From assembly GCA_965178125.1 (NCBI GenBank), contig OZ237749.1:806001-870000 (forward strand): 64,000 nucleotides of DNA, written 5' to 3'. This document shows positions 1 through 64,000 of this stretch, piece by piece. A program made the translations under genes and the position numbers. A model generated the notes under the pieces. That model did not search any database and had not been told where the DNA came from. It saw nothing but the letters and a program-made list of their open reading frames with translations. This DNA comes from Bilabrum cf. latius (lineage: Eukaryota). The number at the start of each line of letters is the position of its first letter. The stretch's first letter is position 1.

Positions 1-1
1 A

Positions 2-3000
2 AGGCCGACTGCACCGCTGGTTGCGGAGTGGGCTGGAGTGTCGCCTGCAAACAACGAATACGTTGTGTCTATATCGGGCGAGGGCACGCCGAACACATTC
101 ACCTACTCCGTGAACGGAGCACCAGTGGGTACGGACCACGACATCGTTAGCTACAGCAATGGCAACACAGAGATTGGCACTCTTCGCTTGCGCTTCTACA
201 GCACTACTGGATTCAAGATAGGGTAGCGATGGAAGATTTCTCTGTCAAACAAAGGCGAGGTGTCTCTGCAATCGGACGGAGCCACCACTCCGTACTCCAC
301 ATCGAAAGAGCTGGTGGTCCAGTACGAAGGCACGGTCATGTCTTCGGCAAGCAGTAGCATTTATCACGTTGTTGTGGATTCTGTTGATGGGAGTTCTACC
401 TCTGGCGCAACCTTTTCGTACAGCAGGAACGGAGCAAGTTTTTCGGCAGGGGTTGGCTCTGGCGAGGCGGGTCAGGATATCGTCGCTGCAGGCAGCTCAG
501 CTTCCAATACCGAGTTGGGTAACGGACTAAAATTACTCTTTGCGGGAACACAGACCTATGCAGTTGGTCAAGCGTGGCAAATCGACGTAGGAAAACCATC
601 GGTGATTGTGTCAGCTAGCCCGACCTTTCAGGAGTTCAAGATGTGCGCTGGCAGAGGTCTGTGCGCTCCCGCCACTGGGCAATGTACCTGTTTTTCTGGC
701 TATGCTGGTTCAGACTGTTCGACCATATCGAGCGCAACCGAGACAACGAACCGTAATCCAGGCCATCTAGTGAGCGTGACTGAATCCACCTACACGGGGA
801 CAGTACTGGAGCTGAGCACGCAGAAGCCAGCTGCACCCGATTTCTACTTCATCCGCGCCTTGGCCAACGGCAAGCAGAAATTTGGAGTCAAGGGCAATGG
901 AGAAGTAGAATTTGAAGTTTTCACTGCCAACAAAGCCTAGCTTACTGGAGGTGCTACGGTTTCAGGTGGTGGCATCCAGGTAACTGACTTCGGCATCACT
1001 ATTGACGACGGGGGATTGCAGATTGACGACGGCGGTGCCAGCCTGTTCTCGAAAGCGGACAGAGTGAACACCCACATCATGTCAACAGTGCTCTCAGCAA
1101 CAGGCACTGATGGTTTCACCAATACGCTACTGAAGCTGGAGGTGGAACAGGGCTATCAAGCCTCGCCTACAACCACCAACTTCCACTTCATGCGACTGTA
1201 CGAGACCACAGTGTCGTCCGCGACACCGGCAGTGCGCACACCCACAGAGGTGTTCAATATTCGCGGTGACGGTCGTATCACCAGTCTCGCAGGAGGGGTC
1301 GAGGTCACAACCGGGGGAATCACCGTTTCGGACGGCGGGCTGAGTACCTCCACCAGTGATTCGACTGGAGTGCCACTTGAGGTTTCTCACACATCAAGTG
1401 CGTTCACCGGCTCTGCTTTTGTTGTCGATGTGCCAAATACGGCTCCCTCTTCTTCGTACAATATGATGCTGCTGCAGAGTGGCACAACCGAGCTTCTTCA
1501 GGTGCTGGGCAACGGCTAGCTACACGTGATGCAGGGAGGCATCGACGTGGATGCAGATGGCATCAACATCGATGCCGGAGGTTTGACAATCGCTGATGGT
1601 GGCGGTACCATCCACGATGGCGGTCTTGTTGTCAAGCTAGGCGGAACCACTATAGAATCGGGTGGCCTATTCGTGGACACGAATGGTGGATCAACGCTAT
1701 CAAATGATGACATCTCCGACCCAGCTGTAGTTGCTAGTGCTACTCACGCGTCATACACTGGAACCGTCCTCGACATTAGACACAATGTGGCTCAAGCAAA
1801 CGCAGACATGATTGTGGCTACAGCAGACCATGATGGTGTAGCGGATGAGGTATTCAAAGTGTACGGCAACGGTGACACATACATTGGAGTAACAGCAACA
1901 ACCCAACTTCGGCTTCAGCATGATGGCGAGATCAACATGGTCAACTCGGACTTTATTATACAAGCGGCAACGCCAGGGAAATCTGTGGAAATCGCATCTG
2001 CAGATGGATCTACAGCCAGTGGCCAAATCGTCCTCAACTCCGGTACAGCACCATCAACAGGAATCGTAAAAATAGCATCCGGCGAAGCCACCAACGGAGT
2101 CTCGGGACATGTCATCGTGCACTCGGGCACGGCCGCGTCTGGCGATGCCGGCTGGCTGGTGCTGTCGGCCGGCACCGCCACCAAGGGCGCGGCTGGAGCC
2201 GTGTCCATGTCGGCGGCATCGGCGTCGTCTGGGTCTGGCGGAGCTGTGTATGTGCAGGCCGGCACCAGCTCGGACAGCACGGCGGGCGTGGGCGGGCAGC
2301 TGTCTCTGGTGTCTGGCGGGTCGCCTGACGGGCGCGTGTCTGGCATTGTGACGGTGGCCAGCGCGGCGGGCACGGGGTTGGGCACGTCGGGCGCGGTGAC
2401 GCTGTCGAGCGGCGCAGGTGCCACCGGTGCATCGGGCGCTGTGACAGTGGAGTCAGGCAGTGCGGGGTCGGGCGGCACGGGCGCGGTATCAGTGGGGTCG
2501 GGCGCCAGCAGCAGGGCATCATCGGGCGCGGTGAGTGTGGGGTCGGGCGCGACGTCCAGCGCGGGGTCGGGAGCCGTGACCGTGGCCAGTGGCGCGGCCA
2601 CCAACGGAGTCTCGGGACATGTCATCGTGCACTCGGGCACGGCCGCGTCTGGCAATGCCGGCTGGCTGGTGCTGTCGGCCGGCACCGCCACCAAGGGCGC
2701 GGCCGGAGCCGTGTCCATGTCGGCGGCATCGGCGTCGTCTGGGTCTGGCGGAGCTGTGTATGTGCAGGCCGGCACCAGCTCGGACAGCACGGCGGGCGTG
2801 GGCGGGCAGCTGTCTCTGGTGTCTGGCGGGTCGCCTGACGGGCGCGTGTCTGGCATTGTGACGGTGGCCAGCGCGGCGGGCACGGGGTCGGGCACGTCGG
2901 GCGCGGTGACGCTGTCGAGCGGCGCAGGTGCCACCGGTGCATCGGGCGCTGTGACAGTGGAGTCAGGCAGTGCGGGGTCGGGCGGCACGGGCGCGGTGTC

Positions 3001-6000
3001 AGTGGGGTCGGGCGCCAGCAGCAGGGCATCATCGGGCGCGGTGAGTGTGGGGTCGGGCGCGACGTCCAGCGCGGGGTCGGGCGATCTGCAGCTGACGAGC
3101 GGTGATGCGGACTCCGGCACATCCGGAGCCGTGACCATGGCCAGTGGCGCGGCCACCAACGGAGTCTCGGGACATGTCATCGTGCACTCGGGCACGGCCG
3201 CGTCTGGCGATGCCGGCTGGCTGGTGCTGTCGGCCGGCACCGCCACCAAGGGCGCGGCTGGAGCCGTGTCCATGTCGGCGGCATCGGCGTCGTCTGGGTC
3301 TGGCGGAGCTGTGTATGTGCAGGCCGGCACCAGCTCGGACAGCACGGCGGGCGTGGGCGGGCAGCTGTCTCTGGTGTCTGGCGGGTCGCCTGACGGGCGC
3401 GTGTCTGGCATTGTGACGGTGGCCAGCGCGGCGGGCACGGGGTCGGGCACGTCGGGCGCGGTGACGCTGTCGAGCGGCGCAGGTGCCACCGGTGCATCGG
3501 GCGCTGTGACAGTGGAGTCAGGCAGTGCGGGGTCGGGCGGCACGGGCGCGGTATCAGTGGGGTCGGGCGCCAGCAGCAGGGCATCATCGGGCGCGGTGAG
3601 TGTGGGGTCGGGCGCGACGTCCAGCGCGGGGTCGGGCGATCTGCAGCTGACGAGCGGTGATGCGGACTCCGGCACATCCGGAGCCGTGACCATGGCCAGT
3701 GGTGCGGCCACCAACGGAGTCTCGGGACATGTCATCGTGCACTCGGGCACGGCCGCGTCTGGCGATGCCGGCTGGCTGGTGCTGTCGGCCGGCACCGCCA
3801 CCAAGGGCGCGGCCGGAGCCGTGTCCATGTCGGCGGCATCGGCGTCGTCTGGGTCTGGCGGAGCTGTGTATGTGCAGGCCGGCACCAGCTCGGACAGCAC
3901 GGCGGGCGTGGGCGGGCAGCTGTCTCTGGTGTCTGGCGGGTCGCCTGACGGGCGCGTGTCTGGCATTGTGACGGTGGCCAGCGCGGCGGGCACGGGGTCG
4001 GGCACGTCGGGCGCGGTGACGCTGTCGAGCGGCGCAGGTGCCACCGGTGCATCGGGCGCTGTGACAGTGGAGTCAGGCAGTGCGGGGTCGGGCGGCACGG
4101 GCGCGGTGTCAGTGGGGTCGGGCGCCAGCAGCAGGGCATCATCGGGCGCGGTGAGTGTGGGGTCGGGCGCGACGTCCAGCGCGGGGTCGGGAGCCGTGAC
4201 CGTGGCCAGTGGTGCGGCCACCAACGGAGTCTCGGGACACGTCATCGTGCACTCGGGCACGGCCGCGTCTGGCGATGCCGGCTGGCTGGTGCTGTCGGCC
4301 GGCACCGCCACCAAGGGCGCGGCTGGAGCCGTGTCCATGTCGGCGGCATCGGCGTCGTCAGGGTCTGGCGGAGCTGTGTATGTGCAGGCCGGCACCAGCT
4401 CGGACAGCACGGCGGGCGTGGGCGGGCAGCTGTCTCTGGTGTCTGGCGGGTCGCCTGACGGGCGCGTGTCTGGCATTGTGACGGTGGCCAGCGCGGCGGG
4501 CACGGGGTCGGGCACGTCGGGCGCGGTGACGCTGTCGAGCGGCGCAGGTGCCACCGGTGCATCGGGCGCTGTGACAGTGGAGTCAGGCAGTGCGGGGTCG
4601 GGCGGCACGGGCGCGGTATCAGTGGGGTCGGGCGCCAGCAGCAGGGCATCATCGGGCGCGGTGAGTGTAGGGTCGGGCGCGACGTCCAGCGCGGGGTCGG
4701 GAGCCGTGACCGTGGCCAGTGGCGCGGCCACCAACGGAGTCTCGGGGCATGTCATCGTGCACTCGGGCACGGCCGCGTCTGGCGATGCCGGCTGGCTGGT
4801 GCTGTCGGCCGGCACCGCCACCAAGGGCGCGGCCGGAGCCGTGTCCATGTCGGCGGCATCGGCGTCGTCTGGGTCTGGCGGAGCTGTGTATGTGCAGGCC
4901 GGCACCAGCTCGGACAGCACGGCGGGCGTGGGCGGGCAGCTGTCTCTGGTGTCTGGCGGGTCGCCTGACGGGCGCGTGTCTGGCATTGTGACGGTGGCCA
5001 GCGCGGCGGGCACGGGGTCGGGCACGTCGGGCGCGGTGACGCTGTCGAGCGGCGCAGGTGCCACCGGTGCATCGGGCGCTGTGACAGTGGAGTCAGGCAG
5101 TGCGGGGTCGGGCGGCACGGGCGCGGTGTCAGTGGGGTCGGGCGCCAGCAGCAGGGCATCATCGGGCGCGGTGAGTGTGGGTTCGGGCGCGACGTCCAGC
5201 GCGGGGTCGGGCGATCTGCAGCTGACGAGCGGTGATGCGGACTCCGGCACATCCGGCGTCGTGACCATGGCCAGTGGTGCGGCCACCAACGGAGTCTCGG
5301 GACATGTCATCGTGCACTCGGGCACGGCCGCGTCTGGCGATGCCGGCTGGCTGGTGCTGTCGGCCGGCACCGCCACCAAGGGCGCGGCTGGAGCCGTGTC
5401 CATGTCGGCGGCATCGGCGTCGTCTGGGTCTGGCGGAGCTGTGTATGTGCAGGCCGGCACCAGCTCGGACAGCACGGCGGGCGTGGGCGGGCAGCTGTCT
5501 CTGGTGTCTGGCGGGTCGCCTGACGGGCGCGTGTCTGGCATTGTGACGGTGGCCAGCGCGGCGGGCACGGGGTCGGGCACGTCGGGCGCGGTGACGCTGT
5601 CGAGCGGCGCAGGTGCCACCGGTGCATCGGGCGCTGTGACAGTGGAGTCAGGCAGTGCGGGGTCGGGCGGCACGGGCGCGGTATCAGTGGGGTCGGGCGC
5701 CAGCAGCAGGGCATCATCGGGCGCGGTGAGTGTGGGGTCGGGCGCGACGTCCAGCGCGGGGTCGGGAGCCGTGACCATGGCCAGTGGCGCGGCCACCAAC
5801 GGAGTCTCGGGACATGTCATCGTGCACTCGGGCACGGCCGCGTCTGGCGATGCCGGCTGGCTGGTGCTGTCGGCCGGCACCGCCACCAAGGGCGCGGCTG
5901 GAGCCGTGTCCATGTCGGCGGCATCGGCGTCGTCTGGGTCTGGCGGAGCTGTGTATGTGCAGGCCGGCACCAGCTCGGACAGCACGGCGGGCGTGGGCGG

Positions 6001-9000
6001 GCAGCTGTCTCTGGTGTCTGGCGGGTCGCCTGACGGGCGCGTGTCTGGCATTGTGACGGTGGCCAGCGCGGCGGGCACGGGGTCGGGCACGTCGGGCGCG
6101 GTGACGCTGTCGAGCGGCGCAGGTGCCACCGGTGCATCGGGCGCTGTGACAGTGGAGTCAGGCAGTGCGGGGTCGGGCGGCACGGGCGCGGTGTCAGTGG
6201 GGTCGGGCGCCAGCAGCAGGGCATCATCGGGCGCGGTGAGTGTGGGGTCGGGCGCGACGTCCAGCGCGGGGTCGGGAGCCGTGACCATGGCCAGTGGCGC
6301 GGCCACCAACGGAGTCTCGGGACACGTCATCGTGCACTCGGGCACGGCCGCGTCTGGCGATGCCGGCTGGCTGGTGCTGTCGGCCGGCACCGCCACCAAG
6401 GGCGCGGCCGGAGCCGTGTCCATGTCGGCGGCATCGGCGTCGTCTGGGTCTGGCGGAGCTGTGTATGTGCAGGCCGGCACCAGCTCGGACAGCACGGCGG
6501 GCGTGGGCGGGCAGCTGTCTCTGGTGTCTGGCGGGTCGCCTGACGGGCGCGTGTCTGGCATTGTGACGGTGGCCAGCGCGGCGGGCACGGGGTTGGGCAC
6601 GTCGGGCGCGGTGACGCTGTCGAGCGGCGCAGGTGCCACCGGTGCATCGGGCGCTGTGACAGTGGAGTCAGGCAGTGCGGGGTCGGGCGGCACGGGCGCG
6701 GTGTCAGTGGGGTCGGGCGCCAGCAGCAGGGCATCATCGGGCGCGGTGAGTGTGGGGTCGGGCGCGACGTCCAGCGCGGGGTCGGGCGATCTGCAGCTGA
6801 CGAGCGGTGATGCGAACTCCGGCACATCCGGCGCCGTGACCATGGCCAGTGGTGCGGCCACCAACGGAGTCTCGGGACATGTCATCGTGCACTCGGGCAC
6901 GGCCGCGTCTGGCGATGCCGGCTGGCTGGTGCTGTCGGCCGGCACCGCCACCAAGGGCGCGGCTGGAGCCGTGTCCATGTCGGCGGCATCGGCGTCGTCT
7001 GGGTCTGGCGGAGCTGTGTATGTGCAGGCCGGCACCAGCTCGGACAGCACGGCGGGCGTGGGCGGGCAGCTGTCTCTGGTGTCTGGCGGGTCGCCTGACG
7101 GGCGCGTGTCTGGCATTGTGACGGTGGCCAGCGCGGCGGGCACGGGGTCGGGCACGTCGGGCGCGGTGACGCTGTCGAGCGGCGCAGGTGCCACCGGTGC
7201 ATCGGGCGCTGTGACAGTGGAGTCAGGCAGTGCGGGGTCGGGCGGCACGGGCGCGGTATCAGTGGGGTCGGGCGCCAGCAGCAGGGCATCATCGGGCGCG
7301 GTGAGTGTGGGGTCGGGCGCGACGTCCAGCGCGGGGTCGGGTGATCTGCAGCTGACGAGCGGTGATGCGGACTCCGGCACATCCGGCGCCGTGACCATGG
7401 CCAGTGGCGCGGCCACCAACGGAGTCTCGGGACATGTCATCGTGCACTCGGGCACGGCCGCGTCTGGCGATGCCGGCTGGCTGGTGCTGTCGGCCGGCAC
7501 CGCCACCAAGGGCGCGGCTGGAGCCGTGTCCATGTCGGCGGCATCGGCGTCGTCTGGGTCTGGCGGAGCTGTGTATGTGCAGGCCGGCACCAGCTCGGAC
7601 AGCACGGCGGGCGTGGGCGGGCAGCTGTCTCTGGTGTCTGGCGGGTCGCCTGACGGGCGCGTGTCTGGCATTGTGACGGTGGCCAGCGCGGCGGGCACGG
7701 GGTCGGGCACGTCGGGCGCGGTGACGCTGTCGAGCGGCGCAGGTGCCACCGGTGCATCGGGCGCTGTGACAGTGGAGTCAGGCAGTGCGGGGTCGGGCGG
7801 CACGGGCGCGGTGTCAGTGGGGTCGGGCGCCAGCAGCAGGGCATCATCGGGCGCGGTGAGTGTAGGGTCGGGCGCGACGTCCAGCGCGGGGTCGGGAGCC
7901 GTGACCGTGGCCAGTGGCGCGGCCACCAACGGAGTCTCGGGACATGTCATCGTGCACTCGGGCACGGCCGCGTCTGGCGATGCCGGCTGGCTGGTGCTGT
8001 CGGCCGGCACCGCCACCAAGGGCGCGGCTGGAGCCGTGTCCATGTCGGCGGCATCGGCGTCGTCTGGGTCTGGCGGAGCTGTGTATGTGCAGGCCGGCAC
8101 CAGCTCGGACAGCACGGCGGGCGTGGGCGGGCAGCTGTCTCTGGTGTCTGGCGGGTCGCCTGACGGGCGCGTGTCTGGCATTGTGACGGTGGCCAGCGCG
8201 GCGGGCACGGGGTCGGGCACGTCGGGCGCGGTGACGCTGTCGAGCGGCGCAGGTGCCACCGGTGCATCGGGCGCTGTGACAGTGGAGTCAGGCAGTGCGG
8301 GGTCGGGCGGCACGGGCGCGGTATCAGTGGGGTCGGGCGCCAGCAGCAGGGCATCATCGGGCGCGGTGAGTGTGGGGTCGGGCGCGACGTCCAGCGCGGG
8401 GTCGGGCGATCTGCAGCTGACGAGCGGTGATGCGAACTCCGGCACATCTGGCGCCGTGACCATGGCCAGTGGTGCGGCCACCAACGGAGTCTCGGGACAT
8501 GTCATCGTGCACTCGGGCACGGCCGCGTCTGGCGATGCCGGCTGGCTGGTGCTGTCGGCCGGCACCGCCACCAAGGGCGCGGCCGGAGCCGTGTCCATGT
8601 CGGCGGCATCGGCGTCGTCTGGGTCTGGCGGAGCTGTGTATGTGCAGGCCGGCACCAGCTCGGACAGCACGGCGGGCGTGGGCGGGCAGCTGTCTCTGGT
8701 GTCTGGCGGGTCGCCTGACGGGCGCGTGTCTGGCATTGTGACGGTGGCCAGCGCGGCGGGCACGGGGTCGGGCACGTCGGGCGCGGTGACGCTGTCGAGC
8801 GGCGCAGGTGCCACCGGTGCATCGGGCGCTGTGACAGTGGAGTCAGGCAGTGCGGGGTCGGGCGGCACGGGCGCGGTATCAGTGGGGTCGGGCGCCAGCA
8901 GCAGGGCATCATCGGGCGCGGTGAGTGTGGGTTCGGGCGCGACGTCCAGCGCGGGGTCGGGAGCCGTGACCATGGCCAGTGGCGCGGCCACCAACGGAGT

Positions 9001-12000
9001 CTCGGGACACGTCATCGTGCACTCGGGCACGGCCGCGTCTGGCGATGCCGGCTGGCTGGTGCTGTCGGCCGGCACCGCCACCAAGGGCGCGGCTGGAGCC
9101 GTGTCCATGTCGGCGGCATCGGCGTCGTCTGGGTCTGGCGGAGCTGTGTATGTGCAGGCCGGCACCAGCTCGGACAGCACGGCGGGCGTGGGCGGGCAGC
9201 TGTCTCTGGTGTCTGGCGGGTCGCCTGACGGGCGCGTGTCTGGCATTGTGACGGTGGCCAGCGCGGCGGGCACGGGGTCGGGCACGTCGGGCGCGGTGAC
9301 GCTGTCGAGCGGCGCAGGTGCCACCGGTGCATCGGGCGCTGTGACAGTGGAGTCAGGCAGTGCGGGGTCGGGCGGCACGGGCGCGGTATCAGTGGGGTCG
9401 GGCGCCAGCAGCAGGGCATCATCGGGCGCGGTGAGTGTAGGGTCGGGCGCGACGTCCAGCGCGGGGTCGGGAGCCGTGACCGTGGCCAGTGGTGCGGCCA
9501 CCAACGGAGTCTCGGGGCATGTCATCGTGCACTCGGGCACGGCCGCGTCTGGCGATGCCGGCTGGCTGGTGCTGTCGGCCGGCACCGCCACCAAGGGCGC
9601 GGCTGGAGCCGTGTCCATGTCGGCGGCATCGGCGTCGTCTGGGTCTGGCGGAGCTGTGTATGTGCAGGCCGGCACCAGCTCGGACAGCACGGCGGGCGTG
9701 GGCGGGCAGCTGTCTCTGGTGTCTGGCGGGTCGCCTGACGGGCGCGTGTCTGGCATTGTGACGGTGGCCAGCGCGGCGGGCACGGGGTCGGGCACGTCGG
9801 GCGCGGTGACGCTGTCGAGCGGCGCAGGTGCCACCGGTGCATCGGGCGCTGTGACAGTGGAGTCAGGCAGTGCGGGGTCGGGCGGCACGGGCGCGGTGTC
9901 AGTGGGGTCGGGCGCCAGCAGCAGGGCATCATCGGGCGCGGTGAGTGTGGGGTCGGGCGCGACGTCCAGCGCGGGGTCGGGAGCCGTGACCGTGGCCAGT
10001 GGTGCGGCCACCAACGGAGTCTCGGGACATGTCATCGTGCACTCGGGCACGGCCGCGTCTGGCGATGCCGGCTGGCTGGTGCTGTCGGCCGGCACCGCCA
10101 CCAAGGGCGCGGCTGGAGCCGTGTCCATGTCGGCGGCATCGGCGTCGTCTGGGTCTGGCGGAGCTGTGTATGTGCAGGCCGGCACCAGCTCGGACAGCAC
10201 GGCGGGCGTGGGCGGGCAGCTGTCTCTGGTGTCTGGCGGGTCGCCTGACGGGCGCGTGTCTGGCATTGTGACGGTGGCCAGCGCGGCGGGCACGGGGTCG
10301 GGCACGTCGGGCGCGGTGACGCTGTCGAGCGGCGCAGGTGCCACCGGTGCATCGGGCGCTGTGACAGTGGAGTCAGGCAGTGCGGGGTCGGGCGGCACGG
10401 GCGCGGTATCAGTGGGGTCGGGCGCCAGCAGCAGGGCATCATCGGGCGCGGTGAGTGTGGGGTCGGGCGCGACGTCCAGCGCGGGGTCGGGAGCCGTGAC
10501 CGTGGCCAGTGGTGCGGCCACCAACGGAGTCTCGGGACACGTCATCGTGCACTCGGGCACGGCCGCGTCTGGCGATGCCGGCTGGCTGGTGCTGTCGGCC
10601 GGCACCGCCACCAAGGGCGCGGCTGGAGCCGTGTCCATGTCGGCGGCATCGGCGTCGTCTGGGTCTGGCGGAGCTGTGTATGTGCAGGCCGGCACCAGCT
10701 CGGACAGCACGGCGGGCGTGGGCGGGCAGCTGTCTCTGGTGTCTGGCGGGTCGCCTGACGGGCGCGTGTCTGGCATTGTGACGGTGGCCAGCGCGGCGGG
10801 CACGGGGTCGGGCACGTCGGGCGCGGTGACGCTGTCGAGCGGCGCAGGTGCCACCGGTGCATCGGGCGCTGTGACAGTGGAGTCAGGCAGTGCGGGGTCG
10901 GGCGGCACGGGCGCGGTATCAGTGGGGTCGGGCGCCAGCAGCAGGGCATCATCGGGCGCGGTGAGTGTGGGGTCGGGCGCGACGTCCAGCGCGGGGTCGG
11001 GCGATCTGCAGCTGACGAGCGGTGATGCGAACTCCGGCACATCCGGCGCCGTGACCATGGCCAGTGGCGCGGCCACCAACGGAGTCTCGGGACATGTCAT
11101 CGTGCACTCGGGCACGGCCGCGTCTGGCGATGCCGGCTGGCTGGTGCTGTCGGCCGGCACCGCCACCAAGGGCGCGGCTGGAGCCGTGTCCATGTCGGCG
11201 GCATCGGCGTCGTCTGGGTCTGGCGGAGCTGTGTATGTGCAGGCCGGCACCAGCTCGGACAGCACGGCGGGCGTGGGCGGGCAGCTGTCTCTGGTGTCTG
11301 GCGGGTCGCCTGACGGGCGCGTGTCTGGCATTGTGACGGTGGCCAGCGCGGCGGGCACGGGGTCGGGCACGTCGGGCGCGGTGACGCTGTCGAGCGGCGC
11401 AGGTGCCACCGGTGCATCGGGCGCTGTGACAGTGGAGTCAGGCAGTGCGGGGTCGGGCGGCACGGGCGCGGTATCAGTGGGGTCGGGCGCCAGCAGCAGG
11501 GCATCATCGGGCGCGGTGAGTGTAGGGTCGGGCGCGACGTCCAGCGCGGGGTCGGGAGCCGTGACCGTGGCCAGTGGTGCGGCCACCAACGGAGTCTCGG
11601 GACATGTCATCGTGCACTCGGGCACGGCCGCGTCTGGCGATGCCGGCTGGCTGGTGCTGTCGGCCGGCACCGCCACCAAGGGCGCGGCTGGAGCCGTGTC
11701 CATGTCGGCGGCATCGGCGTCGTCTGGGTCTGGCGGAGCTGTGTATGTGCAGGCCGGCACCAGCTCGGACGGCACGGCGGGCGTGGGCGGGCAGCTGTCT
11801 CTGGTGTCTGGCGGGTCGCCTGACGGGCGCGTGTCTGGCATTGTGACGGTGGCCAGCGCGGCGGGCACGGGGTCGGGCACGTCGGGCGCGGTGACGCTGT
11901 CGAGCGGCGCAGGTGCCACCGGTGCATCGGGCGCTGTGACAGTGGAGTCAGGCAGTGCGGGGTCGGGCGGCACGGGCGCGGTGTCAGTGGGGTCGGGCGC

Positions 12001-15000
12001 CAGCAGCAGGGCATCATCGGGCGCGGTGAGTGTGGGGTCGGGCGCGACGTCCAGCGCGGGGTCGGGAGCCGTGACCGTGGCCAGTGGTGCGGCCACCAAC
12101 GGAGTCTCGGGACATGTCATCGTGCACTCGGGCACGGCCGCGTCTGGCGATGCCGGCTGGCTGGTGCTGTCGGCCGGCACCGCCACCAAGGGCGCGGCTG
12201 GAGCCGTGTCCATGTCGGCGGCATCGGCGTCGTCAGGGTCTGGCGGAGCTGTGTATGTGCAGGCCGGCACCAGCTCGGACAGCACGGCGGGCGTGGGCGG
12301 GCAGCTGTCTCTGGTGTCTGGCGGGTCGCCTGACGGGCGCGTGTCTGGCATTGTGACGGTGGCCAGCGCGGCGGGCACGGGGTCGGGCACGTCGGGCGCG
12401 GTGACGCTGTCGAGCGGCGCAGGTGCCACCGGTGCATCGGGCGCTGTGACAGTGGAGTCAGGCAGTGCGGGGTCGGGCGGCACGGGCGCGGTATCAGTGG
12501 GGTCGGGCGCCAGCAGCAGGGCATCATCGGGCGCGGTGAGTGTGGGGTCGGGCGCGACGTCCAGCGCGGGGTCGGGAGCCGTGACCGTGGCCAGTGGTGC
12601 GGCCACCAACGGAGTCTCGGGGCATGTCATCGTGCACTCGGGCACGGCCGCGTCTGGCGATGCCGGCTGGCTGGTGCTGTCGGCCGGCACCGCCACCAAG
12701 GGCGCGGCCGGAGCCGTGTCCATGTCGGCGGCATCGGCGTCGTCTGGGTCTGGCGGAGCTGTGTATGTGCAGGCCGGCACCAGCTCGGACAGCACGGCGG
12801 GCGTGGGCGGGCAGCTGTCTCTGGTGTCTGGCGGGTCGCCTGACGGGCGCGTGTCTGGCATTGTGACGGTGGCCAGCGCGGCGGGCACGGGGTCGGGCAC
12901 GTCGGGCGCGGTGACGCTGTCGAGCGGCGCAGGTGCCACCGGTGCATCGGGCGCTGTGACAGTGGAGTCAGGCAGTGCGGGGTCGGGCGGCACGGGCGCG
13001 GTGTCAGTGGGGTCGGGCGCCAGCAGCAGGGCATCATCGGGCGCGGTGAGTGTGGGGTCGGGCGCGACGTCCAGCGCGGGGTCGGGTGATCTGCAGCTGA
13101 CGAGCGGTGATGCGGACTCCGGCACATCCGGCGCCGTGACCGTGGCCAGTGGCGCGGCCACCAACGGAGTCTCGGGACATGTCATCGTGCACTCGGGCAC
13201 GGCCGCGTCTGGCGATGCCGGCTGGCTGGTGCTGTCGGCCGGCACCGCCACCAAGGGCGCGGCTGGAGCCGTGTCCATGTCGGCGGCATCGGCGTCGTCT
13301 GGGTCTGGCGGAGCTGTGTATGTGCAGGCCGGCACCAGCTCGGACAGCACGGCGGGCGTGGGCGGGCAGCTGTCTCTGGTGTCTGGCGGGTCGCCTGACG
13401 GGCGCGTGTCTGGCATTGTGACGGTGGCCAGCGCGGCGGGCACGGGGTCGGGCACGTCGGGCGCGGTGACGCTGTCGAGCGGCGCAGGTGCCACCGGTGC
13501 ATCGGGCGCTGTGACAGTGGAGTCAGGCAGTGCGGGGTCGGGCGGCACGGGCGCGGTATCAGTGGGGTCGGGCGCCAGCAGCAGGGCATCATCGGGCGCG
13601 GTGAGTGTGGGGTCGGGCGCGACGTCCAGCGCGGGGTCGGGAGCCGTGACCGTGGCCAGTGGTGCGGCCACCAACGGAGTCTCGGGACATGTCATCGTGC
13701 ACTCGGGCACGGCCGCGTCTGGCGATGCCGGCTGGCTGGTGCTGTCGGCCGGCACCGCCACCAAGGGCGCGGCTGGAGCCGTGTCCATGTCGGCGGCATC
13801 GGCGTCGTCTGGGTCTGGCGGAGCTGTGTATGTGCAGGCCGGCACCAGCTCGGACAGCACGGCGGGCGTGGGCGGGCAGCTGTCTCTGGTGTCTGGCGGG
13901 TCGCCTGACGGGCGCGTGTCTGGCATTGTGACGGTGGCCAGCGCGGCGGGCACGGGGTCGGGCACGTCGGGCGCGGTGACGCTGTCGAGCGGCGCAGGTG
14001 CCACCGGTGCATCGGGCGCTGTGACAGTGGAGTCAGGCAGTGCGGGGTCGGGCGGCACGGGCGCGGTATCAGTGGGGTCGGGCGCCAGCAGCAGGGCATC
14101 ATCGGGCGCGGTGAGTGTGGGGTCGGGCGCGACGTCCAGCGCGGGGTCGGGAGCCGTGACCGTGGCCAGTGGCGCGGCCACCAACGGAGTCTCGGGACAT
14201 GTCATCGTGCACTCGGGCACGGCCGCGTCTGGCGATGCCGGCTGGCTGGTGCTGTCGGCCGGCACCGCCACCAAGGGCGCGGCTGGAGCCGTGTCCATGT
14301 CGGCGGCATCGGCGTCGTCTGGGTCTGGCGGAGCTGTGTATGTGCAGGCCGGCACCAGCTCGGACAGCACGGCGGGCGTGGGCGGGCAGCTGTCTCTGGT
14401 GTCTGGCGGGTCGCCTGACGGGCGCGTGTCTGGCATTGTGACGGTGGCCAGCGCGGCGGGCACGGGGTCGGGCACGTCGGGCGCGGTGACGCTGTCGAGC
14501 GGCGCAGGTGCCACCGGTGCATCGGGCGCTGTGACAGTGGAGTCAGGCAGTGCGGGGTCGGGCGGCACGGGCGCGGTATCAGTGGGGTCGGGCGCCAGCA
14601 GCAGGGCATCATCGGGCGCGGTGAGTGTGGGGTCGGGCGCGACGTCCAGCGCGGGGTCGGGAGCCGTGACCGTGGCCAGTGGCGCGGCCACCAACGGAGT
14701 CTCGGGACACGTCATCGTGCACTCGGGCACGGCCGCGTCTGGCGATGCCGGCTGGCTGGTGCTGTCGGCCGGCACCGCCACCAAGGGCGCGGCTGGAGCC
14801 GTGTCCATGTCGGCGGCATCGGCGTCGTCTGGGTCTGGCGGAGCTGTGTATGTGCAGGCCGGCACCAGCTCGGACAGCACGGCGGGCGTGGGCGGGCAGC
14901 TGTCTCTGGTGTCTGGCGGGTCGCCTGACGGGCGCGTGTCTGGCATTGTGACGGTGGCCAGCGCGGCGGGCACGGGGTCGGGCACGTCGGGCGCGGTGAC

Positions 15001-18000
15001 GCTGTCGAGCGGCGCAGGTGCCACCGGTGCATCGGGCGCTGTGACAGTGGAGTCAGGCAGTGCGGGGTCGGGCGGCACGGGCGCGGTATCAGTGGGGTCG
15101 GGCGCCAGCAGCAGGGCATCATCGGGCGCGGTGAGTGTGGGGTCGGGCGCGACGTCCAGCGCGGGGTCGGGAGCCGTGACCGTGGCCAGTGGCGCGGCCA
15201 CCAACGGAGTCTCGGGACATGTCATCGTGCACTCGGGCACGGCCGCGTCTGGCGATGCCGGCTGGCTGGTGCTGTCGGCCGGCACCGCCACCAAGGGCGC
15301 GGCTGGAGCCGTGTCCATGTCGGCGGCATCGGCGTCGTCTGGGTCTGGCGGAGCTGTGTATGTGCAGGCCGGCACCAGCTCGGACAGCACGGCGGGCGTG
15401 GGCGGGCAGCTGTCTCTGGTGTCTGGCGGGTCGCCTGACGGGCGCGTGTCTGGCATTGTGACGGTGGCCAGCGCGGCGGGCACGGGGTCGGGCACGTCGG
15501 GCGCGGTGACGCTGTCGAGCGGCGCAGGTGCCACCGGTGCATCGGGCGCTGTGACAGTGGAGTCAGGCAGTGCGGGGTCGGGCGGCACGGGCGCGGTGTC
15601 AGTGGGGTCGGGCGCCAGCAGCAGGGCATCATCGGGCGCGGTGAGTGTGGGGTCGGGCGCGACGTCCAGCGCGGGGTCGGGAGCCGTGACCGTGGCCAGT
15701 GGCGCGGCCACCAACGGAGTCTCGGGACATGTCATCGTGCACTCGGGCACGGCCGCGTCTGGCGATGCCGGCTGGCTGGTGCTGTCGGCCGGCACCGCCA
15801 CCAAGGGCGCGGCTGGAGCCGTGTCCATGTCGGCGGCATCGGCGTCGTCTGGGTCTGGCGGAGCTGTGTATGTGCAGGCCGGCACCAGCTCGGACAGCAC
15901 GGCGGGCGTGGGCGGGCAGCTGTCTCTGGTGTCTGGCGGGTCGCCTGACGGGCGCGTGTCTGGCATTGTGACGGTGGCCAGCGCGGCGGGCACGGGGTCG
16001 GGCACGTCGGGCGCGGTGACGCTGTCGAGCGGCGCAGGTGCCACCGGTGCATCGGGCGCTGTGACAGTGGAGTCAGGCAGTGCGGGGTCGGGCGGCACGG
16101 GCGCGGTGTCAGTGGGGTCGGGCGCCAGCAGCAGGGCATCATCGGGCGCGGTGAGTGTGGGGTCGGGCGCGACGTCCAGCGCGGGGTCGGGAGCCGTGAC
16201 CGTGGCCAGTGGCGCGGCCACCAACGGAGTCTCGGGGCATGTCATCGTGCACTCGGGCACGGCCGCGTCTGGCGATGCCGGCTGGCTGGTGCTGTCGGCC
16301 GGCACCGCCACCAAGGGCGCGGCTGGAGCCGTGTCCATGTCGGCGGCATCGGCGTCGTCAGGGTCTGGCGGAGCTGTGTATGTGCAGGCCGGCACCAGCT
16401 CGGACAGCACGGCGGGCGTGGGCGGGCAGCTGTCTCTGGTGTCTGGCGGGTCGCCTGACGGGCGCGTGTCTGGCATTGTGACGGTGGCCAGCGCGGCGGG
16501 CACGGGGTCGGGCACGTCGGGCGCGGTGACGCTGTCGAGCGGCGCAGGTGCCACCGGTGCATCGGGCGCTGTGACAGTGGAGTCAGGCAGTGCGGGGTCG
16601 GGCGGCACGGGCGCGGTATCAGTGGGGTCGGGCGCCAGCAGCAGGGCATCATCGGGCGCGGTGAGTGTGGGGTCGGGCGCGACGTCCAGCGCGGGGTCGG
16701 GCGATCTGCAGCTGACGAGCGGTGATGCGGACTCCGGCACATCCGGCGCCGTGACCGTGGCCAGTGGTGCGGCCACCAACGGAGTCTCGGGACATGTCAT
16801 CGTGCACTCGGGCACGGCCGCGTCTGGCGATGCCGGCTGGCTGGTGCTGTCGGCCGGCACCGCCACCAAGGGCGCGGCCGGAGCCGTGTCCATGTCGGCG
16901 GCATCGGCGTCGTCTGGGTCTGGCGGAGCTGTGTATGTGCAGGCCGGCACCAGCTCGGACAGCACGGCGGGCGTGGGCGGGCAGCTGTCTCTGGTGTCTG
17001 GCGGGTCGCCTGACGGGCGCGTGTCTGGCATTGTGACGGTGGCCAGCGCGGCGGGCACGGGGTCGGGCACGTCGGGCGCGGTGACGCTGTCGAGCGGCGC
17101 AGGTGCCACCGGTGCATCGGGCGCTGTGACAGTGGAGTCAGGCAGTGCGGGGTCGGGCGGCACGGGCGCGGTGTCAGTGGGGTCGGGCGCCAGCAGCAGG
17201 GCATCATCGGGCGCGGTGAGTGTGGGGTCGGGCGCGACGTCCAGCGCGGGGTCGGGAGCCGTGACCGTGGCCAGTGGTGCGGCCACCAACGGAGTCTCGG
17301 GACATGTCATCGTGCACTCGGGCACGGCCGCGTCTGGCGATGCCGGCTGGCTGGTGCTGTCGGCCGGCACCGCCACCAAGGGCGCGGCTGGAGCCGTGTC
17401 CATGTCGGCGGCATCGGCGTCGTCTGGGTCTGGCGGAGCTGTGTATGTGCAGGCCGGCACCAGCTCGGACAGCACGGCGGGCGTGGGCGGGCAGCTGTCT
17501 CTGGTGTCTGGCGGGTCGCCTGACGGGCGCGTGTCTGGCATTGTGACGGTGGCCAGCGCGGCGGGCACGGGGTCGGGCACGTCGGGCGCGGTGACGCTGT
17601 CGAGCGGCGCAGGTGCCACCGGTGCATCGGGCGCTGTGGCAGTGGAGTCAGGCAGTGCGGGGTCGGGCGGCACGGGCGCGGTATCAGTGGGGTCGGGCGC
17701 CAGCAGCAGGGCATCATCGGGCGCGGTGAGTGTGGGGTCGGGCGCGACGTCCAGCGCGGGGTCGGGCGATCTGCAGCTGACGAGCGGTGATGCTGACTCG
17801 GGCACATCCGGAGATATAGTGCTTAGGTCGGGCAGTGCTACCATGGGTGATTCGGGCTCTGTAGTTGTTGGGTCTGGCGCCGCTAATGATGGAGATACTG
17901 GATGGCTTGTGTTTTCGACTGGGTCGTCTACATCTACTGGGGATTCTGGGGCGATCAGCGTGCATGCTGGAGCTAGCGTCGAGGATGGTGGGTCAGTGTA

Positions 18001-18454
18001 TTTGCAGGGCGGGTCCTCCAGCAGCACCGTAGCAGGCTCAGTGGTGCTTCAGGGAGGCGCTGCAAGTGGGGGGGCAACGGCCGGTGGTATCTAGCTGGGT
18101 GGGAACGGCATCGTTTTCGATAGCTTCGTGGCCGGCACTGCCACGCTCACATTCACCACAACTTCTGTGGCAGCAGGAGCTACCCTGTCAGAAGCAGCCT
18201 CCATGGGGACGACTGACATCCCGGAGTACTTCCAGCTGTCTGCTACTGACTTGGTCATGATTCAACCGCAGTTCCAGTCCGAGATGACTGGTGTTCACGC
18301 GTCGGTGCAAGGGGCTGACGAAGGGACGTTTGGAGCCAGGGGTGCAATCGTTGGGGCACGAAAGCTCCTTGTATCGTTTACCAATTCAGGCAGCGGGACA
18401 CTCACAGCGCATAGCGGTGGGACTTTCTTGGTGATTGTTGTGAAGTTGAATTGA
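2..18454 (+). CDS. Giant Gly/Ser/Ala-rich repeat protein (>6,100 aa, 5' end outside window) with an EGF-like motif and a 30-unit probable beta-solenoid array; likely extracellular fibre or adhesin
   Basis: ORFs 38-226, 260-940, 1016-1519, 1526-18094 and 18128-18454 share one frame and are separated only by TAG (224, 938, 1517, 18092). First TGA is at 18452-18454. EGF-like CAGRGLCAPATGQCTCFSGYAGSDC at ~644-718; recurring F/L-x-V/I-x-G-N/D-G motifs and GG-x-x-I/V-x-x heptads precede the array. Confidence 0.85.
2081..17830 (+). repeat. Coding tandem array of 30 units: 20 of 510 bp (170 aa) and 10 of 555 bp (185 aa)
   Basis: Unit starts at about 2081, 2591, 3146, 3701, 4211, 4721, 5276 ... 16766, 17276. 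Long units carry an extra 45 bp encoding DLQLTSGDA(D/N)SGTSG. Units differ only by scattered SNPs. Confidence 0.97.
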
Positions 18455-18575
18455 TTGCAGGTTCTTTGGTAGCCTGGCGAGGTGCAGAATCACGCTCATC
18501 TCGCTGCTCTCGATGCAAGATGACGATTGGCCGCTGCGCCAAGTATGGCTGGCGGGTTAGATCATCCCTGCCCAT

Positions 18576-19465
18576 ATGGCTGCAAAAGCTAGCCCAGCCT
18601 CTGTTGTACCACCGCAAGTTCCACTTCGAGAGGGGGCTGCTGCTTATGTGGCGAAGAGCGCTGGCAGGGCGTCGACACCATCGATTGAGGATGTCGATCT
18701 GACTGTCCCTCTACGAACCCCATCCAAGCCACCAGTGGCAAGAAGCATGTACGACTTGCTCATTCATGAATATATTAGCTACCTAGTGAGTTCATAATTC
18801 GTTTCTGAATGGCGTGCTTCAGTCCAATATGATTGCTTCGCATCCATCGCGATCCTCTGTCCGTTCATTCAGGCACGGCGAGAGCCCGTATCCAGAGGAG
18901 CGCGCATTGCGTACTTTTAGGAAATTGAAGACTTTGGGAGGTCAATCGGGAGGCGCTGGGTTGAGCGGTAAGCATTTTCGACTGCACCTGCCTTGCGAGC
19001 TGCATATTCACTGAACTCGTTCAGTTGGCCTCCTCTGGTGACGCAGATTAGTGCAGAGCCGCCCACGGTTGGGTACGCCATTAGACGTCTTCAAGTTTTT
19101 GTGCAAGGATGCCTGGACTTCGCTCTACGGAAAGGCGATAGATCGACTGAGGACTGATCACGCCGTGAGATGATTTGGGCACCCAGCCTCCCCCGGTTCC
19201 AAGCCCTAGCATTCTTCGCTGGCCTTGCAATTTCATCTTTACTTTTGTGCAGACGGTATTCCAGCTCCACGACAACGCATTCCCGCTGTTTGCGCACTTG
19301 TCAGTGGCGGCTGGTGCAACTGACGGAGGAAGGCGGCAGAGCCTTGCGATGCTAGCCGCTGGCCACTTGAATGGCATGCTATCAGCTTTTGGTTATGAGG
19401 GTCATACTGTCCACTCCCATGTCGAGGGAAGCATGCTGAAGCTGGAGGTTACGTTGAACCAATGA
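18576..19465 (+). CDS. TRAPPC6: TRAPP complex subunit Trs33/TRAPPC6-like, 4 exons
   Basis: Spliced product reads ...VARSMYDLLIHEYISYL / ARREPVSRGARIAYF*EIEDFGRSIGRRWVER / LVQSRPRLGTPLDVFKFLCKDAWTSLYGKAIDRLRTDHA / TVFQLHDNAF..., matching Trs33 motifs (LDIMKFICKDFW..F.KQIDNLRTNH, LQDN.F). Donors GTGAGT, GTAAGC, GTGAGA; CAG acceptors; one in-frame TAG at 18918; ends TGA. Confidence 0.85.
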
Positions 19466-19651
19466 TGCTTTCGGCAATGAAGTGTTGCCAGCCATCGCAT
19501 GATCCCCTCGATTGCGCATCCTATATGTGTATGTAATTTAATTTGGCATTCTAGTCTCGAACTCAGTCATGTCCGCCCAAGTCATACGACCTAAACAGGC
19601 GAGCAAGTTTCAGCCAAGATTTGCCAAGTGTTCCGCCAGCAGGCCCGCTGC

Positions 19652-20224
19652 TCAGATGTCGATCTTGTCCAGCGTCGGGGGGAAAGAGTTCCGCACGATC
19701 TGGGCCTTCTTCTTATCGGCAAGGCGCAAGGTGTACAAGTACTGCGATCGTAATAGGAAACCGAGTGGCCGCGGGGGGGAGGAGTATCCGGCTACCGTCT
19801 GTAAGCCTCGCAGAAGCGACTGCCGACCAGGACAGACAGAGTAATCTTACCTTCTTGGTCCTTAGCTTGAACTTGGTCACGCCGGTGGCCTTGTTCTCGA
19901 CAATCTTGACATCTGCGCGAGGATTCGATAATTGCAGCAGCACCAGGAAATGCTACCCACTATGGAATACGAATGAAAGTTTCCAAACACATTCCGTAGG
20001 ACTTGGCCTCACACTTGGCATCGGCAGTGCGTGCCTTCTCGAAGAACTTCATGATGTCATGGACCTGCTTCGGCTGCGATACATGGCACGAGTTGCAGCA
20101 ACAGCACTAGCAGGCGATGTATCACTGCCGCCGATCCATCCAGGCCGAGTCAAATCCTACAAGCTCATGCACAAATATATTTGAAATATAATTTGTGGCA
20201 CAAAGGGGCAACGGGTCTCACCAT
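19652..20224 (-). CDS. RPL38: 60S ribosomal protein L38 (eL38), 4 exons
   Basis: Exons 20224-20222 (ATG only), 20073-20013, 19912-19851, 19741-19652 give MPKQVHDIMKFFEKARTADAKYVKIVENKATGVTKFKLRTKKYLYTLRLADKKKAQIVRNSFPPTLDKIDI; GT-AG introns; TGA stop; no TAG. Confidence 0.93.
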
Positions 20225-20370
20225 ACTACAAACTTTAAGGTTGTACGTTTGTGGTGCTTCACAGATCGGATCAACGAACATTCTGTCGGCCGACGAACCA
20301 TGCACGTCATCAGATGCCTTCCTGTGTCCCAAGCGATAGGAAGAGAGGCTACAAGTTTGGTTAACGAATT

Positions 20371-21881
20371 TCAAAACGCAGGTTTGGCAACAAGTCCAGC
20401 TGGCGCTGTTGTGGTGGCCGTTTGCAGCGGCTCCAGCCCCAGGTCCTCGGTGGGCACCCCGATCTCCTCCAGCTTGGCGCTGTACACCCTGGTCGCGTCG
20501 TTGTACGCCTTACTCGCCCGTGCGATGGCGAACTGCAGCTCCCTGATCATCTGATTCCGCCCCTCGAGCAGCTCGTGCACCCGGTGGTTGATCCCCGCCA
20601 CCGCCCTTGGGTCCAGCCTGGCCTCCTGCACCACCGCCTCGATCTGCTTGCTCTTATCATCGTACCTGACCTGCAGCTCGTCCAGCCTGCTCTCGAGCAT
20701 CTCGTTCCTGTACTCTGCCCTCCTATGCACGGCCCTCACCGCCTCCTCAAAGCTGTCGTACAGCCGGTCCCTCTCCCCCTCGAGCGCCTTGAACTGGGCC
20801 TCGAGCGAGGAATGCTCCTTGGCAAGCGACTGCTGCTCCTGGCGAAGGGTCCTCAGGCGAGAGCGCGCGTTCCTGAGCGCAAGCCTGTCCTTCTCCGCGT
20901 CTCTCAAATCAGCCCTGAGGGCGAGAACCTCGTCCGTGGCAGCCGCCAGCGGGTTGGCAAGGTTCTTGTTCTCCTCTGCGATGTCCACCATGAGCGCCTG
21001 GGAGGCGATCTGCCGCTCCTGGAGCTCCTTGATCTGAGACTTGAGCGCCTGGATCGTGATCACGTTCTTCTTGGTGATCATGTTGTAGAACTCCCGCATC
21101 TTGGCAAAGTCCCTCCGGTGGTTCTCGGTCAGGTCGAAGATGTGCTGGTTCTTGCGCTCCTCCACCTCATGCACCTCCACCTTGAGGCGCAGCTCCAGCT
21201 CGCTCCTGACCTCGCCCATCCGGGCCTCGTACTCCGTGCGCAGGGCATCCGTGCGCGAGCGGAACTCCTTCGCGGCGAGCTCTTCGGCCTTGACGTGGCG
21301 CTCCCTGAGCTTCTTCATGTCGGCCGCCTGCTCGTCCTCCTGCGCGCGGAGCCTGGCCCGCATTTCCGCGATCGCGGCGCGCAAACCGTCTTCCGCGCGG
21401 CCGTGAGACTTCCCGGCGTCTTCCAATGCTTCGGTGCGGCCGGCTTCCGTTCGCTTGAGTGCGTGCCGGTGCTCATAGTCCAGGTGCTTGACCTTCTACT
21501 CGTACACCTTCTTCTCAACCCTGTGATTCTCTTCCATCGTTTCCATCTCCCTGTCTTTCTGTTCCACCATCAGGTCATACTTACGCATCTCCCCCTTTGT
21601 AATCTCGTAAAACCTAGACACTGTGTCCTGCGCAAGGGAATCGGGGGGCGACGTTCGATAGCAGACGAAGGTGTTGCACTGCTGAGCATCACGAACAGGA
21701 TCCAGGCTTCGCGATGTGCGACGCTTACCCTATCGACTTGCATCTGATTTCTGTCCATTTGGGACTTGTCGAGAGCCTCTCGCAACTCTCTGAGCTTCTC
21801 GCGAAGCTCCTCCAAAGGCTTGTCATCAAAGACGGTCGGGGCCCTGGGGGGCGGCACATCCTTCTTTTTCTTCTTCGGCAT
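20371..21881 (-). CDS. GAS8: Dynein regulatory complex subunit 4 (GAS8/DRC4/trypanin)
   Basis: MPKKKKKD start; intron 21728-21628; KDREMETMEENHRVEKKVYE*KVKHLDYEH; EVHEVEERKNQHIFDL; MREFYNMIT; C-terminal PAGLV. In-frame TAG at 21496-21498; TGA stop. Confidence 0.93.
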
Positions 21882-22090
21882 GGGAATACACTGCTATTAT
21901 AAGAAGTGCACTACCCACAAAGCTCTTCCCGGATCGGGCAGAGCGAGGAGAAATTAGTACCAGTTGCAGTGCCAAACGGAATTCTCGGTTCCGCTAAATC
22001 GGCTGCGCGGCGCCAAGCTCGACAGCGTGAGCGCACAAACAAGCAAAGGGTGCCAAAATCTTACACTACCAGTATACCACTACATTCACA

Positions 22091-23630
22091 TCACAGTTCA
22101 TCGTGTGCAGCTGCCCCTCCGCTCTCAAGCTGCAGACGCAGCTCGTTTGCGTACTTGTCGTCGCACGCGGCTGGCGTGCGGAGCGTGGCGGTGTAGGCGC
22201 ACTTGCTCGGTTCGTCCACGGAGAGCAGCTCCTCGTCCACGCCGCATTCCAGAGTCACCGTCATGCTCCTGTTCGGACCCTGGTAACAGTGCTGCCCGTT
22301 CGTGAATTTCATCACGGAGTGGCCACCCTCCCCCCAGCCCGCAAAGGTGCCGAGGCTCGTCCCGTCCTGTGAAGAGCGGTCGAACGGGCAGACCTTGTAC
22401 GTGTACTTCTGCACCTTCTTCTCGATGCAGCGCCCCCGCAGCGGAGCGAATTCGGACTGCGGGCCGTAGTCGTGCTTCGCCGCACCCTCCGCGTCCCCCA
22501 GCTCTCTCTCGGCGGCGCGCAGGTCCTCTTGGGCCCTCCGGTGCTCGTCCCTTCGCCTCTCGGCCTCCTCGCTCTTGTAACCCCCCGCTCCTGTATCCTC
22601 GTCCTTCCAGGCGATCTGGGCCACTGGCACGGCGGCGGGAGGAGGCGTGGATCCCGGTTCCCCCGATGCAGCAGCAGCGGCAGTTGACTTCTCCGTGTGC
22701 CAGTCCTTGGCGATCTGGGCGAGCATGTCTCCCTGCTTGGTGTCGCGGGCCAGTCGGATGAGGACCGCCCTGAGCTCGTCAGCGGTGGCGTCCTGCAGGC
22801 CCAGGCCCTTGATGACGGCCTTGTCCTTATTGTGTTTCCTTTCCTCCTTCTCCTTCTCCTCTTCCTCCTCGGCCAGCTTGCGGGCCCGATCTGCCTCGTC
22901 CCTCCTCGCGGCGGCCTCCTCCTTCTTGTTCTTCAGCTCGGCGATCTTGGCGTCTCGCTCGGACGTCTCTTTCTGGCCCTGCTCGATGTACTGCTTCTTC
23001 TTCAGGGCGCCCTCCTCGGCCTGGCGGATGCGCTCTGCCTGCAGCTTGCGCCACTCCGCACCGTCCGAGTCGCACGTGTTCGCGCACTTGACGGGGGAGT
23101 CGTACTCATCGCTCCCATCGCAACTGTGATCGGAAGGGGCAATGAAGTAGGGAGAAGATGCATGCAGGCTGGACTTCGTTCAATCGAATAACACGGTGCT
23201 TGCTCTCAACGCGCCTCACCAGTCGCATACCCCGTCGTTCACAATCGATGCCGGGACTGTCTTCCCACGGAATCCCTTGTTAATGCAATAAAACTTTCCA
23301 TTTGCACACGCAGCTGCGAGCATTAAGGAACGCGTGCAGCGGAGGATCCGAATGAGTGGACACGTGGACTAAGCCGGTTCGAGTGTTTGCCGCTAGTACA
23401 GCCAACAATGCATCAGAGCGGCAAATCTTACACGTGCCAGGTTCATCCGTCCCATCTTTGCAATCACAGTAGTCATCATTCACTCTTCCGATTGGATACG
23501 TCCGGGATCCACCGTCGCAGCTGAAGGTATCGCCTTGGTACAAATGCTATTTAGACGACGGCACGCCCAGCACATCTGCAGCCACAACACATGCACTCAA
23601 TCCAAATAGTGCAAGAAGTGCAGTCTACAT
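22091..23630 (-). CDS. PRKCSH: Glucosidase II beta subunit (PRKCSH/GTB1), 3 exons
   Basis: Signal peptide [51 protein letters not shown]; coiled coil; MRH domain (YTYKVCPF, GQHCYQGPNRS, DEPSKCAY); C-terminal HDEL then TGA. In-frame TAG at 23625 and 23547. Confidence 0.93.
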
Positions 23631-23750
23631 GTTCCTGTGCTGCGATGTTTGTGGACCGAAGCAACCCAATGCCTAATTCAGATTATCGCCGAAAAGTGCA
23701 CTGCTCTACTTACGCAAAGGCAACCGCAGCAAATAGCTTTGAATCTAGGC
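23631..23750. promoter_or_regulatory. Putative bidirectional promoter (PRKCSH/TTLL9) containing palindrome AGTGCACT at 23695-23702
   Basis: 120-bp AT-richer gap between divergent ATGs; the same palindrome occurs at 21905 and 43495. Confidence 0.45.
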
Positions 23751-25783
23751 ATGGCAGCGAGTCCTAAGCCCAAATCAAAATCAGAAGATTAGTGAGTTAT
23801 TTGGTAATCGTGCAAGTGCGTACCAACGCCACAAAATGGACATCCACGGCAACCAATTTTGAATTATTTCTGCCAACGTCTACTCTCACTGGATTTCGTT
23901 CGCAGTGACGACTTGCCTGCGGTCGTGTTCAGGTGCTCGTTTCGAAATACCGTGTTGGATGCGCTCCGCGCCAAAGAAAGCTGGGAAGAAACTACAAGGT
24001 GAGGGATAGCATTGGCTGCTGCAGTGGGGTCTAGCGGACTCGAACATACGCAGGCTTTGCTGTTTTGAATACCCCTTCTAGTCGCAGCGACGTTGAATGG
24101 GACATAAATTGGGCAGATGTGGGTTGGATCCGGGAGCATTTCGACTCGATGCGAATGGATGAGCACCAGCGCGTGAACCACTTCAGAAACCACTTTGAGC
24201 TGACCAGGAAGGATTTGCTCGTGAAGAATATCAACAGGATGCGCAAGCAGCTCGAGAAGATGGACAGGCTGGCGGAGGCTGAGCGGTACGGCTTCCTCCC
24301 GATCTCCTTCGTGCTGCCAGGCGACTACTCGCTGTACGTGGAGGCATTTCGGAGGCACCCCGGGGAGACCTGGATCATGAAGCCTATCGGTCGGGCCCAG
24401 GGGAGGGGCATCTTCCTCATCAACAAGCTCTCACAGATCAGCCAGTGGAAGAGAGACCACCGCTGGAGGACGGACACGGGCGGCCGGTCGGACCGCTCGG
24501 GGCAGGCGGAGGCCTACGTGGTGCAGAGGTACCTGAGAGACCCCTACACGATCGGCGGAAAGAAATTCGACATGAGGCTGTACGCACTCGTCACATCGTT
24601 CACGCCGCTAGTCGTGTGGTTGTACCGCAGCGGGTTCGCAAGGTTCTCCGGGACTCGGTACTCCTCCGACCGAGCAGACACGGACAACCTTGAGATGCAT
24701 TTGACCAACGTCGCGGTGCAGAAGAAGAGCGAGGGATACGACGCCAGCGTTGGCTGCAAGTGGCACGTGAAGAAGCTGAAGCTGTTTTTGGCCAGCAAGC
24801 ACGGCCTCCCCGCCGTGAACCGCCTGTTCCAGGAGATCGAGCACCTCATCGTCAGGAGCCTCCTGGCCTGCCAGAAAACCATCATACAGGACAAGCACTG
24901 CTTCGAGCTATACGGATACGATGTGCTTATCGATAGGGAGCTCCGGCCCTGGCTAATAGAGGTGAACGCGAGCCCCTCATTGACCGCCGACACGGACGAG
25001 GACTACAGACTGAAGAGGGCGCTGATCGCGGACACCATGGACGTGGTGGACGTGGAGGGAAACAGGGATGGAGAGGAGACCACTGTAGGGGGCTTCGATC
25101 TCGTCTACCAGGCCGGGCCCGTGGACCACCCGCTGTCCTGTGCTGCGTGTCCCAGCCCCCTGGGCCGGCACAACCCCACCGAGCACGCCAACCTCCTGGC
25201 GGGGATGGTCAAGCAGGAGAAGCCGACCAGACTGGGGGCTTCAACCCCTGCCAGTGTAGCTGGCCCGGCCACAGGTGGCGCTGGGGCAGGTGTCAAGCCG
25301 GCAGGAGCGGGAGGAAGCAGCCCCTCCGCATCGGTTGGATCGACAGGCGCCTCGTCCTCGTCTCGCACCAGCAGCGGCGGGATGCCGGCCAGCGCCCGCG
25401 CGGGGGCTTCGGCAGGACGTGGGCCCGGGACTGTGCGGGCGTCAAACGGCTCTGCCGCTGGCTCTGGCGCGGCATCGGGTAGGCTGAAGCTGTCGGCCCC
25501 TGTGGGTAGGCTCCCGGTCGGGGTGCCTGGGAGGGCTGGGCCGCCTCCAGGGAGCGGGGGGGCGGGCAGCGCAGCACGGGCTGGATCCAAGGCACGGGGT
25601 GGCGGTCGGCCGACCGGGATGCCGCCGGTGTCTGGCAGCGGCAGTGGGGCAAAGATGGGGATGGATCGGGCCATGGGAGTGTACGGTGCGTCGTCTGTAG
25701 GATCCTGGAGACCCGGGAGCGGTCGTCCTGGATCCTCTAGCAGCAGAGGCCCGTCTTCTGGCGAGAGGGAGACGTACAGATGA
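23751..25783 (+). CDS. TTLL9: Tubulin polyglutamylase TTLL9-like, 3 exons
   Basis: FRCSFRNTVLDALR..W / DVEWDINWADVGWIRE, NHFRNHFELTRKDLLVKN, WIMKP, KFDMRLY, HLTNVAVQK, FELYGYDVLID, EVNASPSL; low-complexity Gly/Ser tail; TGA stop. Exon 1 (ATG 23751, donor GTGAGT ~23792) is inferred. Confidence 0.9.
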
Positions 25784-25950
25784 CTGTGCGATTGTGCTGG
25801 ATGACTGTGCGAATGTGCTGATTGCGCGTTCGCTTTGCGTGTGGGTTTGGGCGTGCGTTGGTGGATATTGCTGGTGCTCGGGTATAACATCGATGTCAAC
25901 GCGCAGGCAATCGACCAGGTCGGACAGCCATGGATGGGCCCCCAGTTGCA

Positions 25951-28900
25951 TCACCCTTCTTTCTATGTCGCGAAGGGCTGCCACTTGGACACTCGGATGC
26001 GGCGACCGGGCCGTTGCCTCGGGTCTGCGAACCTGCGCTGGGGTGGCTGCGGGGGCACTGCACCTTGAGTGGCGGACGATGCCGCACCTCCTGTCCTCGC
26101 AAAGCGCATCGAGGACCGAAGCGGAGAGACCTGGATCGTCTTTACGGCGCTGCCACCCTCATGCCTGGGAGGCGGAGACGGTGAGCGGCAGGCTCGCGAT
26201 GAAGCGTCCCGCCCGGCTGCGGCCTGGCTGTGTTCGCTTCGGGCCCTCGGCTGCCCGACCCCACCAGTGCCGGACGACCCATCGTCGATTGGCGCGCTGG
26301 AGTGTTCCCCCGAGCTGCCCTCTCCAAGTACCGGTGGACCCGACCCGGTCGGGGAGCGCCCCACGATTCGCACCACGGGACCCTCGGGAGGTGCAGAGCC
26401 AGGGACGGGGATCGCGCCGATGCTGCCAGGAGCAAGAGCAGCAGGCATCACCCCATGGCTGCGGTGGCCGTTTGGTCGCCCGGCATGCCTTTCCTGCACC
26501 TCGGCTTCTTCCTGTTCGAGCTGCCGCCGCTCCCCGATCGCCTGACCGATCACATCCGTCCACGCGATGCCGCACATGGCCGACACGTCCCGGATCCAGG
26601 CCGGGAGGGAGGCTGCAGCTGCGAATGACACGGCCGACGCAGAGGACATCGAAGAGGTCTGGGATCGTATGCATCTCTCGGCTGCGGGGCGCAGCGCGCT
26701 GCTGATTGCCAGGACCGCGTCGCGGATTGCCTTGGCAAGGAACGGACCCCCGATCGCGAGCAGCACAGCAACGCAGTCGAGCACGATGCCGTCGCTCCCG
26801 TGGGCGGGAGACGGGGATTCGTGCGGCTGCTCCGCCCCTGCGACCTGAACGCGCCCGTCCCGCTTGGCCTCGGCATGCTGCTGCTCTGCATCGATGCAGT
26901 CGAGGAGCACTGCCAGCGCCCATCTGGCCGGGCCTCTCGCAGCGGTTATAGTGCTCTCGTGCATGCTGGCGGCAGAGGTCCTCCCAATTGATGTAGACGG
27001 AGCCACAGCGCCAACATCGGTACCGGCTGCTGCACCTATCGCTGACGAGCTGCCGGCCAGGAGCACTTCGGCCGAGCTGAAGGAGGACCGGACCTGCGCT
27101 AGCCCGCTAGGCCGGGACAATCCGCGCTAGTAGGAGGAGGAAGAGGAAGATGCCGATGCCAGGACTCGGTCAAAGGACGAGCGCGCCGTGTCGCTCGCCA
27201 GCCTGCCGCCCCTGCGCCGCAAGAAGGCTCGCTGCTCCACGGCAGGCTGGTCGCCGCGGTGCGCGTAACCGCCGAAGCGCCCACGGATGTTGTCGGCCAG
27301 CTACGGCCTATCGCGGCTGGTCGCACCACTGTTGCGCGGTCTGCCGCTCGCGGGCAGCGTCTTTGACAGCCAGCCCGCAGCGGTCGCTGAGCTGGGCCCG
27401 ATCGAGTGCACAACGTCTCGTCTGCGCGGCGGCGGGGACAGAAACTCGAGCAGCTGCCCCGCAGATGCAGCCTTGGCCTTGGGTCCGCTCCCCGCAGCTG
27501 GAGCCACGGAGCACCGCTGCTGCTGCTGCTGCTGCCCATCGGAGCAAGGAGGAGCAGGGCTGCCAGCGCCCAGGTGGCGGTGCCCTGGGCCGCGTCTCGC
27601 TCCCATGGAGCTGCGCCTCCTCTGCCTTGCTGCAGCCAGCATGTCGCGGAGCAGGCCGCGGCCCGGCTCGCCGCGGTTGGGCCGACTCTGATCTTCTCGT
27701 CTCTCTGCGTGGGTCTTGGCGTCTGCGGATGCTGCAGGCAGCTTTGGCGGTGGAATGTTCACCAACGGGGGGTCATCTACCGCAGCCGTGCGGGGACTCT
27801 TGGTCGCCGCACCTGGAGAGCTGAACGGTGGTGTCTGCAGCTGCTGCCTCTTTTGATTTGGTTCGAGGGGGCGGTTCATGCGCGCTGCCAGCATCGCAGC
27901 CAAGAACGAGCAGAAGAACTGCCGGGCCAGCGACTGCGAGAGTCCTTCGACGCGGCCGCCCTAGCGGAAAGGGGCAACGGCTGGAGTCGCTGGTGAGCAC
28001 CCACCAGCGCTCGCATCGTCCCACTTGCGCGCTCTCTGGCGCAGCACGCCCAGTGTGCCTACCATGGGCCTCTCTGCGGTCATGCCCACGAGGGCGCGGA
28101 CCACTGTGGCGGGTGACGCGCCAGCCAAGCGCATTTTCTTGGCTCGAGCCAACAGCGTCCTCCCTCCGGCATGCAAAGCAGCGGGGGCAATGGGGCTGCC
28201 TGCTGCTCCTGCTGCTCCCGCCGGACTGGGCGCGCCCTCTGGGTGTTCGACGTCGAGCGCCAGGACGCGCAACACCGCTGGCACGAAGCAGCCGGCGCTG
28301 CCGTGGCCCAGCCCCCCCGCGCGATAGGTGCCCACAGCTGCAAGCCACGCCGTTCGTGCGACCAATCCCCTCGGAGCCTCTTCTCCCCGCGTGGCGAGGC
28401 CCAGAATCGGTAGGTCTGCGCGAGCCAATGGAGACGATGTATGCGGCCAGAACCGCGCCCTGCCCGCCGTTACGAGGCCCTCGACGGAGCGGACGAACGG
28501 ATCCACCACACGTACGAATGCAGTGCGCGCGGGTATTTCCTCCCAGTGCCTTGTCGCTATCCGTGCCAGGAGCTGGTGTGCTGGTTCCCTGGCCTAGAGT
28601 GACGACCGGGAGCCTGGGCTGCTGCTGCCCCGCTTGCCGGCAGCCGCTGCGGCGAGGCTGGTCCTGCTGCGACTGTCACACTGTCGGGCGTTGGACAGCG
28701 CATGACCGAGCACAGTCGCAATGCCACTCATGAAGGTGTTGGACGAGTCAGTACCGTGCGATGATGTCGGGCTAGCAACCCCTGCAGCCAACTCTTTGGA
28801 AATCGCGCCGTGTATCCAGGCGGCGAGCACATGGGCGGCACCGGACCTGGTTGCATGGAGAATCTCATGGTGCGGGGCATCCAGCTTTGGCCGGCGAAGC

Positions 28901-30195
28901 ATAGCGTGGCTCGCTGCAGCCCTGGTGTTGCTTGGTATGCCCCAACCGCATATTTCTGCTAGGGCCAGTTGCAGGCACATATGTGTGCGTGCGGACGCTT
29001 GCTGCAGTCGATCCATGTCAGCTGGTGTGCCCGCCCTCTTGGCTTTCCCTGCTGCATGTGTATGCGACATGATCGGATCTCCTACGCGCATCATCCACTC
29101 TACGAATCCTAGAGCAGCGCCGCTCCTCTCTGCACTGACGCATATGGCGCTCTTGTCCCACTTTGCCGAAGGGGCTGGTTCACCCTACTGCTCTGTTTTG
29201 GGCGAAGCGCCGTTGCCATGGCCCCGAAGCCCGCTCCTAATCGCCTTGCAAACTGATAGCATCGCCCTCTTCAGTGCCTCCCACGTGTCTCTTCTCCTTA
29301 TGGCCAGCAGCAGCGAGTGCGCCCCGTGCTCCACGGTGCCTCGTGACCCGGCCAGCAGCACGCCCGCCAGCGATAGCATATCGTCGAGAGACGCAGGGAT
29401 GGCCTCTTGAGCCTATTCGAGCAAGCTGTGAAGAGAATTAGTGCTATGCACGCACAGAGATCGCAGCAACTGGCTGAATAAGGCAGCCAGTTCCAGTTCA
29501 CGCAGTCCCGGCGGCTGTTCCGCTTGAGGCAGGCCTGGGGACATCTGCTCTCTGCCTGTCTCCATGATCGGCAAGAGAAGGGATCGGAACAGCGCCTCTT
29601 TAGTGACATGGCTACACCCCCACAAAAGCAATCGGATGCAGTCCTTTCTGCCGAGCGTACTGTGAATGGAGAAGCAGCACAGAACCGAAGCCAAGCCCTG
29701 CTGCTCGAGATCGGGTATCGGGCTACCTGCATTAGAACCAAGCAGCCAAGCCTTGAACAATTCCCAAGAGTCATTACTCCCTTCAGTCGATCTTGACAGC
29801 CTAACTCCGATGTCAGCGATGCATGCGCAGGCCCGAAGCGCGATTTGTCTTCGTCGGGAGGCCAAGCACGGCGTCAGCAGGGAGAGCAACTGTCGCGAAT
29901 CTGCCAGAGATTGTATATGCTACGAAGCATGTATTTGCTATAGCTCAGACAACAGGCTTCCTATTCTTGCTTCACTCTCCTGCATGCTGAAACTATGGCC
30001 TTTTCTTGTTCGTAGTCGTTGGAGTCTGCCCTCGATAGTGACCTCATTTTCGATTCCTTCCCTGGGCAACAGCACTTCTGTAGCGGCTCGGTCATCTATA
30101 TCAAAGATACTTTTAATCGCAGCGTGTATTCTTTGCTTCATATTTGCATTAGTACCGAGCGGAGCGCTCTTCGTTGCGAGGTGGTTGCGTGCCAT
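25951..30195 (-). CDS. Hypothetical ~1,414-aa Ala/Leu-rich helical protein (single frame with 9 TAG)
   Basis: Seven track ORFs (29938, 29413, 29185, 28594, 27961, 27301, 25963) share a frame and end in TAG; linkers contain no TAA or TGA; first TGA at 25951-25953. Start codon uncertain. Confidence 0.7.
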
Positions 30196-30259
30196 TCCTT
30201 TCACAAATCCGAATTTGCCGGCAATCCGTTGCGCAAGGATCGTCTATTCGCACAGAGTC

Positions 30260-33200
30260 ATGAGTACGAAAGAGTCTGTTTCTTTGGCCGAAGGATGGGT
30301 TCATCTTAAAGAGCGTTTGAGGCAAGCAGCATTCAGAGAGGGCGGTAGACAAGAGCTGAAGCGCATTCTTGACCGGTTGCAGTTGGATGCAGAAGAAAGC
30401 CTCGGCAAGGAGCCGGTACGCCAAGGCGTTGGAATTGTTCCGGCGCCTCGGGTGGTTGAATCGATTGAAAGGTTCTGCCAGGCTAGGCTACTTGATGGCG
30501 AAATCAGTGCTCTATTGCGGAAAGTTGGGGACAAGTTGGGCGGCCCGAATCTAAATGTTGCTAAGCTATGGAGACTCTTGGGGATCGATCCGCCGCCATC
30601 TTACGTAGATCCAGTCAAATAGTCAGCACCATAGCTCCCGCAGCCCTGGCGAATGTGCTCCGAGATAGGGGCGGAGATCATCGACAAGGCGTTCGAGGCT
30701 GCGCTAAACAGGGAGGCTTCGCCTGCCCTGCAGCAACACCGCAGGAATATGGTATCGCTTCGGCCCGTTTCAGCGTGGACACCAACATTTGGTGGGACTC
30801 CGCGCACGCATAGGGCGGTTGCAGCACTGCAGGTGCTCCGCCGCGCTCGCTTCGACGGCATCGAGTCTCGCATCCCTAGGCGAAAGCGCAGGGCATTGCA
30901 GCGCGCCCTGCTGGACAGACAGGAATCTGAGCTGGGCTGGGGCCGCCTCTGGATGGCTGCTGCTTTCTAGCGCGCCTCGCCGGCAGTCTTCGACAGGGAT
31001 GCTTCCGACGGCCCTGCAGCAGCAGCCGGCAGTGCCAGTGCCAGTGGGGGCAGTGGCAGTGCCACAATCGGTGCACCGTTTGCTGGCAGCAGCAGCAGCA
31101 GCAGCAGCAGTACTGCAGATGACGCTGGCAAGGACGGGCTGAACATGTGGGAGCGGTTGCTGGGGCACCCGGAACAGGTGGTGGGCGCCTCACTGAGCCC
31201 CGACGGGTCCTCGTGCGTCGTGGTGTGCGCGGACGGGACAGCCTGTCTGCTCGATCTCAGATCCGTGTCGGGTCAGGGCGGTGGGGGCAGGGGTGGTATG
31301 GACTCACCTGGGGGATACGGTGGACGGGCAGGTGCCCGGCGGTTCGGATCGTTTGGCAATGACAGCAACGGGCCAGACGATGGGTTGGAGGAGGAGGAGG
31401 AGGAGGAGGACGACGGGCCCATGGTGGTGGCCTACATGCGGCTGTTCCCCAGAGGTGCCGACTGGAGGGTCCTCTCTGCAGCAGATCGAATGGTTCCGCC
31501 CAGCCGCGATGGTGGCGGCGCCGCGACAGCGGAACATGCCACGATAGACGCGCTGGGTGCCGCTAACCCTCTGCTGGAGCAGTGCAGGCCGGCTCACGCA
31601 CCTACGCAACCAGCTAGAGCTGGAGCGGGCTACCGGAAGGACGGCAAAGAGTCCAGGGCGAGTGGAGACAAGCGGAAGCAGACGTCGCCGTCGAAATCGG
31701 GGGCCGCAGATTCGGACGACTCGGGTGATGATGAGGACGAGGACGAGGGCGAGGAGGAGGAGCTAGAGGAGCACCCCGGCACCGTCCCGCACCCGCCTTT
31801 GCTCTGGCCTGTGGAGACCAAGTAGCGAGGCCTGCTCCTCGCCGTCACGGCGGCAGTCTGCGGTCCTGGCAAAGACGTACCCACGGGTGCTGGGATCGTG
31901 CCAGACCACGCCTCGCTCCCTGCCGGCAGCAGCGGCGGCAGCATCGGTGGATCCTCACCGCGCTCCTCGACCAAGTCGAGCCCAAGGACCGCAGGGAAAG
32001 GGAAGGGAAAAGGCAGCAAAGGCAGCCCCCGCAAGGGCTCTCCCCGGAACCTCAAGCAGTCTTCTCCCAGGCCGGGCACCGGCGAGGCCGATTCGGGCGA
32101 TGGTCAGGACGGGAGTGGAGAATAGATCTGGCTGGAGACTAGGGTGTTTCACCTGTCAGCAGATCTCCTGAGCGGGGTGGGCGTTGGCCCCAAAGCCACG
32201 GAGTCTTGCATCGGCGGCCCTGAGTGGCTCGCTTTCGCCGGTAGCGTGGGCCGTCGCGCGGAGAGGGTAGGCACGCCGGTCGGCACGATGGGCGATGGTC
32301 GAGGCGGGGCCGGAGCTGCGAGCGCGTTCCGGACGAGCCAGTTCTCTGTATCCCTGCGTGGTGGTTCCTCAGATCCCGACGGGGGTGGCGGGCACCTTCC
32401 CGGCATGGAGGGTCCGGAGGAAACGCCCTCTGACGCGTGTCTTGGCCTCGCCGTGCCGGAGGGCGGCTGGGACAGGCCACACACAGAGGTAGGGCCCGAC
32501 GCAGCGGGGGCGCAGCTCGCCCCCCTTGCTCTTCCTGGCTATCTGCAGTCGCTGCATGCGAGTGCGAAACCTACCGGCTCCTCGTCATCACCGTCGATGC
32601 TGCTGCTGCACGGGGGTGGGTCGGACTCCGAAGGAGGAGGCTCCGCTGTGGGCTCGTACGCTCACTGGCACGTGAGGCTACTTTGCAGGACGTTCTCGCC
32701 TGTGCGGAACTTCAGTTCCATCGACGACGCCGCGGACCTGCTGGACAGGCCCCCTGTTCTGAAGCTGTCTCGGTGTGGCGCATGGCTCGGCATGGTGGAC
32801 CGGTCCTCTAGGAAGCTGGCGGGAGATGGCGTGCTCACCGCGTGGCACCTGCCGCTTGAGGCGATCCGGCCCCGGGCATCGCCCCCGCGCAGGGACAGGG
32901 ATGCGGAGAGCAAGGCCATCACCAGGGCAATGCTGCAGCTGGACGAGTCTGAGCTGGGCGCGGCAGGAGGCGAGGGCGAGGGCGAGGGAGAGTCAAAGGA
33001 GGACGAAGTGGACGAGAGCTCCTCGTCATCGAGCGAGGACGAAGGGGGTGCAGGGGGGCTCGGTGGAGGAGGCGGGGGATCCTTCGAAGAGGGTGAGGAA
33101 CTGGATCCGCTGGCGGCAGCCAAGGCCAGGATCGAGTCCAGGATCCGACGCGCGCCCGCCGGCCTCTGGGTGCCTGCCGCCCCTCTCGTGCCCTCCGTGA

Positions 33201-35953
33201 TCGTGACGAATCGCGGCTGCGGCCGACCAGTCGTGCTCCGACAAGACCTTGAAAAGCAGCAGTAGGAGTCCGTTGCTCCGGCGAGTGGCTCTGGCGAGTC
33301 CAAGCAGGCTGATGATTCGGACGCGACAAGCGACAGTGCCTCGGGATCTGCAGAGCTATCCGCTGCTGCATCGCTTGATGACACCTCCGACGTGTTCTTC
33401 GACTTTGCCACCAACGCGTACTGCCCGGTGGGCATCCCGGGCGCGTACTGCGACAGTCCGCTGGGCACAGGCGGGGACGAGGAAGGGTAGGGCGGGCTGA
33501 TCGGGGCGGGTGGAACTGCATACGCTGGCAGCGTGGCGGGCGGGCGATCGGTCGGTGGTGGCAGCAGCGCTCGCGGGGGTTCCAGCGGCGGCTCTGTGTT
33601 TGGGGGTGCCAGCAGCGTGGGTGGCGGCAGCAAGGGTAAGGGTGGGCCCGGGTCTGTCGCCGGAAGCAGGGCGGGTAGCGTGGGCGGAGCTTCGGTGGGG
33701 TCCGTGGGATCCGCGTACTAGAGGAGAAAACGCTTCGTGTCTGCCCTGCCCCCGCTGCCTCCGGCTCCCACGCCTGTGGGCGAGCCGCGCACGTTCGGCC
33801 TCATCTGCGCGTGGCTTCCAGACGCCGTCTCAATTGCACGGGCCCGACAGGCGCAGCAGCGCGGGGATGTTGACGCGAGCGGCCAGGCTGTGCTGCGGGC
33901 AGCTGCATCCGCGCAGCAAATCCTCGCGTGTGGCCTGCCCGCCGCATCGCGTGCCTCTAGTGGGGCGGGGGAGGCGCTCGCCCACAGCGGTTCTGGTGCC
34001 GGTGATTGGCTGGTCGCCGAGGCCGCCGACTTGCACCACCCGTTGCGCTCGCATCGCGCTGCCTTTGACAGTCTCGTTTCGGGGAGGGCGGCAGCCGCAG
34101 CACCACGGGGTGGTGCCGATGTTGGTGCTGGCCCGGATGGGGTGGTTGAAGGCGATGCATCGAGCCCTGGCCAGCCCAACGCCCCGCCTGTTCTTCTTCG
34201 CAGCGGCGCTGCAGCGCTGTCCGCAGAAGGGAGAGCAGCACCAGGGGTGACCTCGCGGCCTGGCTAGGCCTATGAAGAAGCAGCCGCGATGCACGAGTGT
34301 CCTGGCGCGACGTCCGCAAGCAAGTGGCGCATGCTGTCAGGCGCCGCGACCTGCGCTGCCACTGCCGTGCCGGGCTCTCTCGACTCCATCGGGGTGGGGG
34401 CAAGCAGGGCCGGGGGGGCCTTGCTGGTGCGTGCTGCTGCCCACGCGGGCGCGGCGCCCGGCACGCTCCCTGCGGAACTGGCCCAGCTGCCCGGGGCGGC
34501 GGCGTGGGGCTGGGGCTCGCCCGACTTCGCGCTGGCTCTCGGGTCTGAGAGCGGCGGGGCCGAGCTGGTTGCAGTCCGGGGCACTGCAGGGGGCAGGATC
34601 TCGCTGTCTGCGGCCGCTGGGCCGGCACTCAGCGGAGTTTCCGCGGTGGGCGCAGATGCAGCTCCTCTTGTCAGGATCGGGCTTCGTGGGGGCGCTGGGG
34701 GGCGGCTTTGGGGCTCTGCGGTTGCGACCGATGGTCGGGTGCTCACCTGGGCGCCGCGCTTCGGGTTGGCCGCGCGGCTGCGGAACCGGCAGGGACACGC
34801 GGCCGCGCTGCCCCCCGACGGTGGCGAGTGGGGCCTGGAGGACCTGGGGAACAACGAGGCGGAGGCCGGGGGCGCGCTGGCGGGGCTTGGTCCCCTGGCG
34901 AGGCCTCGATGGTCTAGAAAGGATGGGCTGGGCGGTGTGACGAGGAGTGCTTGGAGCAGTGGCCTGGCTGGGTCCAGGTGCTCTGTCGGCCTGCTTGGGA
35001 CCATGCCACCGGTGGGATCCTCGGAAATCGACGACCCCGCGGCCCCGCTGGTACTGACCATAGGGCCCCCCGCGTCTGGTGGGCCTGGTAGGACCGGCCG
35101 GGGAGAGGGGCTGGCTGCGTTCGCGTGCGACGGTGCGACCGGGGAGTTGCTTGGCTGGGACGATCGCGTGGCAGGGGCGGCTCCACGCGGACAGTCGCGG
35201 GCGAATCCAAATGCTGGCGTGTGCGTCAGGGCCATAGAGGCCGAGGACCTGGTGCTGGTGCGGGTCATGGGGCGCGCGGGCCGGAAGGCTGCAGGTGGTG
35301 GCGCTTCTGCTGCTGCACCTGCGCTGCGGCTGTACACTCTCCTCTCTCTGTGCGAGCAGGCGGAAGCGGCTGCAAGGGCGAGGCGCGTGGGAGTGGAGCG
35401 GGCGGCTCGGCAGCGCAGGAGGCTCTCGAGCACGGGTGCGATACCAGTATCCAAGATGGAAGGAGGTGGGGTGGGCATGGTGGACGGGTTACAGCTGCCT
35501 GGGTCCATGGCGGGGCCATCTTTGGCTGGGATGCACGGGGGGGTCTCCATACCCACGGGGGGTGGTATCCACGGGGGAACCCCTGGTTTGTCAGGGACGC
35601 AGGGTGGCGGGGGCGGGGGCGGCCTCGCCAGGTCTGTCGTAAGGAGACAGGCAGGAGGCGGCGCCGTGAGCGCGGCTGCGGGCGGGGGGCTGGGGGACAA
35701 GGCTAGGGAGCAGCTCGCCGCCGCTCTAGGGGGCGCTCCAGAGCCCACCTTTGAGACGTCTGGGGAGGCAGCGGTTGCAACTTCGGATGCTGTGCTGCAG
35801 CTGAGTGCATTCGGGACCTTCGGTAGTCCGGGTGCGTCTGGGGTGGCGGCTGTCGCAGCCAGTGATCTTGGGAGGAGGCTGTGGCGCGGAGCACTAGCGG
35901 CAAAGCAAACCGAGGACTTGGACGAGCTGGAGGCTATGTTTGAAAGCAATTGA
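30260..35953 (+). CDS. ~1,897-aa protein with a WDR93-like N-terminal motif and long low-complexity insertions
   Basis: Eight same-frame ORF pieces joined across 9 TAG codons; ends TGA. *LPQPWRMCSEIGAEIIDKAFEAA resembles the WDR93 LPQPYRMINKL motif; WD-like LLGHPEQVVGASLSPDGSSCVVVCADGTACLLD. Confidence 0.6.
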
Positions 35954-36028
35954 TCTTGCCAGTGGTGGGAAGAAGAGCTCCGGATTACCGGTTTTTTTGC
36001 TTGTCAAAAAAACGATCATACACAAGCA

Positions 36029-36934
36029 ATGCTGAAACCATCCGTTGCTGCGACCTGGTAGTGGGTTGATCAATTTGTCTTGAGACATGCACTGTGCCCG
36101 TTCGCCAAACGACCTTGGAAGCACGGAATGGTTAGAGTCGCTGCAAGGCAACTGCAACCGCGGACCTCGCGACATAGAAGAGCGCAAGACCGCGAATGGC
36201 TGCCGGCTCTGCAAGCCGAAGTAGATATATTGTAGTCGTTGCAGCCATCATAGTTGAGCAACACGCTCTTGGCAATTCCTGGCAGCTCCTTAGCTAGTTT
36301 CAGCAAGTTTCATGATGTAGCGAAGCGGGCCAAGGAGTGGCTCGCTGAGGAAGGCCCCCGGTGCACATCTGATAGAACGAAAGCGGCATATCACCTAGCG
36401 TTCTTCCATCCACGCCTACGGTTTGGTGACTCGATAGAACCGGCGGACCACTACGTCGGGAAATCGCCATTCCCTGTGCTGCACTTGCTGAGGTCCCCAG
36501 AGTTGAAGGATGCCGAGTAGTCGACTGACTTGAGAGCCATATCTTTGAGGAACATGTAGAGCCTGCGCTCCGTTGATTCATCTGCCGAGGGCACGGAAGA
36601 TTCCGATGCCTTGCCACAGTTGGTGGAGACTTTTCTGGGTGCCTCGTTCGGCGGGCTGTGCCCTGATGATGTCGCTGTTAGTTCCACATCTACCGAAGAA
36701 GGCGCTAATATGCATCAGTAGCATCGTGGTCGCCGCGTTCGGAAGCTTGGTCGCCGCAGACGCCCTGCTCCTGGCAGCTTCGATGCCCTGGACGAGGCCG
36801 ACGCGGTCGTGGCGATCAACAGCTCCAATCCCATCCTAAGGGGCGAATTGGCGACTCAAGAATAGGAGTGGCTCGGAAGGCATGCGGAGGCTCTTCGAAA
36901 GGTACTCACGCTGGAGCACTAGAGGAAGAACTGA
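36029..36934 (+). CDS. DUF1415-family protein (301 aa, intronless, 8 in-frame TAG)
   Basis: ATW*WVDQFVLRHALCPFAKRP, YHLAFFHP, KSPFPVLHLLR and ISLRNM*SL match DUF1415 motifs (T..W...V.GLNLCPFA, FHP, RSPYP.LHLLRE). Only a fragment appears in the ORF track because of the TAGs. Confidence 0.75.
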
Positions 36935-37167
36935 CGAGCACCCTGGCACTGTGCACCTGGCATGACCCACCTGGTGGGCAGGCCTACGATGTATAGACGC
37001 AGTCCCGAGGCGGCGTTACCTGAGCTACAAGGTTCATTTAGTTTTATCCTGGCTCGGCCAGCAGGCCAATATCACCCCCAGGCATGCAAGCATGCATGTC
37101 TGCGCCTGCAGTTTTCATCCGGAGCACTGGCAACAGCCGCCACGCTTCTGCTTCAGCTTGAAGCACC

Positions 37168-39801
37168 ATGGGTGTGCTGCAAGCTGCAATCTACTTGTTT
37201 TCGTTGTTACTAGTAAACACGGCGGGTGCACAGGAGTTTGCAGCCGCTGTGTTTGACGTCACGGTAGGCAGAGACGATCCCGCGACCTTGATGCGAACAC
37301 TGCGTACTACCAAATTCTCTGCTCTAGATTCTAGTACCTGCGACGAAGTGCTTTCTCAGCTATGCCTGTTCTTACAACGCAAAACAGTGTCACCAGACGG
37401 CGAACCAACGTGGCCTTTTTGGAGGATTTTTATTGTCGCACAGCAACCGACGAGTGGCAGCCCCAGGAGAGCTGATGTACGAATGAACGAGCTTTTCAGT
37501 TCAGCGAAGCAGAACAATGTCTTCATAGAAGGCGTTCCTGTCGCCAGCTCACGATTCATGGCGACCTGGCCAGGCATCGAGGACAAGGCAAGGGAGGTAG
37601 CAGGCAAATCAAATCAAAACAGGTATTTGTACTGGCAAGGGCGCCAAGCGAACTACATGCAGACCTCGCCAGTATTTGCTACCACTGTTTATGGCTTGCT
37701 TTCCAGCAGTGTTGCCTGGGACAATACCGCTGCCCCTGGGATCCAAATAGTATCGAAGTCAAGACGCCTGGCCGGATTTGGGCTGCCTAGACCCGTCCTT
37801 TTGGCAAGGAAATACTGGCGGGTATTTCGACGTATCAGACGCATGATCTCATGGACTAGGACAGCGTTGGAGCTTGCAAGATGCTTTTCGTCGCGGTATG
37901 AGCCGTCTCAAGCCCACGACGGCAGGCGCAGTCCAGTTTTGCTTCGCGTCGAGGACTCGGCGTGGAGAGCGGCGAGTGCCTTCCATGCGTATGCGAGACA
38001 TGTCAATGTATCAATTGGAGTTAATAGGGGTGTTGCGGCTCTCGCTGGTATCCCGCCCCGCATTCGACAAGGAGATAGCTCGGAGCAGGTGCTCGAAAAT
38101 CTCAACGGGCACGGACGGCGGCCGCAACTGTCTCTGTACTAGCATATGATGTCTTCTCTAGCAGACCAACTCACCAGAATTGGATCGTTAATTGGTTTCA
38201 AGGCTCAGATTTGGCGCACGGTAGGTAACGGTTTGGGTCCGTACCCCATTGAGCCGAATCTCGCGATGCAAGGCACGACGAACCTGCTCGGGCATTTCGC
38301 CTACGTCGCAGCTGCATAGCTTGCTGAAGAAGATCACGAACGGTACGGCCACTTGTTGCGCTCTCTCCCAGCCTGCAACCTGGGGGTTCAGTTGAATCAG
38401 TATGCTCACACAAGTGTTGCCCGAGCACTTTCTCGCGTCCATTCCGACGAGCCTGCCGCAAGCTCGGCACAACTTGTAGTCGTCAGGCGAGTGCAGCTAG
38501 CTGTAGACGTGATGGCTGCTGGTCGTGAACGCGCCGAGGCGATGGTAAGGCGCGCCTTTTCGGAGGCAGAGGCGCCTCGCTTGGCTCAGGCGGGCGCGCA
38601 GGAGTTGCAGATTCGGTCTTTGCTTCGCCGGCACATGGAAGCGCGGGCACGGCTGTGCACGATCGTGCCGGCCAGTTCGCTGGAGAAAGGCATCGTGGAG
38701 CACTCTGTGCACGCTGCTTTCCTGGCATCCAGGCGGGTCATCATCGCTCTGAAATCCCACCTGCACGACGGAAGACCGGAGCAACCGAGGCTATTCCGCC
38801 AGATCGCTGACCAGTACCCTGCTGGCAGCGTGGACGTCGTTGTACGCCCTTTCAACCACACCGAGTGGCGGGACGCATGGGTGACAGACCGATTTGCGGC
38901 TCCTAACATGCAGTGGATCGCCCAGACCAGGTATGCTGCCACTCAAGAAGCACTGCAAAGGAACTCATCTTTGCCCGTCCGTCAGCCTGTTGCCGCCGCC
39001 GACCTTGGTGCACCACGCGCAAGCGATGACGATGCCGCGGTGCACGCGGCCGCTGCACGTTTCCTCTCGGCGCAAGCCGAAAAGCAGGCGGGCGGACCTA
39101 GCGGCTTGTGGCAGCTGCAGATCGACGCTGACGAAGTGGTGGACCCCTGGAGGCTGGGTCGAGTGCTGGATCGGCTCCACAAAGAGAGCGCGGGAGGCGG
39201 CTCCCTACTCGCTGTCAACAGGGTGGCAGCAGCGGCAGCATCCAGCGCACCTGCGACAGACAGTGGTGCAGCCGGCAGCGATGTCGCGCCTTCTCGACAC
39301 CCTGCTGATCCGGTCGAAGATGCCTGGGTTATCGGCCTGGGCTGTTCCCTGACCTCCCAGTGCCCAGGCCCAGTCCTCCGATCCTCGAGCGGTGCCGCCT
39401 CCATGGCCTCCTGGGTGCGACGCTCTGAGACTCTCCCGCTCGCCGAGCAGATCACCGTGGAGTACGGGCTGCTTCTGCGCGAGGACGTGATCCGGAGCCT
39501 GTCACCCTCGGCCATCCTGCACCACCTAGACCGGAACTGGGCATCGTCGATGGACACCCCGCAGTTCTGGCCAAGGTAGCTGGAGATGCCGCGGAGGTTC
39601 GTGGTGGACCAGGAGCCCGAATGGTCCAGCTGCAGGGCGTAGGGCCAAGGCGCGTGTACAGGGCCCGTGGGTGGCCCCGTGGTGCTGCATCTGCGGGACG
39701 TGCGGCTCTCGGAGGACCTGCTCGCCATGAAGTACACGCTGAGGGGCGAGTCGGGATACACTGCTCCCGGGTATGAGAAGTGGCAGATCGAAGATGCGTA
39801 A
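37168..39801 (+). CDS. Secreted ~877-aa protein with a possible GT-A glycosyltransferase motif
   Basis: Signal peptide MGVLQAAIYLFSLLLVNTAGA; WQLQIDADE resembles the GT2-type W...LDADE DxD motif; 4 in-frame TAG (38140, ~38317, 39577, ~39640); ends TAA at 39799-39801. Confidence 0.55.
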
Positions 39802-39981
39802 TGTTGTTGCTGGATATTTCCATTTCTGTTGTTTCCCGCTTCCCGCACGATAAACGCGCCCAGCTTCTATGCGTTCTGAATGCACTCGTCAGCGACCAAA
39901 CGATGCGACCCAAAGCTCAACGGAACCAACCACAGCCACCGGATCTAAAAAAACTGCAGTGCCAGCAACGCATCAGAAACG

Positions 39982-41493
39982 ATGGCGACAGTGAACACTT
40001 CCACGTACTCCCCTAGATCAGCAAGACAAAGAATTGCTGCCTCACGGCGTGATCGGTTAGCCGCAAATCAGCTGCAGACATTTGGAATTGCAGATGATGA
40101 CAGCGATTCCGAAGTCGAGGATGTGCCCTCAACGCTTGCGAGAAAGCTTGCAACTTTTCGCACCGACACGCTGCCGTCAGCAAAAGCAACTAAGTACTTC
40201 TACGGCGGGAACGATGCGCCGCAGAGAGGCTCATATGCGCAGTTCAAGGCGAGCATGCGAGCCGGCAGGACTTTGAGTGAGGCGAAGGACCAGGTAGCTC
40301 CTGATAGAGGCGCAATCACAAGGGTCGATCCCCAGCGGGTCAGCGCATCATTTAAGCCTGGTGATTTTGTTGCCGACCGTACGAGCGAGCACGAGATGCA
40401 GCGCCGTCGCCGCCAAGAGGAGGACTCGGAGATCGGTCGACGCGTGGCAGAAAAGTTTGGATCGACTGCTTAGCACCGTGCGGCTGCTGCCAGGCGAGCG
40501 TAGCCTGGATTGACACGCGAGCAACGTCGAACCCTGCGGGCCGATGACCCTGAATCGGTGTACAATAAGAGCAGGAGCCACATCCTGGATCGCGACCAAA
40601 GGCGTCGTGAGAGGTTTATCACCAAGGCTTTGAAATCTAGAGCCACTGGTCCTAGAGAGAACTTCGTTCAAAGCGCAAGGGCAAAGCTTCGCTCAACCGA
40701 GCGCAAAGTACAGAAGGCGATCGCGAAGGCGGAGCAGCGGCGCGGCGCAACCAGCGCTCGGGCCAGCACCCGCGGCGGGGTCGGCATGGGCGGGGGCCGG
40801 CGCGACAGGGCAGAGCGGGACAGAGCTCGCGCCGCGCGCCGAGTGACCGGCCGCGGGGCCGGCGCTGTACGGCCGGAAGTGGTCGAGGAGGCCGCTCGTC
40901 ACACCGCCCGATGGGGCATGATGGAGGACCACGAGGTGGGCGTGCTGCGCGAGAGGCTCGCAGCCTCCGGCGTCATGGGCAGAGAGGACGCTGATCGCGC
41001 TCGTCACATGCCCGAGAGCGCTCACACGGGCGTGTTCTCCCTGCGGGAGGCGGCAGGGCGCTACGACACCCGGCGGCGCGCAGCAGGCGGTCGCTCGGCC
41101 AACGGTGGTCTCCGCGGTGGCGGGGGCGAGAGCAAGGTGCTGACGCTGATGGACGTGGAGGCTCAGCGCGCCCGTCGGCGAGCGGCCAAGCGGGAGCTGG
41201 CAGAGCGACAGCTGACCAGCGGTATGCCGGTGACACTCAAGACCAGAGGTGGGGTGGGGCAGGCATCGCACGTCCACAGCCGGGTGTTCCGACCCAAGGG
41301 CGGGGGCCTGCAGGTGGGTGACCTGGCTCTGGATGCGGCCAGGGTTGCGGCGGCGAGCGAGGTGGAGGAGAAGAGGCGCCGCTTGCACCGACACCAGGAG
41401 ATGAAGACGAAGCTGTTTGACGCGGAGAAGGGCAAGGCAGGAGGCGGTACCAGGCCAGGGCCCATGTTCAGGGGGCTGAAGCTCCGGCACTGA
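39982..41493 (+). CDS. Hypothetical basic Arg-rich protein (~503 aa)
   Basis: ORFs 39982-40473 and 40510-41493 are in frame, joined across TAG at 40471 and 40501; ends TGA. Confidence 0.7.
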
Positions 41494-41734
41494 GCCGGCC
41501 GGTCCGTTATTCATTATTCTTGGGCGCCGGGCCACGGCAGGTCAGGGCAAGATAAGCACAATCCTCTTATATGCAGCTGGTGAGGCGTCAATGATACAAG
41601 CGTGATTCCTTTGCATTTTCTCGTGGGGCCAAGAGTTGCTGCAACCTGAGTCCAAGTTAAGAAAGAATCACACGTACAGCCTGAGGTCTCGAGGGCTGCC
41701 CTGCTATCATGCCCAGCACACGAGGCCCTTGTGT

Positions 41735-43453
41735 TCAGCGGGCCGGCTGCTGCACTGCCTTTTCAGTCGCAGCCCGAATGTTCCTGGCCCATTTGCGTGC
41801 TGCTGCCTTGATCCTATCTGCTGCTGCAACGGCACTAGGGCCCGTGCCCCGTGTGAGTGCAGCCTTGCCAGCAGGCGCCCCCAGCCAGTCGATGAGCGAG
41901 TCGGCGGCGGCTGCCCCACCGATCGTCTCGGCGTCCACAACCGCATTCTGCTTGGTAGTTTCATTCCTGTTATCGCTCCGGGTACTCGCGCTGCTTTGCA
42001 CTGAGTCGAGGAGGGCAGCCATGGCTCTGCCGCTGCGGTATGCCCTGGCAATTGCGTTTCGAGCAAGTGCCTCCTCTCGCTCAGGCTGCTTGCCAGGATC
42101 TCCTTGCGTTTTGCTTCGCTTGACCGGCGCTTTCTTTTTTGATTTACCTACTTTCGATGCCTTGTCGGGTTCGCCTGTTCCCCAAAGGTCGGTCGAAGCG
42201 AGAATGACGGCAGCCCCCTGCGCCACAGCAGAGACGCTTGGCTGCAAGCCGAGGACGAGCCGCGTGGTCTCGACGCAAGAAGGCATACATGGAATGAGAC
42301 CATTGTTCAAACCGGCACGCGAGGTGCAACTCTGCAGGCGCTCCATCCCGTGCGCTGGCTGCACCCCGAAGTGACGGGTGGCCAGTCCAGCCAGCACGTC
42401 CCGCAGCAGGAACTCAATAGGATCCACTCTTCTTCCTTTTGAAGGCACAGCAGTCTTGCTAGAGCCGATATAAAAGCGCTTCGGAAGCAGATCCTCCGCT
42501 CGGTTCTCGGCCGCCGCCCTCCAAATGGCATGCGCTGGGCCGGAGGAGGAGGGAGGCTCCAGTGCCGCCGTGGTGCCATGACCCTGGTCCTGGCCTAAGC
42601 TGTCATCAGCTGGCGTTACCCGTGCATGCATGTTGCATGTCATCATTGCCGCTGCCTCTGTTGCCACGGCGCCGCCGTACGCCGCCACCAGGATGGCATC
42701 TGCAACGTCAGATGCGGTCGGCGAGGCCAGCAGGGCTTCCTCGGCTAGTTGCACGGCATCGGCTGTTCCCCGCGGCACATCCATCGTAAGATCATTAAAA
42801 TCGTGCGGAGAAGCTTTGCTTTTTGCTGCACTGCCACGGGCAGACCAGGAATCGTGCGGAAGCAGGTACTCGACAGCGCTCGGGAAGCTCTTGATGCAAG
42901 CGGCTGCCGCTGCAAGCTTGATTCGCTGTTTCTTTGCTGCTGCTTTCAGGGTCGCCGATTTTTTGTCGGGGTTAAGCGAATCTAATTGCTTGGCAATAAC
43001 ATCGACTCCAAAAAGGCCTCGCACGCGGTTTGGCATCGCGTGGAGAGGGGATCGCAACCCTGCTCGGCTGTGGTAGTTGGACCACACCGAGTGGGAAACC
43101 ACCGCATTGAGCTGAGCCAGGGAAAACATCCCTCGTGAATGTGACATCCCTGGAAGAAACTACCTCATAAAGTCCTCAATAGCCCACAAAGCAATGTTGT
43201 CGTGCTGCTGGTGCAACCGGTTGACTGTGCGAATCTGCTCGTCCGCAGACACATGGAAATCTTCAGCGCTGCTGGATCCTGGGCAAGAAATCACACCCGC
43301 CTCTGCAACTTTCCAGGCTTCAACATCAATCACTGCGGCACCTGGTGAACGGGTGCTTATATCTAGACCAGCAGAGTGAAACCTGCGCCTCAATCGAGAG
43401 GCTGTGCGAACCTATGCACCCAAACCAAAGACCAGACCATAAACTCGATTCAT
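41735..43453 (-). CDS. Probable mitochondrial protein (~572 aa), possibly a degenerate RNase III plus dsRBD (mL44-like)
   Basis: Presequence-like MNRVYGLVFGLGA*VRTASRLRRRFHS; TAG at ~43412 and 43160; DVADAILVAAYGGAV and LWGTGE...EEALARNAIARAY weakly recall RNase III/dsRBD motifs; ends TGA. Gene is well supported, product is tentative. Confidence 0.45.
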
Positions 43454-43575
43454 AAGCGTATCATCGCACAGAGTATCTACTAGAGTATAACAAAAGTGCA
43501 CTGTCAAGCATTGAAGTTTAATCGTCACGTTGCACGACTAGCCATCGGCTGCTGGGGCCTACAATTGAGGGCAAG
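43454..43575. promoter_or_regulatory. Putative bidirectional promoter containing palindrome AGTGCACT at 43495-43502
   Basis: 122-bp AT-rich gap between divergent genes 41735-43453(-) and 43576-45033(+). Confidence 0.45.
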
Positions 43576-45033
43576 ATGGAAGGCGAAAGGGATTTTCCAA
43601 CATTAGTTGATTTGGTATATGATGAGTTAGCAGAATCTGGGGGGGAATCCTTCGTCCACTCCACCAAACGCCTACCGTCACGAATGCTGCTGGAAGCGAT
43701 TCAGTTGATCATAGATGCAGGCGTTTTGAGGCCTCAAGACGCACGCAGCATAGGAACGGTTATCCATAGACATGGTATCGAATCATTAAAATTAACTGGG
43801 GTTGATTTGCCGCCAAAGGCTCTCCTGGAGCTAGCGCAGGCAGGGCACCTAGCAGAGCTGATTCTGGACAGGCCAGAGATGCAGTCACCAAGCTCAACAG
43901 GTAAGGGTGATACAAGAGCTGCTCCCATTGTACAAAGTCTATCCATAGATAGAGCTGGGGGGCTCGAAGCAAGCTGTGTCGACGCGATGTGCCACGGATG
44001 CAACAAACTGCGTGCCCTGTGCATTACTGCGTCCCATCTGCCGTCGGACGCTGCTGTGGCCGCGCTGCGTCGTGTCGCCGGCGCAGACACTGTGCCAATT
44101 GAGCATCTTGACTTGTCCGGAAACCCTGCGATCGGCAATATATTCTAGGCACACGTGCGGGACAACCCCACGTAGGCGCAGCTACCGCGGCTGTAGCACC
44201 TTTCGCTGTCCAACTGCAGCGGGGCGCTAGCGAGCGCTGATGAGGTCGCTGCGATGGCCGCCACGGCACCGCATCTAGCTGACATCGATGCATCCCGCAC
44301 TGGCTTGTCCGATGCAGGTCTAGCAATCCTCGTCGGCTCGCTGCCGCGCTTGGAGCGGCTTGCGATTGGAGGGTCGGCAGTATCAAATGCTGGCCTCAGG
44401 GGCGTCCTTTCGTCGGGGCAGTCAGAGCAGGCGGCGTGCTCTTGCCAGCCACACGACAGCAGCAGCGAGCCACTTTTGCCCTCGCTGTCTGGTGGTCAGG
44501 CAAGTGGTCAAGAAGGGATCAACGGTGCCTCCTGTTCCTCGTCAGCGTCTGAGCCGAAGGTTGCAGCAAGTGCCGGGAATGCGCTTGTAGCGTCACCGGC
44601 TGCCTGGCACGATGCAACCGGTGCTGAAGCAGCAGGAGGGGCGAAATACGCAGGCGGTGCCTGCAGCAGCAGCGCGCTCAGGTTAGCTGAACGCCTCGAG
44701 GCGCTGGACGCTAGCGATTTGGGTCTGACCGACGACACGGTGCTCTGCCTCGCACGGTATTCGAAGCTGGAGTGGCTCAGGCTGGATGGGAATAGAGCGG
44801 TGGGTCAAGCAGCGCTGGAGTCAATCGCAGAGTCCCTTGCCCATTCGCTGAGGTTCCTGGGAGCCGCTGCCACTGCGATGAAGGACAAGAACGCGGTGGT
44901 GGTGGCAGCTTCGGCGGCCGTGGCGGAGGGCGGAAGGGATGCCCTTGGGGGAGGCGAGGAGGTCGCAATGGAGGCAGATGAAGGCCTTGTGGTCGCGGAT
45001 GCGGATGAGGGTCTCTTCTGGAAGGCAATGTAA
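43576..45033 (+). CDS. Leucine-rich repeat protein (RNI/AMN1-like)
   Basis: IEHLDLSGN, LPRL*HLSLSNC, LADIDASRT, LERLAIGGS, LEALDASDL, LEWLRLDGN; 3 in-frame TAG (44146, 44173, 44194); ends TAA. Confidence 0.75.
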
Positions 45034-45161
45034 TGCATGGGCGAAGCTTGTATGAATTGTTCGAATGCTGGGCACGCTCCCAAGGAGATGCCCAGGCCAT
45101 ACCGATGACAGCTGCTTGACACAACGGGCCAGATCACGCACCGTCTCATGCTCCACATCGC

Positions 45162-48100
45162 TCAGCTGAAAATATCGCTGCCGGCCGTCACGCTGCTTGC
45201 CAGACGGTCTCGTTTCTTGGATCGTCCAGAGATAGAGCGCGCCTTCCGTGACTTCGATCTGCCGGGCTTTGGTGTGCTGCCGCCGCTCTGGCGCTTCGTC
45301 GCGCCTACCAGTGGGTTGTGCAGGTACTGTACCTTCTCCATCTGTTCCCCCGTCCACACCAATGCGCTGGAATTACCAATCTCCACCCTCTTGCCCCTCA
45401 CCGTGCCCTTGCCTCTGTCTGCAGCGGCGGCGTCACCCCACACCGCCCTGCGCCGCTGCTCCTCCTTCTTGTTCTTGCGGCGGCGGCGCCTTGCTTCTTC
45501 GTCCTCTAACCCCAGGGCTGAAGCGATGGCATCCTTCACACCCGCGTACACATCCAGACCTTCGCCCGGCAGTAGCCGCAGCAGCCCGAAGAGGTCCAGG
45601 AAGATCTCGTCCCTGTCTGCTTCGTTCCACATGTTCACGTCACGGAGGAGCAGCTCGCCCTTGCGCCGGAACATCTGCTGGAAGAGCCGCTGCTCCATGG
45701 CTGCTCGCTGGTACCGGTTGAAACCCAGCCTCTGGTCGTCATCTTGCCTCTTCCTGTTCCTCGTGACCTCCATGAGCGTGGTCAGCACAACCCCGCACAG
45801 GGTGGCGATGCACACGATCACAACGCAGATGGACAGGTACAGCTTGATCTCCTCGTTCAGCTGCTCGTTGAAACTGAAGAGCACCGCACTGAAGAGGCAA
45901 AAGAGCAATGCCAGGGAGCTTCCGATGGCAAGACGATTGTTCTACGCGAACTCGTAGGGCTGCACCACAGAGAGAGTGAATGCGTAGACCACGAACACAG
46001 ACATGGTGAGCACGATCTGCAGTATGCTCTGCTCGGTCGTGTTGTCTCGGCCCGTGAACATGATCACTGCGACCACCAGCCCCTTCCTAGCCAGTTGCAC
46101 CAGCTCAAAGGCCCATGCCTCCTTGGCGTACGGCAAGGTGAGCGACCCAAACAGGAAGTCAAACTTTGACGATCCGATCATCTCGTTGCTGTACCCGTAC
46201 AGCAAGATCCCGGCCGCGATCACCGGCACGCCAATTACGTAGACAGTGACGGCCATGAGCACCCAGGGCAGCCAGTTCTGCCACTCGTCCGTGTAGCACT
46301 ACACCTCGGTGGCCGTCCGGACCAGGAAGCTGCCGTCAGGCTGCTCCACGCACGACAGCGGCTCCAGCGCTGTGGTGGCCAAAAACGTATAGCTAATAGA
46401 CAGCAGCGTCACAGTGGCGTATACGAACCGATTTGTGATGTTCACCTGTACCTCCATCCGACGCACGAGGGCCCTTTCGCTCTCAGTGCGAGGCAGCAAG
46501 GCAACGGCCTGGTTCATGCGCTGCAACTCCTGCTCATCCTCAGAGCTCTCCGGCCCAAGCGGGCTGTCAAGCGTGGTGACTGCGAGTTTGCCGACTGATA
46601 AATCGCGCCCCAGGCCTGGCGGTTTAGTCGGGCCACTGGCCGCACCTGTCGGCTTCTAGCCCGGCAGCTCCTTCACCGCTGTGGTGTTCTGGCCTAGCAG
46701 CGCCCTCCTGGACACACCTCTCGCACGGGCGATAGTCTGGTCTCCGAGCAGCCCGAACCCTGTGGATACCGAGCGGTCGCGCACTGGGATCTTGCCAGAG
46801 TCGAACGCAACCTTCGCCTCTCTGTCCGCGGCTGCAAGGCGAGCCGCTGCATCCCCGCTGGGGCCGCCCCGCCTCTCCCGAGGCGGAGGCCCGTGCCCGC
46901 GTCCCCGAGCTCCTTGATTGCGCATCGGATTCAAGCCGGAGAATGACCCATTCTCCTTGCCAGCTCCTGGTGTGCCTGACTCGTCGACGAGATCCTCGGG
47001 CCTGATCAGCGCACCGCCCCGCTGTCCCATGATCGAGGTGCGCTTCCTGGCGGCCTTGGCGCCCCACCGTGCGCCGCTGGCTCCCAGGCCCGACTTGCGG
47101 TGGATCTGTCGCATCATGCCCGCGTTCGCAACTGAGGGTCGCACTCCCCGCCTGAGCTGGCCCATCACCCTCTTTGTCACGTCTCCGCCTGGCTTGCGGG
47201 AGAGCACGCTCCGTCGCTTGTAATGGTTGGCGAGCGCTGCGAGCTGCTCAGCAGCGTTCGCGCCGCTTGCATCCGCTGATCTCTTCCGCGCACCTTGTGT
47301 CGATGATTTCTCCTGCGGTGGGCTTGTGCCCTGCTTGTCGCCTGAGCCTGCGGCTGCCCTGTGGAAATCAAAGCGACCCGAGGTGGTTGTGGACGGTGGC
47401 GTCTGCAAAGCACGGCCGGGCACGGTCTACCCTATTCCCGTCTTAGTCGAATCGATACCATGTTGGGCTAATGCCGCCCCAGACCCTCCGTTTGCTAGCT
47501 GCAGCTGAGTGAGCTTTGGGGTCCTGCGGCGCCGCCCCGACAAAGAGTGCGCATCGCTCCCACCGACCGACTCGCCGTCCGAAGACAAACTGCCGTCAAT
47601 TGACGCGCCGACGCCAAGCAGGGCCCGTTTCGGGTGCGGCTGGCTGTGCCTGAGTGCGTGCCTTACGGATGCTGTCACGCTCACAGAATCCTTGCCCATC
47701 CGGTCAGACCCACTGCGAGGCGAATGGCCTACTGTTGTGTGGTGCATGCCCTGCGGTAGCAGGTCGCCAAACGTATCCAAGTCCTCTCTACCATCAGCTT
47801 CAGACGCGGTGCTGGCCGCACCAAGACCCCGCAGGGGGTTGGGTGCGGTGCTCTCACCCTGCAGCCCGAGCTCAGGCGAACCGCTGCGCTGAGTAGCGGC
47901 CTTGCGAACCACAGCCTGCAATGCAGCAGGCACTACCACAGACGGACGAGGCATGCGGCGATTCTTCTGGCTCTTTTGCTAGATTGCAGGCAGCGGCCCT
48001 CGCTGCCGAATGGCGAGGGTGCCGGCGTCTGCGCGCTCGATCGCCTGCAGGCGCCTCCTTACCCATGTGCCAGCCTAGCGCTTCCGAATGCGAGCCAGTT

Positions 48101-51100
48101 GCTTCTTTCCTAGCATCCTCAGAGGGTTAGAGAGCCAGTAGCCGAGCCAGGGGTCTTCTGGATCGTCGCTGCGACCAAAGACCCCACCGAACCAGCCTTT
48201 CGAGCTCGCGCCAGCGCCGACAGCTTTGGCCCCCCGTCTGGCCTTGTGCTTCTTTCCGAGAGCCTTGGCCATCAACCGATCGGCCTCCATCTACTCCAGT
48301 GTGTCTGCTTTGAGCGACTCTTCAAACAGTCGGCGCCACTGTAGCCTGGACGCCTCGGTGCGTGTGTCCGGCGCGATGGCAACTGCTAGGATGTCCCGAG
48401 GGAACGCGTCCTCCTCGTCTAGAGATACCGAGGGCAGACCAGCGGCAGCAGCCATCAGCTGCAGCTTGCTCTTGGAATCTTGTGCGGCCAAGCCACCTCT
48501 TCGCTTGCCTTTCCTGCTCCTGCGACTCTTGGGGCTTGCCCCGTCACCGCCAGCCGCTGCCCTTGCCTCTGACTTGCTGCCATTGGCGAGCGCCATAAGG
48601 TCACGCGATGCCGTGCGATCAGGAGATGAGTTCGACTCGCTTCCAGGCCCGCCTTCATCCTCGGATCCTTTGCCCGAATCAGACTTGCTACCGCTGCTAT
48701 CGCCTCCTGACGACTCGCTGTCGCTCGAACTGCTGCTGGAACTGCTGCCGTCTGACACGACACCACCTTGAGCATTGGCACGCAACCGTTGCAGCCGAAG
48801 CCGCCTTGTTTCGTACTCTCTGGTATGATATTTCATCAGTCGCAGCAGCTCCTTCATCTGGCCGGGCTCAAGGGCGTTGGCCTCTCGACGAGCGGCGGCC
48901 GCTGCGGCCGCCAGCGCGATCTGCTCCACTTGCTCAGCAGCACCCATCGATCGCTGCGAGTCTCCGATACTGCGGCGGGACCGCCTCGACATGGAGTGAG
49001 ACCTGCCTCTGCTTCCAAAGATGTTGGACGCACTGAGGTCGTCCAAGCCCTGAATGGAGCGCTTGCTGGCCATCATCGCTGCACCGCCTACCGGCCTACG
49101 GGCAGCAGCGATGCCCCGCAAGAGGGGCACTGTGAAAACCTGCGGCACGATCACACCTCTCTTGGACACATTGAGGCTAGACTGCTGGGATGATGCTGAT
49201 GAGCATCCGATCGAGCTGTTTGAACCGTGCACGTGCGCGGCAGCATCTGCTTTCGGCCCTGACTTAAGCCGCGCCTGGGGCACTGGAGCTCCGCCAGCAA
49301 GCTGCTTTGCACCAAATATGCTCTTGAAGCGGGGGGCCCTGCGCCTCCCACCGAATCCAACACCGTTACCGCCGTTAAAAGGCACCATGGCCCCGCTGTA
49401 TTGCGCCGGTGATGCTGCTGAAGCGCTCCCTGCCGAGTTTCTCCTTCTCAGCCCAGCAGGCAGCCTGAAATCGCCAAGCAGCTCCTCTTGCTCTCGCAAA
49501 AAAGGCCTCGCCCACATCGGACCGATCACCATGGTCCCATCCTTCCGTAGGAGAGCGTGCTCGACCAGTGCCTCGCGAAGCAGCAGTCTCGGGTTCGGCA
49601 CACGTTGCTGGGGCGATGATGCCCCTGCGGCCCCGAACGGGCGCTGCCCTTTCTTTTGGGGAGACCAAGCGCTGGCCGAGCTGAGGGGGTTTACACGCCA
49701 CTCATCTTTACCGCTCTTTTTTGCTTGCGCATCGGAAGACATCTGAGCTTGGGACGAGCTGCCCATGCCTATTCTCTCCTGCATCCCGGCCGAGCCCTAG
49801 GCAGGTCCAGCCAGTAGCGCCTTGGCCATGTCCCTGGCTCGATCGACCTCATCCTGCTCGGCCTTCTGCTGCTGGCTCCACGTCTCTTCCATCCACTTGA
49901 CGTGCGACCGGCTCAGCCTCGTCCCGCTCTTGCCGCTCGTCATCGTCAGGGCACTCAGTCTGCCCGGGCCCACCTTGCCCACAGACGTCCGCCTGCTGTC
50001 TCCGCGGATCCCCGTGCGCTCCTTGACCAGAGCATTTGAAGGGGTTGCTGCAACCAAATCGCGCTTGGAACCGCCTTGCTTTGCCGACATCCGCCTGGTG
50101 GATCGGGGCTGGGCTAGCAGTCGGCGGTTGTGCTGCCTCCGCTTCCGGTCCGCCCGCGCTGTCCTGGCCGTCTCGTCCTCTCGCTGGGCTTGGCGGTCGT
50201 AATACGACACGAAGTAGTAGATGCACAACGGTGCGCCGCAAAACAAGATAGTCACAAAGGCTGCAGCAGTGTACTTTAGGCACGTGGTTGCGCCCTCGCT
50301 GCACGTCTTGCTGAAGCGGACAAAGCACTCTTGCGCATCATGCACGCAGCCCTCGTCTGGGTTCTCGTTACCTCTGCACCATGTGCGCACGCACGGGCCG
50401 ATCGTCTTGTTGCGCTCCAGTTGGTGCTGCAAACCCACGCACGTTCGAGAGCAGTACTTGTACGCCGGAACGAGCAGGTAGTACAGCAGAAGGATAGAGC
50501 CCACAAAAGCTGGTGCCATCATCTTGAAGGCCCACTTGCCGTGGAAGCTCATCGGAATACTGCAATCGGGGCTGAACAGCTCCACGTTGGCATTGGCAAT
50601 CGAGGTGGCGCTGAACACCTCCACCACGAGGCTAGGCCACTGCACCTGGACAGCGTGAAACACGCTCAGGATCTGCACGAATGATAGGCCGATGGCAGGG
50701 GCAACAATCTTCCTTCCCGTGGGAGCTGCGAAAGCCAGCAAACCGGCGCACGCACCAAGCACGACGATAGCCAAGATGGCCCAAAGCCATGCTGTGGACG
50801 GCGGGCACTGCACGCACCGGCCCTATAGCTCGTAGTACTCGAGGGGCTCACAGGTACCGCAAAGGCGGCCCGTGTAGCCAATCGCACAGGTTGCATTCCC
50901 AGCAAAGTCGCCATCTTCGATGAAGCCAAGACACGCCTCCTCAGGGCTGCACTGGAAGAAGATGTACGGGGTGACCATGTCAACCCAGAATCCTGGAAGC
51001 GCGCGGGGCGGGTCACGGGTCATGCCAGGGCACAGCGCACCTTCGGGACAAGGGAAGCACTCTCCCCCGGGTTCCTACTGGTAGAAGCCCTCTTCGCACA

Positions 51101-54100
51101 GGCAGGCCTCGATACTCGTCGAGGCCAGCAGCAGGGTACGAGAATTTGCGGGGCATGACTGACAGCTCGGCTGGCTGCTATTTGGCTGGAATGTACGCAC
51201 GTCGCACAGTTCACACTCGATCGCGCCGGCTGCACCGGAAAACTGTCCTGGTGGACACACTGTGCATTCGGTCACACCGCCCTCTTCGTTCGAGGTGAAT
51301 GTGCCCGGCGCGCACAGGGTGCACTCCACAGATGCCGATCTGTTTGAAAACGACCCCGGGAGACAATCTCTGCATTGAGGAGTCGCGGTAGAAGACGCAA
51401 ACTTCGTTGGTTCGCATGGAGTACACCTGGTGGAGCCAACGGCAGGGGCGTCATAGCCGGCCTCACATGGCCTGCACGTCTGCTCGCCGTAGCTCGAAGT
51501 AAAGAAGCCAGGTGCGCACGCCTGGCATGCCAGCTCGCCAGGTGACGGCAGTACGCCAGGCGGCAACGTAGTGCGGAAGCCCGGGGGGCAGCCCTCCACG
51601 AAAGTCAGTAGGGTGGGTGCCGGCGCCGTGGCCACCATCTTACCAGTGCCCCCTTCCCCGGTGGTCGCAGACTGCTCAATGTCCAGCAGGCGGACCACGA
51701 CGGGCCCTAGGAATCCCCTGCCCACCGGCGAAGGGCACGAGACCAGCTCCTCAGATTCGAACCGGATGTTGGTTGACGCAGCGCCCTGTCTGGCTTGAAA
51801 ATAGCATTGCATCTAACGCTTGAAGCCAGTCCCGGCTACCTCGATCTCAATCTCTGCTAACTGCGCAACCACGTCTGCAGATATCGAGGCGATTTGAGCC
51901 TCGGTACACGCAGACATGGCACACCTACCCGCATTGCAATTCGAGGCAAACAGCCTGTCGACAGGGCATGCTGGGCTGTTTCCGTCGAGGTTGAATCGGA
52001 CTGGCCACCTATGCCATACCTCTTCTCCTCCCGCCGCGAAGTGTACTGTAGATGGGACGAGAGGACCGGCAAATGAGTTGCTACCGAGGTCCATGTAGTT
52101 CAATCGACCTGGGTTCGCCTGTCCAAGGGACGAAGGCCACAGCTCCTCGCGGGTGAATCCAGGGAAAGGCGCTACCGACTCGTCTTCAGGGCCTCCCACC
52201 TGGCCTGGCTGGTCAAATCCGATCAAGCCAGCGTATGGAGAGTCATCTGGGATGTCATGCACACCGATAGATACGTTGAGTCCCAGTACGGCGGCTTGCT
52301 AGACTCTGCTCTCAAACACGATGTGCCTGGACCGATTGAAGAAACCGTCAGGCAGCCTAGATAGCAAGACGTTCCCTCGCAGGTGCAACTCCTCGAGCCT
52401 GTTGGTGCTGACGAACAGGCAGTGCGGAAGCAAGCCGAACATGCCGTTCCAGTCCAGTCGCAAGAACTCTAGGCCCTCAATGGACGACAGCCGGCACAGA
52501 GGCTCGATGGCCATCTGAGCGGACGCAAGTCGGTTCAGACCCAAGTCGATGTTCTCAAGGCTAGGAAATAAGCCGGCGTCTCCCACTGTCGCTAGCAGTG
52601 CAAGGGCTTCGCGAGACATCTCCAGACGAGGGGTTGACAAAGCTCCAGCGTCTCCGTACCCCGCCAGGTCAGCCACATCACCTCCTTCCAGCTCCTGGCC
52701 AAGCTCAGACGCAGTACGGATCGCTTCGTCGTCCGTCACAGTCAGAGATCCGTCTTGTTCGATCGTCGCCTGCAACAATCGGAAAGAAGCCCTGACGGTA
52801 GACTGAAACCGGAGGTGCCGGCTGCTACTGGCCTAAACATGGTCTGCTATACCCATTGAAGCACGCCAGCCTCCGTCATCCCAACTGTCCTATTCCCACT
52901 ATTCGGCCATGTATCCCCTGCTTGGATTCATTTCGATCTATACAGACTCGAACGGTTTGCCGCCGAACTCGGCGTCGCCTCCCGAGCGACCCGAGGGCGG
53001 TGACACCAGGCTACGCAGCCGGCGCGCCACCGACTGCTGCGGGACACTTACAGACTCGTTGAGACTCACATCCTCTTGTTCCTTCGCGCGCAGAAAGCTC
53101 GTTAGATTAAAGCTCGTCATCTCTCCATCAGCGAGGTACAGGGCTCGCACCGCCCGCGGCCATGCGCTGATGCGGTTGCCCCGCAGAAGTAGGCTAGTCA
53201 GGCTGGGCATCGCAGCTACGCACTCTGGAATGCCAAGGAAATCGTTGTGCTCCGCCTGTAGCGTCTGAAGCGTTGGTATTCTGCATATCGTCCTCGGTAC
53301 AATGCCATCCATTGAAGCATTGTTTACGCGCAACGTCCGTAGCCTGGGGAAGATGCGAGGCTGAGGCTCAACCCAGCTGTAGGGCGTGCCGTCTCCCTCG
53401 CGCTCCGCCATCGCACCAAAACCAGGGTCCAAGTCCGGCACAAACAAACTTCCGGCCTGCTCCAGCGCATCGACAAGCCCTAGTGCCTGTCGGGAAGGCT
53501 AGTATAGTTGCACCATGGGCTACCTAGGAACGGCAGACCCGGGCTCGATAGCAAAGCCCTGCAGAGGGTTAAGCGACAGATCCAGCGATGTAAGGTGATG
53601 ACTGTGCACGAGAGTCAGTGGTAGTCGCCTGCTAGGGTCAGACGGGTCGTCAATTGCGATCTGGTTCTGCCTCAGGTTCAAGATCTGCAGGTTCCCTGCC
53701 GTCTCGTTCTGGACCACATGGGCGGGAATGCTGGAGATCTGGTTGCGCTCCATGGTGATCTAGTACATCCACGGAGGCTGCACGAGCTGCTGAGGAATCG
53801 TGACGTAGTTGTTGTCCGATAGGTCCACCGTAACCAACGCAGGCAGGTGCGCGTCCAGAGTGACTGCAGATCCACCACTGCTTGTGTCGATAGGGCCTGT
53901 AGATAGCTGGTTCCTCCTTAGGTTGAGCGTGAAAAGCCCTGTGAGATTCCTCATGATTAACGGAACATCGATCGCGCAGTCGGTCACGGTCAGGTCGGCC
54001 AGCCCTGGCATTGGTCCCACAAAGTCCGGCAGCCTCCTAAGCTGCAGATTGCCCGAGATCCGCACGTCCACGAGCGCCCTCGCCCCCGAGAACAGGTTGG

Positions 54101-55700
54101 AAGGGAGGCTGGTGAACCTGTTGTTGTCCAGCCTCACGAACCGCATCGAGGGCCTCTGCGTATCTGCAAATCCGGTGGGTATCGTGGCGAGCTGGTTGCC
54201 GTGCAGGAGCAGCTCCTCAACGGAGGGCGTGTCGTCAAGGGCGTTGCCCAATGCCGTCAGTCTCGAATCGAACATATGCACCGTCGAAAGGCTGTGCAAA
54301 GCAGGTGAGGACGGTACTGTTGGGAGAGCCAAAGGCACCGTGTTACCGTGCAAATACAGCTACTCCAGGGCAGTGTTGGTCTGGAAGAAGCACCCGTCGA
54401 TCGAGCTGATCGGGTTGTCTGAAATATTGACGAAGTTGAGCTGGGAGAGGCCACACAGCTCATTGCCAATGCTAGAGATGGCATTCCCGCCCGCAAAGAT
54501 CCGTCCAAGATTCGGCAAACCGGACAGCTACGGAAATGCCGTCATTCCGTTGTACTGGGCGACGAAAGACTCGAGAGCTACTGCCCCGCTGACCCACGAC
54601 CCGATCGCCACGCCTGCACCTGACAGCATCCGAGAAGCTTGCAGCACCCGCAGGTTGGGAGGCGCAGATTGCAGGCCTTGCGGCGCAGACAGACTCACCC
54701 TAGTCCCGCTCACCTCAAGCCTCTCCAGCCAAGCATGGGATGCCAGCTCTGTGGGCAGGTAGCCCCGAACTTCGCTGTTCCACTCTACATCGATCTGGTA
54801 CAGTCTGGGCAGGTCAGCTAGCGCCGCACCGATGTTCTCCAGTTGTCCATGCACCTGCTGATTCCTAATCGAGAGCATTGTCACGTGTGCACCGGCGTCA
54901 ACGTCACCGTGCTCGAAACCGCAGCTGATCCCGCCCCAGTCCTCGCACATGTGCGGCGACTTATTGGTCTGGTTCAGCTCCCATCGACGGACGCCCTCGT
55001 CTAAATTGCTGCGCCAGCGCCTGCGTTCTCCCTGCGTGTTCGTAGAGAGCGCCTGGTACAGCTATACGACGGCATCCCGCTCGGAGTCTTTCACCTGGAG
55101 GTGCTCCACGTCAGCCGAAGGCGAGAGCCACGCTCGCTCGTCGACGGCGCGCCATTCCACGCTGTCATCAACTGTCTGGTTGCGGTACCTCCAATCCAGC
55201 CTCATTTCACCTGGCCCACCGCCGTTGCTGATTTCGCAGGAAATGTGCGCCAGCTGGCCACGCGCAAATTCGTACCAGCCGAACTCTCCCTGCCCAAATC
55301 TTGAATTTTCGTATTCCAACCTGTGGTTTAGCCAACAGCGGCCCCGATCGTCGTGTATTAACCGAAACCTGTACTCACCGTCGCGAGGAATTTGCGCTGT
55401 GGCGTTCATTCTGATCGCCCACCTATAGTTCAACCCCCACGGTCTGTTGTCGCCTGTAGTCCGGAACGAAGCACTCCGATACCATCGTCGTCCAAGCAAC
55501 GTTGTTCCGGGTGATTCTGGCCAAACACCGCTTCCACTATTTGTGCTCCATACCTTAAAGATTGTGCCAAACGAGAGGCCAGACGGTGGTTCCAAATCCA
55601 TCCAATCGACTGATGAGAACGCCAAAGCAGCATGATGAGAGGTCAGAACGCCAACCAAGAGCGTAAACAAATTACACAAGAGTTTCTTGCCAACTGACAT
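45162..55700 (-). CDS. Giant receptor-like membrane protein (3,512 aa): signal peptide, PA14-like domain, LRR N-cap and LRRs, Cys-rich (TNFR/GCC2-GCC3-like) repeats, multi-pass TM region
   Basis: 17 track ORFs share one frame and are joined across >20 TAG codons with no TAA or TGA in the linkers I read. WAIRMNATAQIPRDGEYRFRLIHDDRGRCWLN (PA14-like); SERDAVV*LY...CEDWGGISC (LRR N-cap); many LxxLxLxxN; CxxCxPGxF repeats; hydrophobic TM segments; ends TGA. Confidence 0.8.
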
Positions 55701-55987
55701 GATTCGAAAATTCACAAGTCCCAAGTAATGGACAGTGTCAAGCCCGCTCGTCAACGATGGGTGCCGATGCCATGGAACGCAATCAAAAATCCGATCTCAA
55801 GCGATTATTGGGGCGCCTTCGGTCTTGATGAGACAATTGAATGCTTTGATTGTGGAAGGCGCGCGCGTGGTTCGCAGCGACAGCCTTACTTTACGGAGGT
55901 GGTGCACCGAACAGGCATCCCTGACGGTCGCATCAGTTGGTCGCAAATCTTGTTTAACTTCCACCAAACGGCAATAGTTTCAAAATA

Positions 55988-58437
55988 TCACCCTTGCCGC
56001 GGTGCAGTGTCGTTTATACTATGAAATCCGCTGTCGCTGCGGCTTCCCTCTCCCTGGACCGCAGTCAGCGCCCCTCCAGACCTCCCGCTACTCTCCTAGG
56101 AGAGCAACCCATCCGACGGGCGGAAGCTCCTCCCGCTGCTGCCCGCTGTCATCTCACCACGGCCTCCCTACCCCAACCCAGCAACCGGTTGCGCGCCTGT
56201 ATCCCCACTCCAGCCACCGCCGCTGCCGCTGTTTGAGCCTACACCGCGGGCACCGGCCCTGCCCGCTTCAGCCTTCGACTAATCGCCGCGCTGCTGCTGC
56301 TGCTGCTGGCGCTGCTGACCCCACTCGCCCCCGGAAGGCGCATAGCTGCCGGGCAGCACTCCCATCGAGGCCTGACCCGTAGACTCCATCGTGGTGATCC
56401 TGCCAGAAGCAACCCCTGGCGAGGCCTCGCTCAGCAGCGCCTCCTGGGATGGCCCTTGCAGCCCCCTCCCCCCCCTCGACGGCATCGACAGGCCCCTGCC
56501 CTCCTTCCCACCCATTGTTCCCTGGAAATTGTCATCCATAGCCGCCCCCAGCAGCGCCTCTGCTGCGTGGGGATCCTCCAGCGTCCCCACCACGGGGGCA
56601 CTCGCGGTGTCCTCCCCCCCCTCCATGATCCTGGCGCTGTCCTCGAGGCTGGTTCCCATCGTCTCCTTCACGAAGAACAGGACCAGCAGCAGCCCACTCA
56701 GCGAGAAAAACGTGCAGATAAGGTACATGGAAGCAACACCAGTCCTCTGCGGCTTACCCGTGCCGCCGGGGGCGACCTGGTCAGACACATTCCCGAGCAA
56801 TCGGATGAGGGAGAGAGTGGTCTGGGAGAGGAGCAGCACGCACACCCAGTTCACTGCCATGAACAGCCCGAAGGCCTTGCCCCTGATCTTGGTCGGGATC
56901 ATCTCCGACAGGAGAGTGAAGGTCGTCACGCCGGGGCCCACAGCAAACCCGGCCAGGTATATGGTCACGCATGCCACAGCGGCCCACGCCGCACGCTGGT
57001 CGTTGTTGTCCATCGTGTACAAGGTGGCCGACAGCCCAAGCAGGGAGAGGGTCATGATGGAGTACCCAGCGATCAGCAGCGCCCTCCGGCCCACCCGATC
57101 CAGCAGCCACAGCCCCAGCACGGTTGCTACTACGTTGGCCGCGAAGAACCCCGTGGTCTTGCCTCTGGTGTGGTCCTCCCCCGCCAGCTCCAGGATGGAG
57201 CTCGAGTAGAAAATCACAGTGTTGATCCCGGACAACGTCTGCACGACCATGAGGCCGCACCCCAGGGCCACCACCCCGGCGTGGTGGGGGTCGCACAGCT
57301 CGGTCCATGACTCGAAGAAGCCCTCCTCCTGCGCGCTCCCTGTCCCTCGCATTCGCCTCTCCCTGCGCTCCTGGTCCACCTCCCTCTGCATCGACTGGAT
57401 CTCGTCCGCGATTTCGTAGCTCAGAGGGCGCACGTTAAGCAGGCTGCGGGGTTGTGACGAGCGATCAACTGGAAGGATGGTTGGTTGTGCGGGCTTGGTC
57501 GCAGAGCAAAACACGGCATTCTGTGAGTAGTCGTGTGTTGCATGCATGCGAAGGGGTAGACCCCCGAGTTGAGGACATGGCAAGAGGGGCATGCTCAGTG
57601 CTTCGAGCGATTACACGGCAAAATTACGCGCACAAACAGCAGCCGAGCACACTCACAGCGTCTGCACCTTTCGCCTGCCTCCGCGCTAGCGAAGCAGCCA
57701 CCGAGGGCTCTCGGGGATGAAAGCCCAGGTGGTCAACCACAGAACAATAGGGGAGAGCATCCCGAGAACGAACGTGTATTTCCACCCGCCATCCACGTAC
57801 TCGACGAGCAGAAAACCAGAGAGCCCCGTCAGAAAGATCCCTATCGTGATGAATTGCTAGTGCAAGCCCGTGAGGAAACCCCTGCGGCCGAGACAGAAAT
57901 GGGGTCACAAGCAAGATATCATTTTAAACCATGGTTAATTTGTGCAATTATGTACCGTTGCATGGCTTACCTGATCTCGCACGGTGCCATCTCTGCAAGC
58001 AGAACTGGAGCAACCAGCCCTCCGACTCCACAGCCAAGCCCAGAGACAAAGCGCCCGGCATAAAACATCGGAATGATCGCGTTTGAATTAGCGGCAGCAC
58101 ACAAAATCGTCCCAACTGCATAGAGGGGGGCAACTACCCACAGCAAAGTAGCACGGTAGCCAACCCTGTCTGGGATCACCTGCATGAAGGACCCAAGCGC
58201 AGCCCCGATGACCAGCACGGTCGTGAGCAGCTGCTTCACTTCTACTTCAGCCTTTGGACTGACGTCGAACTCAAGCCCGCCCTGCGGACAATTCTTGTCG
58301 TCATTGTAGCACACCAATGGGTTCATCACTGCGGTGGCCCATCCGCTAGCCAGTGAGCATCCAGTGGCTAAAAAAATTGCCCCTACATAAAGCAAGCTAG
58401 GTATAGCATCTTCGTCAATATTGTCTTGGACGCCCAT
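55988..58437 (-). CDS. MFS sugar porter (GLUT-like), 3 exons
   Basis: DRVGYR, AGRFVSGLGCG, LAEMAPCEIR/GFLTGLH*QFITIGIF, PESPRWL, QTLSGINTVIFYS, LDRVGRR, SEMIPTKIRG, KETMG. Introns ~57970-57883 and ~57657-57444. TAG at 57857, 56279, ~56168, ~56096; TGA at 55988. Confidence 0.9.
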
Positions 58438-58589
58438 GTCTTGTGAGGGCGACCGATTAGGATAGGATATGCTGCAGTTGCCGCAAGCTTGGTGGATTGG
58501 CGCCGCGCGAGCAGCGTGCGGAACCATCGCGCACTGTGTTCAAGCGCCGAAGCAAGCCCCCCTGCTAGCACAAGCCACAGCGTGATCTT

Positions 58590-61500
58590 ATGTCCCAACT
58601 TCCTCAAGATAATGCTACCCAAAGTTAGCTTGGCTGGCATCCGCTTGCTGTGGCTGATTTCGCCTCGCTGGCAGAAGACTTGAACCAGACGCTCGAGTAG
58701 AGGTCTTCGCGATTGAAGAGCTAGGAGCAAGGCAAGGCATTGTTCGAACTAATGGAGACTTTCTTTGACGGGATGATATCTACGTTCCACAATGCTCGCC
58801 ACTGCTCTGCGGCGTGTTCTGAGGGGCAAGGGCAGGTCGGGGAGGTAGCTTACAGAACCGCGCAGGTCCTCGCCGGGGATCTCCGCGGGCATCTGATTGA
58901 TAAGACCCGCAAAGGGCTCGGTTCAAAATTGCTGTGGTATGCAGTGTTCCAGCGAATCCGAGAATTTACTATTGCGACGGTTACCAAAGCTGTCTTGTCG
59001 GCAAGGGATCTTGGCGAACTGCTGCGCTCGGTCTCAGAGTCTTGGACAGACATGAAACTCATTGCAGGCTGGTTCAGGCTACTCTTACAAACACTAGATG
59101 CCGATGTACAGGTTGACGGCGAGCCGCTGCTGAAGAAACAGTCAACTACTGCGCTGCGCGATCTGGACGAAAACGGAGCGGCAGGTGCTGGCGTCCGTAG
59201 CAAAGCACCCAGGTACGCCCATGCTGCCGAGGGTGACCCGTACAACCTAGACAAAGAACCGTTTGAATCAGACAGGCCGCATTCTCCGTGCTCGGTGTAC
59301 AACTGGTGCCTGCGCGCCTTCCGGGCCGGGCTCTTGCCCAGGGGCAAGACCTGGCTGCTGGCCGCCATCCTGGACGGCGCCAGGGCACACAGCCTGGGAA
59401 TGGATGCGACCCACCTGAGGAACTGCGTGCAGTGCGTGGTCGCACTGGGTGCTCTCGAGACCCAAGAAGCGTGCAGGATACGCAACCGCCACCAGATGCG
59501 CCGGTTCCTGGCCTCGCCCACGTGCGTGCGGCACAACCGGCTGCACAGGGAGGAGCTCGCAGGGCCCGTGGCGGAGGCCCTCCTGAGCGATGCGCAGACC
59601 CGGTCGCACGCCTTGAAGGAGAGCAGCAATCCAGTTGAGTTCTGTGCCGCTGTGAGTCGTCCCCCTTTCTCGTCGTCTCGCTTGCCTCAATTGCGCAGGC
59701 CACCAGAGACCGTAGGACCCGCGACCGTGTCTTGTCCAAGAGATGGTTTGCAGCGCATCGATTTTTGTTTGTTTGCAGTTCAGGCTGTTCTCAATGACCG
59801 CAGGCAAGCTCTTTCACTAATGATGCGCTAGACGCGGCTCGCATGTACCTTCACGACTCGGTGGTGACAGACCTCGAGCGGCGCATGCTGGATGCAGTCA
59901 CCCTGCCGCACCTGGACTGGGTGCTCTCTGCACCGCAGGTGGGCCTGCAAGCCATCATACTTGAGGACAAGAAAGACGATGCAGCCAGAATATATGATGT
60001 TCTCAGGCGGATCAAGAGCCCAGAGGCAACTCCTAGGCTAGAGCAAGCCGTGCTCTCTGCCATGACCACTGCCCTGGAGCTGCTGCGAGACGCCAGGGCC
60101 GGCAAGCTCTCTGGCCTGTAGCAGGAGCCCAAAGCCTCCGATGGTACAGATCTGCCCCCGCCCTAGCTCGCATCGATGCGAAGGAAGCACAAGAAAGAGC
60201 TGGACAGGCTGCTATCTTCCGATCCTCCTTTCGTTGGTGAGTTGATTGCAAAGGTGTCTGCCTGGATTAGCTGCTTGGTGCAAAGCCCGCATGTCGGCAA
60301 ACATATCGTCACCAGTACCCGCCCCTGCGTCAATGGGCCTACCCCTGAGCTTCGATCGATTTTCCTCCGCCCCTCTCTGGTCTCCCCTCGCAGGCTCCGT
60401 GGTGAACAGGTACCAGCAGGTGCGCGGGATGATCCACGAGAGCATGGACAAGCTCCAGGTGGCTCTCCGCGCGCTAGACAGGGCCACCGGCCGTTTCATG
60501 GACAAGGATCTAGGCATCCACGGCTGCAAGGTGACCATGGAGCGGCTGACGGTGGACTACATGGACAGGCTGCTGCGTCCGGGCAGCAAGGTACTCGACC
60601 TAGAGACGCAGCTGGGTGACGTGCTCGACCTAGTGCACTGCCAGCCAAGCAAGGACATTTTCCTGAGCTGCTACGGCAAGTCGCTCGAGTCCAGGCTCAT
60701 CTCGAACAACAGCGCAAGCAGCGAGATGGAGAAGGCCGCGCTGGCTCGGATCAAGGCCATCGTGGGCCCGCAGGAGTCGAACCGCATCGAGGCGGTGCTG
60801 ACCGACTTTCAGCAGTCCATCCTCGGCCTCGAGGGGCTGGACGAGGCGTACCAGGCAGCGCTCAGGGAACAAGTCGATAGACCGCAGGAGAGTGGCGCCA
60901 CGGCCACTGCTGCAGGTGCATCGGCGAACGGAGGGTAGCAGCTGGTTCCCATGGAGGTGCGGTGCCAGGTGCTGTGCCAAGCCAAGTGGACCAGGAAGGT
61001 GACTCGGCTCACTCCGCCTCCCTCGCTGAGTGCAGCGGCCGGCTTTATCACGCAGCACTATAGAGGGGGTCGCGCGGACGAGAGGTCGCTGGTGGTGTCC
61101 TTCAACGATGGCTCAGCGGAAGTTGACCTGGTGCTGGGCAAGAGCACGCACACTCTCGTGGCGCAGCCGCTGCTTGCCGTGGTGCTAATGTGGATGCAGG
61201 AGGGCGGCGCCATGTCCTGCGAGGCAGTTGCAGAGAGGAGCGGCATGGACGTGTCTCTCGTCTTGGATCTCGTGCGGCCCCTGGTCTTCACGGTGAGCAA
61301 GGTGGGCAGCAGGTGCATCAACGTGTTCAGGATAAGGCGGTGGGGAGACGAGGAGGTGCTCGGGGACAAGGCGCAGAAGATGAAACGCAACCCCAAGCAC
61401 TTCCAGGCCAAGTCGGAGCTTATGATAAACCCTCGGTTCAAGAACCCTCTGCGCCGAATCCGCATCCCTAGGATCAAGGTGACCTCGAATGAGGAGGACC

Positions 61501-61745
61501 GCAAGGAGGAGGATACGCAGACGCAGTTCGCTAGATCCAAGGTGCTAGAGGCGGCCATCGTGAGGCTGCTCAAGTCCAGAAAGGAGATGCGTATGAATGA
61601 CGTGCTCCTCGAGACCATCAAGCTTGTCAGCGCCAGGTTCACGCCAGACTCTAGGCAGATCCGGGACCGCATCGAGTACCTCATCGACCAGGAGTACATG
61701 GAGAGGGACGAGAGCAACCCCATGGTGCTCAAGTACGTGGCGTGA
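58590..61745 (+). CDS. Divergent cullin-family protein
   Basis: SKDIFLSCYGKSLESRLI (cullin homology); LEAAIVRLLKSRK and IRDRIEYLIDQEYMERDESNPMVLKYVA (neddylation domain). Probable introns from ~59652 and ending ~60393; 6 in-frame TAG (58626, 58698, 58722, 59829, 60119, 60936); ends TGA. Confidence 0.85.
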
Positions 61746-61880
61746 GTTGTTCATGCATGCCAAGGATGATATCGAAATTCACTGTTTGCGTTTGCTTGGA
61801 TTATGGGATCTGGCGCAGCACCAGAGCCTGAGGGGGGTCCATTCCGCAGGCTGCCAGTGGGATCCCATGTCGAGCAGCTA

Positions 61881-62864
61881 TCACGACACGACGCAGCAGC
61901 CACCGCCGCCCTGCACGACGCCATCGTGCTACTCGCTGGGACCGTCTTCCAATGAGTACTTCTCTCCACCAGAATCGCCGGCAGTGCCTCCCCCGGCTGT
62001 CCCCGCGGTGTCCTTCTGGCTCGCACCGTTGTCAGCGTCCCACACGCTCCTCGCTCCCCCCGTGTCCACCTTCACGGGGCGGCTCTTTCTACTCGCACTA
62101 CTGCCAGAACCACACTTATCCAAATCACTGCTGGTGTGCTTGAAGACAATTTGCGTGGCGCTGCCGCGATTCTTCAAGCCAGCGCCGCCGGGTGACATCG
62201 CGTACGAATCCGCAAAGTCCGAACTGGGCTACTATCCAGCACTACCGCTCGGTTTCGAGCCACCAGCTCCACCCATCTTACATGAATGCGTTCTCTTTCC
62301 CTTTGAAGTGGTCTACGGGCTCAATGCAGCATCAGCAGACCGACCTATCCCGGTCGAGACGCTGCCGGCTTGAGTTGCGGTGGTTCCAGACTCCACGAGA
62401 CCAGCCCCGTTCGCAGCCGCAGCCCTACATCCAGCTCTGGTGCTCTTGGATGAGCTTTGGCTAGTACGTGACCCTCTACCAGTGTCCATGGCGTCCTCCC
62501 CGAGCGTCATTCGAAGAAACTTGAGCTAATTGGCATTGGGAGCCGAGGCACGCCTTATTCGGCCTTCGCTGACAAAGTGCTGGTTTCCTTCATTCGCATC
62601 AAGACTATCTGCGGCTAAAGCGGCTGCAGCAGCTGCACCAGCCCTGCCAGCGTCTGCATCCCGTGCAACCGGCTGGTGCAGCGCTGCTCCAGCGTCTCGC
62701 ACAGCCTGCTTTATAGCCCTACCATCAGTATGCGAGCGCCTTTTATGAGCTGCAAGCATTCCAAGACCTCTTTCATGGCTGTTGAACTCTATGCTATCAA
62801 CTGCAGGTGCCCCAACTGCAGAGGAACGCCTGTTCGAGGTGGCCGCGCTCGTTTGCTTTTGCAT
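61881..62864 (-). CDS. Hypothetical disordered protein ending in a CaaX motif (GGCCVVS)
   Basis: Same-frame pieces joined across TAG at 62526, 62313, 62232, 62229 and 61929; ends ...GGGGCCVVS-TGA. Start is uncertain (62864 or 62966, or an upstream exon). Confidence 0.6.
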
Positions 62865-63309
62865 TGCGATCAAGCCATCAACACCGCCAATAGCGAGTGC
62901 TCGTAAGGCCCCAACAGTTCGTCTGCGATCAATATACGGAACTAGTGAACTACTGTATGGATACATACATAGGTTGGCCCCCTAAACTTGCGTGTCGCCT
63001 CACCTTGCTCGTGGAGTGGACATTAATCTTAGTGACCGCCGACTGCTAGATTTTCCATCTCTCCATTCTAATCTTCTTGTTATATGCCTTCCATTCAAGT
63101 GCGGCTGTATTTCCACCGACATTTACGAAGTACTGGTCGATGCATGGCGGTCGCGCCGGCAAGGCTGGGTGGAGGCGCAAGTTGGTCGCACGGCTTCCCA
63201 CCCTGAAATCTTTTGCAGAGAGTGATACTGATATGAGAGGCAGCATTTTCCAGTCGTTTGCTAGTGACAAACTTATCATACAGGTAGAGCTGTCATTCGT
63301 TTCATCGCA

Positions 63310-64000
63310 TCAGTGGAACCGTTGAGGCCGCCTTGGCCTGTCAGCTTCATCGGCGACGCCTACTATGGGAGAGCCTCTGGCGCCTTCACTTCCCGCCCAA
63401 CCGAACGATGCTTGCCCTGCAGACTCAATAGAGGCAGTCATTCCAGTCATTCCAGCTGGAACTGGTCCTTCATTGGTTATGCTGCCGTGCGCTCCTTGGT
63501 GACCGGAACCTTCGGTGAGGTCTCTGAGAGCACTGCCACCACCAGCGGGTGCGCTAGGTCTGCCTTCCCCTTCACCAATCTATCCGCTTGCACTTGCACC
63601 CGCCTGCATTGGAGATCCGGGTGGCATTTGAACACCTGAAGAACCCCTCGCGCTCCCAGGACTGCCGGTAGCCCCTGCTCCTCCGAAAGCACTTGCCCCG
63701 CCGAGCAACGAGGGACCGGCACTCACGGACGGCTTGGCATCGACGTCCATGCTCGCCATGGAATCGGGCGCGTCCAAGTAGGCAGAAGTGGAGGAGGAAG
63801 AGGATGAAGATTTCCCTCTGTCTCCCTGCCTCCACCTGTCGGAGCCGGTTGGGGACTGGTGCCCATTGGCGATTGCTGCTTCGCCGCCGCGAGGACTTGG
63901 GGACCCCGCAGATCGAGCACTGTGTTCTCCGGGTGGCTTGACCTGCATGGTGGAGTGCTCCGCCACCCTACCAGACTCCGGGTCGATCGCCCACAGGGGC
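63310..64000 (-). CDS. 3' part of a low-complexity Ser/Gly/Ala protein running off the window
   Basis: ORF 63580-63966 continues through TAG at 63580 to TGA at 63310-63312. Confidence 0.45.

Follow-up and report, generated by a model that had tools for sequence, protein, structure and literature searches.

AT pressure is the explanation usually invoked for the capture of stop codons by sense. The code in which both UAA and UAG specify glutamine (UAR = Gln) is of the NCBI table 6 type, and the code in which UAG alone does so is listed as NCBI table 15. Nuclear reassignment of UAG alone is known, in the parts of the two papers drawn on here, from no more than a handful of lineages (PMC5304391, PMC11687900). 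The fornicate Iotanema spirale reads UAG as glutamine and keeps UAA and UGA as stops, with UAA as the primary stop (Panek et al. 2017, PMC5304391), and among ciliates UAG has gone over to glutamine in Protocruzia tuzeti as well as in two lineages of phyllopharyngeans (McGowan et al. 2024, PMC11687900). As far as the available part of the latter paper extends, the more common UAR = Gln code is found in hexamitid diplomonads, Streblomastix, ulvophycean green algae, Amoeboaphelidium and many ciliates, and UAG encodes glutamate or leucine in some ciliates (PMC11687900). A code with UAG as glutamine and with UAA and UGA as stops is already known, from Iotanema, Protocruzia and some phyllopharyngean ciliates; we found no report in the literature of a nuclear code change in stramenopiles.

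In this study we analysed a 64,000-nucleotide stretch of DNA, referred to as the window, and conclude that it very probably is nuclear DNA of a GC-rich flagellate related to Cafeteria, in which UAG is translated, most likely as glutamine, and UGA (mostly) and UAA act as stops. As in Iotanema, UAG would be glutamine with UAA and UGA as stops, and that case, in the accessible part of its report, concerns a free-living flagellate with in-frame UAG in conserved genes. The two differ in supergroup, Iotanema being a metamonad and the window organism being placed among stramenopiles; in the data, which for Iotanema are a transcriptome and here are genomic DNA with introns together with RNA contigs; and in the main stop, which is UAA in Iotanema and TGA in the window, where GC content is 58-73%. 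The codon table appears identical to that of Protocruzia and the phyllopharyngeans, with UAG as glutamine and UAA not. Those ciliates are alveolates, whereas the closest named relative of the window organism is Cafeteria, and UAG has changed repeatedly and independently within a single ciliate class, as described in the part of that survey used here (PMC11687900), whereas the present case comprises a single lineage, of which at least two members are seen. With the UAR = Gln lineages the window organism shares the capture of a stop codon for glutamine, presumably by a change in a tRNA-Gln anticodon, but those lineages have reassigned UAA too, whereas in the window TAA has no in-frame use and serves to end genes.

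We counted 84 in-frame TAG codons over 19 coding frames of 17 genes, amounting to 19,216 codons of trimmed coding parts and spliced exons; before trimming, 16 stop-to-stop frames held 85 TAGs downstream of the first ATG. An initial annotation of the sequence had reported more than 70 in-frame TAGs in at least 15 genes on both strands without frameshifts, and the fuller count bears this out. The frames split by TAG lie on both strands and throughout the window, with the outermost TAGs at 224 and 63582, and no frameshift occurs over the 19,216 codons of the 19 frames. With 459 CAG and 132 CAA codons in the same frames, about 12% of the glutamine-type codons are TAG. All 19 frames terminate in TGA or TAA, 15 of the 17 genes in TGA and 2 in TAA, and the codon-position pattern of GC content carries on across the TAG codons. 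Outside the repeat gene, the longest frame grows from 582 codons under the standard code to 3,544 when TAG is read as sense, whereas it stays at 582 with TAA as sense and reaches 1,031 with TGA as sense. The summed length of open reading frames of at least 300 amino acids is larger with TGA as sense (26,301 amino acids) than with TAG as sense (21,503), since among the stop triplets TGA occurs most often in this GC-rich window; by itself, therefore, this measure cannot pick out TAG. That no in-frame TAA or TGA was counted follows from the definition of the frames. In the off-frames of 10 of the frames, TGA occurs 326 and 245 times and TAA 31 and 44 times.

In three long genes the fragment counts of the initial annotation proved too low. 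A minus-strand gene at 45162..55700 (3,512 codons, ending in TGA) encodes a membrane protein with leucine-rich and ephrin-receptor-like repeats (Pfam LRR_4, LRR_8 and Ephrin_rec_like); its 22 in-frame TAGs divide it into 23 fragments rather than 17, and GC content at third codon positions is high in each fragment. The gene without known family at 30260..35953 on the plus strand (about 1,897 codons, stop TGA) has 9 in-frame TAGs and thus 10 fragments, not 8, and the stretch 25951-30195, given as 7 fragments, has 9 TAGs and again 10 fragments. The gene to which this stretch belongs, at 25951..30261 on the minus strand, is rich in alanine, serine and glycine and also without known family; it runs for about 1,436 codons to a TGA with 10 TAGs after its first ATG, and its frame signal continues across them. 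TAG had also been said to stand beside glutamine runs, and these places are exact: AAG CAG CAG TAG in the gene at 30260..35953 (AAGCAGCAGTAG, 33254-33265), TAGCAG at 60119 and 60936, and TAGTAG at 62229-62234 on the minus strand. A giant plus-strand gene with an EGF-like domain (2..18454, ending in TGA) extends beyond the window at its 5' end and contains four TAGs (224, 938, 1517 and 18092); autocorrelation shows a unit of 510 or 555 bases repeated in tandem about 30 times, and Tandem Repeats Finder found nothing there because the unit exceeds its longest period. In this gene the TAG at 224 lies in a motif KIG[TAG]RW that recurs about 115 residues further on as VGQAW, as read by eye.

Two conserved genes connect these frames to transcripts. 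The GAS8/DRC4 gene (20371..21957, minus strand; Pfam GAS, E 8e-48; DRC4 in the PDB, E 1.6e-80) consists of exons 21957-21728 and 21626-20371 around a GT..AG intron at 21627-21727, carries a single in-frame TAG at 21496-21498 and stops at TGA. The gene for the beta subunit of glucosidase II (22091..23630, minus strand; Pfam PRKCSH_1, E 1e-28, and PRKCSH-like, E 8e-11) has three exons separated by introns 23124-23219 and 23314-23431; it begins with ATG at 23630-23628, has TAG as codon 2 (23625-23627, within the signal peptide) and as codon 28 (23547-23549), and its spliced translation runs from the signal peptide through HDEL, which is followed by TGA. Assembled contigs of runs X5, X7 and X8, which come from two studies, contain GT..AG splice joints that are absent from the DNA run X1; among them are the GAS8 joint, found in X5, X7 and X8 and not in X1, and both joints of the glucosidase gene, found in X5, X7 and X8. 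A poly(A) end, seen as a run of T before 19537, is also present in X7 and X8 contigs. That X5, X7 and X8 are RNA is our inference from the splice joints and the poly(A) end, since none of the matching runs listed is recorded as RNA. In the GAS8 gene the TAG is covered by contigs with no other letter, and for the glucosidase gene X7 and X8 contigs span 23432-23641 and 23432-23635, again with no other letter, so that all three TAGs of the two genes are unchanged in RNA contigs. Retention of TAG in mRNA, proposed by the initial annotation as a check, is thus seen at these three sites in assembled contigs, and its central claim that UAG is a sense codon is supported by TAGs that lie in frame within conserved, expressed and spliced genes and are kept in RNA contigs.

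These data bear directly on the possibility that the TAGs are never translated as such, being errors of assembly or base calling, signs of pseudogene decay, or positions that RNA editing turns into CAG. Nothing speaks positively for this, although the RNA evidence consists of assembled contigs only, which give the majority sequence, can hide minority variants and cover 3 of the 84 TAGs. No letter differs between one X1 DNA contig and the RNA contigs from three runs, the genes show splicing and conservation, only TAG interrupts them, with no TGA or TAA interruption or frameshift over the whole set of codons, and a relative from two other metagenomes has the same pattern at different sites. We regard untranslated TAGs as scarcely credible. 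The splice joints also define a neighbouring gene on the minus strand (19537..20239), which we take to be that of ribosomal protein L38, a name read from its translation with no search behind it. It has four exons (introns 19742-19850, 19913-20012 and approximately 20075-20222) and 71 codons, contains no TAG, ends in TGA 115 bases before the poly(A) site at 19537, and lies outside the stop count of the 17 genes. A loose 17-base 5' end that was considered as a spliced leader is the upstream exon of this gene (20223-20239), and trans-splicing was rejected as no leader sequence was found.

The relative is represented by loci from two metagenomes (L001 and L002) that are syntenic with the window and whose GAS8 is 88% identical; in these loci a tafazzin-like gene with 5 TAGs, a kinase with 10 and a further frame with 3 all depend on TAG being sense. 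In a tree of GAS8, the window, the proteins P0001 and P0002 and Cafeteria roenbergensis fall in a clade of 11 rows with SH-aLRT support of 99, and oomycetes and Paraphysomonas lie outside it. The closest named GAS8 is that of Cafeteria, at 54% identity to P0003, the representative of a 90%-identity cluster that holds Cafeteria proteins; a full-length Cafeteria GAS8 protein of 476 amino acids is present in NCBI. We infer from this one gene that Cafeteria, a bicosoecid stramenopile, is the nearest named relative, with the qualification that the placement comes from a quick maximum-likelihood tree of 44 rows, few of them named. The suggestion of the initial annotation that the organism stands outside the known UAG-only lineages agrees with this grouping. 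No GAS8 relatives were found in prokaryote genome contigs, and no Rfam family matched within the window. A euglenozoan, green-algal or dinoflagellate origin was rejected; the DRC4 protein labelled 'Symbiodinium sp. KB8' shares the 90%-identity cluster with Cafeteria proteins. For a TTL domain the family was named as TTLL1/TTLL9, and the protein atlas gave no useful taxonomy. GC content is high in the Cafeteria genome too, and its introns are few and short. To our knowledge no departure from the standard code has been reported for Cafeteria, whose code we did not test, whereas TAG is a sense codon in the window organism and in the relative with the 88% identical GAS8. A nuclear genome of Cafeteria roenbergensis / C. 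burkhardae is available, according to the part of its report consulted (PMC6972860).

Two conserved columns bear on what UAG encodes. The GAS8 TAG column holds glutamine in 14 of 15 homologues and histidine in the other, with no glutamate or lysine, and is also glutamine in the three solved DRC4 chains shown. The sugar-porter gene has an internal exon frame at 57653..57904 on the minus strand with two in-frame TAGs (other exons 57967-58539 and 55988-57610, the last of which matches Pfam Sugar_tr at E 5e-39). At the first of these TAGs the PDB homologues have glutamine in GlcP and GLUT5, alanine in GLUT9 and isoleucine in OCTN2, so that 2 of the 3 sugar porters shown have glutamine. The initial annotation had aligned TAG with conserved glutamines in these same two families, correctly so in 14 of the 15 GAS8 homologues and in GlcP and GLUT5. 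Ten further columns, in the sugar porter, the DUF1415 protein and tafazzin, are variable and leave the matter undecided. The second sugar-porter TAG stands opposite asparagine, glutamine and glutamate. The DUF1415 gene (36029..36934, plus strand; 301 codons, stop TGA; Pfam DUF1415, E 3e-27) has 8 in-frame TAGs, and an exhaustive search found 691 homologues at E<=0.001, where a word-index search found 2; in an alignment of the best 150 of these plus 2, the five TAG columns of the domain are variable and polar, with arginine, leucine, glutamate, alanine and alanine as the commonest residues and glutamine at no more than 10% and never in the majority. Of the TAGs in L001, the two in tafazzin align with leucine and threonine in the one homologue of known structure, and those in the kinase fall outside the aligned blocks; the one TAG (60936) of the C-terminal half of a cullin gene (60291..61745, plus strand; stop TGA; Pfam Cullin and Cullin_Nedd8) lies within an insert that does not align to solved cullins. 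No PDB match was obtained for DUF1415, for the frame 58263-59867 or for the upstream exon of the TRAPP-component gene.

In close relatives, glutamine stands at 7 of 8 TAG sites compared and TAG is shown opposite CAG twice, although 5 of the 8 sites come from predicted proteins only, without DNA. Five of the sites lie in the gene at 45162..55700, where fragments from close relatives span TAG sites and have glutamine four times and serine once. Between the window and L001, all three TAG sites in coding frames correspond to glutamine, two of them as TAG opposite CAG. L001 has CAG at the GAS8 site and glutamine at the site in the upstream exon frame of the TRAPP-component gene (18798..18968, plus strand, one in-frame TAG), a frame whose coding status is inferred from its conservation with L001; Pfam TRAPP matches fall on the downstream exons (19042-19170 and 19169-19462). 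Summed log-odds over six columns come to 6.6 for glutamine, 2.5 for lysine, 0.2 for alanine and -0.1 for glutamate. Thus, the assignment to glutamine rests on the two conserved columns and on the 7 of 8 sites in close relatives, because most columns from distant homologues do not indicate glutamine. It remains conceivable that UAG is sense for another amino acid, glutamate or lysine being the likeliest: glutamate, lysine and alanine outscore glutamine in several of the five DUF1415 columns, the second sugar-porter column is mixed, and the ciliates that read UAG as glutamate or leucine provide a precedent in the portion of the survey used (PMC11687900). Against this, the GAS8 column lacks both glutamate and lysine, the first sugar-porter column favours glutamine, the close relatives have glutamine almost throughout, and the summed score of glutamine lies 4 bits above that of lysine; we consider a different amino acid quite unlikely. 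Pyrrolysine was rejected, the codon being too frequent and the conserved columns glutamine. The reading of TAG as glutamine in the initial annotation therefore stands as the best-supported and most likely meaning, in the absence of protein data and with most distant-homologue columns uninformative.

UAA could have been reassigned to glutamine as well, as in the UAR = Gln code, and merely be rare in so GC-rich a genome. TAA is indeed the rarest stop triplet of the window (128 on the plus strand) and ends only two genes. One of these, at 37168..39801 on the plus strand (877 codons, 4 TAGs), is without known family and gains just 26 codons when its TAA is read as sense; the other, at 43576..45033 on the plus strand (485 codons, 3 TAGs), has weak LRR matches, and each of the two lengthens by about 25 codons. 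Treating TAA as sense too joins no long frames in the window, and about 24 in-frame TAAs would be expected if TAA related to TAG as CAA does to CAG, whereas none is needed. The GAS8 gene of L001 stops at TAA exactly where that of the window has TGA, at the same conserved C-terminus. In-frame use of UAA as glutamine alongside UAG is thus not borne out in the window, and we hold it to be very improbable that UAA shares the reassignment. The evidence is indirect and includes no protein data, but TAA is probably still a stop, and the restriction of the change to UAG, as initially annotated, fits genes that are interrupted by neither TAA nor TGA and the TAA that closes a relative's GAS8 at a conserved C-terminus.

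A subtler alternative is that UAG has two meanings, glutamine within genes and a context-dependent stop at some gene ends. Dual-meaning stops are reported in some ciliates, and for UAA in Blastocrithidia. In the window, the last TAG of two genes precedes the terminal TGA by only four codons (at 36920 in the DUF1415 gene and at 25965 in the gene at 25951..30261), several TAGs lie in unconserved C-terminal tails, three of them in the tail of the sugar porter, and the true 3' end is known for the L38 gene only. However, TAG is not required as the stop of any gene in the window, and TGA closes all three RNA-supported genes, GAS8 and glucosidase II beta among them, at conserved C-termini. Short tails after a TAG are equally expected from former TAG stops after full reassignment, and the TAGs four codons before the final TGA in the two genes may be traces of such stops. 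We give a dual role little weight and favour UAG as a sense codon throughout.

These observations are consistent with a model in which cytoplasmic ribosomes read UAG as sense, most likely as glutamine. By analogy with other UAG-to-Gln lineages, the decoder would be a tRNA-Gln whose anticodon has changed from CUG to CUA, and eRF1 would be blind to UAG and still recognise UAA and UGA. Neither component has been seen: a tRNA scan found no tRNA genes in the window or in the relatives' loci L001-L007, and eRF1 is not encoded within the window. The code change would be older than the split from the relative with the 88% identical GAS8. We lean towards the view that UAG changed to glutamine independently in GC-rich, TGA-terminating, Cafeteria-like bacterivorous flagellates with at least two species-level members, without AT pressure.

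A stramenopile case that is GC-rich and uses TGA as its main stop would test ideas on stop-codon capture and on the uncoupling of UAG from UAA. There is also a practical consequence, as standard gene callers truncate the proteins of this lineage at each TAG; public protein collections hold six fragments (P0060-P0065) that all derive from the one 3,512-codon gene. Unless the correct code is applied, annotation, orthology and metagenome binning will be wrong for the group. If there are cultures behind the sequencing runs, the organism may offer a free-living model for a UAG-only code.

The 64 kb of eukaryotic nuclear DNA in the window (G+C, 58-73%) show long frames on both strands once TAG is read through. 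Nineteen frames from 17 genes, trimmed to their likely coding parts and with spliced exons added, hold 84 TAG, 459 CAG and 132 CAA in 19,216 codons, and all of them extend to TGA or TAA; downstream of the first ATG in 16 stop-to-stop frames, the count is 85 TAGs. The TAG sites listed in the initial annotation, which had proposed that UAG encodes glutamine here, are exact, and the outermost in-frame ones do lie at 224 and 63582. Its fragment counts for the three big genes (17, 8 and 7) were too low, as these genes contain 22, 9 and 9 TAGs. Outside the giant repeat gene, reading TAG as sense lengthens the longest frame from 582 to 3,544 codons; the same treatment of TAA leaves it at 582, and that of TGA takes it to 1,031. 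TGA being the most frequent stop triplet in the window, summed ORF length is larger when TGA rather than TAG is taken as sense, and this measure alone thus cannot point to TAG; what does is the combination of very long frames and homology. The G+C pattern by codon position is unbroken across the TAGs. The two off-frames of the coding frames examined contain 326 and 245 TGA; hence, the fact that thousands of codons contain no in-frame TGA identifies these as real coding frames.

Pfam matches identified genes for GAS8/DRC4 (20371-21957, minus strand), glucosidase II beta, a tubulin-tyrosine-ligase-like enzyme, a DUF1415 protein (36029-36934, plus strand), a sugar porter, a cullin, a TRAPP component, and a 3,512-codon membrane protein with LRR and ephrin-receptor-like repeats (45162-55700, minus strand); several long Ala/Ser/Gly-rich genes in the window matched no Pfam family. 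A giant gene carries a Pfam EGF-like domain followed C-terminally by more than 5,500 Gly/Ser/Ala/Val/Thr-rich residues, encoded by about 30 tandem units of 510 or 555 bases (1520-18094, plus strand, within frame 2-18454; self-identity of 0.81 at lag 510). The opposite strand is likewise open for 5,377 codons, probably as a by-product of repeat composition. The stop-to-stop frames of two large neighbors, 25951-30300 (minus strand) and 29666-35953 (plus strand), share about 630 bases (29666-30300) in a head-to-head overlap; the candidate starts are 30261 or 30195 for the former and 30260 for the latter, and the true starts are not settled.

The clearest signal for what TAG means, as far as sequence comparison can tell, comes from close relatives. 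Six protein fragments (P0060-P0065) match the 3,512-codon gene at 76-96% identity, and four of them span five TAG sites, opposite which they have Q, Q, Q, Q and S, the S lying within a variable stretch. L001, a relative's metagenome contig, is syntenic (1-3600) with window 19249-22332 over four genes, namely, those for glucosidase II beta, GAS8, a putative L38 and the TRAPP component. Its GAS8 shares 88% identity with that of the window at the protein level and about 75% at the DNA level. TAG and CAG face each other at two GAS8 sites, with TAG on the window side at one and, in exon 1, on the L001 side at the other; in the TRAPP gene, a TAG of the upstream exon lies opposite Q. Leaving aside eight further X sites in antisense or off-frame alignments, Gln is found at seven of the eight close-relative sites. 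Past the four-gene block, the two differ: L001 has tafazzin-like and kinase genes, the window the giant repeat gene. In public protein collections, the 3,512-codon gene of this lineage is present only as short pieces: P0065 ends directly before the window TAG at residue 2790, and the end of P0060 and the start of P0062 flank window Gln residue 2313, which would fit a TAG at that site in the relative. It appears that these proteins are being cut at TAG by standard gene callers.

Two TAGs fall in strongly conserved columns, and at both the conserved glutamine claimed initially was borne out. Of 15 aligned GAS8 homologues, 14 have Q in this column and the other has H; all three solved DRC4 chains shown also have Q. 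The first sugar-porter TAG, at what we take to be the family's substrate-site Gln, is opposite Q in both GlcP and GLUT5; GLUT9 has A there, and OCTN2, a non-sugar carrier, has I. From these alignments, the remaining columns are uninformative or give no indication of Gln: the second sugar-porter TAG is opposite N, Q and E; the five DUF1415 columns are variable and polar (commonest residues, R, L, E, A and A; Q, at most 10%); and two TAGs of the L001 tafazzin are opposite L and T in the sole solved homologue. Log-odds summed over the five DUF1415 columns and the GAS8 column give 6.6 bits for Q, 2.5 for K, 0.2 for A and -0.1 for E, a lead that Q owes mainly to the GAS8 column. Given that TAG is a sense codon, we hold it very likely that it encodes glutamine.

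Window DNA is present in public sequencing runs. A single contig from run X1 spans all of 19500-39499 with zero differences and zero joints; this contig is DNA, and the window sequence may derive from it. Contigs from runs X5, X7 and X8 (two studies) omit six short minus-strand segments with GT..AG ends, and one RNA-type contig terminates in a T run at 19537, i.e., a poly(A) tail; the joints and this end indicate that these contigs are RNA derived, however the runs themselves are recorded. They yield full models of GAS8 (one intron), glucosidase II beta (two introns; signal peptide at the start, HDEL at the end) and a three-intron gene that, on our own reading of its translation, would encode ribosomal protein L38. 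The initial annotation had asked whether TAG is kept in mRNA, and it is at the 3 of 84 sites covered: 21496-21498 in GAS8 and 23625-23627 (codon 2) and 23547-23549 in glucosidase II beta show zero differing letters, although the contigs give only the majority sequence. As contig letters agree with the DNA, editing, assembly error and pseudogenes are ruled out for these three TAGs. The six introns (19537-23641, minus strand) measure 96-148 bases, and the 5' untranslated regions seen are very short, glucosidase II beta contigs beginning 5-11 bases before ATG. Across X1-X8, the same sequence (19500-39499, zero differing letters) occurs under four coded organism labels from four studies; one possibility is that the flagellate lives in cultures of other organisms, another that it has been filed under several names.

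Genes end in TGA in 15 of 17 cases and in TAA in 2. Reading TAA as sense too merges no long frames and adds about 25 codons to each TAA-ended gene; if TAA:TAG followed CAA:CAG, about 24 in-frame TAAs would be expected, and none is needed. The conserved last residues of GAS8 are followed directly by TAA in L001 and by TGA in the window. These observations indicate that only UAG is reassigned. That some TAGs also act as terminators cannot be excluded. In two genes, a TAG lies four codons upstream of the final TGA (36920 in the DUF1415 gene; 25965 in gene 25951-30261); these may be traces of former stops, now read through to the next stop, and are equally compatible with some TAGs terminating.

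The top GAS8 matches are two proteins (P0001 and P0002) at 98% and 88% identity, followed at 54% by P0003, representing a 90%-identity cluster that contains Cafeteria roenbergensis proteins, and by oomycetes at about 41%. That cluster also holds a DRC4 labeled Symbiodinium sp. KB8, which probably entered that dinoflagellate assembly as contamination from a Cafeteria-like organism. In a quick maximum-likelihood GAS8 tree (44 rows, most without names), the window groups with P0001 and P0002 (support, 100), and this clade is nested in an 11-row clade with Cafeteria (support, 99), outside which oomycetes and Paraphysomonas fall. On this one gene, the organism is likely a Cafeteria-related stramenopile, in keeping with the earlier doubt that it belongs to a known UAG-only lineage.

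If other UAG-to-Gln lineages are a guide, the anticodon of a tRNA-Gln would have become CUA, one base from CUG, and eRF1 would have lost recognition of UAG but retained that of UAA and UGA. The window encodes neither of the two, contains no tRNA genes and gave zero matches in an Rfam search. The code was initially suggested to be an undescribed independent reassignment. The code itself is known: as far as the available portions of these sources go, Iotanema spirale reads UAG as Gln and keeps UAA as a stop (PMC5304391), and Protocruzia and two phyllopharyngean ciliate lineages, also listed with UAG as Gln (PMC11687900), share it. No stramenopile is named among such lineages in the available part of the latter's discussion. 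Searches of the full-text literature, without most subscription journals and supplements, turned up no altered nuclear code for stramenopiles, bicosoecids or MAST groups; the sole bicosoecid code report found concerns, in the part available, the mitochondrial code (PMC6723347). Since the runs date from 2025, a description of this organism's code may exist or be forthcoming. L001 and L002, from two different metagenomes, require TAG as sense (five TAGs in the tafazzin-like gene, 10 in the kinase gene and three in a third frame), and the code is thus common to at least two diverged members. We class it as a known code, probably of independent origin; no earlier report of it was found for this lineage or for a GC-rich, mainly TGA-terminated type of genome.

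What the first reader, a model, noticed from the sequence alone, without database searches (positions are those of the whole stretch)
39799..45033. UAA appears to remain a stop codon, uncoupling UAA from UAG
Seen: no internal in-frame TAA in any reconstructed gene, even in AT-richer 5' regions where CAA and TAG are common. Two genes appear to end in TAA (39799-39801, 45031-45033) and about 16 end in TGA. Established: most nuclear reassignments move UAA and UAG together (table 6), which reflects wobble decoding and eRF1 recognition. Inference: this is a table-15-like code that needs a CUA-only tRNA-Gln and an eRF1 that reads UAA and UGA but not UAG.
Basis: partly seen in the sequence, partly recalled or inferred. 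Interest (0 to 1): 0.8.

Follow-up and report, generated by a model that had tools for sequence, protein, structure and literature searches.

The report
TAG codes glutamine; TAA still stops
This GC-rich protist-like genome reads the stop codon TAG as glutamine but still appears to stop at TAA and TGA, a rare code variant already known from a few other microbes.

Summary
In 14 window genes (12,520 codons) there are 72 in-frame TAG, 0 TAA and 0 TGA. About 22 TAA would be expected if TAA were synonymous with TAG. Of 15 genes, 13 end in TGA and 2 in TAA (39799-39801, 45031-45033).

TAG is glutamine. It sits at conserved Gln columns of GAS8/DRC4 and a sugar porter, and it alternates with CAG/CAA in a 79%-identical relative (L001).

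TAA as a stop is well supported but not proven in the window:
- Both TAA-ended genes are orphans, so homologues cannot confirm their ends.
- Coding potential collapses right after each TAA.
- A second TAG-sense metagenome contig (L015) ends a conserved malic enzyme at TAA-N6-TAA.

One oddity remains. Both window TAAs lie in GTAATG, followed exactly 66 nt later by CCCAG. That could be read as short introns, but it does not fit the 8 homology-supported introns.

The tRNA-Gln(CUA) and eRF1 parts of the interpretation could not be tested, because no genome, tRNA gene or eRF1 gene was reachable.

This code (NCBI table 15) is already described for Iotanema and some ciliates. I file it as a probable new member of a known kind, of moderate interest.

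The parts
37168..39801 (+). Orphan gene of 877 codons with an N-terminal signal-peptide-like start (my reading). It has 4 in-frame TAG and ends in TAA.
   Evidence: ORF under TAG-sense code; no Pfam family; TAG positions; codon score of the last 25 codons +6.6.
39799..39801 (+). TAA read as the stop of gene 37168-39801.
   Evidence: Sequence. The 25 codons after it score -9.6, below all 441 coding windows tested.
39802..39879 (+). Non-coding-like stretch between the TAA and the next in-frame TGA (39877-39879).
43576..45033 (+). Gene of 485 codons with weak leucine-rich-repeat hits. It has 3 in-frame TAG and ends in TAA.
   Evidence: A contig of run X5 covers 43572-45005.
45031..45033 (+). TAA read as the stop of gene 43576-45033.
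   Evidence: Sequence. The 25 codons after it score -8.3, below all 457 coding windows tested.
45034..45108 (+). Non-coding-like stretch between the TAA and the next in-frame TGA (45106-45108). It overlaps the 3' flank of the convergent gene 45162-55754(-).
39798..39863 (+). Unexplained 66-nt segment GTAATG...CCCAG that contains the first TAA (candidate intron, judged unlikely).
45030..45095 (+). Unexplained 66-nt segment GTAATG...CCCAG that contains the second TAA (candidate intron, judged unlikely).
21496..21498 (-). In-frame TAG of GAS8/DRC4 at a conserved Gln column.
   Evidence: Q in 5 of 5 printed PDB alignments. Q also in homologues of 98%, 87%, 54% and 54% identity.
57857..57859 (-). 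In-frame TAG of the sugar-porter exon, opposite Gln in GlcP and GLUT5.
   Evidence: Q in GlcP and GLUT5, A in two GLUT9 chains, not aligned in a carnitine transporter.
23547..23549 (-). In-frame TAG in exon 1 of the glucosidase II beta-like gene. The relative L001 has a standard Gln codon there.
20371..20373 (-). TGA stop of GAS8 at the conserved C-terminus.
   Evidence: PDB homologues end 1-2 residues after the aligned end. P0151 and P0152 end with the same residues.
22091..22093 (-). TGA stop directly after HDEL in the glucosidase II beta-like gene.
   Evidence: That HDEL is an ER-retrieval signal is established knowledge.
61743..61745 (+). TGA stop of the cullin gene, 8 residues after the end of the neddylation domain.
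45162..55754 (-). Gene of 3530 codons (LRR, ephrin-receptor-like repeats) with 22 in-frame TAG and no TAA. It is the clearest sign that TAG is sense.
   Evidence: One contig of run X5, 10,829 nt long, starts at 45041 and runs past the end of the laid stretch.

Best explanation
The window is nuclear DNA of a GC-rich, intron-poor, flagellated eukaryote. Its cytoplasmic code reads UAG as glutamine and keeps UAA and UGA as stops, as in NCBI table 15. UGA is the usual stop (13 of 15 genes) and UAA the rare one (2 of 15).

Shown here:
- UAG is a frequent sense codon, 0.6% of codons and 13% of Gln codons.
- UAG falls at Gln positions.
- UAA is absent from reading frames.
- UGA ends genes at conserved C-termini.
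- Coding signal ends at the two UAA codons.

Inferred, not shown: a tRNA-Gln with anticodon CUA reads UAG, which cannot pair with UAA. No UUA-anticodon tRNA exists. eRF1 has lost recognition of UAG but keeps UAA and UGA. This is the mechanism proposed for Iotanema spirale.
For: TAG is sense. Standard-code ORFs of at most about 580 codons fuse into ORFs of 3545, 2096, 1450 and 880 codons when TAG is read through.

TAG is Gln:
- The GAS8 TAG aligns with Q in 5 of 5 printed DRC4 structures. It also aligns with Q in database homologues P0151 (98%), P0152 (87%), P0153 and P0154 (54%).
- The sugar-porter TAG aligns with Q in GlcP and GLUT5, and with A in two GLUT9 chains.
- In the syntenic relative L001 (94% aa, 79% nt), TAG stands where the window has CAG at two places. 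Those columns are Q in 59 of 80 and 41 of 80 fetched loci.
- A window TAG (23547-23549) faces a standard Gln codon in L001.

TAA is not sense. There are 0 TAA in 12,520 codons against 22 expected, P = 2.8e-10. Other frames of the same DNA hold 20-51 TAA each. ORFs that do contain TAA in the uncovered gap 18450-20551 have no Pfam family.

TAA ends genes:
- Held-out codon scores fall from +6.6 and +7.9 (last 25 codons) to -9.6 and -8.3 (next 25 codons). That is below every one of 441 and 457 coding windows and within the range seen after TGA stops.
- In L015, a TAG-sense contig from the same metagenome as L001, a malic enzyme has 7 TAG. One lies at the Q of QFEDF in 5 of 5 alignments. It has no TAA until two TAAs four codons apart (3023-3025, 3032-3034).
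- None of the 24 PDB matches aligns beyond that first TAA.

TGA is a stop. It follows HDEL, the cullin neddylation domain and the conserved GAS8 end.
Against: - Both TAA-ended genes of the window are orphans, so their C-termini cannot be checked against homologues.
- Both TAAs lie in GTAATG with CCCAG exactly 66 nt downstream, in frame. This is an unexpected coincidence that would also fit short introns.
- L015's tie to the window's organism is unproven. Its TTL gene is only 57% identical and does not group with window + L001 in a single-gene tree.
- Some TAG columns are not Gln. One L015 malic-enzyme TAG aligns with F in 5 of 5 alignments. One L001 TAG faces GAG in the window, in a column that is F or Y in 71 of 80 loci. 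The five DUF1415 TAG columns are merely polar and variable, with Q at 6-15% against 4.3% background.
- No tRNA, eRF1, ribosome-profiling or peptide data were available.
Confidence: 0.82

Rival explanations
1. The two TAAs are not stops. Each lies inside a 66-nt phase-2 intron (GTAATG...CCCAG; 39798-39863 and 45030-45095). After splicing, the proteins run 5 and 4 more codons to TGA. UGA would then be the only stop seen, and UAA would be an unused or unassigned codon.
For: Both TAAs are preceded by G and followed by TG. Both have CCCAG ending exactly 66 nt after that G, and both removals keep the frame. GTAATG occurs only 6 times in the window on both strands. GTAATG-N40-70-CCCAG occurs 3 times against 0.49 expected, and 3 of 100 shuffles reach 3.
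Against: - Eight homology-supported introns of the window all start GT[AG]AG. Seven of 8 end CGCAG and one ends CACAG. They are 89-157 nt long.
- The candidates have T at +5 and C at -4, are 66 nt long, and lack an exonic G at -1.
- Most of the coincidence is left unexplained by ordinary splicing too: the same +5 and +6 letters, the same three letters before AG, and the same length.
- Two unrelated genes would each need an intron 13-16 nt before their stop.
- The third TAA end (L015 malic enzyme) is TTAATG, with no GT.
Confidence: 0.06
2. UAA is neither decoded nor used as a regular stop. It is an avoided or unassigned codon, and the two ORF-terminal TAAs are chance or mark decaying gene ends.
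For: Only 2 of 15 genes end in TAA, and both are orphans with no homologues found. Absence from frames alone does not separate 'stop' from 'unassigned'.
Against: Coding score changes sign exactly at both TAAs. In L015, TAA-N6-TAA follows directly on the end of malic-enzyme homology. eRF1 recognition of UAA is the ancestral state, and no known nuclear code has lost it without reassignment (established knowledge, recalled).
Confidence: 0.05
3. This is an ordinary UAR = Gln code (table 6), in which TAA is merely rare because the genome is GC-rich.
For: GC3 is high (0.57-0.81 in the genes), and A-ending codons are the minority.
Against: CAA, GAA and AAA are each 29-33% as frequent as their G-ending partners. 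That predicts 22-27 TAA beside 72-82 TAG, and 0 are seen. Reading TAA as sense lengthens almost no ORF. The stretches after the two TAAs are non-coding-like.
Confidence: 0.01
4. TAG is sense but codes an amino acid other than Gln. Candidates are Glu, or Leu or Ser as in the rhizarian exLh and Scotinosphaera.
For: One TAG faces GAG in the orthologue. One malic-enzyme TAG aligns with F in 5 of 5 alignments. The DUF1415 columns are mixed R/Q/A/K/E.
Against: TAG occupies Gln columns in GAS8 (5 of 5, plus 4 database homologues), in QFEDF of malic enzyme (5 of 5) and in a TTL column (59 of 80). It exchanges with CAG or CAA in three orthologous pairs. No other residue recurs across these columns.
Confidence: 0.03

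Closest known systems
Iotanema spirale (Fornicata) nuclear code: UAG = Gln, UAA and UGA stop (Panek et al. 2017, PMC5304391; abstract and section 9 read)
   Same: It has the same three assignments. The same inferred mechanism applies: a CUA-only tRNA-Gln and an eRF1 weakened for UAG.
   Different: There UAA is the primary stop (abstract), while here TGA ends 13 of 15 genes. That case rests on transcriptome data only, while here a long, roughly 60% GC genomic contig is in hand. Its eRF1 carries T32G in the GTS motif, and the eRF1 of this organism was not seen. Whether the organisms are related is unknown.
Phyllopharyngean ciliates Hartmannula sinica and Trochilia petrani, and Protocruzia tuzeti: UAG = Gln, NCBI table 15 (McGowan et al. 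2024, PMC11687900; passages read)
   Same: UAG is used widely as a Gln codon (18.5-31.8% of Gln codons there, 13% here), with UAA and UGA kept as stops.
   Different: Those are ciliates with 27-54% GC. There UGA ends only 1.7-13.1% of genes, as read in the passages. The window is about 60% GC. It is a contig of more than 64 kb with genes on both strands and GT-AG introns of 89-157 nt, and TGA is the main stop. In the TTL tree, the loci whose matches carry in-frame stops lie far from the window.
UAR = Gln codes (NCBI table 6: many ciliates, hexamitid diplomonads, some ulvophyte green algae, oxymonads, Amoeboaphelidium)
   Same: TAG is read as Gln.
   Different: TAA is also Gln there. Here there are 0 TAA in 12,520 codons.
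Other uncoupled codes: rhizarian exLh and TARA phyllopharyngean MAGs (UAG = Leu), Scotinosphaera (UAG = Ser)
   Same: UAG is reassigned while UAA stays a stop.
   Different: The amino acid differs. Here the conserved columns say Gln.
Ambiguous stop/sense codes (Condylostoma, karyorelicts, Blastocrithidia, Amoebophrya sp. ex K. veneficum; PMC12005148, passages read)
   Same: Standard stop codons appear inside genes.
   Different: There the same codon both codes and stops, depending on context. Here no gene needs TAG as its stop, and TAA and TGA never occur internally.

Membership tests
Table-15-like nuclear code (UAG = Gln; UAA, UGA = stop) | UAG occurs in frame inside genes, including conserved ones | tested here: met
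   There are 72 TAG in 12,520 codons of 14 genes. They include GAS8, the sugar porter, cullin, DUF1415 and the glucosidase II beta-like gene.
Table-15-like nuclear code (UAG = Gln; UAA, UGA = stop) | In-frame UAG falls at conserved Gln columns | tested here: met
   GAS8: 5 of 5 PDB alignments plus 4 database homologues. Sugar porter: Q in 2 of the 4 printed chains that align there. TAG exchanges with CAG or CAA in three orthologous pairs with L001. Exceptions: one F column in L015, one F/Y column where the window has GAG, and variable DUF1415 columns.
Table-15-like nuclear code (UAG = Gln; UAA, UGA = stop) | UAA is absent from reading frames | tested here: met
   0 of 12,520 codons against 22 expected. 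Also 0 in 2,226 codons of L015 and 859 codons of L001, where 3.7 and 0.8 were expected.
Table-15-like nuclear code (UAG = Gln; UAA, UGA = stop) | UAA ends genes at C-termini confirmed by homologues | tested here: inconclusive
   In the window, both TAA genes are orphans and only the fall in coding score supports the end. In L015 the malic enzyme ends at TAA where homology ends. L015's relation to the window organism is unresolved.
Table-15-like nuclear code (UAG = Gln; UAA, UGA = stop) | UGA ends genes at conserved C-termini and is absent internally | tested here: met
   TGA follows HDEL, follows the GAS8 end 1-2 residues from the homologues' ends, and follows the cullin end 8 residues after the Nedd8 domain. 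There are 0 internal TGA.
Table-15-like nuclear code (UAG = Gln; UAA, UGA = stop) | tRNA-Gln with anticodon CUA is present and no tRNA with anticodon UUA exists | not testable with these tools
   No genome is held. No tRNA gene lies in the window or in L001, L015 or L002.
Table-15-like nuclear code (UAG = Gln; UAA, UGA = stop) | eRF1 N-domain is altered in the GTS, NIKS or YxCxxxF motifs | not testable with these tools
   No eRF1 gene lies in the window or the fetched loci, and no way was available to reach other contigs of the organism.
UAR = Gln code (table 6) | UAA occurs in frame at Gln columns | tested here: not met
   There is no in-frame TAA at all.
Ambiguous (context-dependent) stop/sense code | The reassigned codon also serves as the stop of some genes | tested here: inconclusive
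   No gene needs TAG as its stop. However, two genes carry a TAG four codons before their TGA, which cannot be interpreted without peptide or footprint data.

The most novel reading that the evidence does not exclude
UGA is the only working stop codon of this organism, and UAA is an unassigned codon kept out of mature mRNAs. Under this reading, the two UAA 'stops' lie in a previously undescribed class of 66-nt, frame-preserving mini-introns (GTAATG...CCCAG) placed just before the true UGA stop. A milder form is that UAA terminates only in a UAA-UG context, since 3 of 3 TAA ends seen are TAATG.
Probability: 0.06. Interest if true: 0.85.

Novelty: new member of a known kind. Interest (0 to 1): 0.5.

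Why it matters
Nuclear codes that change UAG but leave UAA alone are few. The papers I read name about eight lineages, four of them with Gln. They show that the ribosome, tRNAs and eRF1 can tell the two codons apart.

This case differs from the described ones in three ways. It is GC-rich and uses UGA as its main stop. It has ordinary short GT-AG introns. It also comes with long genomic contigs, which matters because Panek et al. 2017 could only predict the UAG-reading tRNA and wrote that finding it awaits genome sequencing (section 9).

If the whole assembly is searched, the two open mechanistic questions become directly answerable: the identity of the UAG-reading tRNA, and what changed in eRF1.

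At least one related species (L001) shares TAG as a sense codon. A second TAG-sense contig (L015) comes from the same metagenome. The trait therefore belongs to a lineage and not to a single isolate.

Practically, standard-code gene callers will fragment this genome's genes.

I found no paper describing this lineage.

Tried and rejected
- Whole genome: none is held.
- tRNA scans of the window and of L001, L015 and L002 found 0 genes.
- Earlier findings of this scan: none by place or by sequence.
- Homologues for the orphan or weakly conserved genes: the word-indexed protein search found nothing for DUF1415 or for the C-terminal 278 residues of the second TAA gene. The metagenome scan with the 877-residue protein found no relative among 54 pattern matches.
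- PDB: nothing for DUF1415. The three TAGs of the last sugar-porter exon lie in an unaligned tail.
- Sequencing runs: no RNA holder listed.
- Laid contigs: runs X5-X7 are only guessed to be RNA. No joints were reported in 35900-47000. X7 record 26 (44900-45050) passes the second TAA by only 17 letters. 45006-45040 has no X5 cover. None of this is used as evidence.
- Tandem Repeats Finder saw nothing in the giant gene because its period exceeds 500. The repeat finder did see the repeats.
- A first guess of a 47-nt cullin intron (59652-59698) was dropped. The exon resumes at 59804, so the intron is 152 nt.
- The TAG at 24032-24034 first looked coding, but it lies in TTL intron 2.
- Naming the organism: the nearest named GAS8 homologue is labelled as from a Symbiodinium sp. 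assembly, at 54% identity. That is too distant to place the lineage. Amoebophrya sp. ex K. veneficum was considered and rejected, because it is described as AT-rich and reads all three stops ambiguously.
Full report
**What the window is.** The 64-kb window is about 60% GC. A 73% GC block lies at 2-18 kb. Under the standard code its ORFs are short. Reading TAG as sense fuses them into ORFs of 3545, 2096, 1450 and 880 codons. Making TAA or TGA sense gives nothing comparable for real genes.

Pfam names these eukaryotic genes:
- GAS8/DRC4
- a tubulin-tyrosine-ligase-like enzyme (TTL)
- a glucosidase II beta-like protein ending in HDEL
- DUF1415
- a sugar porter
- a cullin
- a 3530-residue LRR and ephrin-receptor-like protein

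Homology across frame changes defines eight GT-AG introns of 89-157 nt. All begin GT[AG]AG. Seven end CGCAG and one ends CACAG. The sequence is therefore nuclear DNA of an intron-poor, flagellated eukaryote. No whole genome is held for it.

**The observation.** With TGA as the only stop, TAA appears in the coding-like ORFs only in 5' leaders or 25-27 codons before the next TGA.
- A first set of 15 ORFs (13,179 codons) holds 82 TAG, 0 TAA, 124 CAA and 373 CAG. The other five frames of the same DNA hold 20-51 TAA each.
- One of those ORFs (58317-59867) proved to be cullin exons mixed with intron. A refined set of 14 genes in 16 exon blocks (12,520 codons) holds 72 TAG, 0 TAA, 109 CAA and 357 CAG.
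- At the CAA/CAG ratio, 22 TAA would be expected beside 72 TAG, P(0) = 2.8e-10.
The next in-frame TGAs are at 39877-39879 and 45106-45108.
- The three TAA-containing ORFs of at least 200 codons in the one gap my gene set leaves (18450-20551) have no Pfam family and no coding-like GC3.

**What TAG means.**
- The GAS8 TAG (21496-21498, minus strand) aligns with Q in all 5 printed DRC4 structures. Database homologues of 98%, 87%, 54% and 54% identity carry Q there.
- The TAG in the sugar-porter exon (57857-57859) aligns with Q of GlcP and GLUT5. It aligns with A in two GLUT9 chains. The fifth printed chain, a carnitine transporter, starts its alignment after that position.
- A metagenome contig, L001, is syntenic with 22414-25221 at 79% nucleotide and 94% protein identity. 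In its TTL gene, TAG stands where the window has CAG twice, GAG once, and TCG once in a poorly aligned tail. The two CAG columns are Q in 59 of 80 and 41 of 80 fetched loci. The GAG column is F or Y in 71 of 80.
- Conversely, the window's TAG at 23547-23549 faces a standard Gln codon in L001.
- The five TAG columns of DUF1415, aligned with 150 homologues, are variable and polar. Q makes up 6-15% against a 4.3% background, which is compatible but not decisive.

Gln is the only residue that recurs.

**Is TAA a stop?** Absence from frames shows that TAA is not an ordinary sense codon. Three further lines bear on termination.

1. Coding potential. I trained a codon log-odds score without the tested gene and without either TAA flank. 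The last 25 codons before the TAAs score +6.6 and +7.9. The 25 codons after them score -9.6 and -8.3. That is lower than every one of 441 and 457 coding windows, and like the flanks after TGA stops, which range from -13.4 to +1.7.

2. Homologues. Both TAA-ended genes are orphans, so their ends cannot be checked this way.

3. A second contig. L015 comes from the same metagenome as L001, at 56% GC, and is also TAG-sense.
- Its malic enzyme has 7 in-frame TAG. One lies at the Q of QFEDF in 5 of 5 printed alignments, and another at a position that is F in 5 of 5.
- It has no TAA until two TAAs four codons apart (3023-3025, 3032-3034), placed where homology ends. Of 24 PDB matches, none aligns beyond the first TAA. 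Plant enzymes end 4 residues after the last shared motif.
- L015's TTL gene is only 57% identical to the window's and does not group with window + L001 in a single-gene tree. L015 is therefore supporting analogy, not proof for this organism.

**An unexplained coincidence, and the rival it suggests.** Both window TAAs sit in GTAATG. In both, CCCAG ends exactly 66 nt after that G, and removing the 66 nt keeps the frame and leaves 5 or 4 codons to TGA. GTAATG occurs only 6 times in the window.

Read as introns, the TAAs would not be stops at all. I judge this unlikely, at about 6%, for these reasons:
- The eight homology-supported introns have G at +5 in 8 of 8 and G at -4 in 7 of 8, and none is shorter than 89 nt. 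The candidates have T and C at those positions and are 66 nt long.
- Ordinary splicing would not explain the shared +5 and +6 letters, the shared CCC or the equal length.
- The L015 TAA is TTAATG, without GT.

All three TAA ends are followed by TG. That may be a context preference or chance (n = 3). The contigs laid from public runs neither bridge these sites by the tool's criterion nor show joints, so they settle nothing.

**Mechanism.** The only anticodon that reads UAG but not UAA is CUA. A tRNA-Gln(CUA), one mutation away from tRNA-Gln(CUG), together with an eRF1 that has lost UAG recognition, is the mechanism Panek et al. proposed for Iotanema, whose eRF1 has T32G in the GTS motif (PMC5304391, section 9). 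Nothing here tests it. No tRNA gene or eRF1 gene lies in the window or the fetched loci.

**Comparison with what is known.** UAG = Gln with UAA and UGA as stops is NCBI table 15. It is reported for Iotanema spirale (abstract) and for Hartmannula sinica, Trochilia petrani and Protocruzia tuzeti. UAG = Leu or Ser with UAA kept as a stop is reported for other lineages (PMC11687900, passages). In Iotanema, UAA is the primary stop. In the ciliates, UGA ends 1.7-13.1% of genes. Here TGA ends 13 of 15.

The window's GC content, its long contig with genes on both strands and its introns do not look ciliate-like. In the TTL tree, the loci whose matches contain in-frame stops lie far from it. I could not name the lineage, because the nearest named GAS8 homologue is only 54% identical. 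Six literature searches found no description of a GC-rich UAG = Gln lineage. Supplements were not consulted.

**Verdict.** The confidence of 0.82 covers TAG = Gln together with TAA and TGA as stops. The tRNA and eRF1 mechanism is inferred only. This is a probable new member of a known kind, of moderate interest, raised by the availability of genomic sequence and by the unexplained GTAATG...CCCAG pairing.

Noticed in passing
window 2-18454 (+), repeats 2057-17581: A single ORF of more than 6150 codons runs off the 5' end of the window. It contains 30 tandem copies, 94-100% identical over the 300-nt cores compared (nearly all 98-100%), spaced 510 or 555 nt apart (170 or 185 residues), at 73% GC. 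An EGF-like module lies upstream of the repeats. The near-identity suggests very recent expansion, homogenisation or assembly collapse.
   Followed up: partly
window 36920-36922 (+) and about 25963-25965 (-): Two genes (DUF1415 and the 1436-codon ORF) have an in-frame TAG four codons before their TGA stop. These may be former TAG stops that are now read through to the next stop. About 0.4 such cases would be expected by chance in 15 genes.
   Followed up: no
window 39799-39803, 45031-45035; L015 3023-3027: All three TAA gene ends seen are followed by TG (TAATG). Only 2 of the 14 TGA ends listed are followed by TG (one of those 14 later proved to be an intron boundary). This may be a termination context for the rare stop, or chance.
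   Followed up: partly
window introns 21628-21728, 57882-57970, 59652-59803, 60237-60393, 23314-23431, 23124-23219, 23792-23905, 23999-24087: The splice signals are unusually uniform. Donors are GT[AG]AG in 8 of 8 introns and acceptors are CGCAG in 7 of 8. Introns are concentrated at the 5' ends of conserved genes, while genes of up to 3530 codons have none.
   Followed up: partly
L015 1-11971: This is a second TAG-sense, TAA-stop contig from the same metagenome as the relative L001. Its TTL gene does not group with the window's. Either a paralogue or a second organism with the same code is present in that sample.
   Followed up: partly
L015 about 2099-2101: One in-frame TAG of the malic enzyme aligns with a phenylalanine that is conserved in all 5 printed PDB alignments. 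Another TAG in the same protein sits at the Q of QFEDF, also in all 5.
   Followed up: no
window 29666-30261: The 5' parts of two long divergent ORFs (25951-30261 minus, 29666-35953 plus) overlap by about 600 nt. The true start codons must lie further in, or the leaders overlap.
   Followed up: no
window 35900-47000: Contigs of run X5 coincide with single genes: 39965-41613, 41651-43428 and 43572-45005, plus one contig of 10,829 nt that starts at 45041. Their depths step from gene to gene (1.3 to 37). This looks like transcript assembly with UTRs of roughly 20-120 nt, although the run is only guessed to be RNA.
   Followed up: partly
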